A model generated the notes under the pieces. That model saw nothing but the letters and a program-made list of their open reading frames with translations, was not told the origin of the DNA and ran no database searches. Below, in pieces: positions 1-64,000 of a DNA stretch of 64,000 nucleotides. Each line of letters opens with the position of its first letter. Positions within the stretch are counted from its first letter, which is position 1. Source of the DNA: Bacteroidales bacterium (lineage in GTDB: Bacteria > Bacteroidota > Bacteroidia > Bacteroidales > FEN-979); the NCBI GenBank assembly GCA_023231065.1, contig JALNWE010000001.1, positions 13,005-77,004 on the forward strand. The letters run 5' to 3'. The position numbers were made by a program, and so were the translations under genes.

Positions 1-506
1 CTGCCCAGGTGATCATAGATAAAATGTCTGATTTGAAAGACGAGCAGGTTGACTACAAAATTGCGCCACCAGAAAGTCTTTCCATTATAGGCAGTAATTC
101 CATCAATACTTCCGGGGACCTTTATATTATCGACATCAATGCCATCATTAAAAAATCAAACCGACGTAACAAGCGGATGCTGGATGTAACGGTGTCATTG
201 ATTTTATTGCTCTTATATCCACTGCTCATTTTTATTGTTAAGAAGCCTGTCGGAGTATTGAAAAATATTGGTGCAGTTCTTTTTGCCATGAAATCATGGG
301 TTGGTTATACCTATCTATCTGAAAGTGAAACACAGAGATTACCCGAAATAAAATCCGGGGTATTGAACCCACAGGATGCTTTTAAACAAAAAAACTTATC
401 CGAAGAAACCATAATACGGCTTAATCTTCTTTATGCCCGCGATTACAAGCTGGCAAATGATATTAATATCATTATCAAAGGATTCAGTCAGTTAGGCCGA
501 TCGTAA
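1..506 (+). CDS. sugar transferase-like membrane protein, C-terminal part (5' end outside window)
   Basis: Frame is open to the window edge (track ORF 9-506). KRMLD plus a hydrophobic helix, and the C-terminal LPEIKSGVL / LYARDY segments, resemble polyprenyl-phosphate sugar transferases. By-eye call only. Confidence 0.45.
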   Translation, partial: AQVIIDKMSDLKDEQVDYKIAPPESLSIIGSNSINTSGDLYIIDINAIIKKSNRRNKRMLDVTVSLILLLLYPLLIFIVKKPVGVLKNIGAVLFAMKSWVGYTYLSESETQRLPEIKSGVLNPQDAFKQKNLSEETIIRLNLLYARDYKLANDINIIIKGFSQLGRS

Positions 507-585
507 AATGAAAATCGAAGCCATTCTTACTAAATGGCTAAATTGTGAAGAAACTTGAATCTTTCAATATTAATTAACCCATCTG

Positions 586-1410
586 ATGGAACTGAAACTT
601 ACCAGACCGATTGTATTCCTGGATCTCGAAACAACCGGGATCAAGGTAGCTACTGACCGTATCGTAGAAATTTGTCTCCTGCGTGAACAGGTTGACGGCA
701 CTATTAAGATTAAAGCCCAAAGGGTCAATCCTGAAATTCCGATACCTCCGGAAGTGACTGCAATTCATGGGATTACCAATGAAGATGTCAGAGATTGCCC
801 GACATTTAAGCAAATAGCACATGAACTGGATCAATTTCTGGAAAATTGTGATCTTGCTGGTTATAATTCAAACCATTTTGATATACCTCTGCTGGTAGAA
901 GAATTTCTCCGTGCCGGTATGGATTTTGATCTCAGGGGCCGCCGTTTTGTTGATGTCCAGAATATATTTCATAAAATGGAACCCCGTACCCTGTCAGCGG
1001 CTTATAAATTTTATTGCCAACACGAACTCATCAATGCCCACAGCGCTGAAGGAGATACACGGGCCACCTATGAAATCCTCAAAGCCCAATTGGACCGCTA
1101 TGAAAATGTGACTTTAAAAGACCGAAACGGGAATGAAATTCAACCTGTCGTCAATGACATCAAAACCCTTTCTGATTTTTCCACTTTAGGTAAATCTGCA
1201 GATCTGGTTGGACATATCATATATAATGATAAAAGTATAGAGATCTTCAATTTCGGGAAACATAAAGGGAAACCAGTCGTTCAGGTATTCAAGGATGAGC
1301 CTTCTTATTACGATTGGATGATGAAAAGTGAATTTCCTCTTTCCACTAAGAAAGTAATAACATCAATTAAACTTAAAGGGTTCAACAACGAATCAGTTAG
1401 GCTCGGTTAA
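586..1410 (+). CDS. DEDDh 3'-5' exonuclease (DnaQ / Pol III epsilon-like)
   Basis: 274 aa. Exo motifs FLDLETTG, NSNHFDIPLL and HSAEGDTRAT. Confidence 0.85.
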   Translation: MELKLTRPIVFLDLETTGIKVATDRIVEICLLREQVDGTIKIKAQRVNPEIPIPPEVTAIHGITNEDVRDCPTFKQIAHELDQFLENCDLAGYNSNHFDIPLLVEEFLRAGMDFDLRGRRFVDVQNIFHKMEPRTLSAAYKFYCQHELINAHSAEGDTRATYEILKAQLDRYENVTLKDRNGNEIQPVVNDIKTLSDFSTLGKSADLVGHIIYNDKSIEIFNFGKHKGKPVVQVFKDEPSYYDWMMKSEFPLSTKKVITSIKLKGFNNESVRLG

Positions 1411-1430
1411 TTTAACCCATCCTTTAAACT

Positions 1431-2042
1431 ATGAAAATCATATGCATTGGTCGAAATTATGTTGATCATATCAGGGAACTCAATCATTCTATACCCTCTG
1501 ACCCGGTTTTTTTCCTAAAACCAGATACTGCATTACTGATACGGAACCGGCCGTTTTATTATCCGGCATTTACCGGCAATATTCATTATGAAATTGAACT
1601 GGCGCTGAAGATTTGTAAGGTAGGGAAGAATATACAGTCAAAATTTGCAGGTAATTACTATAATGAGATAGGGATCGGTTTCGATATGACAGCACGCGAT
1701 TTACAGGAAAATGCAAAACAGAAGGGTCTTCCCTGGACAATGGCAAAAGGTTTCGATCAATCGGCCCCTCTGGGTAAATTTCTCCCTAAATCATCTTTTC
1801 CTGATGTCACGAACATCCCATTCCATCTCGATTTAAATGGGAAAACGGTGCAGATCGGTAATTCTTCTATGATGATTTTTTCCTTCAGTGAAATTATCGT
1901 TTATATTTCACGGTTCATGACCCTGCACACCGGTGATATTATCTTTACCGGGACTCCTGCCGGGGTCGGCTCTGTCAAACAAGGAGATAAACTGGAAGGG
2001 TTTATTGGAGATCAAAAACTATTAAATTGCCTGATCAAATAA
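1431..2042 (+). CDS. fumarylacetoacetate hydrolase (FAH) family protein
   Basis: 203 aa. MKIICIGRNY start and GDIIFTGTPAGVG near the C-terminus are typical of the FAH family. Confidence 0.85.
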   Translation: MKIICIGRNYVDHIRELNHSIPSDPVFFLKPDTALLIRNRPFYYPAFTGNIHYEIELALKICKVGKNIQSKFAGNYYNEIGIGFDMTARDLQENAKQKGLPWTMAKGFDQSAPLGKFLPKSSFPDVTNIPFHLDLNGKTVQIGNSSMMIFSFSEIIVYISRFMTLHTGDIIFTGTPAGVGSVKQGDKLEGFIGDQKLLNCLIK

Positions 2043-2065
2043 AACATCAATATTACTGGAGATTA

Positions 2066-2356
2066 TCAGGTAAGTATTATCTCGTCGATTACATTTGAGC
2101 CCACTGCTTTGTTCAATCCCTGGATGATCTTGTTGCGGGCGTACATTAATTCGTTCTTCAACGCGGCAGACTCAACTTTCACGTATAACGTCTTCCCCTG
2201 TATATTCAATCTTTTCGTATTTTTCGCAACGATTTCGCCCACAACACTTTCCCAGGAAGCCAATACTTGAGCCTGACTCATTTTATTGTTCAGGTGATAT
2301 TTTTCAAAAAATTCTTCAATAGCCACTTTGATGGGCTTTTCATTTGATTTTCTCAT
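2066..2356 (-). CDS. DUF721 family small protein
   Basis: 96 aa, immediately downstream of recF on the same strand, the usual DUF721 context. Confidence 0.65.
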   Translation of the reverse strand: MRKSNEKPIKVAIEEFFEKYHLNNKMSQAQVLASWESVVGEIVAKNTKRLNIQGKTLYVKVESAALKNELMYARNKIIQGLNKAVGSNVIDEIILT

Positions 2357-2382
2357 ATACCGGAGATACCGGACAAAGATAC

Positions 2383-3486
2383 CTATTCTTCCCGATTCAG
2401 GATTGGCAGGCAGAAAATTTTGTGATCTATATCCATGGCATCGAAAATCACACGGATGCGTTGTTCACTGGTATCAGTTATAAAAACCTGACCAAAACTA
2501 TGCTCGCTAACCAATTTAATTAGCTGGGCAACCCGCAGATCATCCAGTTTATCAAAAACATCATCCAGGAGAAGGATGGGCTTGAACCCCCTAATGGTAC
2601 AAGTATAGTCAAACTGAGCAAGTTTGATCGCAATCACAAAAGATTTTTGCTGACCCTGACTACCAAATTTCTTGACAGGATATCCATCCAATAAAAATTC
2701 CAGATCATCTTTATGAATGCCGATGGTAGTATATTGTGCGGACTGGTCGGCGTTAATTGCATCTTTGAATTTTTTCCGGTAAGGCGTATTTAATAATTGT
2801 GAAATATAGTGAATGTCAACCTTTTCACTTCCGCCTCCGATCAGGTTGAAAAAACGCTGGAAAACCGGGACGAATTGTTCAAGGAACTTTTTTCTTTTTA
2901 CCAAAACATTCTCCCCTCGTTGAATAAGTTGCTCATCCCAAATATCTACTGCCGCGGCATCAAAATATTGATTTTCGGCAAATGACCGCAGTAAGGTATT
3001 GCGCTGTACCAGCGCTTTGTTATACTGGATCAGATCGTCGAGATACAGCTTATCAAATTGTGATATGACGCTATCAATATATTTTCGCCGGAGTTCACTT
3101 CCGTCATTGATCAGGTCCCTGTCATAGGGTGAAATCATGACCAGTGGAAAATTACCGATATGGTCTGATAATCGTTCGTATTCTTTTTTATTGATCAAAA
3201 ATTTTTTACGCTGGTTTTTTCTTTGGATGCACTGGATTAATTCATGGATGCCCTCTCCCCTGATAAAACTACCATGAAGAGCAAAAAAATCATCCCCATG
3301 CCTGATATTTTGAGCATCCAAAGAAGTAAAATAACTTTTACAAAATGAAAGGTAATGGATGGCATCAAGCAAATTTGTCTTTCCGACCCCATTGTTTCCA
3401 ACAAAACAATTGATTTTATCAGAAAAAGCGAATTCTTCCTGTAGATAGTTTTTAAAACTGGTCAGGGATATCTTTTCAAGGTACAT
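2383..3486 (-). CDS. recF: DNA replication/repair protein RecF
   Basis: Walker A GNNGVGKTNLLDA, signature SQGQQKS, Walker B LLLDDVFDKLD. Start moved to the in-frame ATG at 3486 (MYLEKISL...). Confidence 0.93.
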   Translation of the reverse strand: MYLEKISLTSFKNYLQEEFAFSDKINCFVGNNGVGKTNLLDAIHYLSFCKSYFTSLDAQNIRHGDDFFALHGSFIRGEGIHELIQCIQRKNQRKKFLINKKEYERLSDHIGNFPLVMISPYDRDLINDGSELRRKYIDSVISQFDKLYLDDLIQYNKALVQRNTLLRSFAENQYFDAAAVDIWDEQLIQRGENVLVKRKKFLEQFVPVFQRFFNLIGGGSEKVDIHYISQLLNTPYRKKFKDAINADQSAQYTTIGIHKDDLEFLLDGYPVKKFGSQGQQKSFVIAIKLAQFDYTCTIRGFKPILLLDDVFDKLDDLRVAQLIKLVSEHSFGQVFITDTSEQRIRVIFDAMDIDHKIFCLPILNREE

Positions 3487-3487
3487 G

Positions 3488-4366
3488 CTACTGTTCAAAC
3501 TTTTTAATTTCCCTTTCAATTTCTTCCATCAACCATCTTGGCGTAGAAGTCGCACCGCATATTCCAACTTCCTGAACTCCGGTAAACCAATCCATTCTCA
3601 ATTCTGAAATACTTGAAATGAGTATTGTCTTCGGGTTTACTTCTTTACAAACCCGGTAAAGGATCATGCCATTTGAGCTTTTCTGACCGCTTACAAATAT
3701 CACCAGGCCGAACCTGGCGGCAAATTCACGCAAATAGCCTGAACGGTTCGAAACCTGTCGGCAAATACTGTCATTCCATTCAAAATCAATTTTCCCATCA
3801 GGAGAAAAAGCTGCCATTTTTTCCTTAATGATTCCGACAATCCGGTTGAAACCATCAATGCTTTTTGTCGTCTGACTATACAATCTGACCGGTCTTGAAA
3901 AGTCAATTTTCTTCAGGTCTTCTTCATCTCCTATCACAATTGCCTTGCCATTCGTCTGACCCACAAGACCATTGACTTCTGCATGTCCTTCTTTCCCATA
4001 AATGACGATCTGGCCATTTTTTGATTTCATTTCCTGATATCCATGTTGAATGACATGTTGAAGATTAAGCACAATCGGACAGGAGGCGTCAATCAGTTCA
4101 ATATTGTTTTCAACAGCGATCTTATAAGTTTCAGGTGGTTCACCATGGGCCCGGATCAACACCTTACAATCCCTGATGGTTTTCAGTTCCTCATTGTTGA
4201 TGATGATCAATCCCATATTTTTCAGCCTGTTCACTTCCATATTGTTGTGCACAATATCTCCCAGGCAATAAAGTACAGGGTTATGTTTCAATTCTCGTTC
4301 GGCTGCTTCAATTGCATAAACAACCCCAAAACAAAAACCCGAGTGAGGATCAATTGTAATCTTCAC
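3488..4366 (-). CDS. ispH: 4-hydroxy-3-methylbut-2-enyl diphosphate reductase
   Basis: 292 aa. N-terminal GFCFGV and full-length LytB/IspH-like sequence. Confidence 0.92.
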   Translation of the reverse strand: MKITIDPHSGFCFGVVYAIEAAERELKHNPVLYCLGDIVHNNMEVNRLKNMGLIIINNEELKTIRDCKVLIRAHGEPPETYKIAVENNIELIDASCPIVLNLQHVIQHGYQEMKSKNGQIVIYGKEGHAEVNGLVGQTNGKAIVIGDEEDLKKIDFSRPVRLYSQTTKSIDGFNRIVGIIKEKMAAFSPDGKIDFEWNDSICRQVSNRSGYLREFAARFGLVIFVSGQKSSNGMILYRVCKEVNPKTILISSISELRMDWFTGVQEVGICGATSTPRWLMEEIEREIKKFEQ

Positions 4367-4368
4367 TT

Positions 4369-5433
4369 CTATTGTTTTTTTACAAATTCCTGAAGATTGA
4401 CTGAAAGGGTAATATAATTCCGGTAGGCGCCATACTGATCAGTTGATCGAGTGTAATCCAGTTGAAACATTTTTACATGTAATCCGGCGCCCATTGAAAA
4501 TCCGGCAAGACCGGTTTTGCCGTTGATTTTTAATTCCTGACGGGTCTGATAATTATATCCTACGCGGATGGCAACAACTTTTGCGATGGTCAGTTCAGCG
4601 CCTAAAACGATATGTCTCATCAGATTATCTGCAAATTTTGCAGCGCCTGTTTTTTCCTTAACCTCACCGGTAATAGGGTCAGGCTGATTATCCGGATCGT
4701 CGGGATCAAAATAGGACAAATCCCAATGGTTCAGATCGGTGATAAGCTCGGAAAACCTCAGCGGGATATGCTTAAGTTTTTCAGATAACCCGATCTGCAA
4801 TTCAAAAGGAAGTGAAACCCGCTGATTGGCCACATAAGGTGACAGTTCCAACCCGATATTCCTGCCAATGAGAGAAGCAGTAAACGATTTGTCTTTTGAG
4901 GTATAAGTACCTGCGACATCTACCGCGATGCCAAATGATCGGTAAGTATCCAATTGAGAATAGATCAGTTTTCCATTGGCGCCAATGGAAAATAAAGGAG
5001 TGAGTTGACGTCCCCATCCAATATTTAAAGCATATTCAGAAGCATAAAAGTCACCGGTTGGATTTTCAGCCGCATCCATTCCGGTGAATTTCCCATAGTT
5101 GATATACTGCAAACTACCAACAAAACTTCCTGCTTTTTTGAAATTATAGGCATACGCCACAAATCCGTAATTGATCCCTCCTGGACTATGTACATAGCTA
5201 AATGCCAGACTATTACTCATTTCTGGTATGATCAGGGACGGATTGGCTTGGGTCAATGTGAGATCGTTGTCGTTGACGGCTAAAAAATTACCTCCCATGG
5301 AGGCAATCCTGGCAGAGTTGGTATAGCCAAGGAACTTATAAGTTCCCAGACCTCCAATCTGTGCATAAAGCCCTCCAAACAGAATGATAACAAAAAGAGT
5401 AGTAAGAAAAAACCTTTTTATTGTATAAGACAC
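4369..5433 (-). CDS. porQ: type IX secretion system protein PorQ-like outer-membrane beta-barrel
   Basis: 354 aa. Signal peptide, GLGTYKFL..ARIASMGG N-terminal motif and beta-strand-rich sequence resembling PorQ. Confidence 0.7.
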   Translation of the reverse strand: MSYTIKRFFLTTLFVIILFGGLYAQIGGLGTYKFLGYTNSARIASMGGNFLAVNDNDLTLTQANPSLIIPEMSNSLAFSYVHSPGGINYGFVAYAYNFKKAGSFVGSLQYINYGKFTGMDAAENPTGDFYASEYALNIGWGRQLTPLFSIGANGKLIYSQLDTYRSFGIAVDVAGTYTSKDKSFTASLIGRNIGLELSPYVANQRVSLPFELQIGLSEKLKHIPLRFSELITDLNHWDLSYFDPDDPDNQPDPITGEVKEKTGAAKFADNLMRHIVLGAELTIAKVVAIRVGYNYQTRQELKINGKTGLAGFSMGAGLHVKMFQLDYTRSTDQYGAYRNYITLSVNLQEFVKKQ

Positions 5434-5498
5434 GTGGCAGTTTTAATATTTCAAGTTATTCTAACGGTTTTTCTGAAAAAATATTTTATTCCATTCTA

Positions 5499-6461
5499 TT
5501 ATGTCATCAACCCCCTGCCAGTTTTGCAAATCTTTTTTTCTTCCGTTAAATCCGTAACTAATTTGTCAAGGATGCCGTTAATGAATGATTTGCTTTTATG
5601 GGAGCTAAATTCCTTGGAAATTTCGATGTATTCATTCAAGGTCACTTTGACAGGAATCTGGGAAAAATTCAGGAGTTCGACCAGGGCCATTTTAATCAGA
5701 ATAATGTCAGTGAGGGCAATGCGCTCCAGCTCCCAATTCTGAGTCCTGGGCTCGATCAAATGATCCAGTTCCTCAGTTTGCGTGACGGTTTTTCTGAATA
5801 GTTCCCGAATAAATCGCTGGTCTTCCTTGGGATCATCATCGAGGTCCTTAACAAACAGGTTGATCAATTTATCTTTCTCCGAAAAAGATTCGGTCAGAAG
5901 CTTTAATGTTTTAAGAACAAAAACCGAAGCAATATCAAAGTCGTCAGACCAAAAGATGTTTCTCTCTTCGCAATATGATTGAAAGTCAGATGATTTGGCA
6001 ATAAACTTCCTGAAAATCCTCTCCATAAATTCCTGATCTTCACGGTAGGAAATTTTCCCTGAATTCAAGTATTCAGTTAAATCCTTACTCGTTTTCAGTT
6101 TCTGGTAAACTTTACGAACCATGTTCTGTTCTTCAGTCCATGAAACCTTATACTTTTCAATTTGCGCTATAAGATCTTGGTTTTGTTTCAGTTGAATAAA
6201 AACACGGTTTTCCAGTAATTTCAGGTTGGGATTTAATTCATCAGCTGTCGGATAGAATTTGGTTTTGGACTCCTCCATCCGGTAAGCATAAAAATGAATG
6301 ACTTCGAATAAAAAAGAAAAGAGCAGATAGTAGAGTTCATAAAATTTATCGATACTCCTGAGCAGGTTTTTCTCAGCAATGTCCAGTCGTGACTCCCCTC
6401 CCTGGAAATAAGCATAAAGCGCCTGGAGAACTTTGATACGATATTGCCTTCTGCCTAACAT
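5499..6461 (-). CDS. nusB: transcription antitermination factor NusB (long Bacteroidota form)
   Basis: RRQYRIKVLQALYAY N-terminus, and C-terminal ERIALTDIILIKMALVELLNF..FINGILDK. Start set at the ATG at 6461. Confidence 0.75.
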   Translation of the reverse strand: MLGRRQYRIKVLQALYAYFQGGESRLDIAEKNLLRSIDKFYELYYLLFSFLFEVIHFYAYRMEESKTKFYPTADELNPNLKLLENRVFIQLKQNQDLIAQIEKYKVSWTEEQNMVRKVYQKLKTSKDLTEYLNSGKISYREDQEFMERIFRKFIAKSSDFQSYCEERNIFWSDDFDIASVFVLKTLKLLTESFSEKDKLINLFVKDLDDDPKEDQRFIRELFRKTVTQTEELDHLIEPRTQNWELERIALTDIILIKMALVELLNFSQIPVKVTLNEYIEISKEFSSHKSKSFINGILDKLVTDLTEEKKICKTGRGLMT

Positions 6462-6557
6462 AGCCCGTTTGTTATAAAGAACATATTTACAATTGCCGAA
6501 TATTGGACGCAAAGCTAAGGAATTAAGAAATTAAATTTGGTTTTCAAATAATATTTT

Positions 6558-6565
6558 TATTTTTG
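6558..6565 (+). promoter_or_regulatory. Bacteroidota -7 box TATTTTTG
   Basis: Matches TAnnTTTG, 47 bp upstream of the ATG at 6612. Confidence 0.35.
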
Positions 6566-6611
6566 CGTTCACTGAATGATACTGATGAATCAATAATAAA
6601 GTCATAGCACC

Positions 6612-6995
6612 ATGGAGGAAAACGAAAATAAAGAAAGAGACCGGGAAGAAATATTTTCACGCGCTGTTCGGGCTGGGAAACGGACCTATTTTTTTGATGT
6701 AAAAGCAACAATTGGTGAGGAGCACTATCTGACTATCACTGAGAGTAAAAGAAGGTTCAACAATGAACAGGGAAAATTCATTTATGAAAAGCACAAACTT
6801 TTTCTATATAAAGAGGATTTTGAAAAGTTTCATAATGGCCTGAATGACGCTTTCGAGTTTATCCGTACCGGGAAAGCGCCAGCAAGACCAGAACCGGAAA
6901 CCGAATTGACAGAACCGGACTTGAACCCCGATCTGAAAATCGCTCATACCTCTCTTGAGTTTGAAGATCTCACGTCCGAGACAGATAAAGTCTGA
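6612..6995 (+). CDS. PUR-alpha-like nucleic-acid-binding protein (DUF3276)
   Basis: 127 aa. FSRAVRAGKRTYFFDVKAT..YLTITESKR repeat signature. Confidence 0.6.
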   Translation: MEENENKERDREEIFSRAVRAGKRTYFFDVKATIGEEHYLTITESKRRFNNEQGKFIYEKHKLFLYKEDFEKFHNGLNDAFEFIRTGKAPARPEPETELTEPDLNPDLKIAHTSLEFEDLTSETDKV

Positions 6996-7085
6996 CTCAA
7001 CCTGTTTATCCCCACTTTAATTTCTTCCGGTAATTAATTGTGGATAAAAATTTTCAACAATCATCAGGCGATTGTTATTTCGATG

Positions 7086-7093
7086 TATTTTTG
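7086..7093 (+). promoter_or_regulatory. Bacteroidota -7 box TATTTTTG
   Basis: Matches TAnnTTTG, 22 bp upstream of the parA ATG at 7115. Confidence 0.4.
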
Positions 7094-7114
7094 TCAACTT
7101 GTATTACGCACCAA

Positions 7115-7918
7115 ATGGGGAAAGTAATTGCTATTGCTAACCAAAAAGGAGGGGTCGGTAAAACCACTACGGCCATTAACCTTGCTGCCGGTCTTGCCAT
7201 CCTTGAACATAAGACCTTGATCATTGATGCCGACCCTCAAGCCAATGCAACATCTGGTGTTGGTTTCGATCCCCGGAACATCAAAACCAGTATCTATGAA
7301 TGTATCATTGATGATGTCGAGCCCCGGAATATCATTCTAAATACCGCCACCCCTTTCCTCGATCTGTTGCCTGCTCATATTGATCTGGTGGGCGCTGAGA
7401 TTGAAATGATCAATCTTCCCAATCGTGAAAAAATGATGCGGAAGGTCATTGCGCCCATCAAAGACACATACGATTTCATCATCATCGATTGTTCCCCATC
7501 ACTTGGCCTTATAACGGTTAATTCCCTTACTGCCTCTGATTCCGTGATCATTCCCGTACAATGTGAATACTTCGCTCTTGAAGGGCTCGGTAAATTGCTG
7601 AATACTATAAAAATTGTTCAATCCCGGCTGAACCCCGCCCTGGACATTGAAGGGATCCTTCTTACCATGTATGATAACAGGTTAAACCTGGCTAAACAAG
7701 TGGTTGAGGAAGTAAAAACACACTTTCAGCAGATGGTATTCCGTACCATCATCAACAGAAATACAAAATTGGGCGAAGCGCCCAGCTTCGGGATGACCAT
7801 CATGATGCACGACATCAACAGTATGGGGGCCGTCAACTATCTCAACCTGGCCAGGGAAATTCTGCAAAAAAACGAATTGACCCAGTTAACTAACGCTGAA
7901 AAAGAGATCAATGTCTGA
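7115..7918 (+). CDS. parA: chromosome partitioning ATPase ParA/Soj
   Basis: Deviant Walker A KGGVGKTT directly after MGKVIAIANQ. Start moved from the track GTG at 7040 to the ATG at 7115. Confidence 0.93.
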   Translation: MGKVIAIANQKGGVGKTTTAINLAAGLAILEHKTLIIDADPQANATSGVGFDPRNIKTSIYECIIDDVEPRNIILNTATPFLDLLPAHIDLVGAEIEMINLPNREKMMRKVIAPIKDTYDFIIIDCSPSLGLITVNSLTASDSVIIPVQCEYFALEGLGKLLNTIKIVQSRLNPALDIEGILLTMYDNRLNLAKQVVEEVKTHFQQMVFRTIINRNTKLGEAPSFGMTIMMHDINSMGAVNYLNLAREILQKNELTQLTNAEKEINV

Positions 7919-8807
7919 CCTTCACGGAAAAAAGAAAGCATTAGGCAGAGGATTAAGTGCCCTGTTAGACGGTTCGGATTCGGAAGGGGCCCCCAAGGAA
8001 ATTTCATCTGAATACATTTCAGGATCTGTTTCTCGTGTCAGGACCGATCAGATTGAAGCCAATCCATTTCAACCCAGGAATTACTTTCAGGAGTCGGAAC
8101 TTGCCGAACTGGCTATGTCCATTCAGCAACACGGGATCATTCAACCTATCACGTTGCGGAAAATCGGTCATGACAAATATCAGCTGATAAGCGGTGAACG
8201 GAGATTAAAAGCCTGCAAAATTGCGGGGTTAAATGAAGTTCCTGCTTATGTACGGCTTGCCAATGATGAGCAAATGCTTGAAATGGCCCTGGTAGAAAAC
8301 ATCCAGCGGCAAGATCTCAATCCACTCGAAATTGCTATCAGCTTCCAGCGGCTGCTCGAAGAATGTAAGATCAAACAGGAAGAATTAAGTCAGAAAGTTG
8401 GTAAGGACAGGTCTACTGTTTCAAATTATATACGTCTTTTAAAGCTCCCCACTGAAGTACAGGTTGCGGTTCGCGATAACCTTATTACCATGGGCCATGC
8501 CAGGGCCATTATCAATGTTGATGACGAAAAAAACCAGTTGCTTCTTCTGCAGAAAATCCTTGAGAAAAAATTATCGGTCCGACAGGTTGAAGAGGCCGTT
8601 AGAAATTTAGTCGTGGGGAACTCATTGAAATCTGTACGGATCCAATCACCAATTCCCGAAAAATTTGAAAATGCCCGTACTGCCTTAAAAACAAAGTTAC
8701 AGTCGAAAGTCGAAATAAAAGTTAATCCAAAAGGATCAGGCACAATATCCATCCCATTCCATACGGATGAGGATTTCGATAGGATTATTGCCAAACTTAA
8801 TTCCTGA
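7911..8807 (+). CDS. parB: chromosome partitioning protein ParB/Spo0J
   Basis: 298 aa. ParB box ISGERRLKA and an HTH region. Overlaps the parA stop by 8 nt. Confidence 0.93.
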   Translation: MSDLHGKKKALGRGLSALLDGSDSEGAPKEISSEYISGSVSRVRTDQIEANPFQPRNYFQESELAELAMSIQQHGIIQPITLRKIGHDKYQLISGERRLKACKIAGLNEVPAYVRLANDEQMLEMALVENIQRQDLNPLEIAISFQRLLEECKIKQEELSQKVGKDRSTVSNYIRLLKLPTEVQVAVRDNLITMGHARAIINVDDEKNQLLLLQKILEKKLSVRQVEEAVRNLVVGNSLKSVRIQSPIPEKFENARTALKTKLQSKVEIKVNPKGSGTISIPFHTDEDFDRIIAKLNS

Positions 8808-9380
8808 ATGAAACTGCACTTTCATTTTATTTTATTATGCAGTGTATTGATCTTTAATTCTTTACCTGCCCATGCACAAACAGATTCCACCTTTCAGGAA
8901 ACTCCTGACAGCATTCTGGAAAAAAGACATTCTCCCACCAAAGCGACCATCATGTCAGCCTGCCTTCCCGGACTCGGGCAAATTTATAATCGAAAAATCT
9001 GGAAAGTTCCTATAATTTATGCGGGTTTTGGTGTCATGGCCTACTTCATTTATACCAACGCTGATGAGTATATTAATTTTAAATGTGCCTATATTGAATC
9101 TTCTTATGGCGACAGGAATGGTTCATATAGCGACTTGGTACAAAAATATTCAAAGGATGAACTTTTATCAGCCCGGGAATATTACCGGCGAAACCTTGAA
9201 ATCAGTTGTCTTATCACCGCGGTATGGTATGCGTTGAATGTCCTGGACGCAACCGTTGATGCGCATCTTTTCACTTTCAATATTTCTGATAAACTAGCCC
9301 TGAAGGTAGAACCTTCATGGCAACCTTCGGGGATCAGTCACAGACCCGTGACCGGGATGAGATTATGCTTGAAGTTTTAA
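8808..9380 (+). CDS. DUF5683-like membrane protein
   Basis: 190 aa. Signal peptide and LPGLGQIYNRK motif. The usual gene after parB in Bacteroidota. Confidence 0.6.
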   Translation: MKLHFHFILLCSVLIFNSLPAHAQTDSTFQETPDSILEKRHSPTKATIMSACLPGLGQIYNRKIWKVPIIYAGFGVMAYFIYTNADEYINFKCAYIESSYGDRNGSYSDLVQKYSKDELLSAREYYRRNLEISCLITAVWYALNVLDATVDAHLFTFNISDKLALKVEPSWQPSGISHRPVTGMRLCLKF

Positions 9381-9413
9381 TTATTTTAATTCTGTTAACT
9401 CTTATAATTTTTT

Positions 9414-10151
9414 ATGAAAATAGCTTTACTGGGATACGGAAGAATGGGTCAGGAAATTGAGAAACTGGCGCTTAAAAAGGGACACAGGATTTGCCTGATC
9501 ATCGACAGTCTGGAAGACTGGGAAAAGGATGGCCATCTCCTGCCCCAGGCAGATATTGCCATTGATTTTACTACACCTACCAGTATTGTTGATAACATAT
9601 ACCGGTGTTTCGATGCCAATATACCGATCGTAACGGGTACAACCGGTTGGCTGGATGAGCTGGAAAGAGTTCGAGAGGATTGCCTGAACCGGAAACTAAC
9701 CCTTTTCTTCTCTCCGAATTTCAGTATCGGTGTCAACCTTTTTTTCGAACTGAACCGTCGTCTGGCTGATATCATGTCGAAATGGAGCAATTATGAGATT
9801 TCCATCGAAGAAACCCATCCCGTACATAAACAGGATGCACCTAGTGGGACCGCTATTGTTCTTGCCAACGATATCATTCGGTATTCGGAGCGTAAGGATA
9901 AATGGGTCAACGAAGCTGTTGAAAACCCAGAAGAATTGGGAATCAAATCTTACCGGACTGACAATGTCCCGGGGACACACCTGGTACGCTATGAATCAGA
10001 GGATGATAGCATTGAAATAGTCCACACGGCAAAAAGCCGGCGGGGGTTTGCAGTTGGCGCAATTCTTGCTGCAGAATGGGTTTTGGGCAAAAAAGGGTTT
10101 TTTGAATTGAAAGATCTCCTGTCATCCCAGATATTCACTAAACAGAAATAA
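9414..10151 (+). CDS. dapB: 4-hydroxy-tetrahydrodipicolinate reductase
   Basis: 245 aa. N-terminal GYGRMG Rossmann motif and E..H..K.DAPSGTA catalytic segment. Confidence 0.9.
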   Translation: MKIALLGYGRMGQEIEKLALKKGHRICLIIDSLEDWEKDGHLLPQADIAIDFTTPTSIVDNIYRCFDANIPIVTGTTGWLDELERVREDCLNRKLTLFFSPNFSIGVNLFFELNRRLADIMSKWSNYEISIEETHPVHKQDAPSGTAIVLANDIIRYSERKDKWVNEAVENPEELGIKSYRTDNVPGTHLVRYESEDDSIEIVHTAKSRRGFAVGAILAAEWVLGKKGFFELKDLLSSQIFTKQK

Positions 10152-10204
10152 GAAAGTAGCCGATTGTGCGTTATTCTAAAATATACATTTCAAATATCTG
10201 ACCC

Positions 10205-11719
10205 ATGAACCTTTACCTGATCATTACCATTTTGTTTTTCGTTCTATCAATTGCAGGCCTATGGGGGGTCTTTGAAAAGGCCGGTGAAAAAGGCTGGAAA
10301 GTCCTTATTCCGTTATATAACTGGTACGTCTGGCTGAAGATTATTAAAAAGCCCCTCTGGTGGTATATTTTTATTCTGGTTCCGTTTATCAACGTATTTG
10401 TACTTCTCCTGATGGTAGTCGAAATTCTCAATTGTTTTGGGAAGCGTGGATTAGTCCAACAGGCTCTTGGCGTGATTTTCCCGTTCTTTTACCTTCCTTA
10501 TCTCGCATTTTCGCCCAAAGAGTCTTATACTGATCCCGACAAGCATCCCCCCATTAAAAAAACAGCTGTCAGGGAATGGGTCGATGCTATCATTTTCGCC
10601 GTCATTGCAGCCAGTATCATCCGGATATTTCTGATCGAAGCTTATACCATTCCAACTTCATCCATGGAAAAAACCTTGCTGGTCGGCGATTATCTTTTCG
10701 TGAGTAAAATCAGCTTTGGCCCCAAGGTCCCCAATACACCACTGGCTTTCCCATTCGTTCACCACACCTTGCCCATGACCAAAGACACCAAATCCTATCT
10801 CGAATGGATCCACTTACCCTATTACCGGTTCCCTGGATTCTCTGATATTAAAAACATGGATGTTGTGGTGTTCAATTATCCTGATGGTGATACCCTTTCT
10901 TCAACGTTGCAAAGCAGCATCAGCTATTATCAGCTTATCCGGCAATTCGGGCGCAACGCGGTATGGAATAACAAAGAGTATTTCGGGGAAATTATAGCCA
11001 GGCCCGTTGATAAGCGTGAAAATTTCATCAAGCGTTGTATAGGGATCCCTGGTGACACTATTACAATTATTGACCGTACGGTGTTGATCAATGGGAAACC
11101 GGAACAAAATCCGGGAAAACGACAATTCAAATACCTGCTGAAAACGGATGGGAGCCCCATTAACCAGAAAAATCTTGAAAAACTTGATATTACCGAAAAA
11201 TTTGAAACAGATAACAACGGCACATACGAGCTTACCCTTTCGGAAGAAGCCAACCAGAAGCTACGACAATATTCCAATGTGGTTTCTATTGAGCCGATAG
11301 TTGTTCCAAAAGGTTCCTGGGATCCCAATATCTTTCCTTACGATTCAGCCTACCGGTGGAATGTTGACAATTTTGGTCCGTTATGGATCCCCAAAAAAGG
11401 AGTGACAATTCCCATTAATCTTAAGAACATTTGTTTTTATCAACGGATTATCGATGTTTTTGAAGGAAATGAATTGAACATCAAGGATGGGAAGATCTTC
11501 ATCAATGGCAAAGAATCCAGAACGTATACCTTCAAAATGAATTACTACTGGATGATGGGCGATAACCGCCATAATTCGGCAGATTCAAGATACTGGGGAT
11601 TCGTCCCGGAAGACCATGTTGTCGGAAAAGCTGTATTTGTATGGCTATCTTTAGCCCCCAACAAATCCCTGTTTGACGGAAAAATCCGTTGGAATAAACT
11701 CATGAGAGTCGTAAAATAA
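10205..11719 (+). CDS. lepB: signal peptidase I with N-terminal membrane (DUF5684-like) extension
   Basis: SSMEKTLLVGD (Ser box), RCIGIPGD and GDNRHNSADSRYWGFV boxes. Confidence 0.9.
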   Translation: MNLYLIITILFFVLSIAGLWGVFEKAGEKGWKVLIPLYNWYVWLKIIKKPLWWYIFILVPFINVFVLLLMVVEILNCFGKRGLVQQALGVIFPFFYLPYLAFSPKESYTDPDKHPPIKKTAVREWVDAIIFAVIAASIIRIFLIEAYTIPTSSMEKTLLVGDYLFVSKISFGPKVPNTPLAFPFVHHTLPMTKDTKSYLEWIHLPYYRFPGFSDIKNMDVVVFNYPDGDTLSSTLQSSISYYQLIRQFGRNAVWNNKEYFGEIIARPVDKRENFIKRCIGIPGDTITIIDRTVLINGKPEQNPGKRQFKYLLKTDGSPINQKNLEKLDITEKFETDNNGTYELTLSEEANQKLRQYSNVVSIEPIVVPKGSWDPNIFPYDSAYRWNVDNFGPLWIPKKGVTIPINLKNICFYQRIIDVFEGNELNIKDGKIFINGKESRTYTFKMNYYWMMGDNRHNSADSRYWGFVPEDHVVGKAVFVWLSLAPNKSLFDGKIRWNKLMRVVK

Positions 11720-11766
11720 GTAATTTTGCATTGAATATAAAAACAATCATCGTTAATAAATATGTT

Positions 11767-12450
11767 ATGAGAAAAACATTTGTAATATTTTCCGTTATCT
11801 TTTTAGCCTTTTATAGTTTTACATTCACAACACAGGGCGCTAAGCCATTTGAGGGTATAATAACTTTCAAGATAACCTATCCCGACAACAAATTTTCAGA
11901 AAGCCAGATGGCCATGTTCCCAAAAGTACTGACTGTTTCAATCAGAGGCTTAAAGTCACGTACAGATATGCAGATAGGTGGGATAAATACCGTCGAAATC
12001 ACCGATTATGAATCCAAATCAAAAGTTTCACTGCTTAATATGATGGGTCAGAAATATGCTATCAAGCAGACTACTGCCGACATTGAAAAAGATTTGTCAA
12101 AGGGGGGTGTTACGACCGTTGAATTATCCGGTGAAACAAAAATAATTGCCGGATATACCTGCAAAAAAGCCATCGTAACTGTGAATGACGACGGAATTAA
12201 AACCAAATTCGAGGTGTTTTATTCCAGTGAACTCGGATCGAAATTATCGAACTTCGATAATCCTGTTTACAAAGATATTGATGGTGTTCTTTTGGAATTC
12301 TCTGTACAGAACCAAAACGTGAATATGAAATTCACGGCATCCTCCGTTGACAAGAAGAATGTTCCGGCAAAAGATTTTGAAATTCCATCCGACTATGTTT
12401 TGACCACCAAGGATGAGCTTAAAACAAAATTCGGGGGCGGAGGCGAATAA
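11767..12450 (+). CDS. secreted hypothetical protein (DUF4412-like)
   Basis: Signal peptide after the ATG at 11767. Beta-rich with no catalytic motif. Family guess by eye. Confidence 0.5.
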   Translation: MRKTFVIFSVIFLAFYSFTFTTQGAKPFEGIITFKITYPDNKFSESQMAMFPKVLTVSIRGLKSRTDMQIGGINTVEITDYESKSKVSLLNMMGQKYAIKQTTADIEKDLSKGGVTTVELSGETKIIAGYTCKKAIVTVNDDGIKTKFEVFYSSELGSKLSNFDNPVYKDIDGVLLEFSVQNQNVNMKFTASSVDKKNVPAKDFEIPSDYVLTTKDELKTKFGGGGE

Positions 12451-12456
12451 CATCGC

Positions 12457-14928
12457 ATGGCAAAAAAGGGCAACCCGCTGAAAACAAATACTTTCAAGGA
12501 TGAGATTGCGATGTCTGACAACCTTGATAGTAGGATACCCCTGGACGATAAGAAACGGGACAAGAAAGCTATGCCACCACCCCGCTCAGAGGCAGGAAAT
12601 ATTAAGCATGAAAAGCGTTTCCGTGTTTTAGGGCTTTTTTTAATCCTGTTATCCTTTTTCCTTCTCTTTTCCTTTACCTCTTACATTCTGACTTGGAAGC
12701 ATGACTTTGACTTTCCTGATACAGTACTGAAGCACTTTACCCTGAGCTGGTTTTTTGAAATCAATAACAATATCGATAACTGGATGGGGAAAATCGGCGC
12801 CCTGACCGGATATTTATTTATATCCAAATGGTTTGGGGTCGCTTCATTTTTTTTCGTCATCATTCTTTTTAACACAGGATTAAAACAATTCATTCATCGC
12901 CCTCTCTTTTCAGTTTGGAAAACATTTGAATATGGCTTTTTCGGCATTTTATGGCTCCCGGTCCTGCTGGGTTTGACCTACCCTGATAATGATCTTTTGA
13001 GTGGGGCCTATGGGTTTCAAATGAACATCTGGCTCATTGATCTGTTTGGCACATCAGGATTGATCCTTGTCCTGGTTTTTTGTTTTTTAAGCTTTATCAT
13101 TTTAACTTTCAATATTCCTTTCAGATGGTTCAGAAAAAAACAACCCGTTGAAATACCTGTCAAAGAATCGCCAACCTCTGCTGAAACCGACCTGGGAGTG
13201 GACAATTCTGAAATTGATAAAGGAGAGGTATTCCATGATATTCCTGTAGTAAACCAGTTTATAGAAGAACCGTCTGATGATCATCAGACGGTTGACTTGG
13301 AACTGGCTGGCACAACCGATTCAGAAACCAATTCCAAAGAGGAGATCGAGCTTCTGATTGAATCACCGGTTAATGAATCTGCAGGGAATGGAAAAATTGA
13401 CCACCAAACCCTTGACACCAGATATGACCCAACACTTGACCTTCCCAGGTATAAATTTCCGACCCTCGATCTGTTGAATGATTATGGTGGTGATTCCATC
13501 AACGTGAAGAAGGAAGAGTTGGAAGCGAATAAAGATAAAATTGTTCAGACACTCTCAAACTATGATATCCGGATCCAAAAAATCAAAGCGACCATAGGTC
13601 CGGCGGTAACATTATATGAAATAATCCCGGAAGCAGGAATCCGAATTTCACGGATCAAGAACCTGGAGGATGACATAGCTTTAAGCCTTGCTGCCATGGG
13701 GATCCGGATCATCGCCCCCATTCCCGGAAAAGGCACTATCGGCATTGAAGTCCCCAACAAAAACCCCGAGATTGTTTCGATCAAATCATTGTTGAGTACT
13801 GAAAAATTTAAAACCTCTTCTTACGAATTGCCTTTTGTCCTTGGGAAAACCATCTCCAACGAAACTTTCATTGCTGACCTTGCCCGGATGCCTCATCTGT
13901 TGATGGCCGGAGCTACCGGACAAGGTAAATCCGTTGGTCTGAATACCATTATCACTTCACTGTTATATAAAAAGCACCCTTCTCAGGTTAAATTTGTTTT
14001 GATCGACCCCAAGAAAGTCGAGCTCACACTCTATACCAAAATAGAAAGACATTTTCTGGCAAAATTACCTGACTCGGATGATGCCATAATTACCGACACA
14101 AAGAAAGTCATCCGGACCCTGAATTCTTTGAATATTGAGATGGACAGCCGCTATGACCTTCTGCGGGATGCCCAGGTAAGAAATATCAAAGAATACAATG
14201 AAAAATTCTTCTCCAGGTTGCTCAACCCAAATGAAGGACATCATTTCCTCCCATATATAGTATTGGTAATTGATGAGTTCGCCGATCTGATCATGACAGC
14301 TGGACGGGAAATAGAGACCCCGTTGACACGGCTCGCTCAGCTTGCAAGGGCTACGGGGATACACCTGATCATCGCAACACAAAGACCTTCGGTAAACATC
14401 ATCACCGGTACCATCAAAGCCAATTTCCCCGCACGGATCGCCTTCAGGGTAATATCAAAGATTGATTCCCGCACCATCCTCGATTCGTCAGGAGCCGATC
14501 AACTCATTGGCCGTGGAGATATGCTGCTTTCTACCGGAAGCGAACTTATCCGTTTGCAGTGTGCCTTTGTCGATACACCTGAAATCGATCGGCTGACAGA
14601 ATTTATTGGCAGCCAGAGAGGCTATCCAGATGCTTATGCACTACCTGAATATTCCGATGAAGAAGGGGGAAATACTAAAGATATTAATCCAGATGAACGG
14701 GACGAATTTTTCAGCGAAGCTGCCCGATTGGTTGTAGAGCACCAGCATGGATCCACTTCTCTGATCCAAAGGAAATTGAAACTGGGCTATAACCGGGCTG
14801 GAAGGATCATCGATCAACTTGAATGTGCCGGAATTGTAGGCCCCTTCGAAGGAAGTAAAGCAAGGGAAGTACGATTTAAGGATCTGAATGCCCTGGAGGA
14901 ACACCTGAATATGCTTGGGCTATCTTAA
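12457..14928 (+). CDS. ftsK: DNA translocase FtsK/SpoIIIE
   Basis: 823 aa. N-terminal TM helices, Walker A GATGQGKS, Walker B VLVIDEFADL and a C-terminal gamma winged-helix. Confidence 0.93.
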   Translation: MAKKGNPLKTNTFKDEIAMSDNLDSRIPLDDKKRDKKAMPPPRSEAGNIKHEKRFRVLGLFLILLSFFLLFSFTSYILTWKHDFDFPDTVLKHFTLSWFFEINNNIDNWMGKIGALTGYLFISKWFGVASFFFVIILFNTGLKQFIHRPLFSVWKTFEYGFFGILWLPVLLGLTYPDNDLLSGAYGFQMNIWLIDLFGTSGLILVLVFCFLSFIILTFNIPFRWFRKKQPVEIPVKESPTSAETDLGVDNSEIDKGEVFHDIPVVNQFIEEPSDDHQTVDLELAGTTDSETNSKEEIELLIESPVNESAGNGKIDHQTLDTRYDPTLDLPRYKFPTLDLLNDYGGDSINVKKEELEANKDKIVQTLSNYDIRIQKIKATIGPAVTLYEIIPEAGIRISRIKNLEDDIALSLAAMGIRIIAPIPGKGTIGIEVPNKNPEIVSIKSLLSTEKFKTSSYELPFVLGKTISNETFIADLARMPHLLMAGATGQGKSVGLNTIITSLLYKKHPSQVKFVLIDPKKVELTLYTKIERHFLAKLPDSDDAIITDTKKVIRTLNSLNIEMDSRYDLLRDAQVRNIKEYNEKFFSRLLNPNEGHHFLPYIVLVIDEFADLIMTAGREIETPLTRLAQLARATGIHLIIATQRPSVNIITGTIKANFPARIAFRVISKIDSRTILDSSGADQLIGRGDMLLSTGSELIRLQCAFVDTPEIDRLTEFIGSQRGYPDAYALPEYSDEEGGNTKDINPDERDEFFSEAARLVVEHQHGSTSLIQRKLKLGYNRAGRIIDQLECAGIVGPFEGSKAREVRFKDLNALEEHLNMLGLS

Positions 14929-14951
14929 CTTTTGAACTAAACCAAAATAAT

Positions 14952-15581
14952 ATGAGAACTATCTTATCCTTTATCCTTATTTCAATCACTCTTTTAGGTT
15001 ACAGCCAGGGTAAAGATCAAAAAGCGGCCGCCCTTCTGAACGAAGTCAGTACAAAGACAAAAGCATATAAATCCATCAAGGTAGATTTTTCCTATACCAT
15101 GGAAAATGCAAAGGCTAAAATCAATGAAGAAAAAACCGGATCATTGCTTATATCAGGAGATAAATACAAGATGACCGTTTCTGGTCAAACCGTCATTTGT
15201 GATGGAAAAACCATTTGGACTTATATTAAGGAATCAAATGAGGTACAGGTAAATACATTGGAAAATAAAGATGATGCCCTGACACCGTCAAAATTACTTA
15301 CCACTTATAATTCCAATTATAAATCCCGGATTATTAAAAGTCCGGATCCGGGCATTGAGGCAATTGAGTTAATCCCCAACACAACCAAAAATTTCAACAA
15401 AGCTATCCTGGGGATTGATAAAGTAAAAAAACAAATCAGGAGCTTTACATTATTTGATAAAAGCGGAAACACTTATACTTATAAAATCAAAACCTTTATC
15501 ACAGACACTCCGGTAATTAACAGCGAATTCATTTTTGATGAAAAGAAATTTCCCGGTGTGGAAGTCATTGATATGCGTTGA
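14952..15581 (+). CDS. lolA: LolA-like outer-membrane lipoprotein carrier
   Basis: 209 aa. Signal peptide and LolA-like sequence, in the usual position after ftsK. Confidence 0.72.
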   Translation: MRTILSFILISITLLGYSQGKDQKAAALLNEVSTKTKAYKSIKVDFSYTMENAKAKINEEKTGSLLISGDKYKMTVSGQTVICDGKTIWTYIKESNEVQVNTLENKDDALTPSKLLTTYNSNYKSRIIKSPDPGIEAIELIPNTTKNFNKAILGIDKVKKQIRSFTLFDKSGNTYTYKIKTFITDTPVINSEFIFDEKKFPGVEVIDMR

Positions 15582-16438
15582 TCGTGAGTCACAAACAAAC
15601 CAAAGATGTCAAATACCTGAGGGAAATTGCGACCGAAATCAGAAAATCGATCGTTCAAAGTCTTACTGAAGCCGGTTCAGGCCATCTTGGTGGCCCGCTC
15701 GGGCTTGCCGATGTTTTTACTGCCCTGTATTTTTCTATTCTCCGGCATGATCCATCCATTCCCCAATGGGCCGGCCGCGACCGGTTAATCCTATCTATTG
15801 GACATGTCGCACCGGTTTTATATGCCACTTTAGCCCATGCCGGATATTTTCCAGTGCAGGAACTCTTGACGCTCCGGAAACTGGGAAGTCGTTTACAGGG
15901 ACATCCCGGACGGGATCATGGATTACCGGGCCTGGAATTATCAGCTGGTTCCCTCGGGCAAGGTTTATCTGTGGGTCTAGGCATGGCTATTTCTGCAAGG
16001 CTTAACCACCAAACACATAAGATCTATGTCATAACCGGTGATGGCGAACTTCAGGAAGGATCTAACTGGGAATCGGCCATGGCCGCTGCTCACCACAGGT
16101 TGGACAACCTGATCGCTGTTGTTGATCGTAACGGAGTCCAGATCGATGGAAGGACAGAAGATGTTATGCAACTGGAGCCCCTTGAAGAGAAGTGGAAAAG
16201 TTTTGGTTGGCAGGTTGAATCTTGTGATGGCAATAACATGGTACAGTTGCTTGAAGTTTTTGAAAAAGTTCAGGATGCTCAAAAACCTACTGTCATCCTT
16301 GCCCATACAAGAATGGGAAAGGGAATTAAAAGCATCGAAGGAGATTACCATTGGCATGGAAAAGTCCCCAATGCTGATCAATCCGTAGATTTTTTAAGAG
16401 AACTTTCAGGAATCCCAGTTGATATGCGACAAGCATAA
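15578..16438 (+). CDS. transketolase, N-terminal (TPP-binding) subunit
   Basis: 286 aa. GHLGG, ITGDGELQEGSNWE. Exact start (TTG 15578 or GTG 15584) is uncertain. Confidence 0.9.
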   Translation: MIVSHKQTKDVKYLREIATEIRKSIVQSLTEAGSGHLGGPLGLADVFTALYFSILRHDPSIPQWAGRDRLILSIGHVAPVLYATLAHAGYFPVQELLTLRKLGSRLQGHPGRDHGLPGLELSAGSLGQGLSVGLGMAISARLNHQTHKIYVITGDGELQEGSNWESAMAAAHHRLDNLIAVVDRNGVQIDGRTEDVMQLEPLEEKWKSFGWQVESCDGNNMVQLLEVFEKVQDAQKPTVILAHTRMGKGIKSIEGDYHWHGKVPNADQSVDFLRELSGIPVDMRQA

Positions 16439-16478
16439 AAAGAGAAAATTTCGTTCAGAAAAAAAAAGATAAATAAAC

Positions 16479-17444
16479 TTGGGCCCATTTAAAAACAGAG
16501 GAAATAAAGCGACCAAGGCCGGATTCGGGGAAGGATTGCTCGAAGCAGGCAAGCGGAATCCTGATGTTGTAGCAATTGGCGCTGATATCACCTCATCGGT
16601 CGGCGTTAATTTATTTGCAGATGCGTTTCCGGATCGATTTATTTCTTTAGGTATAGCGGAACAAAATTGCATGGGAGTAGCAACAGGTCTGGCCCTGGAG
16701 GGGAAGATCCCGGTGTTTTCCACGTATGGTGTATTTGCTGCTCTCAGGGCGGCTGATCAAATTAGGGTTTCGGTATGTTACAACAATGTTCATGTTATTA
16801 TCGGCGGCGCTCACGCGGGTGTTTCAGTTGGTCCCGATGGCGCGACCCATCAGGCCCTGGAAGATCTTGCCATCATACGGGTAATGCCTAATATGACCGT
16901 ATTTTCTCCCTGTGATGCCACCCAGACAAGATGGGCTGTTTTTACCGCCATCGAAAAGTGTAAGGGTCCTGTTTACATCCGTTTCGGAAGGGAAGCTATG
17001 CCTGATTTCACAAATCCCGATGAAGTTTTTTGTCCCGGTAAGGCACAACTCATGATACCGGGGGACGATCTTACAATCTGTGCTACCGGGCATCTTGTCT
17101 GGGAGGCTATCATGGCCGCCGGTCAGCTTTCTGAGCTGGGAATTCATGCACGCGTGCTGAATATCCATACCATAAAACCCATCGACAGCAAGACCATTAT
17201 TGAAGCAGCCCAAGAAACCGGCGCTATCGTTACTGCAGAAGAACACCAGATCATAGGCGGGTTGGGGAGCGCAATTGCCGAAATTATTGTTCAGCATAAT
17301 CCTGTTCCCATGGCTTTTATCGGGATGAATGACAGATTCGGGGAATCCGGTCCACCATTGGAACTGATGAAAAAATTCGGTATGAGTGCAGAAAACATAG
17401 TTTCCGAATCCCTAAGGCTGGTAAAAGAAAAAAAGGAAGGTTAA
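16479..17444 (+). CDS. transketolase, C-terminal (pyrimidine-binding) subunit
   Basis: 321 aa. GIAEQN motif and transketolase C-terminal domain. Start codon uncertain (TTG). Confidence 0.9.
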   Translation: MGPFKNRGNKATKAGFGEGLLEAGKRNPDVVAIGADITSSVGVNLFADAFPDRFISLGIAEQNCMGVATGLALEGKIPVFSTYGVFAALRAADQIRVSVCYNNVHVIIGGAHAGVSVGPDGATHQALEDLAIIRVMPNMTVFSPCDATQTRWAVFTAIEKCKGPVYIRFGREAMPDFTNPDEVFCPGKAQLMIPGDDLTICATGHLVWEAIMAAGQLSELGIHARVLNIHTIKPIDSKTIIEAAQETGAIVTAEEHQIIGGLGSAIAEIIVQHNPVPMAFIGMNDRFGESGPPLELMKKFGMSAENIVSESLRLVKEKKEG

Positions 17445-18205
17445 TTCAATCGGATTTCTGAAGGATATTCAACCTTTTCCAAAAGCAAACCACATCCCGG
17501 GACTGATTTCCCTGCATGGGATCTGTTGCGGCTCTCAATGATCCACCTGAGTTCCTGTAATGAAATCTTTTGAAGTCCAAGATCGATCAGCGTCCCGACT
17601 ATAGCCCTGACCATATTTCTGAGGAACCGGTCGGCCCTGATCGTAAATACCCGTTCATTTTCTTTTTCTTCCCAGAAGGCATGAAATATTTTGCAATTGT
17701 TCGTCCTTGTGTCTGTATTAACTTTCGAAAATGAGGTGAAATCATGATACTGCATGATCAAGGCTGCTCCTTCGTTCATAAGGTTCAGGTCTATAGGCAG
17801 GTGAAGATAATATTGGTAAAGAAGTCTAAAAGGGTCCTTAACTGTTGCAATATGGTAAGTATAAGTTCTCGAAATAGCGCTAAACCTGGCATGAGCAGAA
17901 GGTTTTACAGGGAAAATCTCAAATACGGCCAAACCCGGGTTTGTAAAACTGTTTAATTGATAAACCAATTTTTTTCGATCCGTTTCATTTAAAAGTGTTG
18001 TAATATCAAAATGGGCATAAAAACTTTTTGCATGGACACCGGCATCTGTCCTTCCGGCGCCAGTCAACGTTATTTTTTCCCGCAACACCAAAGTCAGCGC
18101 ATCCTCCAGCGTTTCCTGAACAGTTGTGGCGTTGGGTTGAATCTGCCATCCATGAAAATTTGTACCATCATAGGCCAGATGGATGAAATAACGATAAGGA
18201 TTCAT
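17441..18205 (-). CDS. truA: tRNA pseudouridine(38-40) synthase
   Basis: 254 aa. YDGTNFHGWQ and GAGRTDAGVHA catalytic Asp motif. Confidence 0.93.
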   Translation of the reverse strand: MNPYRYFIHLAYDGTNFHGWQIQPNATTVQETLEDALTLVLREKITLTGAGRTDAGVHAKSFYAHFDITTLLNETDRKKLVYQLNSFTNPGLAVFEIFPVKPSAHARFSAISRTYTYHIATVKDPFRLLYQYYLHLPIDLNLMNEGAALIMQYHDFTSFSKVNTDTRTNNCKIFHAFWEEKENERVFTIRADRFLRNMVRAIVGTLIDLGLQKISLQELRWIIESRNRSHAGKSVPGCGLLLEKVEYPSEIRLN

Positions 18206-18300
18206 ATCTAATCATTGTACTGCAAAGATATCCAACAAAATTAACTTAAGTCAATTTAGATCATTTATAAATTATTTTAAACCCGACAAAAAACCGCTTA

Positions 18301-18318
18301 TTGTTATTTAATTAACAA
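18301..18318. promoter_or_regulatory. Rex-operator-like palindrome TTGTTATTTAATTAACAA
   Basis: 13/14 half-site match to TTGTTAA-N4-TTAACAA. Lies just upstream of and overlapping the -33 region of the putative hydC1 promoter. Confidence 0.55.
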
Positions 18319-18328
18319 ATATAAATGA

Positions 18329-18336
18329 TAAATTTG
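18329..18336 (+). promoter_or_regulatory. Bacteroidota -7 box TAAATTTG
   Basis: Matches TAnnTTTG and sits between the two Rex-like boxes, 82 bp upstream of hydC1. Confidence 0.35.
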
Positions 18337-18346
18337 CTTTGAATTT

Positions 18347-18364
18347 CTGTTAATATTTTCACAA
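18347..18364. promoter_or_regulatory. Rex-operator-like palindrome CTGTTAATATTTTCACAA
   Basis: Half-sites cTGTTAA / TTCACAA with a 4-nt spacer, 54 bp upstream of the hydC1 ATG. Confidence 0.5.
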
Positions 18365-18417
18365 TTCGTTTTTATTTGTTATAAATTATTATATATCATT
18401 AACTTAAAATATTCATT

Positions 18418-18882
18418 ATGACAGAGTGCCAGGAATTAATTAAAGAATTGGCAGACAAATATGGCCGGGAAAGAGCCAGTCTGCTACCCATACTTCAGGG
18501 GGTTGTCGAGAAAAATAATTACATCTCAGACACTTGCATGACTGATATTGCAAAGGAGCTTGATCTTTCTGCTGCCCAGGTATATGGAACAGCTACTTTT
18601 TATTCCTTTCTGGATACAGAACCAAGAGGAAAATATGTCATCCGGGTATGTAAGACGATAACATGCGATATGCATGGAAAGAAAATGATCATCCAGACCC
18701 TGGAAGATATGCTTAAAATAAAGGTCGGAGAAACCACCCCGAATAAGAAATTTACCTTACTCGAAACCAATTGTCTTGGTTGGTGCCATGAAGGGCCTGC
18801 CATGCTTATTAATGAAAAGCCCTTCAGTGGATTGACAACTGAAAAGGTGCATGACATCATCAGTGAATATATCAATAAATAA
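18418..18882 (+). CDS. hydC: [FeFe]-hydrogenase NuoE-like [2Fe-2S] subunit (locus 1)
   Basis: 154 aa. Thioredoxin-like 2Fe-2S Cys pattern VCKTITCD...NCLGWCHEGP. Confidence 0.9.
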   Translation: MTECQELIKELADKYGRERASLLPILQGVVEKNNYISDTCMTDIAKELDLSAAQVYGTATFYSFLDTEPRGKYVIRVCKTITCDMHGKKMIIQTLEDMLKIKVGETTPNKKFTLLETNCLGWCHEGPAMLINEKPFSGLTTEKVHDIISEYINK

Positions 18883-18906
18883 TCTTAAAAATTAGGAGAA
18901 ACAGTC

Positions 18907-20073
18907 ATGTCAGAACAAACACTAAAAAGGGTTGACTTAATCTTCGGCGAATATTCCAATGTAAAATATAAAGTTTTAGCAGATACGTTGAAACGTTCCA
19001 ATGAGGAAATTTTAAAAGACCTTTTGGATTCAGGTCTTCGCGGTCGCGGTGGCGCAGGGTTCCCTACGGCCATGAAATGGAAATATACAGCCGAAACCCC
19101 AAGCGATGAACGCTTTGTTATTTGTAACGCGGATGAGGGAGAACCAGGAACATTCAAGGACCGTGAAATTTTATTAAGGGTTCCAAGGAAAGTTTTTTCA
19201 GGAATGGCCATTTGTGGGAAAGTCATCGGCGCCAAGAAAGGTTATATGTACCTCAGGGGTGAATACCGTTTCATGATCCCTGAATTAATGAAAGAGCTTG
19301 AAATATACAATGACCATGCCAAGATGCTGGGCCATGATTTTGAAATTGAAATTCGTCTGGGTTCGGGAGCCTATATCTGCGGGGAAGAAAGTGCACTATT
19401 CGAATCGATGGAAGGTGGGCGTGGAGAACCTCGTAATAAACCGCCCTATCCTACAATCAGTGGTTTTATGAAAAAACCTACCGTTATCAATAATGTTGAG
19501 ACCTTTGTCAATGTCATGATGATCATGCGCTTGGGCCCGGAACAATATAAAAAGCTTGGGACTACCGACTCTCGCGGATCCAAAGTGTTTTCTGTATCTG
19601 GCGATACACCGATTCCGGGAATCTATGAGCTGGAACTGGGAATGTCACTTGACCGGTTTGTAGATGAATTTGGTGATGGTGATACAAAAGCGGTCCAGGT
19701 TGGAGGAGCTTCCGGATTCTGTGTCCCCCGGAAAAAATTCAAAGAAACGGTTATCGGATTCGAGGGAGTCCCTACCGGTGGTTCTATGATGATTTTCAAC
19801 AGTTCACGATCAATGTACAATGTACTCCATAATTATCTTGAATTTTTCGAAGAAGAATCATGTGGACAATGTACTCCTTGCCGTGTGGGCTGCCAGCAAC
19901 TGCGGAAAGGTATTGTTGCTGTTAAAAAAGGTGAGAAAAAAGCAGTTTACCTGGATCAGTTAATGAAGTTAAGCGAGAGCATGAAGCTTACTGCAAAATG
20001 TGGTCTGGGACAATCCGTTGCCAATTCATTTTCCTCCATTGTCAACAATTTTAAGGAAGAGATGATCTACTAA
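18907..20073 (+). CDS. hydB: NuoF-like flavoprotein subunit, minimal form (locus 1)
   Basis: 388 aa. GLRGRGGAGFPTAMKW (FMN/NADH site) and ESCGQCTPCRVG...KCGLGQ (4Fe-4S). Lacks the N-terminal 2Fe-2S and C-terminal 2x[4Fe-4S] domains present in the other two copies. AGGAG lies 8 nt upstream. Confidence 0.9.
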   Translation: MSEQTLKRVDLIFGEYSNVKYKVLADTLKRSNEEILKDLLDSGLRGRGGAGFPTAMKWKYTAETPSDERFVICNADEGEPGTFKDREILLRVPRKVFSGMAICGKVIGAKKGYMYLRGEYRFMIPELMKELEIYNDHAKMLGHDFEIEIRLGSGAYICGEESALFESMEGGRGEPRNKPPYPTISGFMKKPTVINNVETFVNVMMIMRLGPEQYKKLGTTDSRGSKVFSVSGDTPIPGIYELELGMSLDRFVDEFGDGDTKAVQVGGASGFCVPRKKFKETVIGFEGVPTGGSMMIFNSSRSMYNVLHNYLEFFEEESCGQCTPCRVGCQQLRKGIVAVKKGEKKAVYLDQLMKLSESMKLTAKCGLGQSVANSFSSIVNNFKEEMIY

Positions 20074-20105
20074 TCAAGTTTTAACCTGAAAATACACGAA
20101 CAAAT

Positions 20106-21899
20106 ATGTCAAAAAAAATAAATCTCACCATTGACGGCATTAAAGTTTCGGTTGACGAAGGGATGACGATCCTTGAAGCCGCCCGGACGCTTAACATTCA
20201 CATTCCGACCCTGTGTTATCATGAAGACCTTTGTGTGGCCGGTAACTGCCGCGTTTGCGTGGTAGAACAGGAAAAAGTTAAAAACCTTCCGGCATCCTGT
20301 GCCATGCCTGTAGCCGAAGGAATGATTATCCATACCAACAGTATGAAAGTACGTATGGCCAGAAAACATATTGTTGAACTGTTGTTGTCGGAGCACAACG
20401 CGGATTGTACAAAATGTTATAAAAATGGAAATTGTGAACTTCAAGGATTAGCTTCACAAATGCTTACAGGCGATCATCTGTTCCTTGACCTCGTACCGGA
20501 TAAGAATTATACGATCGATATGTTTAATACGGCCATCGTCAAGGATGATAGTCGTTGTATACGCTGTCAGCGTTGTGTAAGGACTTGTGAGGAGTTGCAG
20601 AGTGTCAGCGCCCTGGGGGTCGCATATAAAGGGGATAAAATGAAAATTTCGACTTTCTTTGAACATCCTCTCTTTGAAGTAGTATGCACAAACTGCGGTC
20701 AATGTGTTAACCGTTGTCCGACCGGCGCTTTAATCGAACGTAATTATATTGACCAGGTATGGGATGCCATTTATGATCCGACCAAACACGTTGTTGTACA
20801 AACTGCACCAGCTGTTCGAATTGCACTTGGAGAAGCTTTAGGGCTGGCTCCTGGAAAAATTGTGACGGGAAAAATGGTCGCAGCGCTGAAGCGTCTTGGA
20901 TTTGATTCGGTTCTTGATACAGACTTTACAGCCGACCTTACCATCATTGAAGAGGGTCATGAACTTCTTACAAGGTTGAAGGGCGCCCTTGTTGATAAAG
21001 ACCCCACGGTAGCATTACCGATGGCAACCTCCTGCTCTCCCGGTTGGATTAAATTCATCGAACATACTTTCCCTGAATATCTCGCCAACCTTTCTACCTG
21101 CAAATCACCGCAGCAAATGTTCGGGGCCCTGGCCAAAACTTATTACGCGCAAAAACGCAAAATCGATCCTAAAAATATTGTTTCGGTTTCCATCATGCCA
21201 TGCACCGCAAAAAAATTCGAAGCAAACAGACCTGAGATGCGTTCGAGTGGTTATAAAGATGTTGATTATGTGCTGACCACCCGTGAACTCGGAATTATGA
21301 TCAAACAAGCCGGATTGGAATTTGAAGGTTTACCGGAAGAAAAGTTTGATAGTTTCATGGGGGCTTCAACCGGCGCTGCTGTTATTTTCGGATCAACCGG
21401 CGGCGTTATGGAAGCTGCCCTCCGTACCGTTTACGAAGTTGTTACCGGCAGGGAAGTACCTTTCGATGGATTGAATATCGTACCCGTCCGTGGAACTGAA
21501 GGGGAAATCCGCGAAGCTACTATCAGAATCGAAAAAGTGAAACCTGAATGGAGTTTCCTGGAAGGCGTTGATCTGAATTGTGTGGTTGCCAATGGATTAG
21601 CTAATGCAAAAAAAGTTATGCAAAACGTTAAAGACGGAAAGGCAAATTACCACTTTATCGAGATCATGGCTTGTCCGGGTGGATGTTTGGGCGGCGGGGG
21701 CCAACCAATTCCGACCAATAAAGATATCCGTTCAAAACGTAAATCGGCAATTTACGAAGAAGATATGGGGATGCCCATCAGAAAATCGCATGAAAACCCC
21801 GAGGTTGCTGCAATCTATGAAGAATTTCTTGAAAAACCTTTAGGCCATAAATCTCATGAGTTACTTCATACTCATTATACACCACGAAAGAGGTACTAA
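20106..21899 (+). CDS. hydA: [FeFe]-hydrogenase catalytic subunit (locus 1), variant P1 motif
   Basis: 597 aa. N-terminal 2Fe-2S (CYHEDLCVAGNCRVC), HNADC, two CxxCxxCxxxCP, P1 TSCSPGW (not TSCCP), P2 MPCTAKKFE, P3 EIMACPGGCLGGGGQP and a C-terminal small-subunit-like tail. Confidence 0.92.
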   Translation: MSKKINLTIDGIKVSVDEGMTILEAARTLNIHIPTLCYHEDLCVAGNCRVCVVEQEKVKNLPASCAMPVAEGMIIHTNSMKVRMARKHIVELLLSEHNADCTKCYKNGNCELQGLASQMLTGDHLFLDLVPDKNYTIDMFNTAIVKDDSRCIRCQRCVRTCEELQSVSALGVAYKGDKMKISTFFEHPLFEVVCTNCGQCVNRCPTGALIERNYIDQVWDAIYDPTKHVVVQTAPAVRIALGEALGLAPGKIVTGKMVAALKRLGFDSVLDTDFTADLTIIEEGHELLTRLKGALVDKDPTVALPMATSCSPGWIKFIEHTFPEYLANLSTCKSPQQMFGALAKTYYAQKRKIDPKNIVSVSIMPCTAKKFEANRPEMRSSGYKDVDYVLTTRELGIMIKQAGLEFEGLPEEKFDSFMGASTGAAVIFGSTGGVMEAALRTVYEVVTGREVPFDGLNIVPVRGTEGEIREATIRIEKVKPEWSFLEGVDLNCVVANGLANAKKVMQNVKDGKANYHFIEIMACPGGCLGGGGQPIPTNKDIRSKRKSAIYEEDMGMPIRKSHENPEVAAIYEEFLEKPLGHKSHELLHTHYTPRKRY

Positions 21900-21914
21900 T
21901 TATTAACTTCTTAC

Positions 21915-21950
21915 AAAAAAAGGCTGTCCATTGTGGACAGCCTTTTTTTG
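21915..21950. terminator. bidirectional intrinsic terminator
   Basis: 9-bp stem AGGCTGTCC/GGACAGCCT, 5-nt loop, A-run before and T7 after. Lies between convergent genes. Confidence 0.8.
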
Positions 21951-21954
21951 TAAG

Positions 21955-21984
21955 AAAAAGCCACCGCCAAAAAATTGACGGTGG
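21955..21984 (-). terminator. hairpin terminator for the minus-strand gene
   Basis: CCACCG/CGGTGG stem with a 12-nt loop, followed on the minus strand by CTTTTT. Confidence 0.45.
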
Positions 21985-22028
21985 TTCAGCGCACATTTCT
22001 AACAATGGTATGTATAAAGAACGAATAT

Positions 22029-22871
22029 TTACATTTTTTGAGGGTTCTCTCCAGGTTTGGAAGGAGCTTCGGGCGTTTCAACCTTAGGCGCCTTTCCGGT
22101 ATCATCTTTCTTGGTCCTGATAATGACCTTTACATCTTTAGGGTTTCTGTCCATATACCGGTATCTGCCCATATCATTAGGCCTTTCCCTGTATATGATC
22201 CGCTCCTGCTTTTCAATAATCGGGGAATCATCGACATCAATAATAATTCGTTTTCCTCCCTTCCTATCTTTAATGGAATAACTTTTTACTTTATCCAGGG
22301 GAATATCCCCGATTATATCAGAAACCGTTTCCTGTGGGTTTAACATACGTTGCCTCTGAGCGCCCTGACCCGGGAACCAATTGCCACATTCCATATCTTT
22401 TAACATTTCAGGTGGTGTGGGGCAATCCGGGATACATGGAAAATTAAATCCAAATGAATTTCCGCGACCACTCTTAGGCATTTTCATACCCGGGCAACAG
22501 GCTCCTGGCATCATCCTCATCGCTTTTTTAACGATCTTATGAACAGAATCGGATAAAAGTGAATCAGGGATATCAAAATTTATTTCGAATTGCATTTCTT
22601 TCATTTCTTCAGATAATTCTTTCATTTCATCATTCATTCCTTCAACCATTGCTTCAATTTCTTCCTTTTCTAATAATTCGTCGGAAACGATAGTCGTGTC
22701 GAAAACAGAAGTTTCTCCATTTTTCTCACTCACAATTTTAAGTTTGATTGTTGATTTTGATTTGTTTGTCGCAGTTTCCTGTGAATAAACCGGAAGGAAA
22801 ATGAAAATACTCAGAATCATTGCCATTCCCGACACAAAATATTGAATTTTATTATCAGATAAAAGTTTCAT
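22029..22871 (-). CDS. secreted hypothetical protein with a Met/Cys-rich central segment
   Basis: 280 aa. N-terminal signal/TM, acidic coiled segment, MRMMPGACCPGMKMP and CIPDCPTPPEMLKDMECG, and a basic C-terminus. No family recognised. Confidence 0.6.
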   Translation of the reverse strand: MKLLSDNKIQYFVSGMAMILSIFIFLPVYSQETATNKSKSTIKLKIVSEKNGETSVFDTTIVSDELLEKEEIEAMVEGMNDEMKELSEEMKEMQFEINFDIPDSLLSDSVHKIVKKAMRMMPGACCPGMKMPKSGRGNSFGFNFPCIPDCPTPPEMLKDMECGNWFPGQGAQRQRMLNPQETVSDIIGDIPLDKVKSYSIKDRKGGKRIIIDVDDSPIIEKQERIIYRERPNDMGRYRYMDRNPKDVKVIIRTKKDDTGKAPKVETPEAPSKPGENPQKM

Positions 22872-22929
22872 GAGGACCTCCTATGTTTAATTGACGGTAC
22901 AAAACTACTTGCAGTAAGTCGCTGAAAGT

Positions 22930-22966
22930 GTTAATGAATCGTTAAAATTGGTTAATGAATCGTTAA
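22930..22966. promoter_or_regulatory. 2 x 16-bp perfect direct repeat GTTAATGAATCGTTAA (21-bp period)
   Basis: Copies at 22930-22945 and 22951-22966 give four GTTAA pentamers at 10-11 bp spacing in the divergent intergenic region next to an OmpR-family two-component operon. Confidence 0.55.
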
Positions 22967-23005
22967 TCTTTAGGCACAACCCTTTTCTTTCAATATTTTT
23001 GTATC

Positions 23006-24949
23006 ATGAAAAAAAGGTTGCTGTATTTTCTGATCGCAGGTATTTGTATCTCCCTGATCGGGATAATTATAGTCCAATTTTTCTGGATCCGGAACGCTTT
23101 CAACATCAAAGAATCGCAATTTGACCGTGGTGTCAATGAAGCGTTGGGAAGCGCTGTCAATAAAATTGAGACCAGGGAAAATATGTATTTCATCAGCCGG
23201 AATTTTGAAGGGGACAGCATTATGTCAATTGTTCAGGCTTTTACTAAAGACACTTCACAGATCATCATGGAGCGTTTGAATTCCCTCCTCGCTTCCAATG
23301 AGCTTCAACCTTGTAAAGAAAAGGAATGTCCGGCAAATCAGCCGTTCCTCCCCTCTTCCCCATCCCCACCCAGGCAACGAAGAGAAGTTATCCATTATTC
23401 CTACCAATACAATTTCACTCCTTTGCAGTCCGAGATGGACAGTATTTCAAAGCAAATGGAACAATTCATGAAGGAATTTCCAGATGCTCGTTTGAATACT
23501 TTTAGTTTTGAATGGAATGACCAGTTAGCACAACTGGATTCTATTTTTGAAAAGGGACGTGGATCTTATCGATTTCAGGAAGAGATGCCGAATGATTTGG
23601 TTATAACAAACCTGGAAGGGGAAGTCATCGTGGAGGCGCCTGATCCTCGCGGATCCAATTTCATCCGTTACCGTATGCCACAGGTAATGGATCCAAGAAT
23701 AGTATATCATCGTCCCCAAAATCAGGCCCGTAGAAAGCAGTTAAAAGAAAACAGCATACAGAAGCTGGATAACAAAGCAAATAAAATCAAGGATGTTATT
23801 AAAAAGATGGCTATTGAACTGGAGACCAAACCTGCTCCGGTTCAACAACGCATCAATAAAAAAAATCTTCAGGCCACACTCAGTAAAGCTTTTGCCGATA
23901 AAGGGATTGATCTTCCCTTTGAATTTGCAGTCTATTCCCCATCCAACGACAGCAATCCGATACCGATCAGGTCCGCTGGTTTTGTAAAAGAAAACCAGTC
24001 CACATCACACCGTGTTTCCCTTTTCCCCGATGATCTATTTCAGAAACCGGATCTTTTGCTTGTCTTTTTCCCGGATCAGAAAACCCATGTATTGAAATCA
24101 TTGTCACTTTTACTTTTTGGATCCATTCTCTTCACGCTCATCATTGGCCTTACCTCCGGTGCAAGCATTGTAGTAATGATCAGGCAAAAGAAGATCTCCG
24201 ACATTAAAACCGATTTCATCAATAACATGACCCATGAGTTCAAGACACCCATCGCGACCATCTCAATCGCGGCTGATTCCATCAATAATCCCCGCGTGAT
24301 AGGAGAACCGGATACCATTAAAAATTTCACGCGGATCATCAAGGAAGAAAACAACCGGATGAATGCGCGCGTAGAGCAGGTATTACAAATGGCCATGCTG
24401 GACAGCCGTGATTTCCATTTGCGGCTTCATGTTGTCGATATGAATTTATTGATCGAAAGATCGGTCGATCACTTCAGGCTCCAGATAGAAAAACGTGATG
24501 GGGTTATCCGTACATTACTGGAAGCGACCAATCCCTTTGCTGAGGTTGACGAAGATCACATACTGAATGTTTTACTTAACCTTTTGGATAATTCGAATAA
24601 ATATTCGTTGACGAAACCGGAAATAGATGTTTTTTCATTTAACCGTTCCGGAAAAATTTATTTCGGAGTACAGGATAAAGGACTGGGAATGAGCGCAGAA
24701 ACCCAACGGAAGGTATTTGATAAATTCTTCCGGGTGACATCGGGGAACATCCATAATATCAAAGGATTCGGGCTTGGGTTGAGTTATGTCAAGGCAATCG
24801 TACTGGCACATCATGGTGAAATTCGTATTTCCAGTGAAGTGGGAAAAGGGAGCCGTTTTGAAATCTGTCTCCCTGCCCTATCAAAAAGTACGCTGGAAGA
24901 CGAAGGCATTATCGTGGATGGTGAGACAAACATAGGGTCAGAGCTGTAA
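23006..24949 (+). CDS. sensor histidine kinase with periplasmic sensor domain
   Basis: 647 aa. Two TM helices flanking a ~330-aa loop, HisKA H-box MTHEFKTPIATI, HATPase_c N/G1/G2 boxes. Confidence 0.9.
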   Translation: MKKRLLYFLIAGICISLIGIIIVQFFWIRNAFNIKESQFDRGVNEALGSAVNKIETRENMYFISRNFEGDSIMSIVQAFTKDTSQIIMERLNSLLASNELQPCKEKECPANQPFLPSSPSPPRQRREVIHYSYQYNFTPLQSEMDSISKQMEQFMKEFPDARLNTFSFEWNDQLAQLDSIFEKGRGSYRFQEEMPNDLVITNLEGEVIVEAPDPRGSNFIRYRMPQVMDPRIVYHRPQNQARRKQLKENSIQKLDNKANKIKDVIKKMAIELETKPAPVQQRINKKNLQATLSKAFADKGIDLPFEFAVYSPSNDSNPIPIRSAGFVKENQSTSHRVSLFPDDLFQKPDLLLVFFPDQKTHVLKSLSLLLFGSILFTLIIGLTSGASIVVMIRQKKISDIKTDFINNMTHEFKTPIATISIAADSINNPRVIGEPDTIKNFTRIIKEENNRMNARVEQVLQMAMLDSRDFHLRLHVVDMNLLIERSVDHFRLQIEKRDGVIRTLLEATNPFAEVDEDHILNVLLNLLDNSNKYSLTKPEIDVFSFNRSGKIYFGVQDKGLGMSAETQRKVFDKFFRVTSGNIHNIKGFGLGLSYVKAIVLAHHGEIRISSEVGKGSRFEICLPALSKSTLEDEGIIVDGETNIGSEL

Positions 24950-24976
24950 AAATGAACAGTGCAAAGAAATAAAACC

Positions 24977-25675
24977 ATGAATCAAAGGATAAAAATTCTG
25001 TTGGTCGAAGATGATCCAAATTTTGGTTCAATCATGAAATCATATTTGGAATTAAATGATTTTGATGTGATTTTAAAGATTGATGGGAAACAAGGATTGG
25101 CTACCTTTAAAACCATGGTTTTTGATATTTGTATCCTCGATGTGATGATGCCCGAAATGGATGGTTTTACTTTAGCCAGGGAGATAAAGAAGATCAACAG
25201 CCAGGTACCACTAATTTTTCTCACCGCCAAATCGCTGAAAGAAGATATGTTGGAGGGGTTTAAAACAGGTGCGGATGATTATATAACAAAACCATTTGAT
25301 TCTGAGGTTCTTCTGTTTAAACTTAGGGCGATTTTAAAAAGGAACAGCCAAAAAAGTGAAGCGGAAAACGATTTTATCAGCATCTCCATCGGAAAGCTAC
25401 AATTCAACTTTGCGCTCCGTACATTAGCGTTAGACGAACAAGTTCAACAACTTTCCCCAAAGGAGGCAATGCTTTTGAAAATGCTGGTCACATCAAAAGA
25501 AGGTATCCTGTCACGGAAAAATGCCCTGGAAAAAATCTGGGGTTCCGACAACTATTTCAATGGCCGTAGTATGGATGTCTTTATAGCCCGGTTAAGAAAA
25601 TATCTGAAAGCAGACCCTTCTATTGAAATTGCAAATATTCACGGGAACGGTTTCCGTTTAATTGTTACACGGTAA
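24977..25675 (+). CDS. OmpR/PhoB-family response regulator
   Basis: REC (ILLVEDD..ILDVMMP..K) plus a winged-helix C-terminus. Start moved to the ATG at 24977. Confidence 0.9.
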   Translation: MNQRIKILLVEDDPNFGSIMKSYLELNDFDVILKIDGKQGLATFKTMVFDICILDVMMPEMDGFTLAREIKKINSQVPLIFLTAKSLKEDMLEGFKTGADDYITKPFDSEVLLFKLRAILKRNSQKSEAENDFISISIGKLQFNFALRTLALDEQVQQLSPKEAMLLKMLVTSKEGILSRKNALEKIWGSDNYFNGRSMDVFIARLRKYLKADPSIEIANIHGNGFRLIVTR

Positions 25676-25679
25676 TTTC

Positions 25680-25715
25680 CTGAAACTATTGTTTTCAGAT
25701 ATTTTTTCATTTTTC
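25680..25715 (+). terminator. weak hairpin + T-rich tract after the response regulator
   Basis: CTGAAA/TTTCAG stem followed by ATATTTTTTCATTTTT. Confidence 0.35.
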
Positions 25716-25786
25716 AATTTGTCGATTTACTAAGAAGCATTAAATCATTTCTAAACAATGACTTAATATTCAATAATGATTTTATA

Positions 25787-25821
25787 TTGTGAATTTATTC
25801 ACATTGTGAATATTTTAACAA
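25787..25821. promoter_or_regulatory. two abutting Rex-operator-like palindromes
   Basis: TTGTGAATTTATTCACAT (25787-25804) and TTGTGAATATTTTAACAA (25804-25821) share one base (17-bp register). Each has one half-site mismatch to TTGTGAA-N4-TTCACAA. Confidence 0.65.
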
Positions 25822-25826
25822 AAATA

Positions 25827-25858
25827 TTTGGAAGTTTGTTTATCGCGTTGTAATTTTG
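25827..25858 (+). promoter_or_regulatory. putative Bacteroidota promoter (-33 TTTG, -7 TAATTTTG)
   Basis: TTTG at 25827-25830 and TAATTTTG at 25851-25858 (20-bp spacer), 25 bp upstream of the ATG at 25883. Confidence 0.4.
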
Positions 25859-25882
25859 CAGTAACATTTATCATTAAAAAAA

Positions 25883-26227
25883 ATGAAGGTACAAGAAGTC
25901 GTAAAATTGATCAATGGGACAGTCATGACAGGGAATAAAAACCCGGAAGTGACTGTTGATGTTGCTTTTGCTTCGGATCTGATGAGCGACGTCCTTACCA
26001 TTAAAGCAGAGAATCTTTTATTATTAACCGGTTTGGTTAATATTCAGGCGATCCGGACTGCTGAGATGTCAGACATTTCCTGTATTGTTTTTGCAAGGAA
26101 CAAAAATGTAACAGAAGAAATGATCCGCCTGGCTGAAGAGAATGGCATTACAGTCATTGAGAGCCCATACTCATTATTCCGTATCAGCGGGATTCTGTTC
26201 ATTGCGGGAATGGCTCCTGTATATTAA
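25883..26227 (+). CDS. DRTGG domain protein (copy 1)
   Basis: 114 aa. ASDLMSDVL...LLLTGL..IRTA...IVF pattern of the DRTGG domain. Confidence 0.78.
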   Translation: MKVQEVVKLINGTVMTGNKNPEVTVDVAFASDLMSDVLTIKAENLLLLTGLVNIQAIRTAEMSDISCIVFARNKNVTEEMIRLAEENGITVIESPYSLFRISGILFIAGMAPVY

Positions 26228-26238
26228 AATGTGCTATC

Positions 26239-26655
26239 ATGCATTTTGAATATTTTATAGAAGGAGGAAATTTTGCAGAGGCCGGTTCAACATCAAGCCA
26301 GGTTAAAAAAACATTAAAACAATTAAATGTGGATGGGACGGTGATCAAACGGACTGTGGTAGCGTTATATGAGGCTGAGGTAAATATAGTTGCCCATGCT
26401 TACAGCGGGAAGATCACGGTTGAGCTGGACGAGGAAAAAATAGACATTAAGATAGTGGATGAAGGCCCCGGAATCCCTGATATTAAAAGAGCCATGGAAA
26501 TAGGATATTCCACTGCTTCGCCCGAAGTGAGGGAAATGGGTTTCGGCGCCGGAATGGGTTTATCTAACATGAAGAATAATTCAGATAAATTAAATATAAC
26601 CAGTACGGTCGGAAAAGGAACTGAGGTGGAGATAATCAATTATTTTCACCTTTAA
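26239..26655 (+). CDS. RsbW/SpoIIAB-like GHKL ATPase (putative Ser/Thr kinase)
   Basis: 138 aa. N box EAEVNIVAHA, G1 DEGPGI, G2 GFGAGMGL. No HisKA domain. Confidence 0.8.
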   Translation: MHFEYFIEGGNFAEAGSTSSQVKKTLKQLNVDGTVIKRTVVALYEAEVNIVAHAYSGKITVELDEEKIDIKIVDEGPGIPDIKRAMEIGYSTASPEVREMGFGAGMGLSNMKNNSDKLNITSTVGKGTEVEIINYFHL

Positions 26656-26668
26656 TCAAATTATTACC

Positions 26669-28054
26669 ATGAACGATGTGTTTCATCATGCTTTAAAATT
26701 CAGAGAAGATCTTTGTATCGGATGTTCTCATTGCATGAATATTTGCCCGACGGAAGCGATCAGGGTACGCCACGGGAAAGCACATCTTCAGGCAAACCGT
26801 TGCGTTGATTGTGGTGAATGCTACAGGATTTGTCCGGTGGGAGCCATTATAGTTGAACAAGATGATTTCGAAAACATCTACAAGTATCAAACTCGCATTG
26901 CTCTTTTACCTTCGGTTTTCACCGGACAATTTCCCAATAGTATCAGTCATACCGCGATCAGGAGTGCATTGCATGAGCTTGGATTTACTCACGTTTATGA
27001 GGTAGAGGAAGGAGTCGAATTTTTAAGTGATCAATTCCATCAATATATCCGGGAAAAGAAAACGCCCCGGCCTCTGATCTCACCATTTTGTCCTGCCATC
27101 GTCAGGTTAATCCAGGTTAAGTTCCCAACCCTGGTCAATCATATCATTCTTCTTAAAGCCCCGCTGGATATCACTGCATTGAATGCCAGGCAAAATCTTA
27201 CAGAACAAGGGATCAACCCGGAAGAGATCGGAATTTTCTATATCACCCCCTGCGCAGCTAAAATTGTCGCAGTCAAAAGCCCTGTTGGCGAACAAGAATC
27301 GGTGATCGATGGTGTCATTAATATGAATTACCTGTACAATAAAGTACGGAAAATCATCAGTCACCACCGGGGTGCAGACCCGCTGCCTGAAATCCCGGCC
27401 CTCAATGCCAAATCCGTTTGCTGGAGCCTTACCCATGGAGAATCAGACCATCATGAAAAGGGACGTAGTCTGGCCATTGATGAGATCAACAATGTAACAG
27501 AATTCCTTGAAAAAGTGGAAAATGATGAGATCAAAGGCATCGATTTTCTTGAACTCAGAGCTTGTGATGAAAGCTGCGCAGGCGGCGTCCTTTGTCCCGG
27601 GAACCGGTTTTTGACCGTCAATAAAATGCGTGAAAGGACCTCCATCAATCCCATCCTGTCTGGAATTGACAATAAGGGCACACTTTCCTACTCCTCAGAT
27701 CGGCAAAAGTTTTTAACCGACAACATGCGGATCGATCCCATCCTCCCCCGTTCTATCCTGAAACTGGATGACGACGTTGCAGAAGCCATGGTGAAAATGA
27801 AACGGATTTATGAATTGAACCGGATACTTCCACAGGTTGATTGTGGCATTTGTGGTTCACCAACCTGTAAATCGTTATCCGAAGATGTGGTTCAGGACCA
27901 GGCTGACATAAAACAATGTATTTTTATTCAGAAAATCCTGGAACAGAATGAAAAGCTGGATATCTGGGAGTCGATCAAAATCATGCGTGAAATATGGAGT
28001 GATAATAAGCTGGACAAGAATAGCCTAAAGGATGAAATTAACATTATTAATTGA
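26669..28054 (+). CDS. hydrogenase-like Fe-S protein, HydS-type without an output domain
   Basis: 461 aa. Two ferredoxin CxxCxxCxxxCP motifs, H-domain-like motifs ISPFCPAIV / ITPCAAK / RACDESCAGG, and C-terminal CGICGSPTC-x16-C (Cx2Cx4Cx16C). Confidence 0.82.
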   Translation: MNDVFHHALKFREDLCIGCSHCMNICPTEAIRVRHGKAHLQANRCVDCGECYRICPVGAIIVEQDDFENIYKYQTRIALLPSVFTGQFPNSISHTAIRSALHELGFTHVYEVEEGVEFLSDQFHQYIREKKTPRPLISPFCPAIVRLIQVKFPTLVNHIILLKAPLDITALNARQNLTEQGINPEEIGIFYITPCAAKIVAVKSPVGEQESVIDGVINMNYLYNKVRKIISHHRGADPLPEIPALNAKSVCWSLTHGESDHHEKGRSLAIDEINNVTEFLEKVENDEIKGIDFLELRACDESCAGGVLCPGNRFLTVNKMRERTSINPILSGIDNKGTLSYSSDRQKFLTDNMRIDPILPRSILKLDDDVAEAMVKMKRIYELNRILPQVDCGICGSPTCKSLSEDVVQDQADIKQCIFIQKILEQNEKLDIWESIKIMREIWSDNKLDKNSLKDEINIIN

Positions 28055-28074
28055 AAATATCAGGAGGAATTACC

Positions 28075-28410
28075 GTGAAAGTAAGTGAACTGGCAGATAA
28101 ATTGGGATTGACAATATTTGGAGGCGCTTCGGGACTTCAAAATGAAATAAAGGGCGGATACACTTCCGATCTGCTCAGCGACGTAATGGGCCATGCTTGT
28201 TCAAATCAGGTATGGATAACCGTTCAAACACACAAAAATGTGATTGCTGTAGCTTCCCTGAAAGAACTTGCTTCTATTATCCTGATCAAGGGTTTAGAAC
28301 CTGCACAGGAAGTGATTGAGCAAAGCGATATCGAAAAAATACCCTTACTGGGGACTAAAGAAGAAGCCTTCGAAATCACTGGAAAGATCTACAATATTTT
28401 AAAAGGATAA
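28075..28410 (+). CDS. DRTGG domain protein (copy 2)
   Basis: GTG start 7 nt after AGGAGG (28062-28067). TSDLLSDVM...IILIKG pattern. Confidence 0.75.
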   Translation: MKVSELADKLGLTIFGGASGLQNEIKGGYTSDLLSDVMGHACSNQVWITVQTHKNVIAVASLKELASIILIKGLEPAQEVIEQSDIEKIPLLGTKEEAFEITGKIYNILKG

Positions 28411-29153
28411 TGAAAACCTTCAGGGCAGACCTACATATTCATACTTTATTATCCCCATGTGGCGACCTGGAGATGAGTCCCGATGTAATCCTGGCCAAAG
28501 CCCGTGAAAAGAATTTGGACCTGATCGGGATTACAGATCATAACAGTACCAGACAATGCCGGGTGATCCGGGAGATGGGCGCTGATTGTGGAATTACTGT
28601 CCTTACCGGAGCCGAAGTAACCACACTGGAAGAAGCCCATTGTCTGGTATATTTCGATACCTTTTGTCAACTCAATGATTTTCAAAAGTTTCTCGACATT
28701 CATCTTCCTAATTTAAAAAATGATGTTAAAAAATTCGGTTATCAGGTATATGTAGATGCCCTGAACAATATTAAAGGAGCTGAAGAACGGTTGCTTATTA
28801 ATGCCCTGGATGCTTCGATTGATGAAGTAGAAAAAGAGGTTCACCGGTTAAATGGCCTTTTTATCCCTGCCCATCTGGATAAACAACGGTTCAGTATCAT
28901 AAGCCAGTTGGGATTCTTGCCACCTGATTTAAAGGTAGATGCTTTGGAAATCTCTCCTTTTACCAGCCCGGACGAATGGGTGTCCGGTCATCCGGAACAT
29001 AAAAAGTATTGCCTTATAAGTGGTTCCGATGCTCATTATCCTGACCAGATCGGAACCCGTATTACTGGTTTTATCATGAACCGGGTAAATTTCGAAGAGA
29101 TCAGAAATGCTTTAAAAGGAGAAAGCAACCGTGAGGTAATAATTATGAACTAA
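28410..29153 (+). CDS. PHP-family metal-dependent phosphoesterase
   Basis: 247 aa. DLHIHTLLSPCGD and GITDHNS motifs. TAATG overlap with the preceding gene. Confidence 0.85.
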   Translation: MKTFRADLHIHTLLSPCGDLEMSPDVILAKAREKNLDLIGITDHNSTRQCRVIREMGADCGITVLTGAEVTTLEEAHCLVYFDTFCQLNDFQKFLDIHLPNLKNDVKKFGYQVYVDALNNIKGAEERLLINALDASIDEVEKEVHRLNGLFIPAHLDKQRFSIISQLGFLPPDLKVDALEISPFTSPDEWVSGHPEHKKYCLISGSDAHYPDQIGTRITGFIMNRVNFEEIRNALKGESNREVIIMN

Positions 29154-29181
29154 TTTTTTACTTTTACAATTAGTTTTTTAT
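29148..29181 (+). terminator. AT-only hairpin + T-run between regulatory and structural halves of locus 2
   Basis: AACTAATT/AATTAGTT 8-bp stem, 12-nt loop, then TTTTAT. Weak because there are no GC pairs. Confidence 0.3.
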
Positions 29182-29239
29182 AAAAAAGTTAATAGAAGAA
29201 CAATAAAATTTTACCATTTTTGCAGTGAAAGATTTAGCA

Positions 29240-29779
29240 ATGCATATCCTGGATATACTTCAGAATTCTTTGAGGGCCAATGCGACAAAAATCGATCTTG
29301 ATATTGATGAGGTCACAACGGCGAACCAGCTGATCATTGCAGTTAGCGATAATGGGAAAGGGATGTCAGAGGAAGTATGCGAAAAGGTTACGGATCCATT
29401 TTACACCTCCCGGACTACCCGAAAAGTCGGCCTTGGCCTTCCTTTATTGAAGCAAAACGCAGAACAAACCGGTGGATCGTTAAGGATAGAAAGTGAAGAA
29501 GGATTAGGGACCCGGGTCACAGCAACCTTTATCCTTAATCACATTGACAGACCGGAGATGGGCGATATAGCGGGAGCTTTAGTACTCACTATAACTGCAA
29601 ACCCGGATATTGAATTCAGTTACAGGCACAGGAAAGACATGCAGAGTTATACTTTTAACACCAGGGAAATAAAAGGAGCGTTGGGGGATTTGCCGCTTAA
29701 TGACCCTCATGTCTATCCCCTTTTGCTGGAGATGGTTCGTGAAAATCTTAAAGAAATTCATGTTGATTGCACAACATAA
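29240..29779 (+). CDS. HATPase_c protein without HisKA domain
   Basis: N box DILQNSLRA, G1 DNGKGM, F box PFYTSR, G2 GLGLPL. The C-terminal ~80 aa are unassigned. Start set at the ATG at 29240. Confidence 0.8.
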   Translation: MHILDILQNSLRANATKIDLDIDEVTTANQLIIAVSDNGKGMSEEVCEKVTDPFYTSRTTRKVGLGLPLLKQNAEQTGGSLRIESEEGLGTRVTATFILNHIDRPEMGDIAGALVLTITANPDIEFSYRHRKDMQSYTFNTREIKGALGDLPLNDPHVYPLLLEMVRENLKEIHVDCTT

Positions 29780-29800
29780 TAAATTTTAAATAAATTGTTT

Positions 29801-30199
29801 ATGGAAAAAATAAAGACACTGGCCGACTTAAAAAAGATGCAGGAAAACTTAAGGGCTAAAATTGATTTAAGGGAAAAGAGCGCGCAACCCGAAACGCATA
29901 TTCAGGTTAAAGTTGCGATGGCAACGTGTGGCATTGCGTCAGGGGCCAAAGAGGTCATGGAGGCGTTTGTTGAAGAGTTCAGCAAACGCAACATAGATGC
30001 CGTGGTGACACAAACAGGTTGTATGGGTTACTGTTACGCCGAACCTACCGTGGAAATAACCAAACCGGGTCAGGACCCGATCACCTTCGGTTATGTCGAT
30101 GTCAAAAAAGTCAGTAAACTGATAGACAAATATATTCTTAACAATGAATTGGTTGATGGGATCATACCGGTCAATTATCAATCCATCGATAAACATTAA
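29801..30199 (+). CDS. thioredoxin-like [2Fe-2S] ferredoxin
   Basis: MATCGIASGA...TGCMGYCYAEP Cys pattern. Start set at the ATG at 29801. Confidence 0.8.
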   Translation: MEKIKTLADLKKMQENLRAKIDLREKSAQPETHIQVKVAMATCGIASGAKEVMEAFVEEFSKRNIDAVVTQTGCMGYCYAEPTVEITKPGQDPITFGYVDVKKVSKLIDKYILNNELVDGIIPVNYQSIDKH

Positions 30200-30217
30200 A
30201 CATCCGGGAGCAATAAT

Positions 30218-32011
30218 ATGGGAAAGATCAAATATCACATGCTGGTTTGCGGCGGGACAGGATGTCACGCTTCACAGAGTGACCAGATCCTGAAAAAATT
30301 TGAAACCCTGATCCATGATAGAGGGTTGGAGAATGAGGTCCAGGTCATCAAAACAGGTTGTTTCGGTTTTTGCGAAAAAGGCCCGATCGTAAAAATGATG
30401 CCTGACAACACTTTTTATACGAAGGTAAAGCTTGATGATTGTGAGGAAATTCTGGAAGAACACATCATCAAGGGCAGAAAGGTAACCCGGTTATTATATG
30501 AAAATCCGGAGACCGGCGAGCATGTCAGCGATTCGAAACACATGGAATTTTATAAGAAGCAGATCCGGATTGCATTGCGTAATTGTGGGTTCATCAATCC
30601 AGAGAACATTGAAGAGTATATCGCCCGTGATGGGTATCAGGCTTTAGGCAAGGTGTTGACCGAGTTATCCCCTGAAGCGACCATTGAAATCATGAAAAAA
30701 TCAGGTCTTCGTGGTCGTGGTGGAGGCGGATTCCCTACTGGTTTAAAATGGGAGATAACCCGTGCTGTAAAATCTGATCAGAAATATGTTGTCTGTAATG
30801 CTGATGAGGGTGACCCAGGCGCCTTTATGGACCGGTCGGTTCTTGAAGGCGATCCTCATTCCGTGCTGGAAGCCATGGCCATCAATGGATATTGTACAGG
30901 CGCTGACAAAGGCCTGGTATATATCCGCGCAGAATACCCACTGGCGGTTGAGCGACTTAAAATTGCCATGAAGCAGGCCCGTGAATATGGTTTGTTAGGG
31001 AAGAATATTTTAGGTACGGGATTTAATTTTGACGTTGAGATACGATATGGGGCAGGTGCATTTGTGTGCGGTGAAGAGACCGCCCTGATCCATTCGATGG
31101 AAGGACTCCGAGGAGAACCCACGGTAAAGCCACCTTTCCCTTCCGAATCGGGCTATCTCGGAAAACCCACCAACGTCAATAATGTTGAAACCTATGCCAA
31201 CGTTCCGGTGATCATCAACAAAGGAGCTGATTGGTTTGCAAAAATCGGGACAGAACGTTCAAAAGGGACCAAAGTATTTGCCCTTGCCGGAAAAATCAAC
31301 AATGTTGGGTTAATCGAAGTCCCCATGGGAATAACCCTCCGTGAAGTCATCTATGAGATCGGTGGCGGAATCAAAAACGACAAAGAGTTCAAGGCGGTTC
31401 AGACTGGCGGGCCATCAGGAGGTATGCTGACGGTGAAAGACCTCGATACTCCCATCGATTATGACAATCTTATTGCCGCTGGTTCCATGATGGGATCAGG
31501 GGGCATGATCGTGATGGACGAAAACGACTGTATGGTTGCGATGGCAAAATTCTATCTGCAGTTTACAGTGGAAGAATCCTGTGGTAAATGTTCCCCATGT
31601 CGTATCGGGAATAAGAGATTATATGAAATGCTTGAGAAGATCACTCAGGGGAATGGCACTCCCGAAGACCTTGACAAATTGAGAAATCTCAGCCAGGTCA
31701 TCAAGGACACCTCTTTATGCGGTCTTGGGCAATCCTCACCGAATCCTGTCCTTTCCAGTCTCAACAATTTTTATGATGAGTACATGGAGCATGTAAACTT
31801 AAAAAAATGCCGTGCAGGAAAATGCAAATCGTTGATGCAATATATTATCAATGCAGAGAATTGTATTGGTTGTACCCTGTGTGCAAGAAATTGTCCTGTC
31901 AACGCAATAACCGGTGAACGCAAACAGGTCCATCTGATTGATCAGGAAAAATGCATCAAATGTGGCGCCTGTATGGAGAAATGTAAATTTAATGCGATTT
32001 ATATCAAATAA
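30218..32011 (+). CDS. hydB: NuoF-like flavoprotein subunit, full-length (locus 2)
   Basis: 597 aa. N-terminal 2Fe-2S (VCGGTGC...TGCFGFCEKGP), GLRGRGGGGFPTGLKW, ESCGKCSPCR and a C-terminal 2x CxxCxxCxxxC. Confidence 0.93.
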   Translation: MGKIKYHMLVCGGTGCHASQSDQILKKFETLIHDRGLENEVQVIKTGCFGFCEKGPIVKMMPDNTFYTKVKLDDCEEILEEHIIKGRKVTRLLYENPETGEHVSDSKHMEFYKKQIRIALRNCGFINPENIEEYIARDGYQALGKVLTELSPEATIEIMKKSGLRGRGGGGFPTGLKWEITRAVKSDQKYVVCNADEGDPGAFMDRSVLEGDPHSVLEAMAINGYCTGADKGLVYIRAEYPLAVERLKIAMKQAREYGLLGKNILGTGFNFDVEIRYGAGAFVCGEETALIHSMEGLRGEPTVKPPFPSESGYLGKPTNVNNVETYANVPVIINKGADWFAKIGTERSKGTKVFALAGKINNVGLIEVPMGITLREVIYEIGGGIKNDKEFKAVQTGGPSGGMLTVKDLDTPIDYDNLIAAGSMMGSGGMIVMDENDCMVAMAKFYLQFTVEESCGKCSPCRIGNKRLYEMLEKITQGNGTPEDLDKLRNLSQVIKDTSLCGLGQSSPNPVLSSLNNFYDEYMEHVNLKKCRAGKCKSLMQYIINAENCIGCTLCARNCPVNAITGERKQVHLIDQEKCIKCGACMEKCKFNAIYIK

Positions 32012-32024
32012 TCAGGAGGAATAC

Positions 32025-33797
32025 ATGGAAATGGTAAAACTGACGATTGACGGAAAGCCCGTTGAAGTCGAAAAAGGCACGACGATTTTAAAGGCAGCCA
32101 AAACTGTTGGCATTGATATACCGACCCTTTGCTTTTTTGAATTAAAGGACATGAGCATTGAAAACCGTCCTGGCGGATGCCGTGTCTGCGTAGTTGAAGT
32201 AAAGGGGCGTCGTAATCTGGCCCCTGCCTGCACAACCATTGTTATGCAAGGCATGGAAGTCAACACGCGCAATATCCGCGTATTAAATGCGCGTAGGACT
32301 GTTCTGGAGCTTATCCTATCTGATCATCCTGCTGAATGTCTCACCTGTGCAAAATCAGGAAATTGTGAACTTCAGAGTTTAGCGCAACAACTTGGTGTCA
32401 GGGAAATACCTTTTCAGGGAGAACAATCAACTTACCGTAAAGATACATCCCCTGCCATTATCCGGGATATTGACAAGTGTATTATGTGCCGGCGGTGTGA
32501 AATGATGTGTAACGACGTTCAGACGGTGGGAGCGCTTTCTGCTGTCAACAGAGGTTTTATGGCAGTGGTAGCCCCTGCTTTTGAAATGAATTTAGAAAAA
32601 TCACCCTGTACTTATTGCGGACAATGTGTATCGGTTTGCCCAACGGGCGCCCTTACAGAAGTTGATCACTCACGCAATGTGATCAATGCCCTTGCTGATC
32701 CTACCAAAACGGTAGTTGTACAGACAGCGCCAGCAGTCCGTGCTGCCCTGGGCGAAGAATTTGGCCTTGCGCCAGGCACTCTTGTAACGGGTAAGATGGT
32801 TGCAGCTCTCAGAAGACTCGGTTTTAACTATGTGTTCGACACTGATTTTGCTGCCGACTTGACTATCATGGAAGAAGGAAGTGAGTTACTCGACCGTCTT
32901 ACCCGTTATCTCAAGGGTGATAAAAGCGTGAAATTGCCTATCCTGACATCATGTTGTCCGGGCTGGGTCAACTTTTTCGAGCATAATTTTCCTGATATGC
33001 TTGATATTCCTTCAACCGCCAAGTCACCTCAACAGATGTTCGGACCAATTGCGAAGGAATACTTCGGAAAGAAGCTTGGTGTTGACAGAAAAAATCTGAT
33101 TGTAGTCTCGATCATGCCGTGTCTGGCAAAGAAATATGAATGCCAGCGTGAAGAATTCAAGGTAAACGGAGATCCTGACGTCAATTTTTCATTGTCAACC
33201 CGTGAGCTTGGCCATTTGATCAAACAGGCGAACATTGATTTTAATTCACTTCCTGATGAGGATTTCGACGATCCATTGGGAGAATCAACCGGAGCCAGTG
33301 TGATCTTTGGAAATACAGGAGGTGTCATTGAAGCTGCCTGCCGTACAGCATACGAGCTGTACACCGGTAAAAAGCTTGAGAAGGTTGAATTCGAAGAACT
33401 CCGGGGCATGGAAGGCATACGTCATGCCACGATTGATTTTGATGGTTTGCCCCTCAATATTGGGATTGCCCATGGATTAGGAAATGCGCGGAAGCTTCTG
33501 GAAGATATTCAGGCCGGAAGAAACCATTTCCATGCCATTGAAATCATGGCCTGTCCTGGTGGATGTATCGGCGGTGGCGGCCAACCATACCACCATGGAG
33601 ATTCAATGATCCTCAAACAACGTGCTGCAGCCCTTTATCGAGAAGATGCAGGAAAGCCCATCCGTAAATCACATGAGAATCCTTTCATTATTGAATTATA
33701 CAAGGAATTCCTGGGTAAACCACTGAGCGAAAAATCGCATCACCTTCTTCACACCCATTATTTTGATAAAAGCGCTGGGGTGTTTGTTGAGGAATAA
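32025..33797 (+). CDS. hydA: [FeFe]-hydrogenase catalytic subunit (locus 2)
   Basis: Start at the ATG at 32025, 5 nt after AGGAGG. P1 TSCCPGW, P2 MPCLAKKYE, P3 EIMACPGGCIGGGGQP. N-terminal 2Fe-2S plus ferredoxin domains. Confidence 0.93.
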   Translation: MEMVKLTIDGKPVEVEKGTTILKAAKTVGIDIPTLCFFELKDMSIENRPGGCRVCVVEVKGRRNLAPACTTIVMQGMEVNTRNIRVLNARRTVLELILSDHPAECLTCAKSGNCELQSLAQQLGVREIPFQGEQSTYRKDTSPAIIRDIDKCIMCRRCEMMCNDVQTVGALSAVNRGFMAVVAPAFEMNLEKSPCTYCGQCVSVCPTGALTEVDHSRNVINALADPTKTVVVQTAPAVRAALGEEFGLAPGTLVTGKMVAALRRLGFNYVFDTDFAADLTIMEEGSELLDRLTRYLKGDKSVKLPILTSCCPGWVNFFEHNFPDMLDIPSTAKSPQQMFGPIAKEYFGKKLGVDRKNLIVVSIMPCLAKKYECQREEFKVNGDPDVNFSLSTRELGHLIKQANIDFNSLPDEDFDDPLGESTGASVIFGNTGGVIEAACRTAYELYTGKKLEKVEFEELRGMEGIRHATIDFDGLPLNIGIAHGLGNARKLLEDIQAGRNHFHAIEIMACPGGCIGGGGQPYHHGDSMILKQRAAALYREDAGKPIRKSHENPFIIELYKEFLGKPLSEKSHHLLHTHYFDKSAGVFVEE

Positions 33798-33839
33798 TAC
33801 AGTTGTAATATCAGAAGTACCTATAAATAAAAGGCAATT

Positions 33840-34319
33840 ATGGCAAAGATTAAATTATCAGAAAAAAAATTGGAGGAGCTCAAGGCAGTCTGCAAATCCT
33901 TTAACAATGAAAAGGGAGAGTTGATTAATGTTCTCCATAAGGCACAAGGAATTTTCGGGTACCTTCCGGCCGAAGTCCAGGAAGTGATTTCCAAAGAACT
34001 GAATGTTTCTGTCGCACATGTATATGGTATTGTAACTTTTTATTCATTTTTCACGATGACTCCCAAAGGAGAGCATCCCGTTTCGATCTGTTTGGGGACA
34101 GCCTGCTATGTCAGAGGCGCTGAAAAAGTATTAGAGGAGTTCAAACGGGTCTTGAAAATCCAGGTTGGTGAAACGACTCCTGATGGGAAATTTTCACTCA
34201 GTTGCCTCCGTTGTGTTGGCGCCTGTGGACTTGCCCCTGTCGTGCTTGTGGGTGAAAAAGTTTATGGACGGGTTTCTCCTGACGGGGTCAAAGATATCGT
34301 TGCAGAATACAACAGCTAA
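33840..34319 (+). CDS. hydC: NuoE-like [2Fe-2S] subunit (locus 2)
   Basis: 159 aa. ICLGTACYVRG...SCLRCVGACGLAP. Confidence 0.9.
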   Translation: MAKIKLSEKKLEELKAVCKSFNNEKGELINVLHKAQGIFGYLPAEVQEVISKELNVSVAHVYGIVTFYSFFTMTPKGEHPVSICLGTACYVRGAEKVLEEFKRVLKIQVGETTPDGKFSLSCLRCVGACGLAPVVLVGEKVYGRVSPDGVKDIVAEYNS

Positions 34320-34345
34320 TTGTCTTTGGTTAATACTTTATGTAA

Positions 34346-34384
34346 AAAGCCTGCAGGGTGGAAATCCTACGGGCTTTTATTTTA
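34346..34384 (+). terminator. intrinsic terminator after hydC (locus 2)
   Basis: GCCTGCAGG...CCTACGGGC imperfect stem (one mismatch, one GU) followed by TTTTATTTT. Confidence 0.65.
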
Positions 34385-34435
34385 CGGGTAATTAGAAAAA
34401 CGCTGAATAGGATGAATGTGTCCAGGTCAGGAATG

Positions 34436-35674
34436 CTAATAAAATTTCATGGTAACCTCTTTGAGGAATTTTTCTTCAAGGGTACGCGCTATACGGTGAA
34501 CCACGGTCCTGCGTAATTCAAGCTCTATGGGTAAAGTCGGATCCTGGTGGGCAATATTAATGTTTGTACCCACAAGAAAATGTATTTCGTCACAATCAAG
34601 GATCATACGGACAATTTCATCGGCAGGCCCCTTCCCCAGTTTGTAATTATTGTGATATTTTTTCAATAGTTCGCTCGTTTTACTAAGTGTCAGGATCCCT
34701 TCGGTGATAAGATCGACACCATTCATATTGGAAACAGGTGGCAAGTCAGGATCAAGCATGACGTTGGTGTCGTGTATTTCTTCGCTCCATTCACGGGCTA
34801 TCATATCGCCTGTGGTTGCGCCACAGATGATTTTTTTCCCCTGAAATTGTTTGAAAACATCGCAAAACAGGGAATCGTTTTCGGGATTTTGAGGAGGGCC
34901 GGAGCAGATCATTATTTTCCGGGGCTCCCTGAAATAGATAACACCGCAACTGATATCGTCCCTGGGATGAAAACCATCATTCATATTGGCCCTGTTGACC
35001 ACCTTGGCGGCCAGGTTGACAGCCGATATATCATGTTCATCCTGGATGGTCTCTAAAACATATTTCTCAAGATTGACTGTCCCCCACCCCAGGGAATATT
35101 TTTCGCTACCCAAACCAGATTGGGTTACGCCATCGGAACAGAAGACGATCCGGTCTTCTTTCTGTGGTTTGTATGATGCTGTAAGAATTTCCCTCCCGCT
35201 CCTTTTACCACCTTCAAGAACAATACAATTCCATTCCGGTTCGTGGATATGGTTACCGCGAAGGACCATGGTTTTTGGGTTCTCGTATTCCAGGATCCGG
35301 ACTTCCCCTTCCACATCAATCTCGATGATAGTAAATGTGGAGTAGTTCATATTCTTCACACTATCAACAGGTAATGTATCTGTAATAATCGCCGCGATCT
35401 TCTGGACACTTTTATGTTCCTGGGTAAAATTCACAGCAAGGGTAGCGGCTAAGGTCCCAAGCATATTGGCTTTAATCCCATGGCCCATTCCGTCGGATAA
35501 AACGACAATGATCCTTCCTTCCTCTTTGATCCTTCGCGAAATAAAAACATCACCACAGACCCGTGCATCTGCATGGCATTTTTGCTGACAGGTTACTTCT
35601 ATGTAAAATCGTTCGTTCAAAGCTGACAGGTATGAGATTTCTCTATTTTCCGGTAGGATTCCGGTATGATTCAA
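34436..35674 (-). CDS. PP2C/SpoIIE-family serine phosphatase with uncharacterised C-terminal domain
   Basis: 412 aa. GDVF...VVLSDGMGHGIKANM and DGV..SG motifs. ~180-aa C-terminal domain of unknown function. Start overlaps the upstream sensor gene by 32 nt. Confidence 0.85.
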   Translation of the reverse strand: MNHTGILPENREISYLSALNERFYIEVTCQQKCHADARVCGDVFISRRIKEEGRIIVVLSDGMGHGIKANMLGTLAATLAVNFTQEHKSVQKIAAIITDTLPVDSVKNMNYSTFTIIEIDVEGEVRILEYENPKTMVLRGNHIHEPEWNCIVLEGGKRSGREILTASYKPQKEDRIVFCSDGVTQSGLGSEKYSLGWGTVNLEKYVLETIQDEHDISAVNLAAKVVNRANMNDGFHPRDDISCGVIYFREPRKIMICSGPPQNPENDSLFCDVFKQFQGKKIICGATTGDMIAREWSEEIHDTNVMLDPDLPPVSNMNGVDLITEGILTLSKTSELLKKYHNNYKLGKGPADEIVRMILDCDEIHFLVGTNINIAHQDPTLPIELELRRTVVHRIARTLEEKFLKEVTMKFY

Positions 35675-37520
35675 TTACCGAATTGAGCATTTGTTCTGTT
35701 TTTGCTGCCCCTTCGCCGAGCAAATAAGCAATTTTCTGAACGGTTTCAAAATTTTCATCGATAACTTCGGTCAGACGATTAATAATTTGTTCTTTTCTGA
35801 CTTCAGGGACATACATGTCGCGCAGGATTCCACCCACATATTTATGGCTCCGGATGGGAAAAATGGAAATGCTGAGCTTATTCTCTTCGTACAAAACATC
35901 TTTATGTTCTATATATTCATCGGTGGAGAGGACATAAGAAAACATTTTATAAATATTGACAGGAAGCAAGGTTTTCAGATCTGCTCCAACCAACCCCGGA
36001 ATAACTTCATCCACCAGGGTCGCTTCTTCGCCAAGGATGCGGATGAATGCCTTGTTGGATTGTATAACTTTTAATTTATCATCAACAATTACAACGCCGG
36101 ATACGAGTTTCTGCAACATGGCAGATACGATATTGTTTGCCTCTTTTTGCGCCTCCTGTTCGTTTTTTGCTTTTTCCTCTGATTCTTTCAGGGCAGCCTG
36201 TGTCTTTGCCAGTTTTTCATTGGTGGCACGAAGGGTCCGGATATATTCCTGTCTGTTTTTTCCGCTAAAGACATGACACATTTCGGTTGTTGCCAATCCC
36301 TGAGCTATGGCAATAGCAAATTCCCGACAATTTGAATAACCGCAGGATTCACAGCCCACCTCGTTGTTTTTATCATCTTCCCGGTGGATCATTTTAAGCA
36401 CTTCCACTATTTTTTGTTCTTCAGGAACTGGTAAGCGTTGATCATCGGCGTTGAATTGCCTTGACAGGTCAAGGTCTTCACAAGCAGCCACCTGATCTTC
36501 CCAGGTATTCTTGTCAAATGTTGTAAGCCGTTTGTTGGCGTAATCAGTAACCAGGGTCATCCGGAGGAATTTTTCCCCAGCTGGCGAGGTACCGGGGCCC
36601 ATCAGGCATCCTTCATCATAAAACATATTAAAATGCCTTTTGATCCTATCAATCCGGGAATCGAATTCCTTCACTGCATCGATCATATCGTTGCGTCCCT
36701 CAGTCGTGATCACATTTCCAGTCAGTAAATCTTCACTGATATTGACACTTTGGAGAATTCCGTTGGCTATCGGATACAGGGAGCCTTTATAACCCAGGGG
36801 AGGGTCAAATTCAGAAAATTCAAGTTGATTTTCCCTGATATTAAACTGCGTGAAAAGTTCACGTAGCTCTACAAAAGTCAAAACTGCATCAATTTTAGCG
36901 TCCCCTTCAAATTTTAACGCTTCTTCCTTAGTAGCGATACAGGGGCCTATAAAGATTATTTTCAGATCCTGACCGTATTTTTTCCGGAGAACCTTGGCAG
37001 TGGCGACCATAGGAGAAACAACCGGTACCAGATTATTGATAAGTTCCGGATAATATTTTTCAATAAAGGCAACAACCGTCGGGCAATTAGCGGAAATGTG
37101 GTAGCGTCCTTTAAAATTCTCGAATATTTCTTTATATTTTCTGGCAACAAGGTCAACGCCGAAAGATACTTCGCTGACGTATGTGAATCCGAGTTGTTTG
37201 ATCATTTCAACGAATTTCCTGTAGTCTGTTATATCATGGAATTCGCCTGAAATTGTAGGGTCGCAGATGGCAGCAATTTTTTGGCCTGATGCCAGCAAGG
37301 CTTTTGTTTCACCGATAGAACTACGGTAAGAAATGGCGCCTGGGGAACAAGCCCTGTAGCAGCTTCCGCAGCCTATGCAACGCGCGGGGATGATGGACGG
37401 AAATTCCGTGTTGACATCAACCCTAATAGCTTTGACGGGGCATATTCTGATGCATGAATAGCATTTGATGCAGGATTCATGATGGATAAGCAGAAGATGA
37501 TCGGTACACATTGTGATCAA
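35643..37520 (-). CDS. hydS: putative sensory [FeFe]-hydrogenase-like protein with C-terminal PAS domain
   Basis: 625 aa. Two ferredoxin Cys motifs, ISANCPTVV / IGPCIATKEE / YDEGCLMGPG, CESCGYSNC-x16-C, a coiled linker, then a PAS-like ~120 aa. Confidence 0.85.
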   Translation of the reverse strand: MITMCTDHLLLIHHESCIKCYSCIRICPVKAIRVDVNTEFPSIIPARCIGCGSCYRACSPGAISYRSSIGETKALLASGQKIAAICDPTISGEFHDITDYRKFVEMIKQLGFTYVSEVSFGVDLVARKYKEIFENFKGRYHISANCPTVVAFIEKYYPELINNLVPVVSPMVATAKVLRKKYGQDLKIIFIGPCIATKEEALKFEGDAKIDAVLTFVELRELFTQFNIRENQLEFSEFDPPLGYKGSLYPIANGILQSVNISEDLLTGNVITTEGRNDMIDAVKEFDSRIDRIKRHFNMFYDEGCLMGPGTSPAGEKFLRMTLVTDYANKRLTTFDKNTWEDQVAACEDLDLSRQFNADDQRLPVPEEQKIVEVLKMIHREDDKNNEVGCESCGYSNCREFAIAIAQGLATTEMCHVFSGKNRQEYIRTLRATNEKLAKTQAALKESEEKAKNEQEAQKEANNIVSAMLQKLVSGVVIVDDKLKVIQSNKAFIRILGEEATLVDEVIPGLVGADLKTLLPVNIYKMFSYVLSTDEYIEHKDVLYEENKLSISIFPIRSHKYVGGILRDMYVPEVRKEQIINRLTEVIDENFETVQKIAYLLGEGAAKTEQMLNSVIESYRNPTGK

Positions 37521-37602
37521 TAATGATGGTCAAAGATATGAATATCTGTGGGTTTTTATGTTTTGGCTCAAAAAAAAAGGAAAAAACCTGGTAATAAAAT
37601 CT

Positions 37603-37637
37603 TTGTTTATTTTTTCACATTGCTAATTTTTTCACAG
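37603..37637. promoter_or_regulatory. two abutting Rex-operator-like palindromes (degenerate)
   Basis: TTGTTTATTTTTTCACAT (37603-37620) and TTGCTAATTTTTTCACAG (37620-37637) share one base, the same 17-bp register as at 25787-25821. They lie in the divergent hydS / hydC3 intergenic region. Confidence 0.5.
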
Positions 37638-37666
37638 GTAAATATTTCAGAATTAACTTTTATTGT

Positions 37667-37674
37667 TATTTTTG
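37667..37674 (+). promoter_or_regulatory. Bacteroidota -7 box TATTTTTG
   Basis: Matches TAnnTTTG, 29 bp upstream of the hydC3 ATG at 37703. Confidence 0.35.
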
Positions 37675-37702
37675 TAAAGAATAAACGATATATTTATGAT
37701 AT

Positions 37703-38167
37703 ATGGATGAAATTATCGGGATTGTTCTATCGAGATACCCGGCTGGCAAAAAAGAAGGGTTACTCCCGATCCTCCAGGAGATTCAGGAAGAAAAGGGTTT
37801 TTTAACCGGAGAAATCCTTAATGAAGTCTCTGCTTATCTTGACATTCCTGTCAATAAAATATATGGGGTCGCTGCATTTTATGATCAGTTTCGTTTCAAG
37901 CCCCATGGCCGTTTTCATATTCAATTATGCAATGGTACATCCTGTTATTTACACGGTTCTTTTCCTTTGTTGCGGGATTTGGAAAAGCAATTGAAAATCA
38001 AAGCTGGTAGCACGAGCCGTGACGGGAAGTTTAGCATAGAAATCATTCCCTGTATGGGGGCCTGCGAGCAATCACCTGTTATAAAAGTGAATGACACTTC
38101 TTACAATAAGGTCACCCAGGAAGATTTGAGGAAGATCATCCGAACCATAAAAGATAAATCTGAATAA
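37703..38167 (+). CDS. hydC: NuoE-like [2Fe-2S] subunit (locus 3)
   Basis: 154 aa. IQLCNGTSCYLHG...IIPCMGACEQSP. Confidence 0.9.
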   Translation: MDEIIGIVLSRYPAGKKEGLLPILQEIQEEKGFLTGEILNEVSAYLDIPVNKIYGVAAFYDQFRFKPHGRFHIQLCNGTSCYLHGSFPLLRDLEKQLKIKAGSTSRDGKFSIEIIPCMGACEQSPVIKVNDTSYNKVTQEDLRKIIRTIKDKSE

Positions 38168-38168
38168 A

Positions 38169-40118
38169 ATGTCAGCTTCAACCACCTTAAAGATTACAGA
38201 ATTTCTTGTTGAGAAGGTCGTAAAAAACTATTCGGGTTTTTATGATAAGGGAACTGCCGAGTTGCTTGCTCAGATAAAAAGGGAAAAAGTGACGCGCCCG
38301 GTCATTTATATAGGGATGGGGACTTGCGGTTTGGTTGCAGGAGCAGGTAAAACCATGAAAGCAGTTGAAAACTACCTGGAGGAAAACAAGCTGGATGCAG
38401 AAATAATCAAGGTTGGCTGCATCGGGCTCTGCTCTGCTGAACCAATCATGGATGTTCAATTACCTGGTAAGGCCCGGATTTCTTTTCAACATGCCACCGA
38501 AGAAAAGGTCGAAGACTTGCTGAATGCTGTTTTTCATCATACTCTGATGCACGACAATTCCCTGGGGCAATACCGTTTCTCCTCTCATGAGGATTGGCCT
38601 GGTTTACCTTATATTGAACAACTTCCATTTTTCGCTTCCCAGCGCAGGATTGTATTGCGAAATGCCGGGATTATTTCGCCTTTATCCATTCATGATTACA
38701 TGGCACGGGGTGGGTACAGGTCATTGTTCAAAACCGTTCTTAATTATACCCCTGAAAAGGTTTGTGAGATCATAGATCAGAGTGAATTAAGAGGACGCGC
38801 CGGCGGAGGGTACCCTACCGGTAAAAAATGGTTGGTCGCTTTGAATACTGGCAGCGATCAGAAATACCTTATTTGTAATGCTGACGAGAGTGATCCAGGC
38901 GCTTATATGGATCGGACACTTCTGGAAGGGGATCCTCACAGGGTGATCGAAGGGATGGCCATTGCAGCATATGCAATCGGAGCAAACAAAGCATTTATTT
39001 ACCTTAGGTCAGATTACAAGCAATCCATACTCCTGCTTCAACATGCATTACTGGAAGCCAGAACATGCGGTTTTTTAGGAGAAAATATTTTTGGGAGTGG
39101 GTTTAACCTGAGCGTTTTTATCCGCCAGGGCGCAGGCGCTTTTGTATGTGGTGAAGAGACCGCCCTGATATCGAGTCTCGAAGGAAGTCGCGGCATTCCT
39201 CATGAAAAACCCCCCTTTCCAGCTGAGAAGGGGTTGTTGGGACATCCTACCATTGTTAACAATGTTGAAACACTTGCCAATATACCACCCATTCTTGAAA
39301 ATGGCCCTTCATGGTTCAAAGCCATCGGTAAAAAAGGCAGCACCGGTACGAAAGTGATCTGCATCACCGGGAATGGGGTTCATACGGGTGTGGTAGAGAT
39401 TCCTATGGGAATAAAAATTTCGGATATTGTCTATTCCATCGCCGGAGGCATAAAAAATGATAAAAAACTGAAAGCCGTTCAGCTTGGAGGTCCGGCTGGC
39501 ATCTGCATTCCGCCCAAAGACCTGGATGTAGAAATAGGATATGATTCTTTGGAGGAGATCGGAGCCTCAACGGGTTTAGGAGGGCTTATCATTCTTGATG
39601 AAGATACCTGCATGGTAAATTTATCTAAATATTTTATGGATTTTCTACAAAAGGAAAGTTGTGGTAAGTGTATTCCCTGCCGTGAAGGAACAAAAAGAAT
39701 GTTGGAGATACTGGAAGGGATTACACGTCGGCCAAAAGAAGAGAGTTCGCATGAAACCCTTGAAAGGTTTAAAGGTGTTGTTCAACTGGAGAATCTGGCA
39801 GAAGTGATCAGGGATACTTCGTTATGTGGTTTGGGCCAGAATGCCTCAAACCCAGTTCTTTCAAGCCTTAAATGGTTCAGGGAAGAATATGAAGAACACA
39901 TCTTTGACAGGAAATGTCAGGCAGGCGTTTGTCATGATCTCAGGACTTTTTACATCGATGTTGAACTATGCAACGGATGCAATGTGTGTCAGAAAAAATG
40001 TCCTGAAAATGCCATCATTGGCTCCGTTAAGATGCCTCATTTCATCATCGAATCAAAATGTACCGGATGCGGAATCTGTTTTGACAGTTGTAAGTTCAGT
40101 GCGATCTATTTTAAATAA
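38169..40118 (+). CDS. hydB: NuoF-like flavoprotein subunit with extended N-terminal 2Fe-2S domain (locus 3)
   Basis: 649 aa. N-terminal GMGTCGLVAGAGKT...VGCIGLCSAEP, ELRGRAGGGYPTGKKW, ESCGKCIPCREG and a C-terminal 2x CxxCxxCxxxC. Confidence 0.93.
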   Translation: MSASTTLKITEFLVEKVVKNYSGFYDKGTAELLAQIKREKVTRPVIYIGMGTCGLVAGAGKTMKAVENYLEENKLDAEIIKVGCIGLCSAEPIMDVQLPGKARISFQHATEEKVEDLLNAVFHHTLMHDNSLGQYRFSSHEDWPGLPYIEQLPFFASQRRIVLRNAGIISPLSIHDYMARGGYRSLFKTVLNYTPEKVCEIIDQSELRGRAGGGYPTGKKWLVALNTGSDQKYLICNADESDPGAYMDRTLLEGDPHRVIEGMAIAAYAIGANKAFIYLRSDYKQSILLLQHALLEARTCGFLGENIFGSGFNLSVFIRQGAGAFVCGEETALISSLEGSRGIPHEKPPFPAEKGLLGHPTIVNNVETLANIPPILENGPSWFKAIGKKGSTGTKVICITGNGVHTGVVEIPMGIKISDIVYSIAGGIKNDKKLKAVQLGGPAGICIPPKDLDVEIGYDSLEEIGASTGLGGLIILDEDTCMVNLSKYFMDFLQKESCGKCIPCREGTKRMLEILEGITRRPKEESSHETLERFKGVVQLENLAEVIRDTSLCGLGQNASNPVLSSLKWFREEYEEHIFDRKCQAGVCHDLRTFYIDVELCNGCNVCQKKCPENAIIGSVKMPHFIIESKCTGCGICFDSCKFSAIYFK

Positions 40119-40125
40119 CAGGAAA

Positions 40126-41847
40126 ATGCAATTTGATATTGAGATCAACGATGAACATGTAACCGCAAAAAGGGGAGAAACGATAAAAAACGTTTTAGAC
40201 CGTATCGGGATCAAAGTACCGACATTGTGTTACATGAATGGATTTTCACCCACGGGAAGCTGTAGAATGTGTGTTGTGGAAGTAGATGGGATACCAGGGC
40301 TCGTTCCTTCCTGTTCTCATCTTGTTGAGGAGTGGATGAAGATAAAAACACATTCCCCACGCGTAATCAAAGCCAGAAAAACCCTGATTGAACTTTTGTT
40401 AGCCAGTCATCCAAATGATTGTCTTTATTGTGAAAAAAACGGTCAATGTGAACTTCAGGTTCTTGCGTCAGAGCTTCAGGTAAGGGAGCGAAAATATCAA
40501 TCGAAAAGGACTCCCATTCAAATTGATAAAATTTGTCCAAGTATTGAGCGGGATCCTGCAAAATGTGTCCTATGTGAAAGGTGTGTCAGGGTTTGCAATG
40601 AGATCATCGGGGTTGGCGCCATTGACATAATCGGCCGTGGAAGCGAGAGCCGTATTGGTACCACCTATAACAAAGGATTGAATGTTAAAGCCTGTGTAAA
40701 ATGCGGACAATGTATTCAGGTATGTCCAACGGGGGCATTAACAGAAAAACAGTCTTTTCAGGCTGTGATGGAAGCCCTGAATAAACCCGGACTTTTCCCC
40801 GTACTACAGTTTTCGCCCACAGTCCCAGCTGCTATTGCTGAGGAATTCAATCTGAAAACGAATAAAGATGTGCTAAACCTGTTAAGGGCCGCTTTAAAAA
40901 AGATGGGATTTCGCCAGGTATTTGATACTTCCATGGCAGCTGATCTGAACATCATGGAAGAGGCAGCTGAGTTCATCGACCGTTTAAAAAGCCAAAAAGA
41001 TCTTCCACTTTTTACATCTTGTTGCCCATCATGGGTTCATTTTGTCGAAGCGCTCAGGCCCGGATTTCTGCCAAAACTCTCTACCACCTTGCCCCCTCAG
41101 CAGATCATGGGTAGGCTTATCAAGCAGTATATTACCAGCTCGGCCGGGCAAAAGCCAGAGGATGTATATGTTGTCTCTGTGATGCCATGTACTGCTAAGA
41201 AAGATGAAGCAGGAAAAGATTATCTAAAGGATTCGGAAACCCGTTTTGTTGATGCAGTAATCACAACCCGTGAGTTAATCAAGATGATCCGGTTGATGGG
41301 CATCGATTTTTCAGGATTAGAGCCTGAGCCCAATGACTCTTCTTTTAGCATCAGGAGTTCTGCCAGTAAACTCTTTGGAGTTGCAGGAGGTCATCTTGAA
41401 GGTTTGATCAGAACCATTCACTTCAACCTTACAGGTCAGGAACTGTCACCATTAAAACTAACAGATTTAAGAGGTCTCAAAACCAGAAAAGAAACGAGGA
41501 TCAGACTTGGCAAGCAATTGATTAATGTGGTTTCAGTCAGTGGATTGGCCAACATTAAATCCATTCTTGATGAAATTGAAGCAGGTAAGGGAGATGTCCA
41601 TATCATTGAGGTCATGGCTTGTCCTTATGGATGCATTAACGGTGGAGGTCAGCCAAAAGGGAGTGATGAAAAGAGTTTAAAAGGAAGGATGAAAGTAATT
41701 TACGATGTTGATGAAGAAGAAATCATCAAAGTGGCTCATAAAAATCCGATTATGACTGGTTTATATGAAAAATTTCTTGACAGGCCCAACAGCGACAGAA
41801 ATAAAGAATTACTTCATGTTTTACGCAATTCAATCGAAATCCAATGA
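40126..41847 (+). CDS. hydA: [FeFe]-hydrogenase catalytic subunit (locus 3)
   Basis: Start at the ATG at 40126, after the hydB stop. P1 TSCCPSW, P2 MPCTAKKDE, P3 EVMACPYGCINGGGQP. Confidence 0.93.
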   Translation: MQFDIEINDEHVTAKRGETIKNVLDRIGIKVPTLCYMNGFSPTGSCRMCVVEVDGIPGLVPSCSHLVEEWMKIKTHSPRVIKARKTLIELLLASHPNDCLYCEKNGQCELQVLASELQVRERKYQSKRTPIQIDKICPSIERDPAKCVLCERCVRVCNEIIGVGAIDIIGRGSESRIGTTYNKGLNVKACVKCGQCIQVCPTGALTEKQSFQAVMEALNKPGLFPVLQFSPTVPAAIAEEFNLKTNKDVLNLLRAALKKMGFRQVFDTSMAADLNIMEEAAEFIDRLKSQKDLPLFTSCCPSWVHFVEALRPGFLPKLSTTLPPQQIMGRLIKQYITSSAGQKPEDVYVVSVMPCTAKKDEAGKDYLKDSETRFVDAVITTRELIKMIRLMGIDFSGLEPEPNDSSFSIRSSASKLFGVAGGHLEGLIRTIHFNLTGQELSPLKLTDLRGLKTRKETRIRLGKQLINVVSVSGLANIKSILDEIEAGKGDVHIIEVMACPYGCINGGGQPKGSDEKSLKGRMKVIYDVDEEEIIKVAHKNPIMTGLYEKFLDRPNSDRNKELLHVLRNSIEIQ

Positions 41848-43826
41848 GTCATTCTTATCACCGGCAGTTGGTTTTTACCATCAAGGAAAGATGCAGGGTT
41901 TGCTTTACCTGTGTAAGGGAATGTCCGGTAAAGGCCATTAAAATTATCAATGGCCAGGCTGAAGTTCTCAATGAGCGGTGCATTGGATGCGGGAATTGCG
42001 TCAAGGTTTGTAGCCAGGGTGCAAAAATCCCCCTGAATTCAGTCAATGAAGTGGAAGAAATGTTAGCATCTGATCATCTCATCGCGGCTTGCATTGCCCC
42101 CAGTTTTCCAGCTGAGTTTGAGGAAATTAAAGATCACCGGGTCATTGTTGGCATGGTACGGAAGCTTGGTTTCGATTTTGTTACGGAAGTTTCTTTTGGC
42201 GCTGATCTCGTAGCGCAAGCTTATGAAAAGAGACTTAAAAATGAACAGAAAGGAGGGGATATTTCTTCAGATTGTCCTGCCATTGTATATTTTATTCGTC
42301 AGTATAACCCCGATTTAGTCCCTTATCTTGCTCCTATTGCCTCCCCTATGGTTGCCATGACGCGGGTAATGAAAAAAAAACATGGGGCTGGTTTGAAGGT
42401 TGTTTTTATTGGACCTTGTTTCGCCAAAAAAGCAGAAACAGAAGAGGTGGATGAAGTATTGACCTTCAGGGAGCTCCGTGGAATGTTGCAGAAACGTAAT
42501 ATCTCTCCTGAAAACATTACCCCGTCTGAGTTTGATCCTCCATATAGCAGTAAGGGCGCCATTTTTCCTATAAGCCGGGGCCTCTATTATACTTCCAACA
42601 GTCAGGAAGCAATACCGGAAGAACATGTAGTGATAGCTGAAGGCCGAATTAACTTTAAGGAAGCCGTCAAGGAATTTGAAGATGGTTTTATCCGCGACAA
42701 GCACCTGATGCTACTTTGCTGTGAAGGATGTATCATGGGGCCCGGAACATCACCCGGAGGAAAACGGTTTTCACGCAGTGCGGCCGTCGGGGAATATGTC
42801 GGGAAAAAAATGCAGAATATTGACATGGAAACCTGGCAACGGGATATTGATTTTTACAGTGACATCGATCTTTCACAAAGTTTCAATCCAGAAGATCGCC
42901 GGCTCGGACCTGCCTCCAACGAAGATGTATTACAGGCGCTTCATGAAATGGGAAAGTTTACCGAGAAGGATCATCTGAATTGCGGGGCCTGTGGTTATGA
43001 TACATGCGTTGAGCATGCGACTGCCATTGTGCAGCGATTAGCTGAAACAGAGATGTGCCTACCATATACCATTGAAAAGTTACATGATTCGATCAATGAT
43101 CTTAATATTTCCAATGAAAAGCTTGCCCATGCGAAAGCAGCCTTAAAACAATCTGAGAAATTGGCCCACATGGGACAGCTTTCAGCCGGCATCGCCCACG
43201 AGTTGAATAACCCGCTGGGTGTTATTACCATGTACAGCAACATTTTAATGGATGAGGCCCCTGAAGGCGCTGCAGTCCGGGAGGATCTCAAACTGATCGT
43301 AGAACAAGCCGACCGGTGTAAAAAAATTGTCAGTGGTTTGTTAAACTTTGCCCGAAAGAACCAGGTGAATTTATCGGAGACGGATGTCGTAAAATTTCTC
43401 AACCACAGTGTCAATTCCATTATTAAGCCCGACAATATTACGATAACGGTTATACCCAACATCCAGGATCCCGTTGCTTTTCTTGATATTGATCAGATGA
43501 TGCAGGTTTTAACCAACCTTGAAAAGAATGCCATTGAAGCCATGCCCAATGGCGGATCGTTAACGGTCAGTGTAGAAGGGAATAAAGAGGAGGTTATTTT
43601 TATTGTGAAGGATACCGGAACAGGAATAGCGAAGGAATATATGGACAAACTTTTTACCCCGTTTTTTACCACCAAGGAGATGGGGAAAGGCACGGGGCTC
43701 GGGCTTGCCCTGATATATGGGATTGTCAAGATGCACAAAGGAAAGATCCACGTTGATTCCAATGATGATCCAGCCGCCGGACCCACCGGATCCACGTTCA
43801 GAATAACCGTACCGAGGGGCAGATGA
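41844..43826 (+). CDS. sensory [FeFe]-hydrogenase-like domain fused to a histidine kinase
   Basis: 660 aa. ATGA overlap with hydA3. Ferredoxin motifs, ISSDCPAIV / IGPCFAKK / LCCEGCIMGPG, CGACGYDTC-x16-C, then HisKA H-box IAHELNNPLG and HATPase_c (DTGTGI, GTGLGL). Confidence 0.88.
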   Translation: MSHSYHRQLVFTIKERCRVCFTCVRECPVKAIKIINGQAEVLNERCIGCGNCVKVCSQGAKIPLNSVNEVEEMLASDHLIAACIAPSFPAEFEEIKDHRVIVGMVRKLGFDFVTEVSFGADLVAQAYEKRLKNEQKGGDISSDCPAIVYFIRQYNPDLVPYLAPIASPMVAMTRVMKKKHGAGLKVVFIGPCFAKKAETEEVDEVLTFRELRGMLQKRNISPENITPSEFDPPYSSKGAIFPISRGLYYTSNSQEAIPEEHVVIAEGRINFKEAVKEFEDGFIRDKHLMLLCCEGCIMGPGTSPGGKRFSRSAAVGEYVGKKMQNIDMETWQRDIDFYSDIDLSQSFNPEDRRLGPASNEDVLQALHEMGKFTEKDHLNCGACGYDTCVEHATAIVQRLAETEMCLPYTIEKLHDSINDLNISNEKLAHAKAALKQSEKLAHMGQLSAGIAHELNNPLGVITMYSNILMDEAPEGAAVREDLKLIVEQADRCKKIVSGLLNFARKNQVNLSETDVVKFLNHSVNSIIKPDNITITVIPNIQDPVAFLDIDQMMQVLTNLEKNAIEAMPNGGSLTVSVEGNKEEVIFIVKDTGTGIAKEYMDKLFTPFFTTKEMGKGTGLGLALIYGIVKMHKGKIHVDSNDDPAAGPTGSTFRITVPRGR

Positions 43827-43908
43827 CCATTGACCATTGACCATTGACTATTGACTATTGACCATTGACTATTGACTATTGACCATTTGACTATTGACCA
43901 TTTGACTA
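43824..43908. repeat. 12-unit heptanucleotide tandem array TGACYAT starting on the TGA stop codon
   Basis: Units TGACCAT x3, TGACTAT x2, TGACCAT, TGACTAT x2, TGACCAT, T, TGACTAT, TGACCAT, T, TGACTA. It fills most of the 105-bp intergenic gap. Confidence 0.95.
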
Positions 43909-43930
43909 ACATATTAAAACAATCAGCAAG

Positions 43931-44335
43931 ATGAAACCGGGGAATGTGACAATTTTAATTGTGGATGATGATCAGGATTATCTGTTCCAGCTACAATCAA
44001 AAATTCAAAAATTTGGCTTTGAAACCATCACGGCAGATAGCCAGAAAGAAGCCGAGGAATTGATCGAAAAAATCAAGCCTGATCTTGCTATCCTTGATCT
44101 GATGATGGAGAACGAAGACAGCGGGTTCATCCTCTGCTACAAGATGAAAAAGAAGTACCCGGACGTACCGATTATTATTGCAACAGGGGTTATGGCGGAA
44201 ACGGGAATCAATTTTGATATCAATGACGAAAATAACCGTAAGTGGATTAAAGCTGATTGTTTCCTTGACAAGGGTATCCGTACGGAACGTCTAAAAGAAG
44301 AAATTGACAAATTGCTTATGAAATCCAAAACGTGA
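43931..44335 (+). CDS. single-domain response regulator (REC only)
   Basis: 134 aa. ILIVDDD...AILDLMM...T..K receiver signature with no output domain. Confidence 0.88.
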   Translation: MKPGNVTILIVDDDQDYLFQLQSKIQKFGFETITADSQKEAEELIEKIKPDLAILDLMMENEDSGFILCYKMKKKYPDVPIIIATGVMAETGINFDINDENNRKWIKADCFLDKGIRTERLKEEIDKLLMKSKT

Positions 44336-44381
44336 CCAGAAATTTTCGATTTTCCAAATATTTTGACCTGAATTCACCAAT

Positions 44382-45515
44382 ATGTCAACATTAAAAATTC
44401 TTGTTGTAGATGACGAACCCGGCATACGCAGCGGTGTCACACGGATATTAAGAAATTTCAGGGTTGACTACCCTTTTATGGATGAAGCCTTTGATTTTGA
44501 AGTCTTAGAAGCTTCGACGGGGGAAGAAGGAATAGAGATCATAGAAAATAACCTCCCTGATATTTTACTTCTCGACAATAAATTGCCAGGCATCCAGGGC
44601 ATTGAGGTCCTTGAATACATAAAAAAGAAGCAGAAGAACATTATCGTTGTTATGATAACTTCTTATGCTTCCCTGGAACTGGCTGTAAAAGCGACCAGCG
44701 ATGGGGCTTATGATTTTATCCCGAAACCATTTACGCCCCAGGAGTTGAAGTCATCGATAGAAAACATCACCAAGCGCGTTTTTCTTAAAAAGATGACCAA
44801 TAAATTACAGGATACAGGAAAGCAAATCAGGTTTACTTTTTTATCATTATTATCGCATGAATTAAAAGCGCCGCTTAATGCCATTGAAGGATATCTAAAG
44901 ATGATCAAAGAGCGGCAACAGGGCCCAAAAATCGAAGATTATGATGTGATGATCGACCGGTCGCTTGACCGTATCAAAGGGATGCGTAGCCTCATCCTTG
45001 ACCTTCTGGACCTGACGCGGGTTGAATCCGGTAAAACCAAACGAGATATAACAGATGTTGATTTGGTCCAGATTGCAAGGACCGCCATGGATACCATGCG
45101 ACCTTACGCGATACAACGGGACGTAAAACTGGTTTTACATGGGGTGTCACCCCTGATGCTTCAGGCAGATGCAGAGGAAATTGAAATTATTTTCAACAAC
45201 CTCATTTCCAATGCAATAAAATACAACAAGGATGGAGGGACCGTTGATTGTACCATTGAGAGGGCAGATAGTTTTATGGTGATCAAAGTGGTTGACACAG
45301 GCATAGGAATGAGCCAGGCTGAAATCGAAAAGATCTTTGAAGATTTTGTAAGGATTAAAAACGAAAAAACAAAAAACATATCAGGAAGCGGATTGGGTTT
45401 GCCTATTGTTAAAAAATTCATTGATGAATATTCGGGAAAAATAGAAGTAAGCAGTGTCCCGGATCAAGGAAGTACCTTTACAGTAACTTTACCAATTGAA
45501 AAACCATGTTTATAA
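44382..45515 (+). CDS. REC-HisKA-HATPase_c hybrid kinase
   Basis: 377 aa. ILVVDDE..LLLDNKLP receiver, H-box LSHELKAPLNAI, DTGIGM and GSGLGL. Confidence 0.88.
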   Translation: MSTLKILVVDDEPGIRSGVTRILRNFRVDYPFMDEAFDFEVLEASTGEEGIEIIENNLPDILLLDNKLPGIQGIEVLEYIKKKQKNIIVVMITSYASLELAVKATSDGAYDFIPKPFTPQELKSSIENITKRVFLKKMTNKLQDTGKQIRFTFLSLLSHELKAPLNAIEGYLKMIKERQQGPKIEDYDVMIDRSLDRIKGMRSLILDLLDLTRVESGKTKRDITDVDLVQIARTAMDTMRPYAIQRDVKLVLHGVSPLMLQADAEEIEIIFNNLISNAIKYNKDGGTVDCTIERADSFMVIKVVDTGIGMSQAEIEKIFEDFVRIKNEKTKNISGSGLGLPIVKKFIDEYSGKIEVSSVPDQGSTFTVTLPIEKPCL

Positions 45516-46147
45516 GAAATTTACCTCATAAGACAGTGGAGCGGTTGAGCCAATATCGCCGTTCTTTGCTGATGATCCTTTCCAAAGAGAAAACCCATGT
45601 ATTTTCCCATGAAATTGCCCAGATGCTGCATATCACCCCGGTTCAGGTACGAAGGGACCTGATGCTGATCGGATATTCCGGAAATCTGAGAAAAGGTTAT
45701 GATATCAGGGAGTTGATCGAACTGATAGGAAAAATCATAGACTCTGAGAAAGGCCAGCGTGTAGCGGTTGTCGGGCTTGGAAATTTAGGAAAGGCAATGA
45801 TCAGCTATTTTAAAGGTAAACGATCTAAACTCACTATCATTGCTGCTTTTGATATAAATCCGGAAAAAATAAACCGCGTCTATGACGGTGTTGCTTGCTA
45901 TCATGTCAATCAGATGACAGATATCATCAAGCAAAACAATATTTCGATCGGAATTGTATCTGTTCCGTCGGAGCAAGCCCCTGAGATTGCTGAGACCCTT
46001 GTATTGGCTGGCATCAAAGGCATTCTCAATTTCACCCCAAAGCCGCTTAATGTGCCGCCTTATGTATATCTCGAAGAATACGACATGATCACATCACTTG
46101 AAAAGGTTGCTTTCTTCGCAAAGAAAAATGATGAACGTTTTAAGTAG
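45506..46147 (+). CDS. rex: redox-sensing transcriptional repressor Rex
   Basis: 213 aa. N-terminal wHTH (ERLSQYRRSL...ITPVQVRRDL), Rossmann VVGLGNLGKA, AGIKGILNFTP. The ATG lies 10 nt inside the preceding kinase gene. Confidence 0.9.
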   Translation: MFIRNLPHKTVERLSQYRRSLLMILSKEKTHVFSHEIAQMLHITPVQVRRDLMLIGYSGNLRKGYDIRELIELIGKIIDSEKGQRVAVVGLGNLGKAMISYFKGKRSKLTIIAAFDINPEKINRVYDGVACYHVNQMTDIIKQNNISIGIVSVPSEQAPEIAETLVLAGIKGILNFTPKPLNVPPYVYLEEYDMITSLEKVAFFAKKNDERFK

Positions 46148-46158
46148 AAAAGCAGCCC

Positions 46159-47088
46159 GTGAATATTTTTTATGATTTTGAAAATGTATCAGGAATCCCG
46201 AATGCCGTTGTCACGACGGGGTCGTTTGATGGAGTGCATATTGGGCATAAAGTTATCCTGAACCGTCTGAAAAAGATCGCCGCAGAGATCGGAGGTGAAA
46301 CGGTATTGATTACTTTTCATCCGCACCCCCGTAAGGTACTCTATCCTGAAACAGCCGGGAAAGATCTATTTCTGATCAATTCGCAAAGGGAAAAGATATC
46401 CTTACTTCAGAAAGCGGGTTTGGATAACCTGATCATTGTTGAGTTTACCCTCTCCTTTTCAAGGATCACTTCAATGGATTTTGTTCAGAATATTTTACTG
46501 AACAAATTGCATGCGCGTAAAATCGTGATCGGTTTTAATCACCATTTTGGCCATAACCGCGAGGGAGATTATGATGCCCTGCGCAAATTAGGAGTAATCC
46601 ATGGTTTTGAAGTTGAAGAAATAGCAGAACAGGATATTCAGAATGAATCGGTAAGTTCAACGAAAATCAGGAATGCATTGAAGGAAGGCAATATACAGAA
46701 GGCAAATGCATACCTCGATCACCAATATATCATCATCGGTGTAGCGACAAAAAGCAGCGTCGTGTTGGAAGAAATAGGGTTCCCCTCCTATTCTGTAAAA
46801 ATTGAAGAAGATTGCAAACTCGTACCTCCGAATGGTGTATATGCTGTAACCGTGAGTGGTGAAGATTGTTTTTCGCGGGCGATGTGTTTTATCAGAAAAA
46901 ATGAGGAAGATCCAATAAATACAGAAGTAGCGGTACACCTGTTCGAAAATTACGGGCACATTGAAGGACAGGTTGTAACCCTTCTTTTTCACAAACACAT
47001 GAGAGAGGAAAGGTCATTGAAGACCCCTGAAGATTTAAAAAAACAATTGACCATCGATAAAAATCAGGTGGACGAACTTATTTTCTGA
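46159..47088 (+). CDS. ribF: bifunctional riboflavin kinase / FAD synthetase
   Basis: 309 aa. TTGSFDGVHIGH, SSTKIR, and a C-terminal riboflavin kinase domain. Confidence 0.9.
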   Translation: MNIFYDFENVSGIPNAVVTTGSFDGVHIGHKVILNRLKKIAAEIGGETVLITFHPHPRKVLYPETAGKDLFLINSQREKISLLQKAGLDNLIIVEFTLSFSRITSMDFVQNILLNKLHARKIVIGFNHHFGHNREGDYDALRKLGVIHGFEVEEIAEQDIQNESVSSTKIRNALKEGNIQKANAYLDHQYIIIGVATKSSVVLEEIGFPSYSVKIEEDCKLVPPNGVYAVTVSGEDCFSRAMCFIRKNEEDPINTEVAVHLFENYGHIEGQVVTLLFHKHMREERSLKTPEDLKKQLTIDKNQVDELIF

Positions 47089-47876
47089 TGCAACAACGAT
47101 TTTCCAATCATCTTAAAATAACATTTTTAGGCACCGGAACATCGATCGGCGTACCTGTAATTACTTGTGATTGCCCTGTTTGTACATCAGCTAATCCAAA
47201 AGATAAGCGATTCCGTACTTCCATCATGATCGAAGTGAACGGGGTGACCGTTGTGGTGGATTGCGGCCCTGATTTCAGGATTCAGATGTTGCGTGAAAAT
47301 GTCATGAACCTGGATGCTGTTCTATTCACCCATGAACATCGCGATCACATAGCAGGTCTTGATGATGTGAGAGCTTTCAATTATGTCCTGAACAAGAAAA
47401 TTGATATTTTCGGCACTCCGCAAGTCATGGAGGCCATCCATGTTGAGTTTCCCTATATTTTTTCAACGACAAGGTATTTTGGCGCTCCCCAGCTCAACAT
47501 CCATCCGATTGATTTAAATCCTTTTCAGGTCAAGGGTTTAGAATTTATTCCCATTCGGGTTTTCCATGACAAATTGCCTGTAACCGGATACAGGATCGGG
47601 GATTTTACCTATATTACAGATGCCAGTTTTATTGCCGAAGAAGAACTGGAAAAAATTAAAGGATCCAGGGTTATTGTTTTAAATGCGCTCCGTAACTCAA
47701 AACACATTTCCCATTTTTCTGTTGCCGAAGCCGTTGAAATACTAACAAAGCTGGAACCGGAAGCTGCTTATCTAACCCATTTAAGTCATTTTGTTGGTTT
47801 ACATGAGGATGTAAATTGCCGGTTACCTGATTTTATTCAATTGGCCTATGATGGGTTGGTGTTGGAGCTTTTGTGA
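47088..47876 (+). CDS. MBL-fold metallo-hydrolase (PhnP-like)
   Basis: 262 aa. FTHEHRDHIAGLDD metal-binding motif and an N-terminal CDCPVC Zn-ribbon-like motif. Confidence 0.8.
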   Translation: MQQRFSNHLKITFLGTGTSIGVPVITCDCPVCTSANPKDKRFRTSIMIEVNGVTVVVDCGPDFRIQMLRENVMNLDAVLFTHEHRDHIAGLDDVRAFNYVLNKKIDIFGTPQVMEAIHVEFPYIFSTTRYFGAPQLNIHPIDLNPFQVKGLEFIPIRVFHDKLPVTGYRIGDFTYITDASFIAEEELEKIKGSRVIVLNALRNSKHISHFSVAEAVEILTKLEPEAAYLTHLSHFVGLHEDVNCRLPDFIQLAYDGLVLELL

Positions 47877-47908
47877 AAGGTGAAAAGTAAACAGTGAAAA
47901 GTGAAAGA
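47873..47908. repeat. 5-unit heptanucleotide array (TGAAARG type) starting on the TGA stop codon
   Basis: TGAAAGG TGAAAAG TAAACAG TGAAAAG TGAAAGA from 47874. Confidence 0.7.
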
Positions 47909-47925
47909 TATAATTGCAGTGGGGG

Positions 47926-48618
47926 ATGAGGGTTGATATATTGACATTATTTCCGGAGATGTTCAGGGGGCCGTTTGATCAATCAATACTGAAACGGGCT
48001 CAGGATAAAGGCTTGGTAGAAATCAACCTGTATAATATTCGTGATTGGTCGACCCAGAAACACAAACGGGTAGATGATTACCCATTTGGCGGTGGCGCGG
48101 GTATGGTTATGATGGTTGAACCGGTTGTCAGGTGCATTGAAGCCCTGAAATCCAGGATCGTTTATGATGACATCATTTATCTGAGCCCTGACGGTACTTT
48201 GCTGGACCAGCGATTAGCCAACCATTTATCGCTCAGTCACAACCTTTTGATTTTATGCGGGCATTATAAAGGGATCGATGAACGGATCCGCGAACATTTC
48301 ATCACCCGTGAAATTTCAATTGGAGACTATGTCCTTTCCGGTGGGGAATTAGCCGCTATGGTTTTCACAGATGCTTTGGTACGGCTGATTCCGGGAGTTT
48401 TAAATGATGAGACTTCTGCCCTTTCTGATTCCTTTCAGGATAATCTGGTTTCTCCTCCGGTTTACACTCGTCCCAGTGATTTTCGTGGAATGAAAGTCCC
48501 TGATGTACTCCTTTCAGGTAATGACAAGGAGATCGCGTTATGGCGCGATGAACAATCAATTATGCGGACCCGGGAGCGGCGTCCTGGGCTTCATTCCGAC
48601 ATTTTTCCTCCATCCTGA
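47926..48618 (+). CDS. trmD: tRNA (guanine37-N1)-methyltransferase
   Basis: [14 protein letters not shown]-terminus and [20 protein letters not shown] motifs. Start moved to the ATG at 47926. Confidence 0.93.
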
Positions 48619-48674
48619 ACCGATAGAAAACAACAAAAAATTCCAATAAGGCATACTGGTAATAGATAATTTAC

Positions 48675-48682
48675 TATATTTG
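48675..48682 (+). promoter_or_regulatory. Bacteroidota -7 box TATATTTG
   Basis: Matches TAnnTTTG, 42 bp upstream of rplS. Confidence 0.4.
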
Positions 48683-48723
48683 CACTCTTTTTAGTGCGAA
48701 CCTGATAATATTACACAAACGCC

Positions 48724-49080
48724 ATGAATAAAGCGGAAACAATGAAGTATGTCGAAGAGACAGTGATACAAAAGAACGAGTTGCCATCATTTAAAGCTGG
48801 GGATACCATTACTGTACATTATAAGATCAGAGAAGGTAATAAAGAACGTATTCAGACTTTCCAGGGGGTTGTATTGCAACGCAGTGGTAAAGGTTTGAAT
48901 GGGACATTCACAGTCAGGAAGATTTCCGGAAACATTGGTGTTGAGCGTATTTTTCCTTCCACTTCACCTTTTATTTACAAGATCGATGTGAATAAGCGTG
49001 GGGTTGTCCGCAGGGCGCGGATTTACTACCTTCGTGGATTGCAGGGTAAAAAAGCCAGGATCAAAGAAGAACGTTTATAG
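48724..49080 (+). CDS. rplS: 50S ribosomal protein L19
   Basis: 118 aa. [24 protein letters not shown] motif. Confidence 0.95.
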
Positions 49081-49102
49081 AAGAGTATTATTTATCACAC
49101 AT

Positions 49103-49131
49103 AAAAAAACCCGCGTACAGCGGGTTTTTTT
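49103..49131. terminator. bidirectional intrinsic terminator
   Basis: A7 - ACCCGC GTACA GCGGGT - T7, between convergent genes. Confidence 0.85.
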
Positions 49132-49134
49132 ATT

Positions 49135-49335
49135 TTAGTTCATCACCAGGTTGATGAAACCGTTGTTGTGGGTTGTGAGAACAGTAAGCGCTTTCGAGTA
49201 GCTGAGCAGGTTACGGATCACCGATTCACTGGGAGAAACTACCTTTCTGATCCTCCGTTTTTCATTGGAAGGATAGTTTACCTTTGCATATTTCTCTGAC
49301 AAAGAATAAATTGTAGCAGGTCGCTTCATAGGCAA
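49135..49335 (-). CDS. small hypothetical protein downstream of the ECF sigma factor
   Basis: 66-aa ORF bounded by the terminator. No motif recognised and coding status is uncertain. Confidence 0.3.
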   Translation of the reverse strand: MPMKRPATIYSLSEKYAKVNYPSNEKRRIRKVVSPSESVIRNLLSYSKALTVLTTHNNGFINLVMN

Positions 49336-49418
49336 AATTTTGGTTAGGAATTTTATTCATACCTATGAAACGGGAATTACTTCCCAAATATTTTATAAAA
49401 GAAAAAAAAAGTTGTTAA

Positions 49419-50024
49419 CTACAATGAAAGGATAACCTCTTTTTCCTTGATCAGCTTACGGAGGTTGATCAGGGCATAACGCATACGGCCTAAAGCGGTG
49501 TTGATGCTGACATTGGTTACTTCGGCAATATCCTTGAAGCTCATATCATTATAATGTCGCATGACAAGGACTTCTTTCTGTTCTTTGGGAAGATAGTCGA
49601 TAAGTTTTTTTACATCTTTATGGATCTGCTCTGTTATCAGAATATCTTCGACTGATTCGACCGGGATCCTGACCTTATCAAAAATATCGTAATCATCGTT
49701 ATTTTCAATAATAGGTATCCGTTTGGATTTGCGGAAGTAATCGATGATCAGATTGTGTGCAATCCGCATAACCCATTGGATGAACTTTCCTTCTTCCTTA
49801 TAGGTCCCGGACCGGAAGGTGTTGATCACCTTGATAAAAGTATCCTGAAACAGATCTTCTGCCAGGTCCTTATCTTTTACGATCATAAGGATATACGCGA
49901 AAACACGATTCTTGTGACGGTGAATGAGTTTTTCGAGGGCGGATTCCTGACCAGCTAAATATTTACCGATCAAATCCTGATCACTAACGACATGGGCTTG
50001 CATTGGGCCTCCTTTTTTATTCAA
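49419..50024 (-). CDS. ECF-type sigma-70 family RNA polymerase sigma factor
   Basis: 201 aa. Region 2 (DLFQDTFIKV..W..RIAHNLIIDYFR) and region 4 (MSFKDIAEVTNVSINTALGRMRYA). Confidence 0.88.
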   Translation of the reverse strand: MNKKGGPMQAHVVSDQDLIGKYLAGQESALEKLIHRHKNRVFAYILMIVKDKDLAEDLFQDTFIKVINTFRSGTYKEEGKFIQWVMRIAHNLIIDYFRKSKRIPIIENNDDYDIFDKVRIPVESVEDILITEQIHKDVKKLIDYLPKEQKEVLVMRHYNDMSFKDIAEVTNVSINTALGRMRYALINLRKLIKEKEVILSL

Positions 50025-50173
50025 AAAAGAGTATAAGTCTAGCCTATAATTTCCCTCCTATATTTTATGCAAATCAAGATTGATTGCGTTAGTTTATGAT
50101 ACAATGATACGATATTTAACGATTATAGTTGCGCAAATGTAAATAAAAAAAACCGAAAAGCAAGTTTTCTTTA

Positions 50174-50181
50174 TAATTTTG
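50174..50181 (+). promoter_or_regulatory. Bacteroidota -7 box TAATTTTG
   Basis: Matches TAnnTTTG, 30 bp upstream of uvrA. Confidence 0.4.
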
Positions 50182-50210
50182 CCCAATTCAATGCGAGAGA
50201 CGAATAAAAG

Positions 50211-53045
50211 ATGAATCTTGATACACTTGACCCAAAGGAATATATTATCATCAAAGGAGCAAGGGTCAATAATCTTAAAAATATCAGCTTAGCAATTCCC
50301 CGCAATAAATTTGTGGTGATCACGGGTTTATCCGGTTCCGGGAAATCATCCTTGGCATTTGACACGCTCTATGCCGAAGGACAACGGCGATATGTTGAGA
50401 GTTTAAGCGCCTATGCACGGCAATTTTTAGGCCGGATGAGTAAGCCAGACGTTGATGCTATTCAGGGTATTTCGCCGGCCATTGCTATTGAGCAAAAGGT
50501 CAATACCCTTAATCCCAGGTCCACCGTTGGTACTTCGACAGAGGTTTATGAATATTTTAAGCTGCTCTACGCCCGGATTGGAAAAACGTACTCCCCCGTT
50601 TCCGGTGATCTGGTTAAAAGGGATAGTGTAACTGATATTGTGGATTTTATTTTTGCATTACCCGAAGAAGTCCGGGTCACACTTTTTGCCCCTCTGGACC
50701 TTTCGGGTAAAAGCAAAGATCTGCAGAAGAAATGTAACGTGCTTTTACAACAAGGTTTTTCAAGGATCATGGTGGATGGTCAGCTCATTCGTTTAGATGA
50801 TTTGGCTGTGCAAAAGCTGAAATCATTCAATGAAAGTTTCATCCTTATCGATCGTTTTATCGTCCATCACACGGATGATGAATTAGCCAGCCGGATCGCT
50901 GATTCAATACAGACAGCTTATTTTGAAGGTCACGGATATTGCATGCTTGAAATCAGCAATGGGGATACGGCACATCGGACATTTTCCTGTAAATACGAGG
51001 CTGATGGTTTAGTCTTTGAAGAGCCCTCATCTAATCTGTTTAGCTTCAACAACCCATTTGGGGCCTGTAAAAGGTGTGAAGGCTTTGGTTCTATCATCGG
51101 GATTGATGAAGATCTTGTCATTCCTGATAAAAGCCTTTCGGTTTATGAAAATACCATAGCCTGCTGGCGGGGTGAAAAAATGAGCGAATGGTTAAATATA
51201 TTATTGATCCATGCCTATAAATTTGATTTCCCAATCCATAAACCGGTTCGTGATCTATCCCCTGAACAGAGGGAACTTCTATGGAAAGGCAATCAATATT
51301 TTAAAGGTTTGGATGCTTTTTTCGAATATATAGAGAGCCAGAATTATAAGATCCAATACCGTGTCATGATGTCTCGCTACCGGGGAAAGACAACCTGCCC
51401 GGAATGTAATGGTACCCGGTTGCGCAAAGATGCATCGTATGTTAAGATCAATGGAAAATCGATCAGCGACCTTGTTGTCATGCCCGTAAGTGAGCTTACC
51501 CAATTTTGCAAAAACCTTGAGCTTACCGAATATGAACGTACCGTGTCGCGCAGGTTGCTCGTCGAAATAATCAACAGGTTGGATGTAATGAATGATGTAG
51601 GGCTTGGATACCTAACGCTGAACCGGCTCTCCTCTACCCTTTCGGGTGGTGAATCACAAAGGATCAACCTATCCACCGCCCTCGGTAGCAACCTTGTCGG
51701 ATCTATGTATATCCTTGATGAGCCAAGCATCGGTTTACATCCGAGGGACACACAGCGGTTGATTAAAGTTTTGTTACGCCTTCGCGACCTTGGGAATACC
51801 GTTATCGTGGTCGAACACGATGAAGAAATAATCCGGGCATCCGATCAGATTATTGATATCGGCCCTTTAGCCGGACACCAGGGCGGAGAAGTTATCTTTC
51901 AGGGTAATTCTTCAGAAATATTAAAGGATACCAGGAGCCTTACCGGGAAATATCTGAATCACCAACTGGAGATCAAAACACCCCTGCAACGGAGGAAATG
52001 GTCAGAATTCATCGAAATCAAAGGGGCCAGGGAAAATAATCTGAAAAACATAGATATCAGGATACCTTTGCATATTTTCACCGTGATCACCGGTGTAAGC
52101 GGCTCAGGAAAATCGTCACTGGTTAAACGGATTCTCTATCCGGCCTTGAAAAAAATCCAGGGAGGATATGGGGAGAAAACAGGAAAATTTGACCGTCTGA
52201 ATGGAGACTATAACCGGTTGGGCGATGTTGAATTCATTGATCAGAACCCCATTGGGCGGTCTTCCCGATCGAATCCGGCCACCTATACTAAAGCTTTCGA
52301 TGAGATCCGCAACCTTTTCGCGGCACAGCAGTTGGCGATGATCAGGGGTTATAAACCCGGCTACTTTTCATTCAACATTGAGGGGGGACGTTGTGAAGAA
52401 TGTGAAGGTGAAGGTGTTGTTAAAATTGAGATGCAATTCATGGCTGATCTTTTTCTCCCCTGTGAAAGTTGCAAAGGCAAACGTTTCAAGCAAGAAGTCC
52501 TCGACATCAAATACCGCGATCAAAATATTGTAGATATCCTGAACATGACCGTGGACGAAGCGATAGAATTCTTTCTTGCCGACAGCAAGCACATGACTAT
52601 TGAGAAACGTATCCTTACCCGGTTAAAACCTTTACAGGATGTCGGATTAGGTTATCTGCGACTGGGACAATCTTCAAGTACGCTTTCGGGAGGAGAAGCA
52701 CAGCGTATTAAACTTGCTTTTTCCCTCATTAAAGGGATCAGTGAGAAACCCACCTTGTTCATATTTGACGAACCTACTACGGGCCTTCATTTTCATGATA
52801 TTGATAAATTACTAATTGCTTTTGAATCGCTGATAGGACTGGGACATAGTATTGTGGTGATTGAACATAACCCTGAAGTCATTAAAAGCGCTGATTGGGT
52901 CATTGATCTAGGAAAAGAGGGAGGTGATGCAGGAGGTTACCTGGTTTTTGAAGGGACCCCGGAAGGGCTTGCTGGTTTTAATGAATCCTATACGGGAATG
53001 TACCTGAATGGGAAAGTGAACGCTAAAATTGTGAATCCCGAATAA
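50211..53045 (+). CDS. uvrA: excinuclease ABC subunit A
   Basis: 944 aa. Two ABC modules ([18 protein letters not shown]), LSGGE signatures and Zn-finger CxxC pairs. Confidence 0.95.
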
Positions 53046-53116
53046 AAGATAACAAATCTGAAAATGTGAAGATTTGAAAATGGTTATAAAGTGGGTTATT
53101 ATAAACATGATTTATT

Positions 53117-54484
53117 ATGAAAAGTTGTAATCCGGTTAACAATGAATTGATCAGGGAATATCCCGGTCACTCTGTTGAAGAAGTAGATACTATTATTCAA
53201 TCGGTGCAAGTTGCATGGGAGGAATGGAGAGGAACATCGTTCGAATACCGTGCCGGTCTTTTCCGGAGTTGTGCGAAAATCCTGAGAAATAAAAAACACA
53301 TTTTTGCCCATTTGATGACCCTGGAGATGGGTAAGCTTATCCGGGAATCGGAATTAGAAATCGAGAAATGCGCCTTGGTATGCGATTTTTATGCAGACCA
53401 GACTGCGGTCCTGTTAAAGGATGAAGTTATCGGTTCAGATGCCAAAAAGAGTTTTGTTACCTATCAGCCACTGGGTATTATTTTAGCTGTGATGCCCTGG
53501 AATTTTCCGTTTTGGCAAGTATTCCGGTTTGCTGCGCCATCATTAATGGCAGGGAATGCGGCTGTTCTCAAGCATGCATCCAATGTCCCTGGTTGTGCGC
53601 TTGCCATTGAAGAAATTTTCCAGGAAGCCGGGTTCCCAACAGATCTGTTCCGCACCCTGATGATCCCATCCGGGATTGTTGACCATGTTATTTCACATCA
53701 TCACGTGAAAGCTGTGACATTAACCGGCAGCGAGGCGGCTGGAAGTCAGGTGGCTTCGCTGGCAGGGAAATACATCAAGAAAACCTTGCTGGAATTAGGC
53801 GGATCCGATCCTTTTATTGTTCTGGACGATGCCGATCTGGTTGCCGCTATTAAAACAGCAGTGACAGCAAGGATGATCAACCAGGGACAAAGTTGTATTG
53901 CTGCCAAGCGGTTTATTGTAATGAATTCGGTGGCAAAAGCTTTTGAAAAAGGACTTTTTGAAGCATTCAGATCATTAAAGCCCGGTGATCCAATGGATCC
54001 GGCAACCCAGGTAGGTCCTTTGGCCAGACCTGATCTGGTCGATGAAATTGAACGGCAGGTCAATGTATCTGTGGCTGAGGGTGCAAGGCTCATCCTCGGG
54101 GGGAAGAGAATGGCCCGGCCTGGTTGTTATTATGAACCCACGATCCTGACTGAAGTAAGACCGGGGATGCGGGTCTATCATGAAGAAACATTTGGGCCTG
54201 TTGCTACCATTATCCCTGTTGCCTCTGAAGAAGAAGCCATACATGTTGCCAACGACAGTGAGTTCGGTTTGGGTGGTTGTGTCTGGACCCGGGATTTATC
54301 CCGTGGGGAGATGGTCGCGCGTAAAGTCATGACCGGGGCTATGTTCGTCAATGGTATGACCAAGTCCGATCCCCGGCTTCCTTTCGGTGGTATAAAGAGA
54401 TCTGGTTATGGAAGGGAGTTGGGAGCGATCGGGATAAAAGAATTCGTGAATGCAAAAACGATCTGGATCGGGCCAGCGGAGTGA
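53117..54484 (+). CDS. NAD(P)-dependent aldehyde dehydrogenase (succinate-semialdehyde dehydrogenase-like)
   Basis: 455 aa. ELGG, catalytic QGQSCIAAKR, EETFGPV. Confidence 0.85.
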   Translation: MKSCNPVNNELIREYPGHSVEEVDTIIQSVQVAWEEWRGTSFEYRAGLFRSCAKILRNKKHIFAHLMTLEMGKLIRESELEIEKCALVCDFYADQTAVLLKDEVIGSDAKKSFVTYQPLGIILAVMPWNFPFWQVFRFAAPSLMAGNAAVLKHASNVPGCALAIEEIFQEAGFPTDLFRTLMIPSGIVDHVISHHHVKAVTLTGSEAAGSQVASLAGKYIKKTLLELGGSDPFIVLDDADLVAAIKTAVTARMINQGQSCIAAKRFIVMNSVAKAFEKGLFEAFRSLKPGDPMDPATQVGPLARPDLVDEIERQVNVSVAEGARLILGGKRMARPGCYYEPTILTEVRPGMRVYHEETFGPVATIIPVASEEEAIHVANDSEFGLGGCVWTRDLSRGEMVARKVMTGAMFVNGMTKSDPRLPFGGIKRSGYGRELGAIGIKEFVNAKTIWIGPAE

Positions 54485-54612
54485 GCAGGCGTGAACGTAC
54501 GGATTGCGGATGCGCCCTTTCCTTGGGTGAAAAGTCAGGCGGTAAGGTTGGATAACAGATGATGAAGAATGGAAAAAAGGGTTTAGGTTTTCGTAGATAT
54601 CGAAAAATATTA

Positions 54613-54620
54613 TAATTTTG
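54613..54620 (+). promoter_or_regulatory. Bacteroidota -7 box TAATTTTG
   Basis: Matches TAnnTTTG, 15 bp upstream of the tRNA 5' end. Confidence 0.4.
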
Positions 54621-54634
54621 CACCCTCTAAACCC

Positions 54635-54708
54635 GGCGGGGTAGCTCAGTTGGTTAGAGCGTCGGATTCATAACCCGGAGGTCACGAGTTCAACTCTCGT
54701 CCCCGCTA
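54635..54708 (+). tRNA. tRNA with CAT anticodon (elongator Met most likely; Ile2-lysidine not excluded)
   Basis: Hand-folded cloverleaf: acceptor GGCGGGG/CCCCGCT, D arm GCTC-AGTTGGTTA-GAGC, anticodon loop TTCATAA, T arm ACGAG-TTCAACT-CTCGT. CCA is not fully encoded. Confidence 0.85.
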
Positions 54709-54712
54709 CCTT

Positions 54713-54746
54713 AGAAAGTTCTGCGATGCAGGACTTTCTTCATTTT
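54713..54746 (+). terminator. 12-bp hairpin terminator after the tRNA
   Basis: AGAAAGTTCTGC-GAT-GCAGGACTTTCT (one GU pair) followed by TCATTTT. Confidence 0.6.
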
Positions 54747-55019
54747 CAGGAGTACCCGCGAAGACACGAAGACGCCAATAAAAATTATAAATAAGTTTCA
54801 CGCCTTTGCGACTTGGCGGTGAACTGGAAGTTTCGCGCCTGACTGCATATCACCGAACAAACCACGCCCATCGATATCAGCACGCTGCCCAGCGGAGTTT
54901 TTTTAATTTCAGGTTGCTGGGTGATAACCATAAAAAAAATTCGCCTAACTTGCGGGGTGGAAGATTGGATGCGGATGATGGAAGACTATAAACGGATCTT
55001 ATAGGTAATTCTGGTATTT

Positions 55020-56474
55020 ATGGCTAACGGACCTACCTTCAAAAAAAGTTTAAATCTTTTTGACTCAACAGCCCTTGTTGCCGGATCGATGATCGGTTCG
55101 GGAATATTTATTGTCAGCGCCGATGTTGCCCGCCAGGTCGGATCGCCGGGATGGTTGATGGTTTCCTGGATCTTAGCTGGTTTTCTCACAATCTGTGCAG
55201 CCTTGAGTTATGGCGAATTAGCCGGAATGTATCCCAAGGCCGGCGGTCAATATGTTTATCTTAAGGAAGCCTATAACCCACTGATCGGATTTCTGTATGG
55301 CTGGACACTTTTTCTCGTGATCCAGACGGGAACAATTGCTGCTGTAGCGATGGCCTTCGCTAAATTTTTCGGGGTCCTCGTTCCATGGGTTTCCGAAGAT
55401 GTAGTGTGGATCAGCATCGGATTTTTCAAATTCGGGCCCGTCCAGATCGTTGCTATTCTCTCCCTGGCCCTCTTAACCTGGATCAATTCCCATGGAATCC
55501 GTTTTGGAAAGAAAGTTCAGAATACCTTTACGACCGGGAAGGTTTTATTACTTGGAAGTTTTATCATTATCGGATTGGGGTTTGCGTCCAATTCAGGAGT
55601 TATCAATATCAATGAAAAAATATTCTGGCAACCCATCCAGGAAGGCCCCGGTGGAGTAGATATCCCCATTTCCGGTTTTTCGTTGTTAGCGGCACTGGGA
55701 ATGGCCATGGTTGGTACTTTATTTTCATCGGATGCCTGGAACAACATCACTTTTACGGCATCAGAAGTGATCAATCCCAAAAAAAATATCCCTTTAAGCC
55801 TTGTCCTGGGAACCCTGTCAGTAACTGTATTGTATTTGCTGGCAAATGTTGTGTATATCACGGTCCTTCCGCTACGAGGTGATCCATTGGGAGATACCTT
55901 TATGGCAAGAGGGATGCAGTATGCTTTGAACGATCGTCTTGGAACAGCTGTTCTATCAGGTCTTTTCGGTAATTATGCAATGATCATAATGGCCATTTTT
56001 ATTGTGATCTCAACTTTTGGCTGTAACAACGGATTGATCTTATCCGGAGCGCGGGTCTATTATGCTATGGCGAACGACAATTTATTTTTCCGGAAGGCCG
56101 GTCAGTTAAATAAGAATGGAGTTCCTGCTTGGGGACTAATCATTCAGGGAATCTGGGCAAGCCTTCTATGCCTGTCGGGCACCTATGGTCAGCTTCTCGA
56201 TTATGTGGTTTTTGCTGTCCTAATCTTTTATGTATTGACCATTACCGGGGTTTTTATTTTGCGTAAAAAGCAACCTGCATTAGAGCGACCTTATAAAGCG
56301 CCCGGGTACCCGGTCATTCCGGCGCTTTATATTATCCTGGCAGTTTTGATCATGGTCATCCTGCTTATTTTTAAACCTCTTTATACCTGGCCCGGACTTT
56401 GTATCGTTATTATCGGAATACCGGTTTATTATTGGTGGAGAAGGAATAGTCAGAATAGCAGGATATCTTTATAA
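55020..56474 (+). CDS. APC-family amino acid permease
   Basis: 484 aa, ~12 predicted TM helices. GSGIF motif near the N-terminus. Confidence 0.88.
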   Translation: MANGPTFKKSLNLFDSTALVAGSMIGSGIFIVSADVARQVGSPGWLMVSWILAGFLTICAALSYGELAGMYPKAGGQYVYLKEAYNPLIGFLYGWTLFLVIQTGTIAAVAMAFAKFFGVLVPWVSEDVVWISIGFFKFGPVQIVAILSLALLTWINSHGIRFGKKVQNTFTTGKVLLLGSFIIIGLGFASNSGVININEKIFWQPIQEGPGGVDIPISGFSLLAALGMAMVGTLFSSDAWNNITFTASEVINPKKNIPLSLVLGTLSVTVLYLLANVVYITVLPLRGDPLGDTFMARGMQYALNDRLGTAVLSGLFGNYAMIIMAIFIVISTFGCNNGLILSGARVYYAMANDNLFFRKAGQLNKNGVPAWGLIIQGIWASLLCLSGTYGQLLDYVVFAVLIFYVLTITGVFILRKKQPALERPYKAPGYPVIPALYIILAVLIMVILLIFKPLYTWPGLCIVIIGIPVYYWWRRNSQNSRISL

Positions 56475-56519
56475 AGTCAGGAAGTCAAGTTAAAATTAAA
56501 GCGTCTAGAAGTTGGGTTT

Positions 56520-57338
56520 ATGCATAGGAAAATTTTATTGATTTTGCTTTTGTTTGTCTTTTCTGATTTTTTATATGCACAATGCAACATCCTTCACGAT
56601 GTTTTTCAGGACGGTGAGAAAGTCACCTATACGGTATCTTACAATTGGGGTCCGGTTTGGGTCAATGCAGGTGAAGTCACATTCTCAGCCGGTCAGGAAT
56701 TATATAAAGGGAAGGACACCTATCATCTGAAGGCTTCCGGAAAAACTTTTACTTCTTATGATCTGTTGTTCAAAGTCAGGGATTATTATGATACATGGGT
56801 TGATCCTGTTAACATGCAATCCATTGATTTCAGAAGGTATATTTATGAAGGTGGATATACTTTATTAAACACATTGAATTTTAATTATTCAAATCATTCT
56901 ATAATTTCCAATACCAAGACAGATAACAATCCACAACGAACGGATACCGTGAGGTTGATGCCCTGTAGTTATGATATGCTCGCTGCGATTTACTATACGC
57001 GGTCTATTGATCTTTCCAGTCTTAAACCGGAAGAAAAAAGAAATGTCAAGGTGTATATCGATGACGGATATTATGATATAGCGATCAGGGCAATAGGAAA
57101 AGAGATGGTTGAAAATACCGATGGAAAAAAATATCATTGTATCAAATTTGCTGTCAAGATGGTACAGGGCACAATCTTCAGGGGTGATGAGGATGTTATA
57201 GTATGGGTTACCGACGATGCCAATAAAATACCGATATATATTGAAGCCAAGATTATCGTTGGGGTGATCAAAGCATATCTGAAAGATGCTACCGGGGTCA
57301 GAAACCCAATGAAGGCATTGGTTAGGGAGAAGGGATGA
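56520..57338 (+). CDS. DUF3108-like secreted protein
   Basis: 272 aa. Signal peptide and beta-rich sequence. Family guess by eye. Confidence 0.55.
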   Translation: MHRKILLILLLFVFSDFLYAQCNILHDVFQDGEKVTYTVSYNWGPVWVNAGEVTFSAGQELYKGKDTYHLKASGKTFTSYDLLFKVRDYYDTWVDPVNMQSIDFRRYIYEGGYTLLNTLNFNYSNHSIISNTKTDNNPQRTDTVRLMPCSYDMLAAIYYTRSIDLSSLKPEEKRNVKVYIDDGYYDIAIRAIGKEMVENTDGKKYHCIKFAVKMVQGTIFRGDEDVIVWVTDDANKIPIYIEAKIIVGVIKAYLKDATGVRNPMKALVREKG

Positions 57339-57391
57339 CGGATGCTGGATGGTTGATGGTTGATGATTGATGATTGATGGTTGATGATTGA
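57336..57391. repeat. 8-unit heptanucleotide array (TGRTTGA type) starting on the TGA stop codon
   Basis: TGACGGA TGCTGGA TGGTTGA TGGTTGA TGATTGA TGATTGA TGGTTGA TGATTGA. Confidence 0.9.
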
Positions 57392-57416
57392 ATGTTAACA
57401 AACTGAATGTACCTAT

Positions 57417-58253
57417 ATGAAGTTAATTGCTGATAGCGGGTCAACCAAGACCATCTGGGTATTGATGGAGGAAGGTGTAGTCAAAAATACGTTGCAAACT
57501 GCCGGTTTAAATCCCTATTTTAATAATTCCGAGACGGTTGAGGCAACATTGCAAACTGAGTTATACCCATATATTGTTGGCGATCATATTCGGGAGGTTC
57601 ATTTTTACGGGGCAGGCTGTTCTACTGAAAAAAACGATTTGATGATCCGCGAAGCCATCCAGCCTTTTTGCAGGAAAGCGGAAATCGGGATTTATCATGA
57701 TATTTTAGGCGCGGCAAGGGCTTTATTTGGTCATGATACGGGAATTGCAGGAATATTGGGTACAGGTTGCAATTCCTGCTATTATAATGGCCATTCGATT
57801 TTTTCCGCTGTCGATTCATTGGGTTATCTTTTTGGGGACGAGGGGGCCGGCTCGTATCTTGGGAAAAAATTCATGGGGCGTTACCTTAAAAAGGAACTAC
57901 CTGCAGAATTGATGGATGAATTTGATCAGCACTATCGTTTAACCCTTGAAGACATCCTGAATGCCCTATATAATCGACCTTATCCGAATCGGTTCTTAGC
58001 TTCATTCAGTCAATTTTTAGGGCCCCGCCAGCATCACCCGGTGATTCACCAATTGGTGAAAGAATCTTTCTTATCTTTTTTCGAAGCCCAGATAAAACAA
58101 TATGAAAAGTACAGGGAATTACCCGTATCTTTCATTGGGTCGATCGCCTATTACTACAGGGATATTCTGATTGAAGCGGCAATGGAAGAAAAGATCCTGA
58201 TCGGAAAAATCCTACAGGATCCGGTTGATGGGTTGACTGAATTCCACCGGTAG
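57417..58253 (+). CDS. BadF/BadG/BcrA/BcrD-type ATPase (N-acetylglucosamine kinase-like)
   Basis: 278 aa. N-terminal ADSGSTKT phosphate-1 motif and GILGTGCNS. Confidence 0.7.
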   Translation: MKLIADSGSTKTIWVLMEEGVVKNTLQTAGLNPYFNNSETVEATLQTELYPYIVGDHIREVHFYGAGCSTEKNDLMIREAIQPFCRKAEIGIYHDILGAARALFGHDTGIAGILGTGCNSCYYNGHSIFSAVDSLGYLFGDEGAGSYLGKKFMGRYLKKELPAELMDEFDQHYRLTLEDILNALYNRPYPNRFLASFSQFLGPRQHHPVIHQLVKESFLSFFEAQIKQYEKYRELPVSFIGSIAYYYRDILIEAAMEEKILIGKILQDPVDGLTEFHR

Positions 58254-58256
58254 GAT

Positions 58257-59195
58257 CTATCTGGGGTTTGGTTGAGAAGAGATCGGAGATAGGAGATGGA
58301 AGATGTTTGAAATAATTCCTGAAAGATCATCGGGAGCATACCAGGTGAAGGCGGGATCTTTTCTAAACCATGTCATCTGACGTTTTGCATACCGGCGTGT
58401 GTTTATCTTAATTTTTTCAACTGCCATTTCCAGGGAATATGCTCCTTTAAGGTAATGAAAAAGTTCTTTGTATCCAACCGTATTCAAGGCATTTAGATGT
58501 TGAAAAGGCAATAATTGAATTGCTTCGTCAAGCCATCCTTGTCCCATCATATAATCAACCCGTTGATTGATCCTTTGGTTCAGAATTTCCCTGGGGAGTG
58601 TCAGCGCTGTTTTCAGTATTTTAAATGGACGAGGTTTGGGTGAATTCGTCCTGTGCGCAGAATAGGGTATTCCAGTTGTTAAGGTAACTTCCAGTGCACG
58701 GATCAGACGGGCAGGATTGAATGGGTCGATCTGATTATAATAATCCGGATCAACATCCTGAAGTTTCTGCTGCAATGCCGTAATCCCGGAATCCTGAAGC
58801 AGGTCTTTCAACTGTTGGCGCAGGACCGGATCGGGATCGGGTAACTGATCAATTCCCTGACATACTGCATCGATATATAATCCTGAGCCTCCGGTCATGA
58901 TCACGACCTTGTGGTTTCTGAACATTTCGGTGAGCTTGTTCAGCGCGTCAGTTTCGAAACGGGAGACGTTGTAAGGTTCACCGACGCTCAGGTGGCCGAT
59001 AAAATGGTGCGGGATTTCCAGTAATTCCTCCCGGGAAGGAGTGGCCGTACCGATCTTCATTTCCCGGTAGAATTGCCTGGAATCGGCGGAAATGATCTCC
59101 GTATTAAAATGATGTGCCAACTGAATACTAACGCTGGTCTTGCCTACAGCAGTAGGGCCGGCGACCACGACCAGCAATGGTTCATTAATAATCAT
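58257..59195 (-). CDS. miaA: tRNA dimethylallyltransferase
   Basis: P-loop GPTAVGKTS directly after MIINEPLLVVVA. Start moved to the ATG at 59195, an 11-nt overlap with the upstream gene. Confidence 0.9.
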   Translation of the reverse strand: MIINEPLLVVVAGPTAVGKTSVSIQLAHHFNTEIISADSRQFYREMKIGTATPSREELLEIPHHFIGHLSVGEPYNVSRFETDALNKLTEMFRNHKVVIMTGGSGLYIDAVCQGIDQLPDPDPVLRQQLKDLLQDSGITALQQKLQDVDPDYYNQIDPFNPARLIRALEVTLTTGIPYSAHRTNSPKPRPFKILKTALTLPREILNQRINQRVDYMMGQGWLDEAIQLLPFQHLNALNTVGYKELFHYLKGAYSLEMAVEKIKINTRRYAKRQMTWFRKDPAFTWYAPDDLSGIISNIFHLLSPISSQPNPR

Positions 59196-59952
59196 CTGAA
59201 TTCTGATCGAAACCGCTATATGGTTTATCGATGCTGTCGAGATCGTCGTAATCTTCGATGTGCCCCATTGCCTCTTCTTCTTCAAAGGAAAAACCTTCGT
59301 CTTCATCCATGGCCGGAGGTATAACTTCCTGGTTTGTAGTTTCTTCTTCTATAAATGCGCTGATATCATTTTCGATGGCGGCTAATTCGGATTCGTTTTC
59401 AACAATATCATTCAATTTGGTACTTTCTTCAACTTCGGGAAGGGGGATCTTTGGTATAGGAATTTTTGTAGAAATCGGTTTGGGAGCCGGAGGAACAGGT
59501 TGTTCAGCTTTTTTAGGCAGTTCACCTACCCGTTTTACGCATCTCGGATAGGAATGTATATCATCAGTTTTCAGGATCCTGAATAGTTCAATTAAAAACG
59601 AAAAGCGATCACGGCCAACAAATTCATAGATCATTTTCTGGTGAGGATCTTCGATATACTGATTGAGTTTGGCATGTTTCATCAAGGGAAGCGTAATCGA
59701 TTCAGTAACAACCTGATCAAGATCTTCATCATATTTACGTACTATTCTTTTCTCTGTTTTCAAGGTAATTTCCACGCCCTTTTTATATTTTTTATCAGTC
59801 AGAAAAAAAGAAGCCCGCTCACAATGGAGTAATTCAGTCGATTCCACAAGGTTAATATGAAAATCAAGAAAATTCTGTTTCGGTTGAATCTGGATTTCCC
59901 TGAGAAAGTCCTCATGTTCTTCCGAGATTATCCTAAAATGATAAATCAGCAT
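59185..59952 (-). CDS. hypothetical protein with acidic C-terminal tail
   Basis: 255 aa. Structured N-terminal ~130 aa, Pro-rich linker and a strongly acidic C-terminus. No family recognised. Confidence 0.55.
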   Translation of the reverse strand: MLIYHFRIISEEHEDFLREIQIQPKQNFLDFHINLVESTELLHCERASFFLTDKKYKKGVEITLKTEKRIVRKYDEDLDQVVTESITLPLMKHAKLNQYIEDPHQKMIYEFVGRDRFSFLIELFRILKTDDIHSYPRCVKRVGELPKKAEQPVPPAPKPISTKIPIPKIPLPEVEESTKLNDIVENESELAAIENDISAFIEEETTNQEVIPPAMDEDEGFSFEEEEAMGHIEDYDDLDSIDKPYSGFDQNSDDY

Positions 59953-60013
59953 CTTGCTCCGGTTCTAATTCGCTTCAAAAATATGAAATTATTAATCTTC
60001 AGAGAATAACTTT

Positions 60014-61435
60014 TTAAGCTTCTCCATTCATTTTTTTCAATCCCAACTTTAATCCGGCTTCCAGCATGAACTGATACGCGGCTTCAAATTCATTGGGAAT
60101 TAAACCATCAAGGATAGCTTCCGTGATTTCATCTTTGATAATACCTACTTGTTTTGACGGTGAAATTCCAAAAGTATTCATGATTATTTCGCCACTAATG
60201 GGAGGTTGCCAGTTCCTGAGACGGTCTTTTTCCTCGATCTCCTTCAGCTTTTGTCTGACGATTTCGAAATTTCCTATGTAGCGTTTTACTTTATATGGAT
60301 TCTTAGAGGTAATATCAGCATTGCATAATGTCATCAGGTCATCGATGTCGTCGCCGGCTTCGAAAAGCAACCTTCTGACTGCGGAATCCGTGACCTCGTC
60401 TTCGGCCAAAACGATGGGACGAAGATGTAGAAGTACCAGTTTTTCCACATAATGCATTTTTTCATTGAGTGGGAGTTTTAACAGCCTGAAAACGTGGGGT
60501 ACCATTTTTGCGCCTAAGAATTCATGGGCATGAAAAGTCCAGCCGGTTCCCGGGATGAACTTACGGGTTTGTGGTTTTGCGATATCATGAAGAATTGCAG
60601 CCCATCTCAACCAGAGATTGTCAGATTGGATGGCAACGTTGTCAAGCACTTCAAGCGTATGATAGAAATTATCCTTATGCCCTTTTCCATCTATTGTTTC
60701 TGTCCCTTTTAATTCACAGAATGCAGGAAAAATCAATTTCAGAAGGCCGCTTTCGTCAAGAAGGATAAAACCTAAGGAAGGTTTTTCTGCCTGAATAATA
60801 AGGTTCAGCTCATCGGTAACACGCTCCATGGATACGATGCTAATCCTATCTGCATTTCTTTGAATGGCCTGAAAAGTGGACGGATCGATAATAAAATTCA
60901 ACTCGGTGGCAAAACGGATAGCCCGCATCATCCGGAGGGGATCGTCAGAAAATGTGATATCCGGGTCACGGGGGGTGCGGATAAGCCCCTTTTTAAGATC
61001 GCTTCTTCCATTAAACGGATCAACAAGTTCACCAAAATGATCCGGGGTCAGTTCGATAGCCATGGCGTTGATGGTAAAATCGCGACGGTTCTGATCATCT
61101 TCCAGGGTGCCATTTTCCACAATGGGTTTTCGGGAATTACTGCGATACGATTCCTTGCGGGCGCCGACAAATTCGACTTTCCAATCCTGATAATTCAGCA
61201 TGGCAGTTCCAAAATTTTTAAAGAATTTAACTGGGATATTGCCTTCTAATTTATCCGCTACCTTGTGCGCAAAATCGATTCCGCTCCCAATGACCATGAT
61301 GTCAATGTCTTTCTTATTATCACGTTTCAGCAACAAATCCCTTACAAATCCTCCAATTACGAATGCCTGCGCTTCCATTTCGCCCGCAACCTGCGAGATG
61401 CTGTTAAAAACCGGGTTTGTGAGTTTGTATTTCAA
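60014..61435 (-). CDS. CCA-adding enzyme / poly(A) polymerase-family tRNA nucleotidyltransferase with HD domain
   Basis: 473 aa. GGFVRD..DIDI nucleotidyltransferase motif, RDFTINA, HD domain LHDIAKP. Confidence 0.85.
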   Translation of the reverse strand: MKYKLTNPVFNSISQVAGEMEAQAFVIGGFVRDLLLKRDNKKDIDIMVIGSGIDFAHKVADKLEGNIPVKFFKNFGTAMLNYQDWKVEFVGARKESYRSNSRKPIVENGTLEDDQNRRDFTINAMAIELTPDHFGELVDPFNGRSDLKKGLIRTPRDPDITFSDDPLRMMRAIRFATELNFIIDPSTFQAIQRNADRISIVSMERVTDELNLIIQAEKPSLGFILLDESGLLKLIFPAFCELKGTETIDGKGHKDNFYHTLEVLDNVAIQSDNLWLRWAAILHDIAKPQTRKFIPGTGWTFHAHEFLGAKMVPHVFRLLKLPLNEKMHYVEKLVLLHLRPIVLAEDEVTDSAVRRLLFEAGDDIDDLMTLCNADITSKNPYKVKRYIGNFEIVRQKLKEIEEKDRLRNWQPPISGEIIMNTFGISPSKQVGIIKDEITEAILDGLIPNEFEAAYQFMLEAGLKLGLKKMNGEA

Positions 61436-61532
61436 AATATGGGATCAGATTTTTTGCAAAAGTAATGAATAGTGACTTAATTTACCGGTCAAAAAATTCC
61501 ATTTCCGATTTTGGTAATCTCTGCCTAGGTTG

Positions 61533-61540
61533 TATCTTTG
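61533..61540 (+). promoter_or_regulatory. Bacteroidota -7 box TATCTTTG
   Basis: Matches TAnnTTTG, 46 bp upstream of the ATG at 61586. Confidence 0.4.
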
Positions 61541-61585
61541 AAAACTTATTCTCGTCTATAAATTAATCACTAATAAACTAATATT

Positions 61586-62779
61586 ATGGCAAAAAGAACA
61601 ATTATAACGATGCCCGGCGATGGCATTGGAAAAGTCGTTTTGAATGAAGCCGTCCGTGTTCTGGATGCTGCTGGTTTTAATGCTGAATATATTCATGGGG
61701 ATATTGGTTGGGAATTTTGGTGCAAAGAAGGTGATCCTTTCCCTGTCCGTACCCAGAAACTACTGGAAAAATATAAAATAGGCCTCTTCGGGGCTATAAC
61801 ATCAAAGCCCAAGGATAAAGCCGAAACCGAGCTGGCCCCTGAGTTGAAAGATAAAGGATTTGTTTATTACAGTCCTATTGTCAGTATGCGTCAGAAATAT
61901 GATCTTGATATTTGTATCCGTCCATGTAAAACCTTCAAGGGAAATCCCCTGAATTTTATCCGTCGCGGGTTTGGAGGAATGGTTGAAGAGCCCCTGGTTG
62001 ATTGCACGATTTTCAGGCAGAACACAGAATGTCTCTATAGTGGGGTTGAATGGACCAACCCATCCGACCAGGTTTACGATGCCCTGATGACCCATAAAAA
62101 ATTCCGTGATAATTTCGCCTGGTGCCCCCGTCCCGAGTTGGCCGTTTCCGCCAGAATTTTCACAAAAAAATATACAGGGCGCATTTTAAAAGCTGCTTTT
62201 GAATATGCCAGTTCCCATGGATATTCCACCATAACTGTCTGCGAGAAGCCCAACGTGATCCGCGAAACCTCCGGCATGATGCTGAAAATGGCACAGGACA
62301 TGGCTAAAAATGAATATCCGGGGATCAAGGTACAAAACACGAACATTGATGCCCAGATGATGTGGTTGACGAAAAATCCGGAAACATATCATGTTATTGT
62401 GGCCGGGAATATGTTCGGAGATATAGTTTCTGATGGTTTTGCCGGTTTGATTGGTGGTCTTGGATTTGCCTGCAGCGCCAACATCGGCCCCGACATCGCG
62501 GTTTTTGAACCCACCCATGGTTCGGCTCCGAAATACGCGGATTTTGATCCTTCCATCGTCAACCCCATCGCCATGATCCTATCAGCAGTAATGATGCTGG
62601 AGCACATTGGTGAACATGGTCTTGCCTCCAAAATCAGTAAAGCAGTCGCTGATGTGATTGAAGAAGGCAAAGTGAAGACCTATGACATGATGAAATTGCC
62701 GGGAAATCCTGAAGCATTCAGCAAAGGCGCTGCCAATACACATGAAATGACGGATGCTGTTATAAAAAAATTGCAATGA
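61586..62779 (+). CDS. isocitrate/isopropylmalate dehydrogenase family protein
   Basis: 397 aa. MPGDGIGKVV N-terminus and NMFGDIVSDGFAGLIGGLG motif. Confidence 0.85.
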   Translation: MAKRTIITMPGDGIGKVVLNEAVRVLDAAGFNAEYIHGDIGWEFWCKEGDPFPVRTQKLLEKYKIGLFGAITSKPKDKAETELAPELKDKGFVYYSPIVSMRQKYDLDICIRPCKTFKGNPLNFIRRGFGGMVEEPLVDCTIFRQNTECLYSGVEWTNPSDQVYDALMTHKKFRDNFAWCPRPELAVSARIFTKKYTGRILKAAFEYASSHGYSTITVCEKPNVIRETSGMMLKMAQDMAKNEYPGIKVQNTNIDAQMMWLTKNPETYHVIVAGNMFGDIVSDGFAGLIGGLGFACSANIGPDIAVFEPTHGSAPKYADFDPSIVNPIAMILSAVMMLEHIGEHGLASKISKAVADVIEEGKVKTYDMMKLPGNPEAFSKGAANTHEMTDAVIKKLQ

Positions 62780-63324
62780 CCAACGAAATCCTTAACCTGT
62801 GGCCGGAATTAATGTGGATTGAAGATCCCATTCTCCGCGAAAAAGTTGCGCAAACCTGGGAGCTGGCGCTGGAAAGAAGTGTACTTTCGCCCGATGATCT
62901 CAATAAAATTCCCTTCACTTTGTTGGCAGGACCTGATCTCAAGGTATCCTTTATGGCCCACAAACGGTGTGTTGTCCACATTGCCCGTGAAGCCGGGCTT
63001 AAAATGAATGAATTCTTTAAAGAAGATCTTCCGGTTGACATGGATGTGCTGATTGCAGGGGCGATCCTCGCGGATGTTGGCAAGCTGCTTGAATACGTGC
63101 TTGATCCGGCAGGAAAATCCGTGCAGGGAAAATATGGAAAATATTTACGGCATCCATTCTCCGGAGTTTCATTGGCAGAGCAATGTGGTGTCCCTGCCCC
63201 GGTTTGTCATATTATTTCTGCCCATGCCGGTGAAGGGGATATGATCAAACGGACAGTGGAGGCATATATCGTCCATCATTCAGATTTTATGACATTTGAG
63301 CCATTCAGAGAAAGGCTTAAATAA
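62776..63324 (+). CDS. HD-superfamily-like protein (degenerate HD motif)
   Basis: 182 aa. H..H..ILADVGK..H..H.D pattern with AD in place of the canonical HD. ATGA overlap with the upstream dehydrogenase. Confidence 0.6.
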   Translation: MTNEILNLWPELMWIEDPILREKVAQTWELALERSVLSPDDLNKIPFTLLAGPDLKVSFMAHKRCVVHIAREAGLKMNEFFKEDLPVDMDVLIAGAILADVGKLLEYVLDPAGKSVQGKYGKYLRHPFSGVSLAEQCGVPAPVCHIISAHAGEGDMIKRTVEAYIVHHSDFMTFEPFRERLK

Positions 63325-63344
63325 AACATTCAAAACATATTCCG

Positions 63345-64000
63345 ATGAACATTATTGAAAAAATTCTTGCAAAACATTCCAAAAGGAAAAAAGTCAAGCC
63401 GGGAGATATCATTGATGTTTTCATTGATACCCGTGCCGCCCGTGATTTTGGCGGCGCCAATGTAGTAAAGAATTTGGTTGATCATGGTTTGACGGTCGCT
63501 GATCCCCAAAAAACCATTTTCACATTTGACTGCAACCCCGGAGGCTCTGATCAAAAATATGCTGCCAATCAGCAGTACTGCCGTCAGTATGCCCGCGAAA
63601 ATGGCATACAAGTATATGATGTTGATGCCGGGATAGGCACTCATCTGGCCATTGACAATGGCTTGGCCTGGCCGGGAAGTACTTTTGTTTCCACAGATTC
63701 GCATGCCAATATCCTGGGCGCTATCGCATCTTTTGGCCAGGGAATGGGCGATCAGGATATTGCTGCTGCCTGGGCAAAAGGTGCGGTATGGTTCAAAGTA
63801 CCACCCTCCGTCAAAATCAACCTTCATGGTAAAAGGCCTGCCGGATTATCAGCTAAAGATATAATTTTGAATATGTTATCCATATTCGGAGCCAACAAAT
63901 TGCTGGGATGCTCTGTTGAGATATATGGAATAGAAGTTGAGAAGTTTACCCTGGCTGAACGTATCACCATCTCTTCCATGGGGACTGAGATGGGAGCAAT
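63345..64000 (+). CDS. aconitase-family dehydratase large subunit (LeuC/homoaconitase-like), 3' end outside window
   Basis: Not in the ORF track because there is no stop in the window. MNIIEKILAKHS...GTHLA...STDSHAN...ISSMGTEMGA are typical of LeuC-type large subunits. Confidence 0.85.
   Translation, partial: MNIIEKILAKHSKRKKVKPGDIIDVFIDTRAARDFGGANVVKNLVDHGLTVADPQKTIFTFDCNPGGSDQKYAANQQYCRQYARENGIQVYDVDAGIGTHLAIDNGLAWPGSTFVSTDSHANILGAIASFGQGMGDQDIAAAWAKGAVWFKVPPSVKINLHGKRPAGLSAKDIILNMLSIFGANKLLGCSVEIYGIEVEKFTLAERITISSMGTEMGA

Follow-up and report, generated by a model that had tools for sequence, protein, structure and literature searches.

Positions 18301-46147 of the 64,000-nucleotide stretch analysed here (the window) probably hold a vertically inherited chromosomal cluster for H2 metabolism, in which three NADH-linked hydrogenases, Rex-operator-like sites and three putative sensors are interleaved. 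The host, an uncultured Bacteroidales, appears to be close to Prolixibacteraceae and Draconibacterium-like MAGs.

Layout and origin of the cluster

Domain content was assigned for all 25 genes with Pfam and NCBIfam (Table 1). The six proteins that the earlier note had singled out as [FeFe]-hydrogenase relatives each contain one H-domain (Pfam Fe_hyd_lg_C). Three are HydA subunits, adjoined by NuoE-like (PF01257) and NuoF-like (PF01512/PF10589) genes in the orders given in that note (C-B-A, Fd-B-A-C and C-B-A); three are HydS-type sensor-like proteins (S1, S2 and S3), and a rex gene ends the cluster, again as claimed. The description of the HydA proteins as catalytic-type holds for their N-terminal 2Fe-2S, NuoG-type 4Fe-4S and ferredoxin domains, but not for the P1 motif of HydA1, which reads TSCSPGW instead of TSCCP. 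Operons were defined from the tight junctions and overlaps between cluster genes; in the S1 module, neighbouring genes overlap by up to 4 nt or are separated by up to 71 nt.

Table 1. Features of the cluster, numbered as in the window
Feature	Position	Strand	Remarks
Two Rex-operator-like sites upstream of hydC1	18301-18318; 18347-18364		TTGTTATTTAATTAACAA; CTGTTAATATTTTCACAA; flank TAnnTTTG -7-like box at 18329
HydC1	18418..18882	+	NuoE-like 2Fe-2S subunit, 154 aa; PF01257, E=7.6e-46
HydB1	18907..20073	+	NuoF core only, 388 aa; Pfam
HydA1	20106..21899	+	M3-type [FeFe]-hydrogenase subunit; P1 TSCSPGW; P2, P3 canonical
Predicted secreted protein, function unassigned	22029..22871	-	N-terminal hydrophobic segment; position conserved in related loci
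Exact direct repeat, two copies	22930..22966		GTTAATGAATCGTTAA; 21-bp period
Membrane histidine kinase and OmpR-family response regulator	23006..25675	+	Pfam, hydropathy
Tandem Rex-operator-like pair	25787..25821		TTGTGAATTTATTCACAT / TTGTGAATATTTTAACAA; 17-bp offset; 1 mismatch each
S1 module	25883..29779	+	Pfam
DRTGG protein, S1 module	25883-26227	+	
RsbW-like GHKL ATPase, S1 module	26239-26655	+	
S1 sensor-like hydrogenase	26669-28054	+	
Second DRTGG protein, S1 module	28051-28410	+	
PHP phosphoesterase, S1 module	28410-29153	+	
Second GHKL ATPase, S1 module	29225-29779	+	
HydABC2	29795..34319	+	Pfam
Fd2	29795-30199	+	Small 2Fe-2S-like protein
HydB2	30218-32011	+	Full bifurcating-type architecture; A/M, Phe, GGPSG
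HydA2	32025-33797	+	TSCCPGW; NCBIfam A6, 902 bits (cut-off 765)
HydC2	33840-34319	+	
SpoIIE/PP2C-type Ser/Thr phosphatase	34436..35674	-	PF07228, E=1.1e-14; directly downstream of S2
S2 sensor-like hydrogenase	35643..37520	-	C-terminal coiled coil and PAS; P1 SANCP, P2 IGPCIATK, P3 FYDEGC
Tandem Rex-operator-like pair	37603..37637		Divergent region between S2 and hydC3
HydC3	37703-38167	+	Pfam
HydB3	38169-40118	+	Bifurcating-type architecture, GGPAG
HydA3	40126-41847	+	TSCCPSW; HydCBA3 = 37703..41847
S3 sensor-like hydrogenase fused to HisKA and HATPase	41844..43826	+	SSDCP, IGPCFAKK, LLCCEGC; H-box HELNNPL
Stand-alone receiver protein (RR)	43931-44335	+	Pfam; after S3 in related loci too
REC-HisKA-HATPase hybrid kinase (HK)	44382-45515	+	Pfam; after S3 in related loci too
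Rex, NADH/NAD+-sensing repressor	45506..46147	+	PF06971 and PF02629; NF003995, 200.5 bits (cut-off 126)

Synteny was assessed in 80 related genome loci from Bacteroidales MAGs, each count covering only the loci that reach the gene concerned. The loci are kept together across many of these genomes. PP2C-S2, facing HydCBA3-S3-RR-HK-Rex, forms the core in all related loci that extend far enough (HydC3B3 71/71, S3 61/61, PP2C 70/70, Rex 50/53), and the block from S2 to Rex does not vary among relatives with S2 identities as low as 54%. HydABC2 is frequent (31/53), and the S1 module occurs in about one-fifth (11/50). The full gene order, flanks included, recurs in another Bacteroidales MAG (L083+L004).

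The earlier note called these 28 kb an island. Horizontal acquisition could be suspected from the density of paralogous functions, from the patchiness of the S1 and HydCBA1 modules among relatives and from the mobility between phyla argued for BfuABC clusters in PMC11406978. The label does not survive comparison with the surroundings: GC is flat across the window (0.39-0.45), no integrase, transposase or tRNA lies at the cluster borders, the core is found throughout the clade, and the flanks (transketolase and truA on one side, ribF and an MBL-fold gene on the other) are the same in another species-level genome. The uniform GC, the housekeeping flanks and the recurrence of the gene order in another MAG argue against a mobile island, and we regard acquisition as such as highly improbable.

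Three hydrogenases and their Rex-operator-like sites

Pfam finds in HydB1 neither of the additional Fe-S domains that bifurcating HydB proteins carry, the N-terminal 2Fe-2S and the C-terminal 2x[4Fe-4S]. Its best PDB match is HoxF (5xf9). When aligned with Thermotoga maritima HydB (7p5h_B), it places T82 and K84 at positions A232 and M234 of the latter; furthermore, its GSGAYICGEE segment contains the diagnostic Tyr and GGASG replaces GGPSG. By the published residue criteria (PMC7311640), HydB1 is of the non-bifurcating pattern and HydB2 and HydB3 of the bifurcating one. HydCBA1 is thus probably NADH-only and non-bifurcating, like Hyd1ABC of Syntrophomonas wolfei, while HydABC2 and HydCBA3 would be two electron-bifurcating-type enzymes.

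HydA1 scores 873 bits with the NCBIfam A6 model (cut-off 765) and aligns without gaps to Thermoanaerobacter kivui HydA1 (8a6t); HydA3 exceeds only the cut-off of the group A model TIGR02512 (413.9 versus 405.95 bits). The Ser in HydA1 P1 sits at the cubane-ligand position C300 of CpI. It is not a sequencing error, as TSCSPxW is found in 120/120 of the closest homologue clusters. Since the equivalent C115S change in CrHydA1 resulted in loss of the cubane (PMC5855289), the predicted activity of HydA1 is not assured.

Downstream from hydA1, the gene for the predicted secreted protein (which matched no Pfam family above its cut-off) diverges from a histidine kinase-response regulator pair that is conserved between loci 1 and 2. 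Hydropathy gives the kinase two transmembrane segments and a periplasmic loop of about 340 residues, and its OmpR-family partner is the sole DNA-binding response regulator in the cluster. The direct repeat between the divergent genes might be a binding site for this OmpR-type regulator.

In Firmicutes, the Rex consensus (TTGTGAAW4TTCACAA) and the control of hydrogenase genes by Rex are established (PMC2883068, PMC6391272). Twelve matches to the Rex box were found in the 64-kb window, half of them (6/12) making up three pairs in the three hydrogenase promoter regions. Shuffling these regions yielded a mean of 0.21 matches, and none of 2000 shuffles reached the observed six. In two of the three pairs (at 25787 and 37603), the start is exactly 64 nt from a downstream -7-like TAnnTTTG box, at 25851 and 37667, respectively. 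The first of these is conserved in three related loci (L083, L085 and L087), and the hydC1 pair recurs upstream of hydC1 in L083 with similar spacing. Relatives carry 97 Rex-like sites in spacers between hydC3 and S2, 32 upstream of Fd2 and 11 in spacers between the PHP and second GHKL genes. The hydC1 and hydC3 sites have 2-3 mismatches relative to the Firmicute consensus, which may not be the preference of Bacteroidota Rex.

The presence of conserved operator-like pairs before all three loci supports a role for Rex beyond mere adjacency of its gene. With one pair before each locus, Rex would leave these sites at a high NADH/NAD+ ratio and all three loci would be de-repressed, if Rex behaves here as it does in Firmicutes and Thermotogae. 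Alternatively, the locations could merely reflect conserved synteny, Rex being a global regulator and each locus having its own control, shared neither with the other loci nor with the neighbouring sensors. The housekeeping genes ribF, MBL-fold and trmD also follow rex in conserved order, the S1 module and HydABC2 are gained or lost independently, and scans for sigma-70 promoters and terminators gave results at chance level. Nevertheless, the strong enrichment and kept position of the operator-like pairs, the overlaps of rex with the hybrid kinase gene (10 nt) and of S3 with hydA3 (4 nt), and the invariance of the S2-to-Rex block make independent control improbable.

The sensor-like proteins

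The earlier note had pointed out that the first Cys of P1 is replaced in the three shorter H-domain proteins (SPFCP in S1, SANCP in S2, SSDCP in S3) and that all three end in a Cx2Cx4Cx16C motif; both statements are borne out, the motif corresponding to Pfam PF04060. Together these features match the published hallmarks of putative sensory hydrogenases, namely two N-terminal 4Fe-4S motifs, a non-conserved C299, replacement of M353 and the C-terminal motif (Land 2020, PMC8163306). S1, S2 and S3 fall far below the NCBIfam cut-offs of the group A and monomeric (B1) models.

S1 (motifs SPFCP, ITPC, ACDESCAGG and Cx2Cx4Cx16C, kept in 120 homologues) is of the M2e/group D type and probably of HydDB class C1; Phe stands at its C299 position and Thr at its M353 position. 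S2 has Gly at the latter. Its P3 motif presents Asp in place of the cubane-ligand Cys equivalent to CpI C499, and its P2 lysine is displaced, leaving Thr at the K358-equivalent position. These changes make a canonical H-cluster in S2 doubtful. Asp or Asn occupies the C499-equivalent position in 80/80 related loci (Asn in about one-third of relatives), and one protein 52% identical to S2 (P0242) has lost all P1, P2 and P3 cysteines while keeping the C-terminal cluster motif. Taken together, these observations suggest that the S2 clade may be drifting from H2 chemistry. The distinct signalling contexts proposed for the three proteins are recognizable (DRTGG/GHKL/PHP neighbours for S1, PP2C for S2, a fused HisKA-HATPase for S3), except that the PAS domain of S2 is weak (PAS_9, E=0.0086); at the family level, 17-20 of 28 S2-family members match PAS families. 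Neither S2 nor S3 has a neighbouring gene for a DNA-binding output domain.

The literature continues to treat H2 sensing by HydS-type proteins as putative (PMC8924675), and so it is for S1, S2 and S3. Conceivably, these proteins, S2 above all, are hydrogenase-derived Fe-S proteins that report the redox state of the cell or its iron-sulfur status, or serve as electron-transfer accessories of HydABC, with no H2 signalling. The substitutions in S2 and the losses in P0242 favour such a role, as do two points in PMC11406978: H-cluster motifs were not found in Hydrogenedentota C1 proteins, and the C3 protein is treated as the "T subunit" of BfuABC. On the other hand, S1 and S3 retain each of the four cubane cysteines as well as the P2 lysine (conserved across 120 and more than 50 homologues, respectively), the relatives TmHydS and TamHydS bind an H-cluster and react with H2 (PMC8163306), and CrHydA1 C362D, the equivalent of the S2 change, can still acquire the [2Fe] subcluster and has a slow turnover (PMC5855289). 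Signalling, as opposed to bulk electron transfer, is also favoured by the fusion to PAS, PP2C and HisKA. We consider this alternative to H2 sensing rather unlikely.

From the anatomy, conservation and operator sites described above, we infer a scheme of sensing, sensor targets and direction of regulation. S1, S2 and S3, lacking the proton-relay cysteine and interspersed among the enzymes, would most likely report the partial pressure of H2, or else the redox state of electron carriers. S1 stands at the head of the HydABC2 operon, together with two DRTGG proteins, an RsbW-like Ser kinase and a PHP phosphoesterase; S2, a group C type with PAS, is paired with the PP2C phosphatase and divergent from hydC3. 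Both might signal through Ser/Thr phosphorylation. S3, a group C type with a histidine kinase, presumably coupled translationally to hydA3 and followed by the receiver, hybrid kinase and rex genes, might signal through a His-Asp relay. The output would set which of the enzymes is produced or active, and could thereby choose among the three complexes: at low H2 the NADH-only enzyme may suffice, whereas at higher H2 the bifurcating enzymes would be needed.

Comparison with known systems

Sensor classes C and D are well known beside bifurcating hydrogenases. A 2024 study (PMC11406978) describes two bfuT genes (group C3) in the Bacteroidota isolates Perlabentimonas gracilis, Tenuifilum thalassicum and Williamwhitmania taraxaci. 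As with S2 and HydCBA3-S3, one of them lies upstream of bfuC and the other downstream of bfuA in the cluster of a single bifurcating-type hydrogenase, one product having PAS and the other being fused to a histidine kinase. Rex and its operators, the PP2C partner, the receiver, the hybrid kinase, the second and third hydrogenase loci, the third (M2e) sensor and the missing P3 Cys of the upstream sensor are found here and are absent from that description as far as it is accessible.

S1 resembles a Firmicutes sensor that has no PAS, two N-terminal 4Fe-4S motifs, no Cys at C299, a hydroxyl residue at M353, the Cx2Cx4Cx16C motif and a flanking histidine-kinase-like ATPase; both lie upstream of a trimeric bifurcating hydrogenase. 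S1 differs in its Phe at C299, its Bacteroidota host and its DRTGG and PHP neighbours, which contrast with an AraC regulator. S2 shares with Ruminococcus albus HydS, T. maritima HydS and T. saccharolyticum HfsB (group C, M2f; PMC6776011, PMC10055695, PMC5707799) the lack of the relay Cys, Gly at M353, the C-terminal four-Cys motif and PAS, and with the R. albus sensor an adjacent Ser/Thr phosphatase (PMC6776011). Unlike these proteins, it carries Asp in place of the C499-equivalent cubane ligand, and its P2 lysine is shifted; its gene diverges from a bifurcating hydrogenase, whereas the R. albus sensor gene shares a transcript with adhE and a ferredoxin-only hydrogenase.

HydB1 resembles the non-bifurcating, NADH-dependent S. 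wolfei Hyd1ABC and Syntrophus aciditrophicus HydAB (PMC5626996, PMC7311640) and sub-type II BfuABC of PMC11406978. The shared marks are the lack of extra Fe-S domains, Thr/Lys, Tyr, no GGPSG and bifurcating paralogues in the genome. HydCBA1, a predicted enzyme of this kind, carries TSCSPGW in its HydA1.

The Rex regulons of Firmicutes and Thermotogae (PMC2883068, PMC6391272) likewise include hydrogenase genes; here rex lies above its curated cut-off and the sites resemble TTGTGAA-N4-TTCACAA upstream of hydrogenase operons. Unlike in those regulons, the sites are paired (two pairs with a 17-bp offset), the host is a Bacteroidota and rex closes a hydrogenase-sensor-kinase operon.

In Petrimonas mucosa ING2-E5A (Bacteroidales), a group C1 "HydA" lies beside hndABCD, an Hnd-type hydrogenase (PMC7768429); this M2e/C1-type sensor and four-gene NADH-linked enzyme correspond to the S1 module and Fd2-HydB2-HydA2-HydC2. 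Only one sensor and one enzyme are involved there, and Rex and group C sensors were not reported. The earlier note considered the density and diversity of sensors undescribed for Bacteroidota. Publication of the two-sensor core (PMC11406978) and of this C1 sensor (PMC7768429) weakens that claim; in the literature searched, no description was found of all three sensors, three enzymes and Rex together. The cluster is a more complete form of arrangements that earlier reports describe for related bacteria.

Gene order and inheritance of the cluster

An ORF listing combined with Pfam and NCBIfam scans of the 18.3-46.1 kb interval yielded the gene order in the Table. The description offered in the earlier note proved right in nearly every particular, three corrections being needed for the subunits HydA1 and HydB1 of the first hydrogenase locus and for S2, one of three HydS-type sensor-like proteins (S1, S2, S3). 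Pfam Fe_hyd_lg_C is matched by all six H-domain proteins, with 272-321 bits for the three long ones and 82-150 bits for the three short ones. An eleven-gene run has as its named members, in order, a DRTGG gene, an RsbW-like GHKL ATPase gene, S1, a second DRTGG gene, a PHP gene, a GHKL ATPase gene, the gene of a small 2Fe-2S-like protein, hydB2, hydA2 and hydC2; its genes overlap by up to 4 nt or are separated by at most 71 nt.

Table. Features of the hydrogenase cluster and associated sites (window positions)
Feature	Position	Strand	Remark
Rex-box-like match	6818-6835		2 mismatches; NusB-like/parA spacer
Rex-box-like pair	18301 and 18347		upstream of hydC1
hydC1	18418-18882
hydB1	18907-20073
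hydA1	20106-21899
hairpin	21961-21984		likely terminator
secreted-protein gene	22029-22871	minus	divergent
direct repeat	22930-22966		candidate autoregulatory site
membrane histidine kinase	23006-24949
OmpR-type regulator	24959-25675
Rex-box-like pair	25787 and 25804		upstream of S1-HydABC2 operon; one mismatch each
S1	26669-28054
hydB2	30218-32011
hydA2	32025-33797
hydC2	33840-34319
SpoIIE/PP2C phosphatase	34436-35674	minus	3' of S2
S2	35643-37520	minus
Rex-box-like pair	37603 and 37620		S2/hydC3 spacer
hydC3	37703-38167		divergent from S2
hydB3	38169-40118
hydA3	40126-41847
S3	41844-43826		start overlaps hydA3 stop by 4 nt
heptamer repeat	43824-43902		S3 stop to receiver gene
stand-alone receiver	43931-44335
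REC-HisKA-HATPase hybrid kinase	44382-45515
rex	45506-46147		overlaps hybrid kinase gene by 10 nt
ribF	46159-47088		begins 11 nt after rex
aldehyde dehydrogenase	53117-54484
Rex-box-like match	53125-53142		3 mismatches; 8 nt inside start of aldehyde dehydrogenase gene

An Rfam scan of the cluster returned no match. Scans for sigma-70 promoters (50 found, 46.5 expected) and intrinsic terminators (23 found, 18.2 expected), both ill-suited to Bacteroidota, remained at chance level. The only strong hairpin in the terminator scan, located where hydA1 and the secreted-protein gene converge (10-bp stem, 6 GC pairs, T-run on the minus strand), is likely a terminator. Between the secreted-protein gene and the histidine kinase gene, the sequence GTTAATGAATCGTTAA occurs twice as an exact direct repeat with a 21-bp period, a candidate autoregulatory site of the OmpR-type regulator. 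Since no copy with up to 3 mismatches was found upstream of any hyd operon, a link between this two-component system and the hydrogenases is unsupported. The spacer between S3 and the receiver gene is a repeat hot spot within an apparent operon: it holds about 11 tandem copies of the heptamer TGACCAT/TGACTAT, and in related species it very often holds a short tandem repeat of period 7-9 whose unit differs by lineage (GAGTTGGT, GATGTGCT, CACTTAA, CAATGCAAA, GTGAAGA and AATGGTGA, for example) and is occasionally longer (a 14-mer in one locus, L043).

Relatives were sought by scanning one genome per GTDB species with the S2 family alignment. This gave 189, of which the best 80 were analysed; nearly all of these are from Bacteroidales or Bacteroidota MAGs, among them several that bear the label Prolixibacteraceae, Draconibacterium or Lentimicrobiaceae. 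Their ORFs were assigned to window proteins by BLASTP, and each module was counted only in loci long enough to show it. The synteny check that had been proposed for related Bacteroidales came out in favour of a conserved core, with HydC3 and HydB3 together in 71/71 loci, S3 in 61/61, the PP2C gene in 70/70 and Rex in 50/53. Other parts are found less widely: HydA2 with HydB2 in 31 of 53 loci, the histidine kinase-response regulator pair directly upstream of the small 2Fe-2S gene in 17 of 50, and the S1 module in 11 of 50. The complete gene order recurs in another species-level MAG (loci L083 plus L004, S2 81% identical), which shares the flanks as well: transketolase and truA border the cluster at one end, ribF and an MBL-fold gene at the other. 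In a third lineage the S1 module is present and HydCBA1 absent. The ribF gene, which encodes a riboflavin kinase / FAD synthetase, the source of the FMN used by HydB, keeps its position after rex in nearly all related loci. Between hydC2 and the PP2C gene, L083 has an inserted gene with a Por_Secre_tail domain (T9SS signal; L083 17698-18762) that the window lacks.

The word "island", as applied to the cluster in the earlier note, does not hold in the mobile sense. GC content is flat across the window, the surroundings consist of housekeeping genes, neither mobility genes nor a border tRNA are present around the cluster, and the full order is found in the second MAG. The cluster is modular, vertically inherited and chromosomal.

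Hydrogenase subunits and Rex-box-like sites

The claim that all three HydA proteins are of catalytic type stands for HydA2 and HydA3, both of which combine M3 architecture with intact P1 (TSCCPxW), P2 (MPCxxKxxE) and P3 (ExMACxxGCxxGGGQP) H-cluster motifs, as in the HydA of bifurcating HydABC enzymes (HydDB group A3). A few HydA3 orthologues in related loci read FTSSCPSW or FTSTCPSW, the proton-relay Cys being replaced in an otherwise catalytic-looking subunit. HydA1 departs from the claim in its noncanonical P1. We take the second Cys of TSCCP to be the cubane ligand C300 of CpI. This assignment agrees with the four cubane ligands listed for mature CrHydA1, C115, C170, C362 and C366 (Kertess 2017, PMC5855289). 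HydA1 reads ATSCSPGW, with Ser under that Cys in a gap-free alignment with Thermoanaerobacter kivui HydA1 (PDB 8a6t). The Ser is no sequencing error, because it is common to two orthologues from other species and to all 120 closest homologue clusters (78-100% identity). TSCSPGW has been seen in Melainabacteria (PMC3787301), and according to PMC11406978 four of the five BfuA sub-types of Hydrogenedentota commonly have Ser at the equivalent position, a variant described there as uncharacterised. TSCSP is strictly conserved in an apparently catalytic HydA1 clade, despite the loss of the cubane in the counterpart mutant CrHydA1 C115S (PMC5855289).

The beta subunits separate the enzymes further. 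Residues at T. maritima HydB positions 232 and 234 (Tm numbering, 7p5h_B), a Phe/Tyr position and the GGPSG motif distinguish non-bifurcating NADH-dependent from bifurcating enzymes (Losey et al., PMC7311640). The former have no extra Fe-S domains in the beta subunit, Thr/Ser at Tm232, Lys/Ser/Ala at Tm234, Tyr near the FMN site and no GGPSG; the latter have a NuoF core with an N-terminal 2Fe-2S and a C-terminal 2x[4Fe-4S] domain, Ala/Glu232, Met234, Phe and GGPSG. As the "F367" of Losey et al. mismatches the numbering in 7p5h_B, the Phe/Tyr of GAGAF/YxCGEE was used as proxy. HydB1 is a 388-aa NuoF core (PF01512 and PF10589 only) lacking both the N-terminal 2Fe-2S and the C-terminal ferredoxin domain; it has Thr82/Lys84 at Tm Ala232/Met234, Tyr at the proxy position (GSGAYICGEE) and also in PPYP, and GGASG replacing GGPSG. 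It bears the marks of the non-bifurcating S. wolfei Hyd1ABC-type beta subunit and none of those of a bifurcating HydB. All the bifurcating marks are present in HydB2, and all but one in HydB3, which has GGPAG instead of GGPSG. Judged by these marks, the cluster is predicted to encode three NADH-linked hydrogenases of two kinds, HydCBA1 of non-bifurcating type and HydABC2 and HydCBA3 of bifurcating type. Given the Ser of HydA1 at the C300 position, the activity of HydCBA1 is putative.

That a rex gene closes the cluster was borne out at a curated cut-off: the product combines a winged-helix N-domain (PF06971) with a Rossmann NAD(H) domain (PF02629), contains GLGNLG and scores 200.5 bits with NF003995 (cut-off 126). 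A search of the whole window for TTGTGAA-N4-TTCACAA with up to 3 mismatches, a consensus taken from S. aureus Rex (PMC2883068) and applied here to a Bacteroidota host, gave 12 matches against 6.5 expected. Six of the 12 form three pairs, one in each hyd promoter region. Dinucleotide-preserving shuffles of these three AT-rich regions contained 0.21 sites on average, and none of 2000 reached six. The second and third pairs have an identical offset of 17 bp, and each begins exactly 64 nt before a TAnnTTTG box, presumably the Bacteroidetes -7 promoter element. Of the matches in related loci, 97 lie in the HydC3/S2 spacer, 32 precede the small 2Fe-2S gene and 11 fall between the PHP gene and the second GHKL gene of the S1 module; in L083, hydC1 and the first DRTGG gene are each preceded by a pair at the corresponding position. 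The window's own PHP/GHKL spacer has no Rex-like site at up to 4 mismatches, though relatives have one. Taken together, these sites are good computational evidence for Rex control of all three hyd loci and, by way of the hydC3 operon, of rex itself. Outside the cluster, a match in the NusB-like/parA spacer was also recorded, and the match at the start of the aldehyde dehydrogenase gene makes the latter a plausible, if weak, candidate Rex target.

Sensor-like proteins and the S2 active site

Sensor classes were assigned from published features (Land 2020, PMC8163306). All three proteins score below the NCBIfam cut-offs of the group A and monomeric (B1) hydrogenase models. Group D (M2e) proteins lack PAS and have two N-terminal 4Fe-4S motifs, a residue other than Cys at C299 (CpI numbering), Ser/Thr for M353, Cx2Cx4Cx16C and four cubane Cys. 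By these published features S1 is of M2e / group D type (TamHydS type), with two Fer4 matches, SPFCP, ITPC (Thr at M353), ACDESC, PF04060 and no PAS match; an HK-like ATPase is its neighbour, and a trimeric, putatively bifurcating enzyme is encoded downstream. The S1 motifs are conserved in 120 homologues, the best being 74% identical; the window's own S1 was not among the matches listed. S1 is 24-30% identical to S2/S3 and 23-24% to the HydA proteins. In work based on HydDB, proteins of this kind go under C1, an example being that of Petrimonas mucosa (PMC7768429).

S2 is a paralogue of S3, with 40% identity across 448 aa, and by the same features both are of group C type (M2f, as TmHydS and R. 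albus HydS), with Gly at the M353 position. S2 has SANCP, IGPC, PF04060 and, at family level, PAS: the match is weak in the protein itself (E=0.0086) and is found in 17-20 of 28 family members. A PP2C partner also occurs in Ruminococcus albus (PMC6776011). S3 has SSDCP, IGPC and PF04060 and is fused to a histidine kinase (HisKA+HATPase) with an intact H-box. Neither S2 nor S3 has a DNA-binding output encoded beside it; the only OmpR-type regulator of the cluster belongs to a kinase with a large periplasmic loop. The hallmarks first claimed for all three proteins hold for the replacement of C299, by Phe in S1 and Asp in S3 (each conserved in its own family), and for the C-terminal Cx2Cx4Cx16C. 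Of the cubane ligands, S3 keeps the four Cys (LLCCEGC), whereas S2 lacks one.

The P3 motif of S2 is NMFYDEGCLMGPG. Its Asp is placed at the cubane ligand position equivalent to CpI C499 because relatives show Cys there, namely FYCE-GC in the nearest ones outside the family and ACxGGC or CCxGC in other group C-like proteins. This position holds Asp or Asn in all 80 of the related genome loci and in about 118 of 120 clusters of homologues. At the K358-equivalent position the S2 clade shows Thr/Ala/Ser, and the Lys follows one residue later. The counterpart mutants CrHydA1 C362D and C362S keep uptake of the [2Fe] subcluster, turn over slowly and are biased to uptake (PMC5855289), behaviour that by analogy would be compatible with a sensor role for S2. 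An invariant extra Cys of S2, Cys86, was considered as a compensating ligand and dropped: relatives that keep the P3 Cys (P0241, P0243, P0245, P0246) have it too. An AlphaFold2 model of S2 from a 28-sequence family alignment (mean pLDDT 57.8, P3 region <50) was too poor to judge Cys86 as a ligand.

The S2 clade may instead be moving away from H2 chemistry. P0242, a full-length relative 52% identical to S2, reads ASNDP, IGPD and FYGN--SL; it has lost every H-cluster Cys and kept the C-terminal Cx2Cx4Cx16C, apparently a pseudo-hydrogenase inside the sensor clade. For this reason the alternative deserves weight. A bolder and improbable reading is that the S2 clade forms a distinct, Bacteroidota-wide subclass of hydrogenase-derived sensors, marked by Asp/Asn for the cubane Cys and by the shifted Lys, whose H-cluster might be tuned to bind H2 without turnover or repurposed to another signal; with S3 and Rex it might form a two-input (H2, NADH/NAD+) circuit at one divergent promoter, switching between NADH-only (Ser-P1) and bifurcating hydrogenases. 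In a more distant clade (seven loci, L057, L058, L060, L063, L066, L068 and L073, S2 about 55-60% identical), a small NuoE-like ORF, 24-30% identical to HydC2, immediately precedes S2 in the same orientation.

Proposed circuit and relation to known systems

In the most likely working of the cluster, a high NADH/NAD+ ratio would lift Rex repression of all three hyd loci. The NADH-only enzyme HydCBA1 would serve at low H2, as argued for syntroph enzymes (PMC7311640), and the bifurcating HydABC2 and HydCBA3 at higher H2. S1, S2 and S3 would pass on H2 or redox signals through Ser/Thr phosphorylation and a His-Asp relay, biasing expression or activity.

The cluster bears on whether HydS-type proteins sense H2, which is putative even for the reference proteins (PMC8924675), and on how the signal leaves them. 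Three sensor-like proteins adjoin three enzymes of two putative mechanistic types, all behind Rex-type operator-like sites, and the proteins have three output chemistries, S1 with a Ser-kinase/PHP module, S2 with PAS plus PP2C and S3 with its fused histidine kinase. Conservation of the core in cultured Bacteroidota makes it a compact natural system for the genetics and biochemistry of putative H2 sensing. Its chief value is as a test bed for the unproven sensing of H2 by [FeFe]-hydrogenase homologues. The Ser of HydA1 at C300 and the Asp/Asn of S2 at C499 are natural active-site variants that mirror laboratory mutants and could inform H-cluster chemistry. In ecological terms, the arrangement suggests a means by which fermentative Bacteroidales of anoxic habitats might adjust their disposal of reducing equivalents to ambient H2.

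The literature searched yielded no description of the complete three-enzyme, three-sensor and Rex arrangement, of Rex operator pairs in Bacteroidota or of the missing P3 Cys of the S2 clade. The earlier claim of novelty is weakened, every component belonging to a described kind. PMC11406978 (2024) describes the S2/HydCBA3-S3 core in three cultured Bacteroidota, and its authors find it unclear what two sensor genes in a single cluster mean; the same paper describes genomes with several hydrogenase sub-types, non-bifurcating beside bifurcating. The S1 module beside a Hnd-like enzyme is known from Petrimonas (PMC7768429).

Follow-up and report, generated by a model that had tools for sequence, protein, structure and literature searches.

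The window, by which we mean the whole 64-kb stretch of DNA analyzed here, comes from an uncultured Bacteroidales bacterium and carries an island of three HydABC-type [FeFe]-hydrogenase loci, as identified by a Pfam scan, between truA and ribF/trmD/rplS. Locus 1 (18418-21899) encodes NuoE-like, short NuoF-like, and HydA proteins. Locus 2 (25883-34319, forward strand) is, according to the same type of scan, a 10-gene [FeFe]-hydrogenase operon, and it lies downstream of the 35-bp element that is the subject of this analysis (25787-25821). The first half of the operon encodes, in this order, a DRTGG protein, a GHKL ATPase, a HydS-like sensory [FeFe]-hydrogenase (26669-28054), another DRTGG protein, and a PHP phosphoesterase, and the second half encodes a GHKL ATPase, a 2Fe-2S protein, a NuoF-like HydB, HydA, and a NuoE-like HydC. 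This gene order is kept in the related loci L002-L081, L162, and L163. Locus 3 (37703-46147) encodes NuoE, NuoF, HydA, a fusion of HydS with a histidine kinase, a receiver protein, a hybrid kinase, and Rex. The minus strand (34436-37520) encodes another sensory hydrogenase together with a PP2C phosphatase, and an RprY-like two-component system (23006-25675), whose OmpR-family response regulator occupies 24959-25675, is located directly upstream of the 35-bp element. The closest loci to those of the window belong to Prolixibacteraceae- and Draconibacterium-like MAGs, and the best 120 matches in a homologue search with the HydS-like protein were all from Bacteroidota.

The rex Gene and Its Product

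The gene rex (45506-46147, forward strand) is the last gene of locus 3 and begins before the hybrid kinase gene ahead of it has ended. The preliminary description of this DNA had placed a rex gene about 20 kb downstream of the element in the same island, and this assignment holds, as the distance is 19.7 kb and the product passes the Rex models, with 200.5 bits against NCBIfam NF003995 (cutoff 126) and 185 bits against NF003996 (cutoff 138). The product also has the Rex N-terminal DNA-binding domain (PF06971) and the CoA-binding/Rossmann domain (PF02629), and aligns over its full length to five solved Rex proteins in the PDB (4e-32 to 1e-25), namely those of B. subtilis, T. maritima, S. agalactiae, Thermoanaerobacter, and Thermus. 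An identical protein in NCBI (P0121) carries the name Rex.

Individual residues were checked by alignment to 3keo, 2vt2, 5zz5, and 3wg9. Residues R49 and R50 of the window Rex correspond to R50 and R51 in the recognition helix of S. agalactiae Rex, and in the Rex-DNA structure of that species Arg50 and Arg51 read two operator guanines (PMC8376106). GLGNLG (the GxGxxG Rossmann motif) is kept as well, and so are Tyr101 and Asp193 of the nucleotide and dimer interface. The wing reads GNLRKGY versus GRRGFGY, with the wing arginine displaced by one residue. Judged from its sequence, the product of 45506-46147 is a bona fide Rex. Two features expected of a Rex regulon, a cognate rex gene in the genome and the retention of the DNA-reading and NAD(H)-binding residues in its product, are therefore both present.

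Two Overlapping Predicted Rex Boxes Upstream of Locus 2

The 35-bp element is made up of two predicted sites, Rex box 1 (25787-25804, TTGTGAATTTATTCACAT) and Rex box 2 (25804-25821, TTGTGAATATTTTAACAA), which, like all Rex boxes described below, are not assigned to a strand. Base 25804 (T) is common to both, and the box centers are 17 bp apart. Each box deviates at one position from the strict Rex consensus used for matching (TTGTGAA-N4-TTCACAA), which has been defined by experiment, and box 2 has no mismatch once the TTAACA half-site of Thermoanaerobacterales Rex motifs is permitted, as in the relaxed pattern with G/T at position 5 and C/A at position 14. Both boxes are 18-bp inverted repeats that fit either the consensus or its TTGTTAA-N4-TTAACAA variant, which is the form expected of a Rex operator. 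The preliminary description had reported two near-consensus boxes that share a T in a 17-bp register, and both their coordinates and the single mismatch in each are reproduced here.

The element adjoins a promoter of the Bacteroidetes sigma-A type. The primary sigma factor of Bacteroidetes recognizes TAnnTTTG at -12 to -5 together with a TTTG near -33. At locus 2, TAATTTTG (25851-25858, forward strand) fits TAnnTTTG as the -7 element and predicts a transcription start near 25863. The -33 element TTTG (25827-25830, forward strand) starts 6 bp past the end of the operator, with 5 nt between, and its G falls exactly at -33 if TAATTTTG is taken as -12 to -5. Relative to the predicted start, box 1 lies at about -76 to -59 and box 2 at about -59 to -42, with centers at about -67.5 and -50.5, so the double operator spans about -76 to -42 and is wholly upstream of the -33 element. 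The first gene encodes a DRTGG-domain protein and has its ATG at 25883. The earlier placement of the element next to a -33/-7 promoter and 62 bp before the first gene of the sensor module is thus correct, and the element lies where a Rex operator would be expected, in the promoter region of a redox and energy-metabolism operon, here that of a HydABC-type hydrogenase. Hydrogenases belong to the taxon-specific targets already known for Rex. A position upstream of -33, which is shared by the operators of loci 2 and 3, is unusual for simple occlusion of a promoter.

A scan for sigma-70 promoters and terminators was uninformative for this DNA because Bacteroidetes use -33/-7 promoters. No Rfam family was found in the window apart from one tRNA, and the transcript of 25676-25882 folds no better than shuffled sequences (z = -0.04), which leaves no RNA-based reading of the element in contention.

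Matches to the strict consensus with at most one mismatch occur twice in the 64-kb window, as the two boxes of 25787-25821, whereas 0.06 would be expected, and none of 100 dinucleotide-preserving shuffles reached two matches. The preliminary description had named similar matches at equal frequency in AT-rich intergenic DNA as the result that would speak against the boxes. The comparison was made on the intergenic DNA alone (3,987 nt, 32.5% GC) with the relaxed pattern and at most two mismatches, and the frequencies are not equal, with six sites versus 0.22 expected. Site pairs in the 17-bp register were absent from the intergenic shuffles (n = 300). All six intergenic sites (starting at 18301, 18347, 25787, 25804, 37603, and 37620) are located upstream of the three hydrogenase loci.

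Conservation of the Double Site in Related Bacteroidales

A genome scan with the HydS-like protein retrieved 80 Bacteroidales loci at 49-74% identity. The double site is found upstream of the DRTGG gene in 24 of these 80 orthologous loci, in the exact 17-bp register and at HydS-like protein identities that reach down to about 50%, and also in two more distant loci that were fetched additionally, L162 (Lentimicrobium) and L163. The consensus of the aligned double sites is nTGTKAAnnnnnTMACA, repeated twice. Six positions that the search pattern leaves free (T2, T13, A17, T19, A24, and T30) are invariant in all 25 sequences, and box 2 is conserved better than box 1. The choice of G/T at position 5 and C/A at position 14 among the orthologous sites fits the TTGTTA...TAACAA motif, which has been reported for the Rex of Thermoanaerobacter and Thermoanaerobacterium. 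The 17-bp register described for the window is therefore kept in relatives, but the same is not true of the shared T, as the junction base is T in 14, C in 5, G in 3, and A in 3 of the 25 sequences. Because this base varies among relatives, the sharing of a T in the window is incidental.

In an anchored comparison, conservation was confined to the operator, a (C)TTG 6-9 nt past the operator, and the -7 box, while the remaining sequence has diverged. The -7 box follows the operator by 29-30 nt in the window and in 15 of the 24 related loci, and by about 28 nt in L030 and L036 (read from the sequences) and in L162 and L163. Other arrangements occur as well: in L025, L044, and L056 a gap of 9 nt separates the double site from the -7 box downstream, in L058, L059, and L061 the two overlap, and L163 has a third Rex box right after the -7 box, at the transcription start.

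Across 1.97 Mb of DNA from the window and the related loci, the numbers of sites with zero, at most one, and at most two mismatches were 11, 73, and 216, versus 0.05, 2.9, and 45 in shuffles that preserve local composition, although the loci are related to one another and these counts do not represent independent events. Among site pairs at most 80 bp apart in the same DNA, 41 are spaced at exactly 17 bp, one at 44 bp, and one at 46 bp, with no other spacing, and the local-composition shuffles contained no 17-bp pairs. The conserved sites cover three different promoters and lineages as distant as Lentimicrobiaceae. Conservation of a site upstream of orthologous genes is what is expected of a regulog, and this pattern is found here, with diverged flanks. 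No rex gene was found within the 13-kb orthologous genome loci, and in L162 and L163 none lies less than 10 kb from the sites.

Predicted Rex Boxes at Locus 3, Locus 1, and an Internal Site

A second double operator in the 17-bp register (TTGTTTATTTTTTCACAT / TTGCTAATTTTTTCACAG, 37603-37637) is located upstream of locus 3, and its gap of 29 nt to the -7 box TATTTTTG (37667-37674) is the same as at locus 2. It is weaker than the double site of locus 2, with conserved weak left half-sites (TGTTTA and TGCTAA). A metagenome scan with Rex retrieved 80 loci at 81-95% identity, 36 of which had enough upstream DNA to be eligible for comparison. Of the 36 eligible loci, 26 have the locus 3 double site about 7.8 kb upstream of rex, where the locus 3 operon begins, and the -7 box follows 28-30 nt downstream of it. 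In at least seven of the other ten eligible loci, rex-ribF is located downstream of a locus-1-type operon, and Rex boxes precede the locus-1-type operon in L115, L140, L144, and L149. Among the metagenome loci examined, rex always adjoins HydABC loci, and the searches suggest that Rex and HydS-like matches share contigs (of 68,679, 39,545, 35,505, 102,455, 31,912, and 36,557 bp, among others). Because rex overlaps the preceding gene of the operon that has the double site, the locus 3 double site looks like a predicted means of rex autoregulation, which has been reported for several Rex proteins.

The arrangement at locus 1 is different in that two separate boxes flank the promoter. The first box (TTGTTATTTAATTAACAA, 18301-18318) ends 10 nt before the -7 box TAAATTTG (18329-18336) and so covers the -33 region, and the second box (CTGTTAATATTTTCACAA, 18347-18364) would occupy about +7 to +24 of the predicted transcript. 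Two boxes placed around a predicted promoter in this way are a classical repressor arrangement. Equivalent boxes, in pairs 43-44 bp apart, are found in L115 and L162, and in the pair of L162, which is 43 bp apart and has the same location as in the window, one box is a perfect match to the strict consensus and the other to the relaxed pattern.

A remnant of an internal double operator (AAGTTAATAGAAGAACAA, 29186-29203) was identified within locus 2. In 16 close relatives the double site is intact and lies between the PHP and GHKL genes as a sequence of the TTGTTAATTTAATAACAAAGTTAATTATATAACAA type, about 10 nt before an internal TAATTTTG. L006, which is counted separately from these 16, has a variant. 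Both the internal operator and its -7 box have decayed in the window. Speculatively, transcription of the structural genes in the window genome may lean more on the upstream promoter.

Proposed Function of the Double Operator

The match to the motif, the statistical excess, the footprint, and the link to the rex operon all support the earlier reading of the boxes as Rex operators, to which binding is predicted. Further support comes from placements of a repressor type, namely the locus 1 boxes, the internal double site of relatives, the third box of L163, and the double sites close to or over the -7 box in six related loci, and from the precedent of Rex sites before hydrogenase genes in other phyla. 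We consider it highly probable that the Rex encoded at 45506-46147 has the 35-bp element as its operator, a composite of two sites. Characterized Rex proteins occupy their operators when NADH is low relative to NAD+ and are released by NADH, by which genes for NADH reoxidation are derepressed. We infer binding, cooperativity, the response to NADH, and repression as the direction of control at locus 2 as follows. While the ratio of NADH to NAD+ is low, two Rex dimers would occupy the two 18-bp inverted repeats, and their binding may be cooperative, as the fixed 17-bp register suggests. Bound Rex, with its edge 5 nt from the -33 element, would then hinder sigma region 4 or upstream contacts of RNA polymerase, and this hindrance from about -76 to -42 would keep the locus 2 promoter off, which is the weakest step of the scheme. 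Once NADH builds up, Rex would be released, the operon of the sensor module and the HydABC-type [FeFe] hydrogenase would be transcribed, and surplus reducing equivalents could leave as H2. Rex would also govern both other hydrogenase loci and its own operon, and the HydS-type sensor modules in the operons may provide a second layer of control.

Because the operator lies wholly upstream of the -33 element at loci 2 and 3, repression at these two loci is a mechanism that we infer. Repressors that act from about -50 are known, one of them being FNR at the ndh promoter of E. coli. The 17-bp offset corresponds to about 1.6 helical turns, and two dimers would sit on roughly opposite faces of the helix, with the wings of adjacent monomers near the same minor groove at the junction. 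We suggest only tentatively that the element works as a composite unit, in which cooperative dimers on operators that share a base pair could produce a steeper NADH/NAD+ switch and repress by blocking upstream polymerase contacts rather than the core promoter. Such a mode of Rex action was not found in the literature searched. The enzyme itself fits derepression by NADH: HydABC-type enzymes such as those of Caldithrix and Moorella oxidize NADH and reduced ferredoxin together and thereby produce H2 (PMC5317091). Since HydABC oxidizes NADH, derepression at high NADH makes physiological sense.

The direction of control could be the reverse if Rex binds the element but acts as an activator or anti-activator from its distal position. 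The operator ends 28-30 nt before the -7 box at two loci, a rigidity that is more typical of factors that touch RNA polymerase, and with three paralogous HydABC loci in the island the direction of control might differ among them. However, every characterized Rex cited here is a repressor released by NADH, and in relatives the double site is also placed over the -33 region or the -7 box. The rigid spacing can, moreover, be explained simply by an operator that adjoins the -33 element at a fixed distance from the -7 box. Activation or anti-activation by Rex is therefore unlikely.

The same upstream position raises the question of whether a regulator of the CRP/FNR family, rather than Rex, binds the boxes and activates transcription from upstream of the -33 element. 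A placement upstream of the core promoter, here with centers at about -67.5 and -50.5, is typical of activators, the CRP-type core TGTGA-N6-TCACA is contained within the Rex consensus, and Bacteroidetes are rich in members of the CRP/FNR family. The second G of TGTGA and its partner C are key contacts of CRP, yet among the 25 aligned sequences this inner G varies in both boxes (box 1, G in 13 and T in 12; box 2, G in 21 and T in 4), and its partner is A in 22 sequences for box 1 and in 20 for box 2, which is not the pattern of a CRP/FNR site. Conserved instead are the outer T/A and inner A/T positions, which are typical of Rex operators. The motif also occurs at four or more distances from -7 boxes, including the -33 region and the transcription start, which fits a repressor better, and it tracks the rex operon (26 of 36 relatives). 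In addition, no Crp/Fnr gene was detected among about 50 ORFs of the window that were scanned, a set that covers all but a few ORFs after 55020. Taken together, binding by a CRP/FNR-family activator appears quite improbable, and the outer positions and the association with rex favor Rex as the regulator.

The RprY-like two-component system that is encoded directly upstream offers another candidate, with the element as the target of its OmpR-family response regulator (24959-25675). The idea that this system is non-syntenic with the double site was considered and rejected, as the system accompanies the double site in 14 of the 20 loci that have the site and sufficient sequence upstream, and is present in 1 of 50 loci without a double site. 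In P. gingivalis, RprY represses a redox enzyme operon (nqrA). No published RprY binding motif was found in the literature searched. The usual target of an OmpR/PhoB-type regulator is a direct repeat whose period is about 10-11 bp, whereas each box here is a two-fold symmetric inverted repeat and the direct period is 17 bp, unlike an OmpR/PhoB site. Furthermore, the double site occurs without a neighboring two-component system in eleven loci (L025, L030, L036, L044, L056, L058, L059, L061, L070, L162, and L163), it occurs at locus 3 and at the internal promoter as well, and L019 has the two-component system but lacks the upstream double site. The association of the two-component system with the double site is also confounded by phylogeny. 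We thus regard the response regulator as a very improbable owner of these boxes.

Finally, the intergenic DNA is AT-rich (32.5% GC) and might yield functionless palindromes by chance, but composition-matched shuffles never reproduce the matches and the sites are kept in dozens of diverged loci whose flanks have diverged, so chance is effectively refuted.

Comparison With Known Rex Systems

The double operators of the island share most of their components with Rex systems of other bacteria. In Caldicellulosiruptor bescii, Rex operators precede the structural genes of the Hyd [FeFe] hydrogenase (Athe_1295 operon), hydG, ech, and rex, and binding was demonstrated by EMSA (PMC6391272). The regulator family, the 18-bp palindrome, the multimeric NADH/ferredoxin [FeFe] hydrogenase as a target, and the inclusion of rex in the regulon are common to both organisms. 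C. bescii, however, belongs to the Firmicutes, its promoters are of the sigma-70 type, and its single site lies 39 bp from the ATG, whereas the predicted system of the present Bacteroidales bacterium has a -33/-7 promoter with an overlapping pair in the 17-bp register upstream of the -33 element.

A parallel to the sensor module is found in Thermoanaerobacterium saccharolyticum, in which a Rex site is predicted before hfsABCD, a sensory hydrogenase module, and two are predicted before adhE (PMC5886521). As at locus 2, a HydS-type sensory hydrogenase with kinase and phosphatase partners is under predicted Rex control, the half-sites are of the TTGTTA...TAACAA type, and a promoter can have more than one Rex site. 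The two sites of adhE (-150 and -31) are nevertheless about 119 bp apart and do not abut, and hfs has a single site. Promoters with more than one Rex site are known for adhE and ldh1, where the spacing is wider.

Caldithrix abyssi, a member of the FCB superphylum, has a rex-hydABC operon with one candidate Rex site (PMC5317091). Its rex is located inside a HydABC cluster behind a Rex box, as at locus 3. The rex gene is the first gene of the operon in Caldithrix abyssi and the last regulatory gene here, and the single box of Caldithrix abyssi has two mismatches and no double-site architecture.

Crystal structures of Rex on its operator are available from S. agalactiae (3KET; contacts in PMC8376106) and T. 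aquaticus (3IKT). They contain a winged-helix dimer that places two arginines in successive major grooves, and both arginines are kept in the window Rex (R49 and R50). These structures have one dimer on one operator, whereas in the element described here two operators share a base pair.

Rex is as a rule described in connection with Gram-positive bacteria and is apparently missing, according to PMC8376106, from the majority of Gram-negative bacteria. Firmicutes are already established as having [FeFe] hydrogenases under Rex control, while what looks new here is the phylum, along with the fixed and overlapping arrangement of the sites at about -76 to -42. In the literature searched, neither a Rex regulon of Bacteroidetes nor a pair of abutting Rex operators was found, although the coverage of this search was incomplete and its outcome is weak evidence. 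As the regulator, the motif, and the class of target were all known already, the advance is incremental.

Implications for Bacteroidales

If the tentative composite-operator reading is true, this mode of control would be conserved in Bacteroidales, including Prolixibacteraceae-like bacteria, Lentimicrobiaceae, and others. The invariant 17-bp overlapping layout provides a simple system in which to ask whether Rex dimers cooperate on DNA. If the proposed Rex control is confirmed, Bacteroidales of lakes, sediments, and digesters would tie all three of their [FeFe]-hydrogenase loci of the electron-bifurcating type, together with rex, to the NADH/NAD+ ratio, and H2-sensing modules would be layered over this control. 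Such a regulon would give a concrete handle on the switching of fermentative H2 production in an abundant uncultured group.

Rex-Type Operators at Other Promoters of the Island

A second double Rex-type operator (37603–37637) lies upstream of the hydrogenase operon of locus 3, the last gene of which is rex. It is weaker than the main double operator upstream of locus 2, has the same 17-bp register, and is followed after a 29-nt gap, also as at the main operator, by a –7 box (37667–37674). The position of this predicted operator ahead of the rex-ending operon, together with its retention in 26 of 36 relatives, implies that rex is under autoregulation.

The promoter of locus 1 is flanked by a pair of Rex-type boxes with a spacing of 46 bp, one over the –33 region (18301–18318) and the other at about +7 to +24 (18347–18364), and the same bracketing arrangement occurs in a metagenome locus (L115) and in the distant Lentimicrobium locus (L162). 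In L163, a more distant relative, the locus-2 promoter has a third Rex-type box, TTGTTAATTTAATAACAA, at 9163–9180, directly past the –7 box; by this placement, it is in a putative roadblock position.

In close relatives (L002–L015, L019, L022, and L023), a further double operator, internal to the operon, and an accompanying promoter are intact; they are situated at about +2.45 to +2.62 kb relative to the start of the HydS-like gene, in the interval separating the PHP gene from the GHKL-ATPase gene. At the counterpart region of the window (29153–29225), the internal operator has decayed to a remnant (29186–29203), and the –7 box of the internal promoter is likewise decayed, now reading CATTTTTG.

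Gene Neighborhoods and Sensory Proteins

The main double operator is immediately preceded by genes (23006–25675) for a histidine kinase and a response regulator of the OmpR family; the latter is RprY-like, but its score of 285 bits falls short of the 370-bit equivalog cutoff. Since the pair is syntenic with the double operator in 14 of the 20 double-site loci having enough upstream sequence, this two-component system may co-regulate locus 2.

Directly after rex is ribF (FAD synthetase/riboflavin kinase; rex and ribF together at 45506–47088), an adjacency found in all 11 tabulated loci from the metagenome set (L082–L161), whichever hydrogenase locus is upstream. Such constancy hints that redox sensing and the supply of flavins are connected.

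Approximately 11 heptamers (TGACCAT or TGACTAT) are arrayed at 43824–43902, occupying the 105-nt gap from the HydS-histidine-kinase fusion gene to a receiver-domain gene; they could serve as a set of binding sites for a regulator or be a repeat prone to slippage. Another heptamer, GATGATT, is repeated about six times in a short gap between two ORFs (57348–57391).

The island encodes three differing sensory-type [FeFe]-hydrogenase-like proteins: one amid DRTGG, GHKL, and PHP proteins (26669–28054), one adjoining a PP2C phosphatase (35643–37520, minus strand), and one fused to a HisKA/HATPase histidine kinase (41844–43826). This set suggests three H2-sensing routes operating in parallel.

Follow-up and report, generated by a model that had tools for sequence, protein, structure and literature searches.

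Phosphatase-linked sensory hydrogenases and related signalling systems

In the HydDB classification, class C3 contains the phosphatase-linked [FeFe] hydrogenases (PMC5037454), described by Greening et al. 2019 as the combination of a subunit harboring an H-cluster and a PAS domain with a phosphatase subunit (PMC6776011). R. albus HydS and Thermoanaerobacterium HfsB display the sensor layout that is found in the locus studied here: ferredoxin-like clusters, an H-domain devoid of the proton-relay cysteine, and a PAS domain, the last with a putative counterpart here. In the R. albus HydS and hfsB-hfsC loci, again as here, a Ser/Thr phosphatase gene directly follows the sensor gene, and the pair is located among hydrogenase genes with Rex as a recurrent neighbour. 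The high-ethanol phenotype resulting from deletion of hfsA/B requires intact hfsC and hfsD, a result compatible with placing the sensor ahead of the phosphatase in the pathway (PMC5707799). Two putative sensory [FeFe] hydrogenases that have been characterised biochemically, TmHydS of Thermotoga maritima and TamHydS of Thermoanaerobacter mathranii, belong to the same class and follow the same domain logic; according to the literature, their catalytic activity is very low and their proton pathway is altered (PMC8924675, PMC11376134, PMC10055695). A 2024 review describes the signal-transduction mechanism of the phosphatase-linked class as unknown (PMC11376134).

A functional analogue is provided by the HoxBC-HoxJ-HoxA system of Ralstonia eutropha. 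As cited in two papers (PMC5707799, PMC6776011), a catalytically poor [NiFe] hydrogenase serves there as an H2 sensor feeding a signalling enzyme, which controls hydrogenase genes. That system shares neither its metal centre nor its protein family with the pair described below, and its output is a histidine kinase with a response regulator instead of a PP2C phosphatase. On the phosphatase side, Bacillus RsbP, RsbU and SpoIIE belong to the same PP2C subfamily (Pfam SpoIIE; fold matches to SpoIIE, RsbX and Rv1364c), and RsbP, too, is under PAS-domain control. In the present system, however, the PAS-like domain resides on a separate polypeptide, and the phosphatase carries a C-terminal α/β domain in place of an N-terminal regulatory domain and is linked to neither a STAS antagonist, nor a dedicated kinase, nor a sigma factor.

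The minus-strand gene pair analysed here lies in a 64-kb window, this term designating the whole stretch of DNA. It is probably a Bacteroidales version of the HydDB group C3 phosphatase-linked sensor and its PP2C, the counterparts of HydS/HfsB and HfsC; the placement is based on domains and gene pairing, and the likeness to HfsC and to the R. albus proteins is drawn from published descriptions. The parallel with Ruminococcus and the Thermoanaerobacterium hfs clusters, already drawn in a preliminary description of this DNA, agrees with the literature (PMC6776011, PMC5707799, PMC11837493, PMC5037454). The locus nevertheless departs from these systems in several respects: its host belongs to the Bacteroidales, it possesses neither an hfsA-like small gene upstream nor an hfsD-like hydrogenase downstream, it diverges from a HydABC operon bearing a second, kinase-fused sensor, and its own sensor has an aspartate in place of one cysteine ligand of the H-cluster. 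This is a signalling pair of a known kind, and the absence of an adjoining kinase or target gene is normal for the family and not specific to this genome.

The sensor

The sensor gene (35643..37520, minus strand) has a longest ORF of 625 amino acids starting at TTG 37520, although judging from the sequence translation probably begins at ATG 37511, residue 4 of the ORF. From the N-terminus, the protein exhibits two ferredoxin-type CxxCxxCxxxC motifs within residues 12-63 (37332..37487, minus strand), formed by Cys 17, 20, 23, 27 and 48, 51, 54, 58 and matched twice by Pfam Fer4. They are followed by the H-domain, residues 81-309 (36594..37280, minus strand; Fe_hyd_lg_C, E 1.4e-40), and by an extra Fe-S motif, Cys 390, 393, 398 and 415 (36273..36353, minus strand; PF04060 FeS, E 9.6e-7), which is kept in the orthologues. 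A coiled-coil-like linker then leads to the PAS-like domain, at about residues 462-570 (35811..36137, minus strand).

The matches that delineate this last domain are all weak. PAS_9 scores E 0.0086, below the cut-off, and residues 424-563 match the NCBIfam family PnpS, a two-component histidine kinase, with E 4e-6. A profile built from 26 orthologous sensor C-termini retrieves PAS structures only from the PDB, at E values of 0.01-0.4 (Aer2 0.01, DcuS 0.039, YtvA 0.11). These results agree with one another, and the C-terminal PAS-like domain proposed in the preliminary description remains a tentative assignment. Behind it, residues 571-625 (35646..35810, minus strand) form a tail of invariant or near-invariant alignment columns, with the consensus PEVRKEEVI..EVID.NL..VQQIGFLLGEGA..TE.MLNSII, a candidate output or docking segment. 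In total, 70 sensor orthologues were recovered from 80 genome loci.

Alignment with HydA1, HydA3 and the two other HydS-like proteins of the window places the H-cluster positions at C146, C194, D302 and C305, the equivalents of CpI C300, C355, C499 and C503. The position of C499 is occupied by Asp302, so the set of four cysteine ligands is incomplete. The L3 motif, FYDEGC, is shorter by one residue between the ligand positions, the first of which is an aspartate, in contrast to TmHydS and TamHydS. More distant HydS_PAS homologues of 31-34% identity (such as those of loci L076-L080) retain the canonical CxxxC. At the proton-relay position, Asn145 replaces the cysteine (L1 motif ISANCP versus TSCCP), a loss described for this sensory class (PMC8924675).

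The phosphatase and its C-terminal domain

The longest ORF of the second gene (34436-35674, minus strand) spans 412 amino acids and would overlap the sensor gene by 32 nt, as had been reported. Both figures turn out to be artefacts of taking the longest ORF: most of the 120 closest PP2C homologues are 394 residues long and begin with the residue encoded by TTG 35620, and since they place the start there, the two genes are 22 nt apart, from the HydS stop to the PP2C start codon (35621..35642, minus strand).

Residues 1-230 of the 394 (34931..35620, minus strand) form a catalytic domain of the SpoIIE/RsbU type, identified by profile, fold search and aspartate motifs. PF07228 (SpoIIE) matches with 55.3 bits for a cut-off of 25, and the AF2 model (pLDDT 83.7) retrieves with Foldseek 3pu9 (E 4e-13), SpoIIE (5mqh), RsbU-RsbW (3ke6) and 3w40. 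Pfam and fold searches concur with the initial recognition of the pair as a HydS-like sensor and a PP2C/SpoIIE phosphatase. The four metal-binding aspartate motifs are all present (CGD24, SD43GMGHG, SD163GV and D221D222). An alignment of 46 close homologues (68-86% identity) shows no variation at D24, D43, D163 or D221/D222; in a set of 38 that reaches down to 30% identity, D222 still never varies, and D24, D43 and D156 hardly vary. The catalytic residues are intact and the enzyme is predicted to be active.

The α/β domain fused behind the PP2C (residues 231-394; 34439..34930, minus strand) is the unassigned C-terminal domain of the preliminary description; it is indeed present and belongs to no Pfam family, but measures about 165 residues instead of about 180. 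It is the most conserved portion of the protein. A search with this domain yielded 841 clusters; in all but one of the best 150 it ends at the protein C-terminus, most of these proteins being about 390 residues long, and among these 150 matches it is seen only behind this type of PP2C. Sequence searches with the domain found no match in Pfam or the PDB, the MGS family being absent even at E 10, and comparison with DRTGG indicates that the two are unrelated. Structure prediction with AF2, a check proposed at the outset, returned an α/β domain with a pLDDT of 86, whose best Foldseek match is the methylglyoxal synthase 1vmd, weakly (E 6.7e-3, TM 0.40); hhalign against E. coli MgsA gives a probability of 25%. 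On this model, the domain may adopt a methylglyoxal-synthase-like fold with a conserved GGTT..R loop, co-linear with the G-x-T-T-x-x-I-S-R loop of MGS-like domains, a weak likeness that does not indicate catalysis or ligand binding here.

Pairing and genomic context

The comparison set comprises 160 related loci, 80 from genomes and 80 from metagenomes. Of the 131 loci with sufficient DNA on the upstream side, 122 have the sensor gene immediately before the PP2C gene (66/75 genome loci, 56/56 metagenome loci), with a median spacer of 0 nt and quartiles of -4 to +10. Nine Bacteroidales loci have the PP2C without a HydS gene; therefore, the phosphatase can exist without this sensor. In the window, the genes share the same strand, are separated by the 22-nt spacer and are followed by a terminator-like hairpin with a T-run (34353..34370, minus strand), which faces the end of HydABC1 in a convergent gap (folding of the 3' region, 107 nt, gives z = -3.15). 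Such an arrangement is that of co-transcribed genes, and a self-contained two-gene operon is the likely organisation.

Three HydABC loci are found in the window, and the pair does sit between hydrogenase operons, as first noted. A divergent control region of 182 bp (37521..37702, unstranded) is common to the pair and to the HydABC2 operon (37703..46147, plus strand), which encodes NuoE2, NuoF2, HydA2, a HydS-like protein fused to a histidine kinase (41844-43826, plus strand), a receiver protein, a hybrid receiver/kinase and Rex (45506-46147). The kinase-fused protein is a closer analogue of HoxBC-HoxJ-HoxA than the pair itself. Two tandem Rex-operator-like boxes, 17 bp apart, are present within the divergent region (37603-37620 and 37620-37637); across 49 loci, the corresponding regions show a 12-fold enrichment of this motif, but both boxes of the window match poorly, with 3 mismatches apiece, and matches of this kind arise readily in AT-rich intergenic DNA. 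The divergent HydABC2-HydS-HK-RR-RR/HK-Rex arrangement is conserved in 43 of the 80 Bacteroidota loci, and Rex adjoins the HydS-PP2C pair in several phyla-level groups. The pair probably belongs with this divergent operon and not with the GHKL module preceding HydABC1.

Partner, target and signal

The module preceding HydABC1 (25883..29779, plus strand) encodes DRTGG1, a RsbW/SpoIIAB-like kinase of 138 amino acids (26239-26655, plus strand; HATPase_c_2, E 9.7e-11), a PAS-less HydS-like protein, DRTGG2, a PHP phosphoesterase and a HATPase_c protein (29225-29779, plus strand). Its GHKL proteins are, as stated earlier, the sole candidate partner kinases among the ORFs scanned in the 64 kb. The preliminary description, which puts the GHKL ATPases in question at 26239 and 29240, had joined them to the PP2C in a split partner-switching circuit. 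Such a circuit, uniting the PP2C with the RsbW/SpoIIAB-like kinase and possibly also with the HATPase_c protein, with DRTGG as the phosphorylated antagonist in place of STAS and the PAS-less HydS-like protein or HydABC1 as the controlled target, is unlikely. The 138-aa protein has SpoIIAB as its best NCBIfam match and intact N, G1 and G2 ATP-binding boxes, both DRTGG paralogues share an invariant serine-containing motif, SDL(M/L)SDV, and the window contains no other PP2C. Moreover, three Marinilabiliales-like loci (L055, L058 and L073) display HydS_PAS, PP2C, DRTGG1, RsbW-like and HydS-like genes in this order on one strand, which parallels rsbU-rsbV-rsbW-sigB, the HydS-like protein occupying, by analogy only, the sigma-factor position after the kinase gene. 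However, the SpoIIAB match reaches 66 bits, far under the family cut-off of 135, the kinase gene lies about 8 kb from the PP2C on the opposite strand, and an RsbW-like gene is found within 10 kb of the PP2C in 6 of the 160 loci only (5/80 genome, 1/80 metagenome). The absence of an adjoining kinase or substrate, correctly observed for the window, is in fact the rule across these loci and not a peculiarity. The DRTGG/RsbW-like/PHP/HATPase block travels with HydABC1; it is present in Lentimicrobium saccharophilum, where HydS-PP2C is absent within the 10 kb fetched on each side, and conversely non-Bacteroidota HydS-PP2C pairs have no such kinase nearby. The block has a candidate phosphoesterase of its own, the PHP-domain protein, phosphorylation of DRTGG is undocumented, and the C-terminal domain of the PP2C bears no relation to DRTGG. 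No STAS protein occurs among the ORFs scanned in the window or among the recurrent neighbours in 146 loci, and the only sigma factor of the window, of ECF type (49419-50024), is unlinked. The split circuit is unsupported because no STAS protein or kinase recurs nearby and the conserved neighbour is the divergent HydABC2 operon, not the GHKL module. A broader version, in which the pair and the DRTGG/RsbW-like/HydS-like/PHP block constitute a STAS-less partner-switching system for hydrogenases, appears slightly less probable still. In such a system, by analogy, DRTGG may replace STAS and the PAS-less HydS-like Fe-S protein or HydABC may replace the sigma factor as sequestered target; the H2- or redox-sensing HydS(PAS) may set phosphatase activity, and the PP2C-DRTGG-RsbW-like-HydS-like order of the three Marinilabiliales-like loci may be the ancestral, unsplit form. 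Less probable again is a phosphatase whose direct substrate would be a hydrogenase subunit or a maturation protein from the surrounding operons, with a post-translational control that bypasses a transcription regulator. Hydrogenase structural genes are a constant neighbour class across the 160 loci, in the form of HydABC or, as in hfsD, of a monomeric Fe-hydrogenase-like gene that follows immediately downstream; genes for HydF and radical-SAM maturases recur near the pair as well, and Eminoglu et al. argued for a post-transcriptional component of the hfs effect (PMC5707799). Yet gene neighbourhood by itself does not distinguish a substrate from a regulated target, a kinase would also have to exist, and Ser/Thr phosphorylation of [FeFe] hydrogenases was not found in the open literature searched.

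The nature of the signal also admits other readings. Binding of H2 is not assured in this sensor because D302 replaces a cysteine and relatives have lost ligands: among 71 sensor sequences, 47 have the four cysteines, 12 have N, D or H at the fourth-ligand position, and 11 lack all four. A sensor of this lineage devoid of a normal H-cluster, reporting redox state via its ordinary Fe-S clusters or serving only as a scaffold for the PP2C, is a doubtful but more plausible proposal than the preceding ones, and would make the pair a redox-responsive rather than an H2-responsive module. The closest relative (L001) has an asparagine where the window sensor has D302, and the 12 substituted and 11 ligand-less sequences all retain the PP2C partner, the PAS-like domain and the tail. 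All four cysteines are intact in the two other HydS-like proteins of the window, and H2 sensing could fall to the kinase-fused one. Conversely, three ligands out of four remain in the sensor, the bridging cysteine (C305) among them, aspartate is capable of ligating Fe-S clusters, and the four-cysteine sequences form the largest share of the 71. A second input through the phosphatase is improbable: its C-terminal domain would be an MGS-fold module binding a phosphorylated metabolite or nucleotide, so that the enzyme would combine carbon-flux information with the HydS signal. Conservation in the phosphatase peaks in this domain, methylglyoxal synthase is its best structural match, and hhalign pairs its GGTTA.IISRE and LVTEG segments with TGTTGNLISRA and LISEG of E. 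coli MgsA, the TGTTG segment being the phosphate-binding loop of that enzyme; by eye, AHQDP resembles the MgsA PHDP. The scores given above are weak, however, and the domain could equally be a dimerisation or HydS-docking surface.

Proposed mechanism

The preferred reading remains that of a C3-type sensor controlling its PP2C partner. By homology, the metal clusters of the sensor would report H2 or the cellular redox state, and the PAS-like domain and conserved tail would relay this state to the phosphatase. The two genes are adjacent and coupled, and their products probably form a complex through which the sensor would exert its control. The phosphatase would strip Ser/Thr phosphate off a protein that is not encoded beside the pair in any lineage, and hydrogenases and fermentation enzymes would consequently change in expression or activity.

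The sensor–phosphatase gene pair

Two neighbouring ORFs are found on the minus strand, at positions 35643-37520 and 34436-35674. The translation of the first, 625 aa long, harbors two ferredoxin-type CxxCxxCxxxC motifs, a small PF04060 “FeS” motif and an [FeFe]-hydrogenase H-domain (Fe_hyd_lg_C, E 1.4e-40), while the second is a SpoIIE-type PP2C phosphatase (55.3 bits for a cut-off of 25). Both genes and their domain identification as a HydS(PAS) sensor and a PP2C, proposed in the preliminary description, are borne out. The latter also assigned 412 aa to the phosphatase and a 32-nt overlap to the two genes. However, the closest database homologues of the PP2C are nearly all 394 aa long and start at the residue encoded by TTG 35620, and thus this length and overlap are longest-ORF artefacts; a 22-nt spacer separates the sensor stop codon from the PP2C start. 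As judged from the sequence, ATG 37511 (ORF residue 4) is the probable start of the sensor. A terminator-like hairpin followed by a T-run (34370-34353, minus strand), ~65 nt past the PP2C stop, limits the operon to these two genes.

Pairs of this type have been described elsewhere. Within the [FeFe]-hydrogenases, HydDB distinguishes the putative groups C1 (linked to a histidine kinase), C2 (chemotactic) and C3 (linked to a phosphatase) (PMC5037454). Greening et al. 2019 reported a subunit with an H-cluster and a PAS domain accompanied by a phosphatase subunit (PMC6776011). In the hfs operon, the HydS with a PAS domain is HfsB, and HfsC is homologous to serine phosphatases (PMC11837493), and the high-ethanol phenotype of the hfsA/B deletion depends on intact hfsC/D (PMC5707799). 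The match to the C3 and hfs descriptions makes the pair a new member, from Bacteroidales, of a class already known but mechanistically unsolved. Close relatives of the window are on record: an RsbW-like protein 100% identical and a PP2C 99% identical to those studied here are found in Bacteroidales MAGs or JGI metagenomes, and a Bacteroidales MAG (locus L001) is syntenic with the window across the entire island.

The sensor and its H-cluster ligands

The C-terminal region of the sensor is a probable PAS-like domain. Residues 475-569 give a weak PAS_9 match (E 0.0086, under the Pfam cut-off), residues 424-563 match the NCBIfam two-component histidine kinase PnpS (E 4e-6), and a profile of 26 orthologous C-termini retrieves PAS domains alone among solved structures, although weakly (Aer2, E 0.01; DcuS, 0.039; YtvA, 0.11). 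In the ortholog alignment, the tail of ~55 residues behind this region is better conserved than the PAS-like region itself.

The ligand positions were read from an alignment with catalytic HydA proteins and the two other HydS-like proteins of the window. The equivalents of CpI C300, C355 and C503 are kept (C146, C194 and C305), while the fourth position, equivalent to C499, is occupied by Asp302. Asn145 stands at the position of the proton-relay Cys, whose loss is expected for sensory enzymes (PMC8924675). Among 71 sequences, the window's sensor and 70 orthologues, 47 possess all four ligand cysteines, the last two being one residue closer in most Bacteroidota members; 12 have N, D or H at the C499-equivalent position (Asn in the closest relative), and 11 have lost all four ligands. 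To judge from these residues, H2 sensing by the window's sensor is not assured. All four ligands are kept in the neighbouring kinase-fused HydS-like protein.

Since the orthologues devoid of ligands still keep their PAS-like region, tail and phosphatase partner, H-cluster binding seems dispensable for the partnership with PP2C in some lineages. These orthologues belong to loci L008, L009, L013, L016, L019, L024, L036, L039, L042 and L050, together with L018, which retains the C300 equivalent alone. Examples of replacement are NDP, SPL and FYKEF for NCP, GPC and FYCEGC, and the C-terminal Fe-S motif is retained as well.

The phosphatase and its C-terminal domain

The AlphaFold model of the PP2C (pLDDT 83.7) superposes on the phosphatase domains of SpoIIE, RsbX, Rv1364c RsbU and SiaA (E down to 4e-13). 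The four Asp-containing metal-binding motifs are all present and invariant among close homologues; in homologues down to 30% identity, D222 is invariant and D24, D43 and D156 are nearly so.

The C-terminal domain, already noted as lacking an assignment, is real, is always present in this phosphatase and is conserved better than any other part of the protein. Pfam yields no family for it, even with the threshold raised to E 10, and the PDB a single sequence match, to a SIS-domain protein (E 0.47). When ORF residues 248-412 were searched against 1.84 billion representative proteins, 841 clusters were obtained. Among the best 150 of these 841 matches, the domain ends at the protein C-terminus in all but one and no other architecture is found; most are ~390 aa long, the shorter ones looking like N-terminally truncated fragments.

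The structure prediction named in the preliminary description yielded a separate model of this domain (pLDDT 86), a three-layer α/β domain whose best Foldseek match among solved structures is methylglyoxal synthase 1vmd (E 6.7e-3, probability 0.99, TM 0.40). With hhalign, at 25% probability, the segments GGTTA.IISRE and LVTEG align with TGTTGNLISRA and LISEG of E. coli MgsA, in a sequence identical to that of 1b93; we take the TGTTG segment to be the phosphate-binding loop of MgsA. These matches are suggestive, no more, of an MGS-like domain possibly binding a phosphate ligand. A DRTGG/STAS-like substrate mimic was also considered and rejected: the hhalign probability is ≤1% against both DRTGG families, as compared to 98.7% for the reference pair DRTGG1 and DRTGG2 of the window, and neither STAS nor DRTGG structures occur among the Foldseek matches of the domain.

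The surrounding hydrogenase island

The pair is located among three HydABC-type loci, HydABC3 (18418-21899), HydABC1 (29795-34319) and HydABC2 (37703-41847). Upstream of HydABC1, a block at 25883-29779 encodes a DRTGG protein, an RsbW/SpoIIAB-like kinase, a HydS-like protein, a second DRTGG protein, a PHP protein and a HATPase_c protein. Its gene order resembles antagonist-kinase-target, and a full-text literature search for DRTGG together with hydrogenase returned no description of it. The island holds three different HydS-like proteins: the PAS-less one of this block (461 aa, at 26669), the PAS-bearing sensor, and one fused to HisKA and HATPase_c domains (660 aa, at 41844). Downstream of the last, which has all four H-cluster cysteines, come a stand-alone receiver and a hybrid receiver/kinase (41844-45515); no DNA-binding output domain is part of this phosphorelay, whose arrangement is kept in many Bacteroidota loci. 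A Rex gene lies at 45506-46147. The rest of the 64-kb window encodes housekeeping functions, with no STAS proteins and no further kinases. The sole sigma factor found in the window, a 201-aa ECF-type sigma-70 factor (49419-50024, minus strand), is encoded ~14 kb from the PP2C amid housekeeping genes, and no adjoining anti-sigma gene was noticed.

Several features of the HydABC loci deserve mention. HydA3 (20106-21899) harbors TSCSPGW instead of TSCCPGW in motif L1, with a Ser at a ligand Cys position, while its other motifs, MPCTAK and MACPGGC, are normal; TSCSPGW is common to the five HydA3 orthologues checked. The preceding genes (18418-20073) encode NuoE3 and a short NuoF3 (388 aa), and the HydB partner of HydA3 is devoid of the extra Fe-S domains found in both other HydB proteins. 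Relative to the Lentimicrobium saccharophilum locus (L161), the window is ~3.9 kb longer between HydABC3 and the DRTGG block: the additional segment (21975-25675) encodes an uncharacterised 280-aa ORF, a 647-aa histidine kinase and an OmpR-type response regulator, the same regulator adjoining DRTGG1 in L001. The longest-ORF starts of HydA1 (TTG 31938; 31938-33797) and HydA2 (GTG 39826; 39826-41847) give overlaps of 74 nt and 293 nt with the preceding NuoF and NuoF2, respectively. These overlaps are probably artefacts, like that of the PP2C; the real start of HydA2 looks like MQFDIEIN near 40123, just past the NuoF2 stop at 40118.

Conservation and neighbourhood of the pair

Related loci were gathered in two sets: 80 from species-representative genomes, found by diverse phosphatase alignment, and 80 further loci from metagenomes, with a distant family member as lead sequence. 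Their ORFs were labelled by BLASTP against the window's proteins. Among loci with sufficient upstream DNA, HydS(PAS) directly precedes PP2C in 66 of the 75 from genomes and in all 56 from metagenomes, with a median spacer across loci of 0 nt (quartiles -4 to +10). Sensor and PP2C are therefore a tightly coupled, cross-phylum two-gene module. A divergent NuoE2-led HydABC2 operon stands beside the module in 43 of 80 Bacteroidota loci and, where the flank is long enough, is followed by HydS-HK, RR and RR/HK, as in the window. In other lineages, the module comes after a Rex-HydABC operon or before a monomeric Fe-hydrogenase-like gene, as in hfsB-hfsC-hfsD.

Recurrent unlabelled neighbours are HydF, radical-SAM proteins, AdhE, CheB and, upstream of the sensor, a small thioredoxin-like 2Fe-2S protein. 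The gene of this ~99-aa ferredoxin directly precedes HydS(PAS) in at least 45 loci across lineages (L020:4094-4390, for example); both the window and L001 lack it. A conserved kinase or STAS gene downstream of PP2C was ruled out, the genes recurring there being those of NUDIX, metallophosphoesterase, Sel1, YgjP and phosphoglucomutase proteins, and neither a STAS protein nor a kinase recurs among the locus neighbours as a whole. The lack of an adjacent kinase or substrate, pointed out in the preliminary description, is thus true here but is not a peculiarity of this locus: a missing neighbouring kinase is the family norm, and the target has to be sought genome-wide. Rex is the sole regulator recurring beside the pair, being present inside the flanks of 15 loci and directly adjoining the sensor gene in seven, in two orientations.

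Departures from the two-gene arrangement exist. Nine Bacteroidales loci (L057, L063, L064, L065, L067, L069-L072), several of them from yak rectum and termite gut, possess a PP2C complete with the C-terminal domain and lack an upstream HydS. The ORFs upstream exhibit neither a Pfam domain nor similarity to HydS; the small ones in L057, L064 and L070 were considered as remnants of the HydS PAS region and rejected, as they have no BLASTP similarity and no Pfam domain. Tandem duplicate pairs occur in L059, L060 and L062 (Marinifilum, Labilibaculum) and in L130, one copy being of the Bacteroidales type (CxxC in L3) and the other of a distant type with the canonical CxxxC.

Partner switching or separate modules

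The PP2C and the GHKL ATPases of the DRTGG block had been proposed to form a single partner-switching circuit split across both strands. In three loci, L055 (Plebeiibacterium), L058 and L073, the genes do follow one another on a single strand, in the order HydS_PAS>PP2C>DRTGG1>RsbW-like>HydS-like>DRTGG2>PHP>HATPase, which parallels rsbU-rsbV-rsbW-sigB. Together with the intact ATP-binding boxes of the RsbW-like kinase and the invariant SDL(M/L)SDV motif common to both DRTGG paralogues, this order keeps partner switching as a minority rival. We nevertheless consider it unlikely, as conservation gives it no support: an RsbW-like gene occurs within 10 kb of PP2C in five of 80 genome loci and one of 80 metagenome loci, that is 6 of 160. 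The block goes with HydABC1 instead. In Lentimicrobium saccharophilum and relatives, it is embedded in a window-like backbone (transketolase, TruA, HydABC3, block, HydABC1) that continues with succinyl-CoA ligase, and HydS-PP2C was not found within 10 kb on either side of it. Moreover, the block already contains a candidate phosphoesterase, its PHP protein. The rare linkage, the tie to HydABC1 and this PHP protein argue that the pair and the DRTGG/RsbW-like block are separate units brought together in the hydrogenase island.

Rex-like boxes

Matches to the Rex-operator pattern TTGTGAAnnnnTTCACAA, with up to three mismatches allowed, occur as box pairs ahead of all three HydABC operons: at 25787 and 25804 (25787-25821, one mismatch each), at 18301 and 18347 (18301-18364), and at 37603 and 37620 (37603-37637, three mismatches each), the last pair being in the 182-bp divergent region between sensor and NuoE2. 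In two of the three pairs, the boxes are in tandem, offset by 17 bp. Because the count over the whole window barely exceeds chance (12 observed for 6.5 expected, 12 being reached in 3 of 100 shuffles), the case for Rex rests on the positions of the boxes and on their enrichment in orthologous divergent regions. In 49 such loci, the motif is 12 times denser there than in the remainder of the loci (1.20 vs 0.10 per kb; 25 of 49 loci), a figure to be read with the AT-richness of intergenic DNA in mind. A sigma-70 promoter scan is uninformative for a Bacteroidales genome; by eye only, TAnnTTTG-like elements are seen at 37531-37538 (minus strand) and 37668-37675 (plus strand).

Significance

H2 sensing is thought to steer the fermentation balance in the rumen, in the gut and in industrial anaerobes. 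According to a 2024 review, the signal-transduction mechanism of putative H2-sensing [FeFe]-hydrogenases is unknown (PMC11376134). The weight of the present finding lies in this signalling question and in the side observations, rather than in an unusual locus. Three points are open to testing: the sensors that have lost their ligands and keep the phosphatase, the three HydS-like proteins beside three HydABC loci, and the placement of the pair ahead of the RsbW-like block in a few genomes. Comparison across loci narrows, without solving, the question of how putative H2-sensing [FeFe]-hydrogenases relay their signal.
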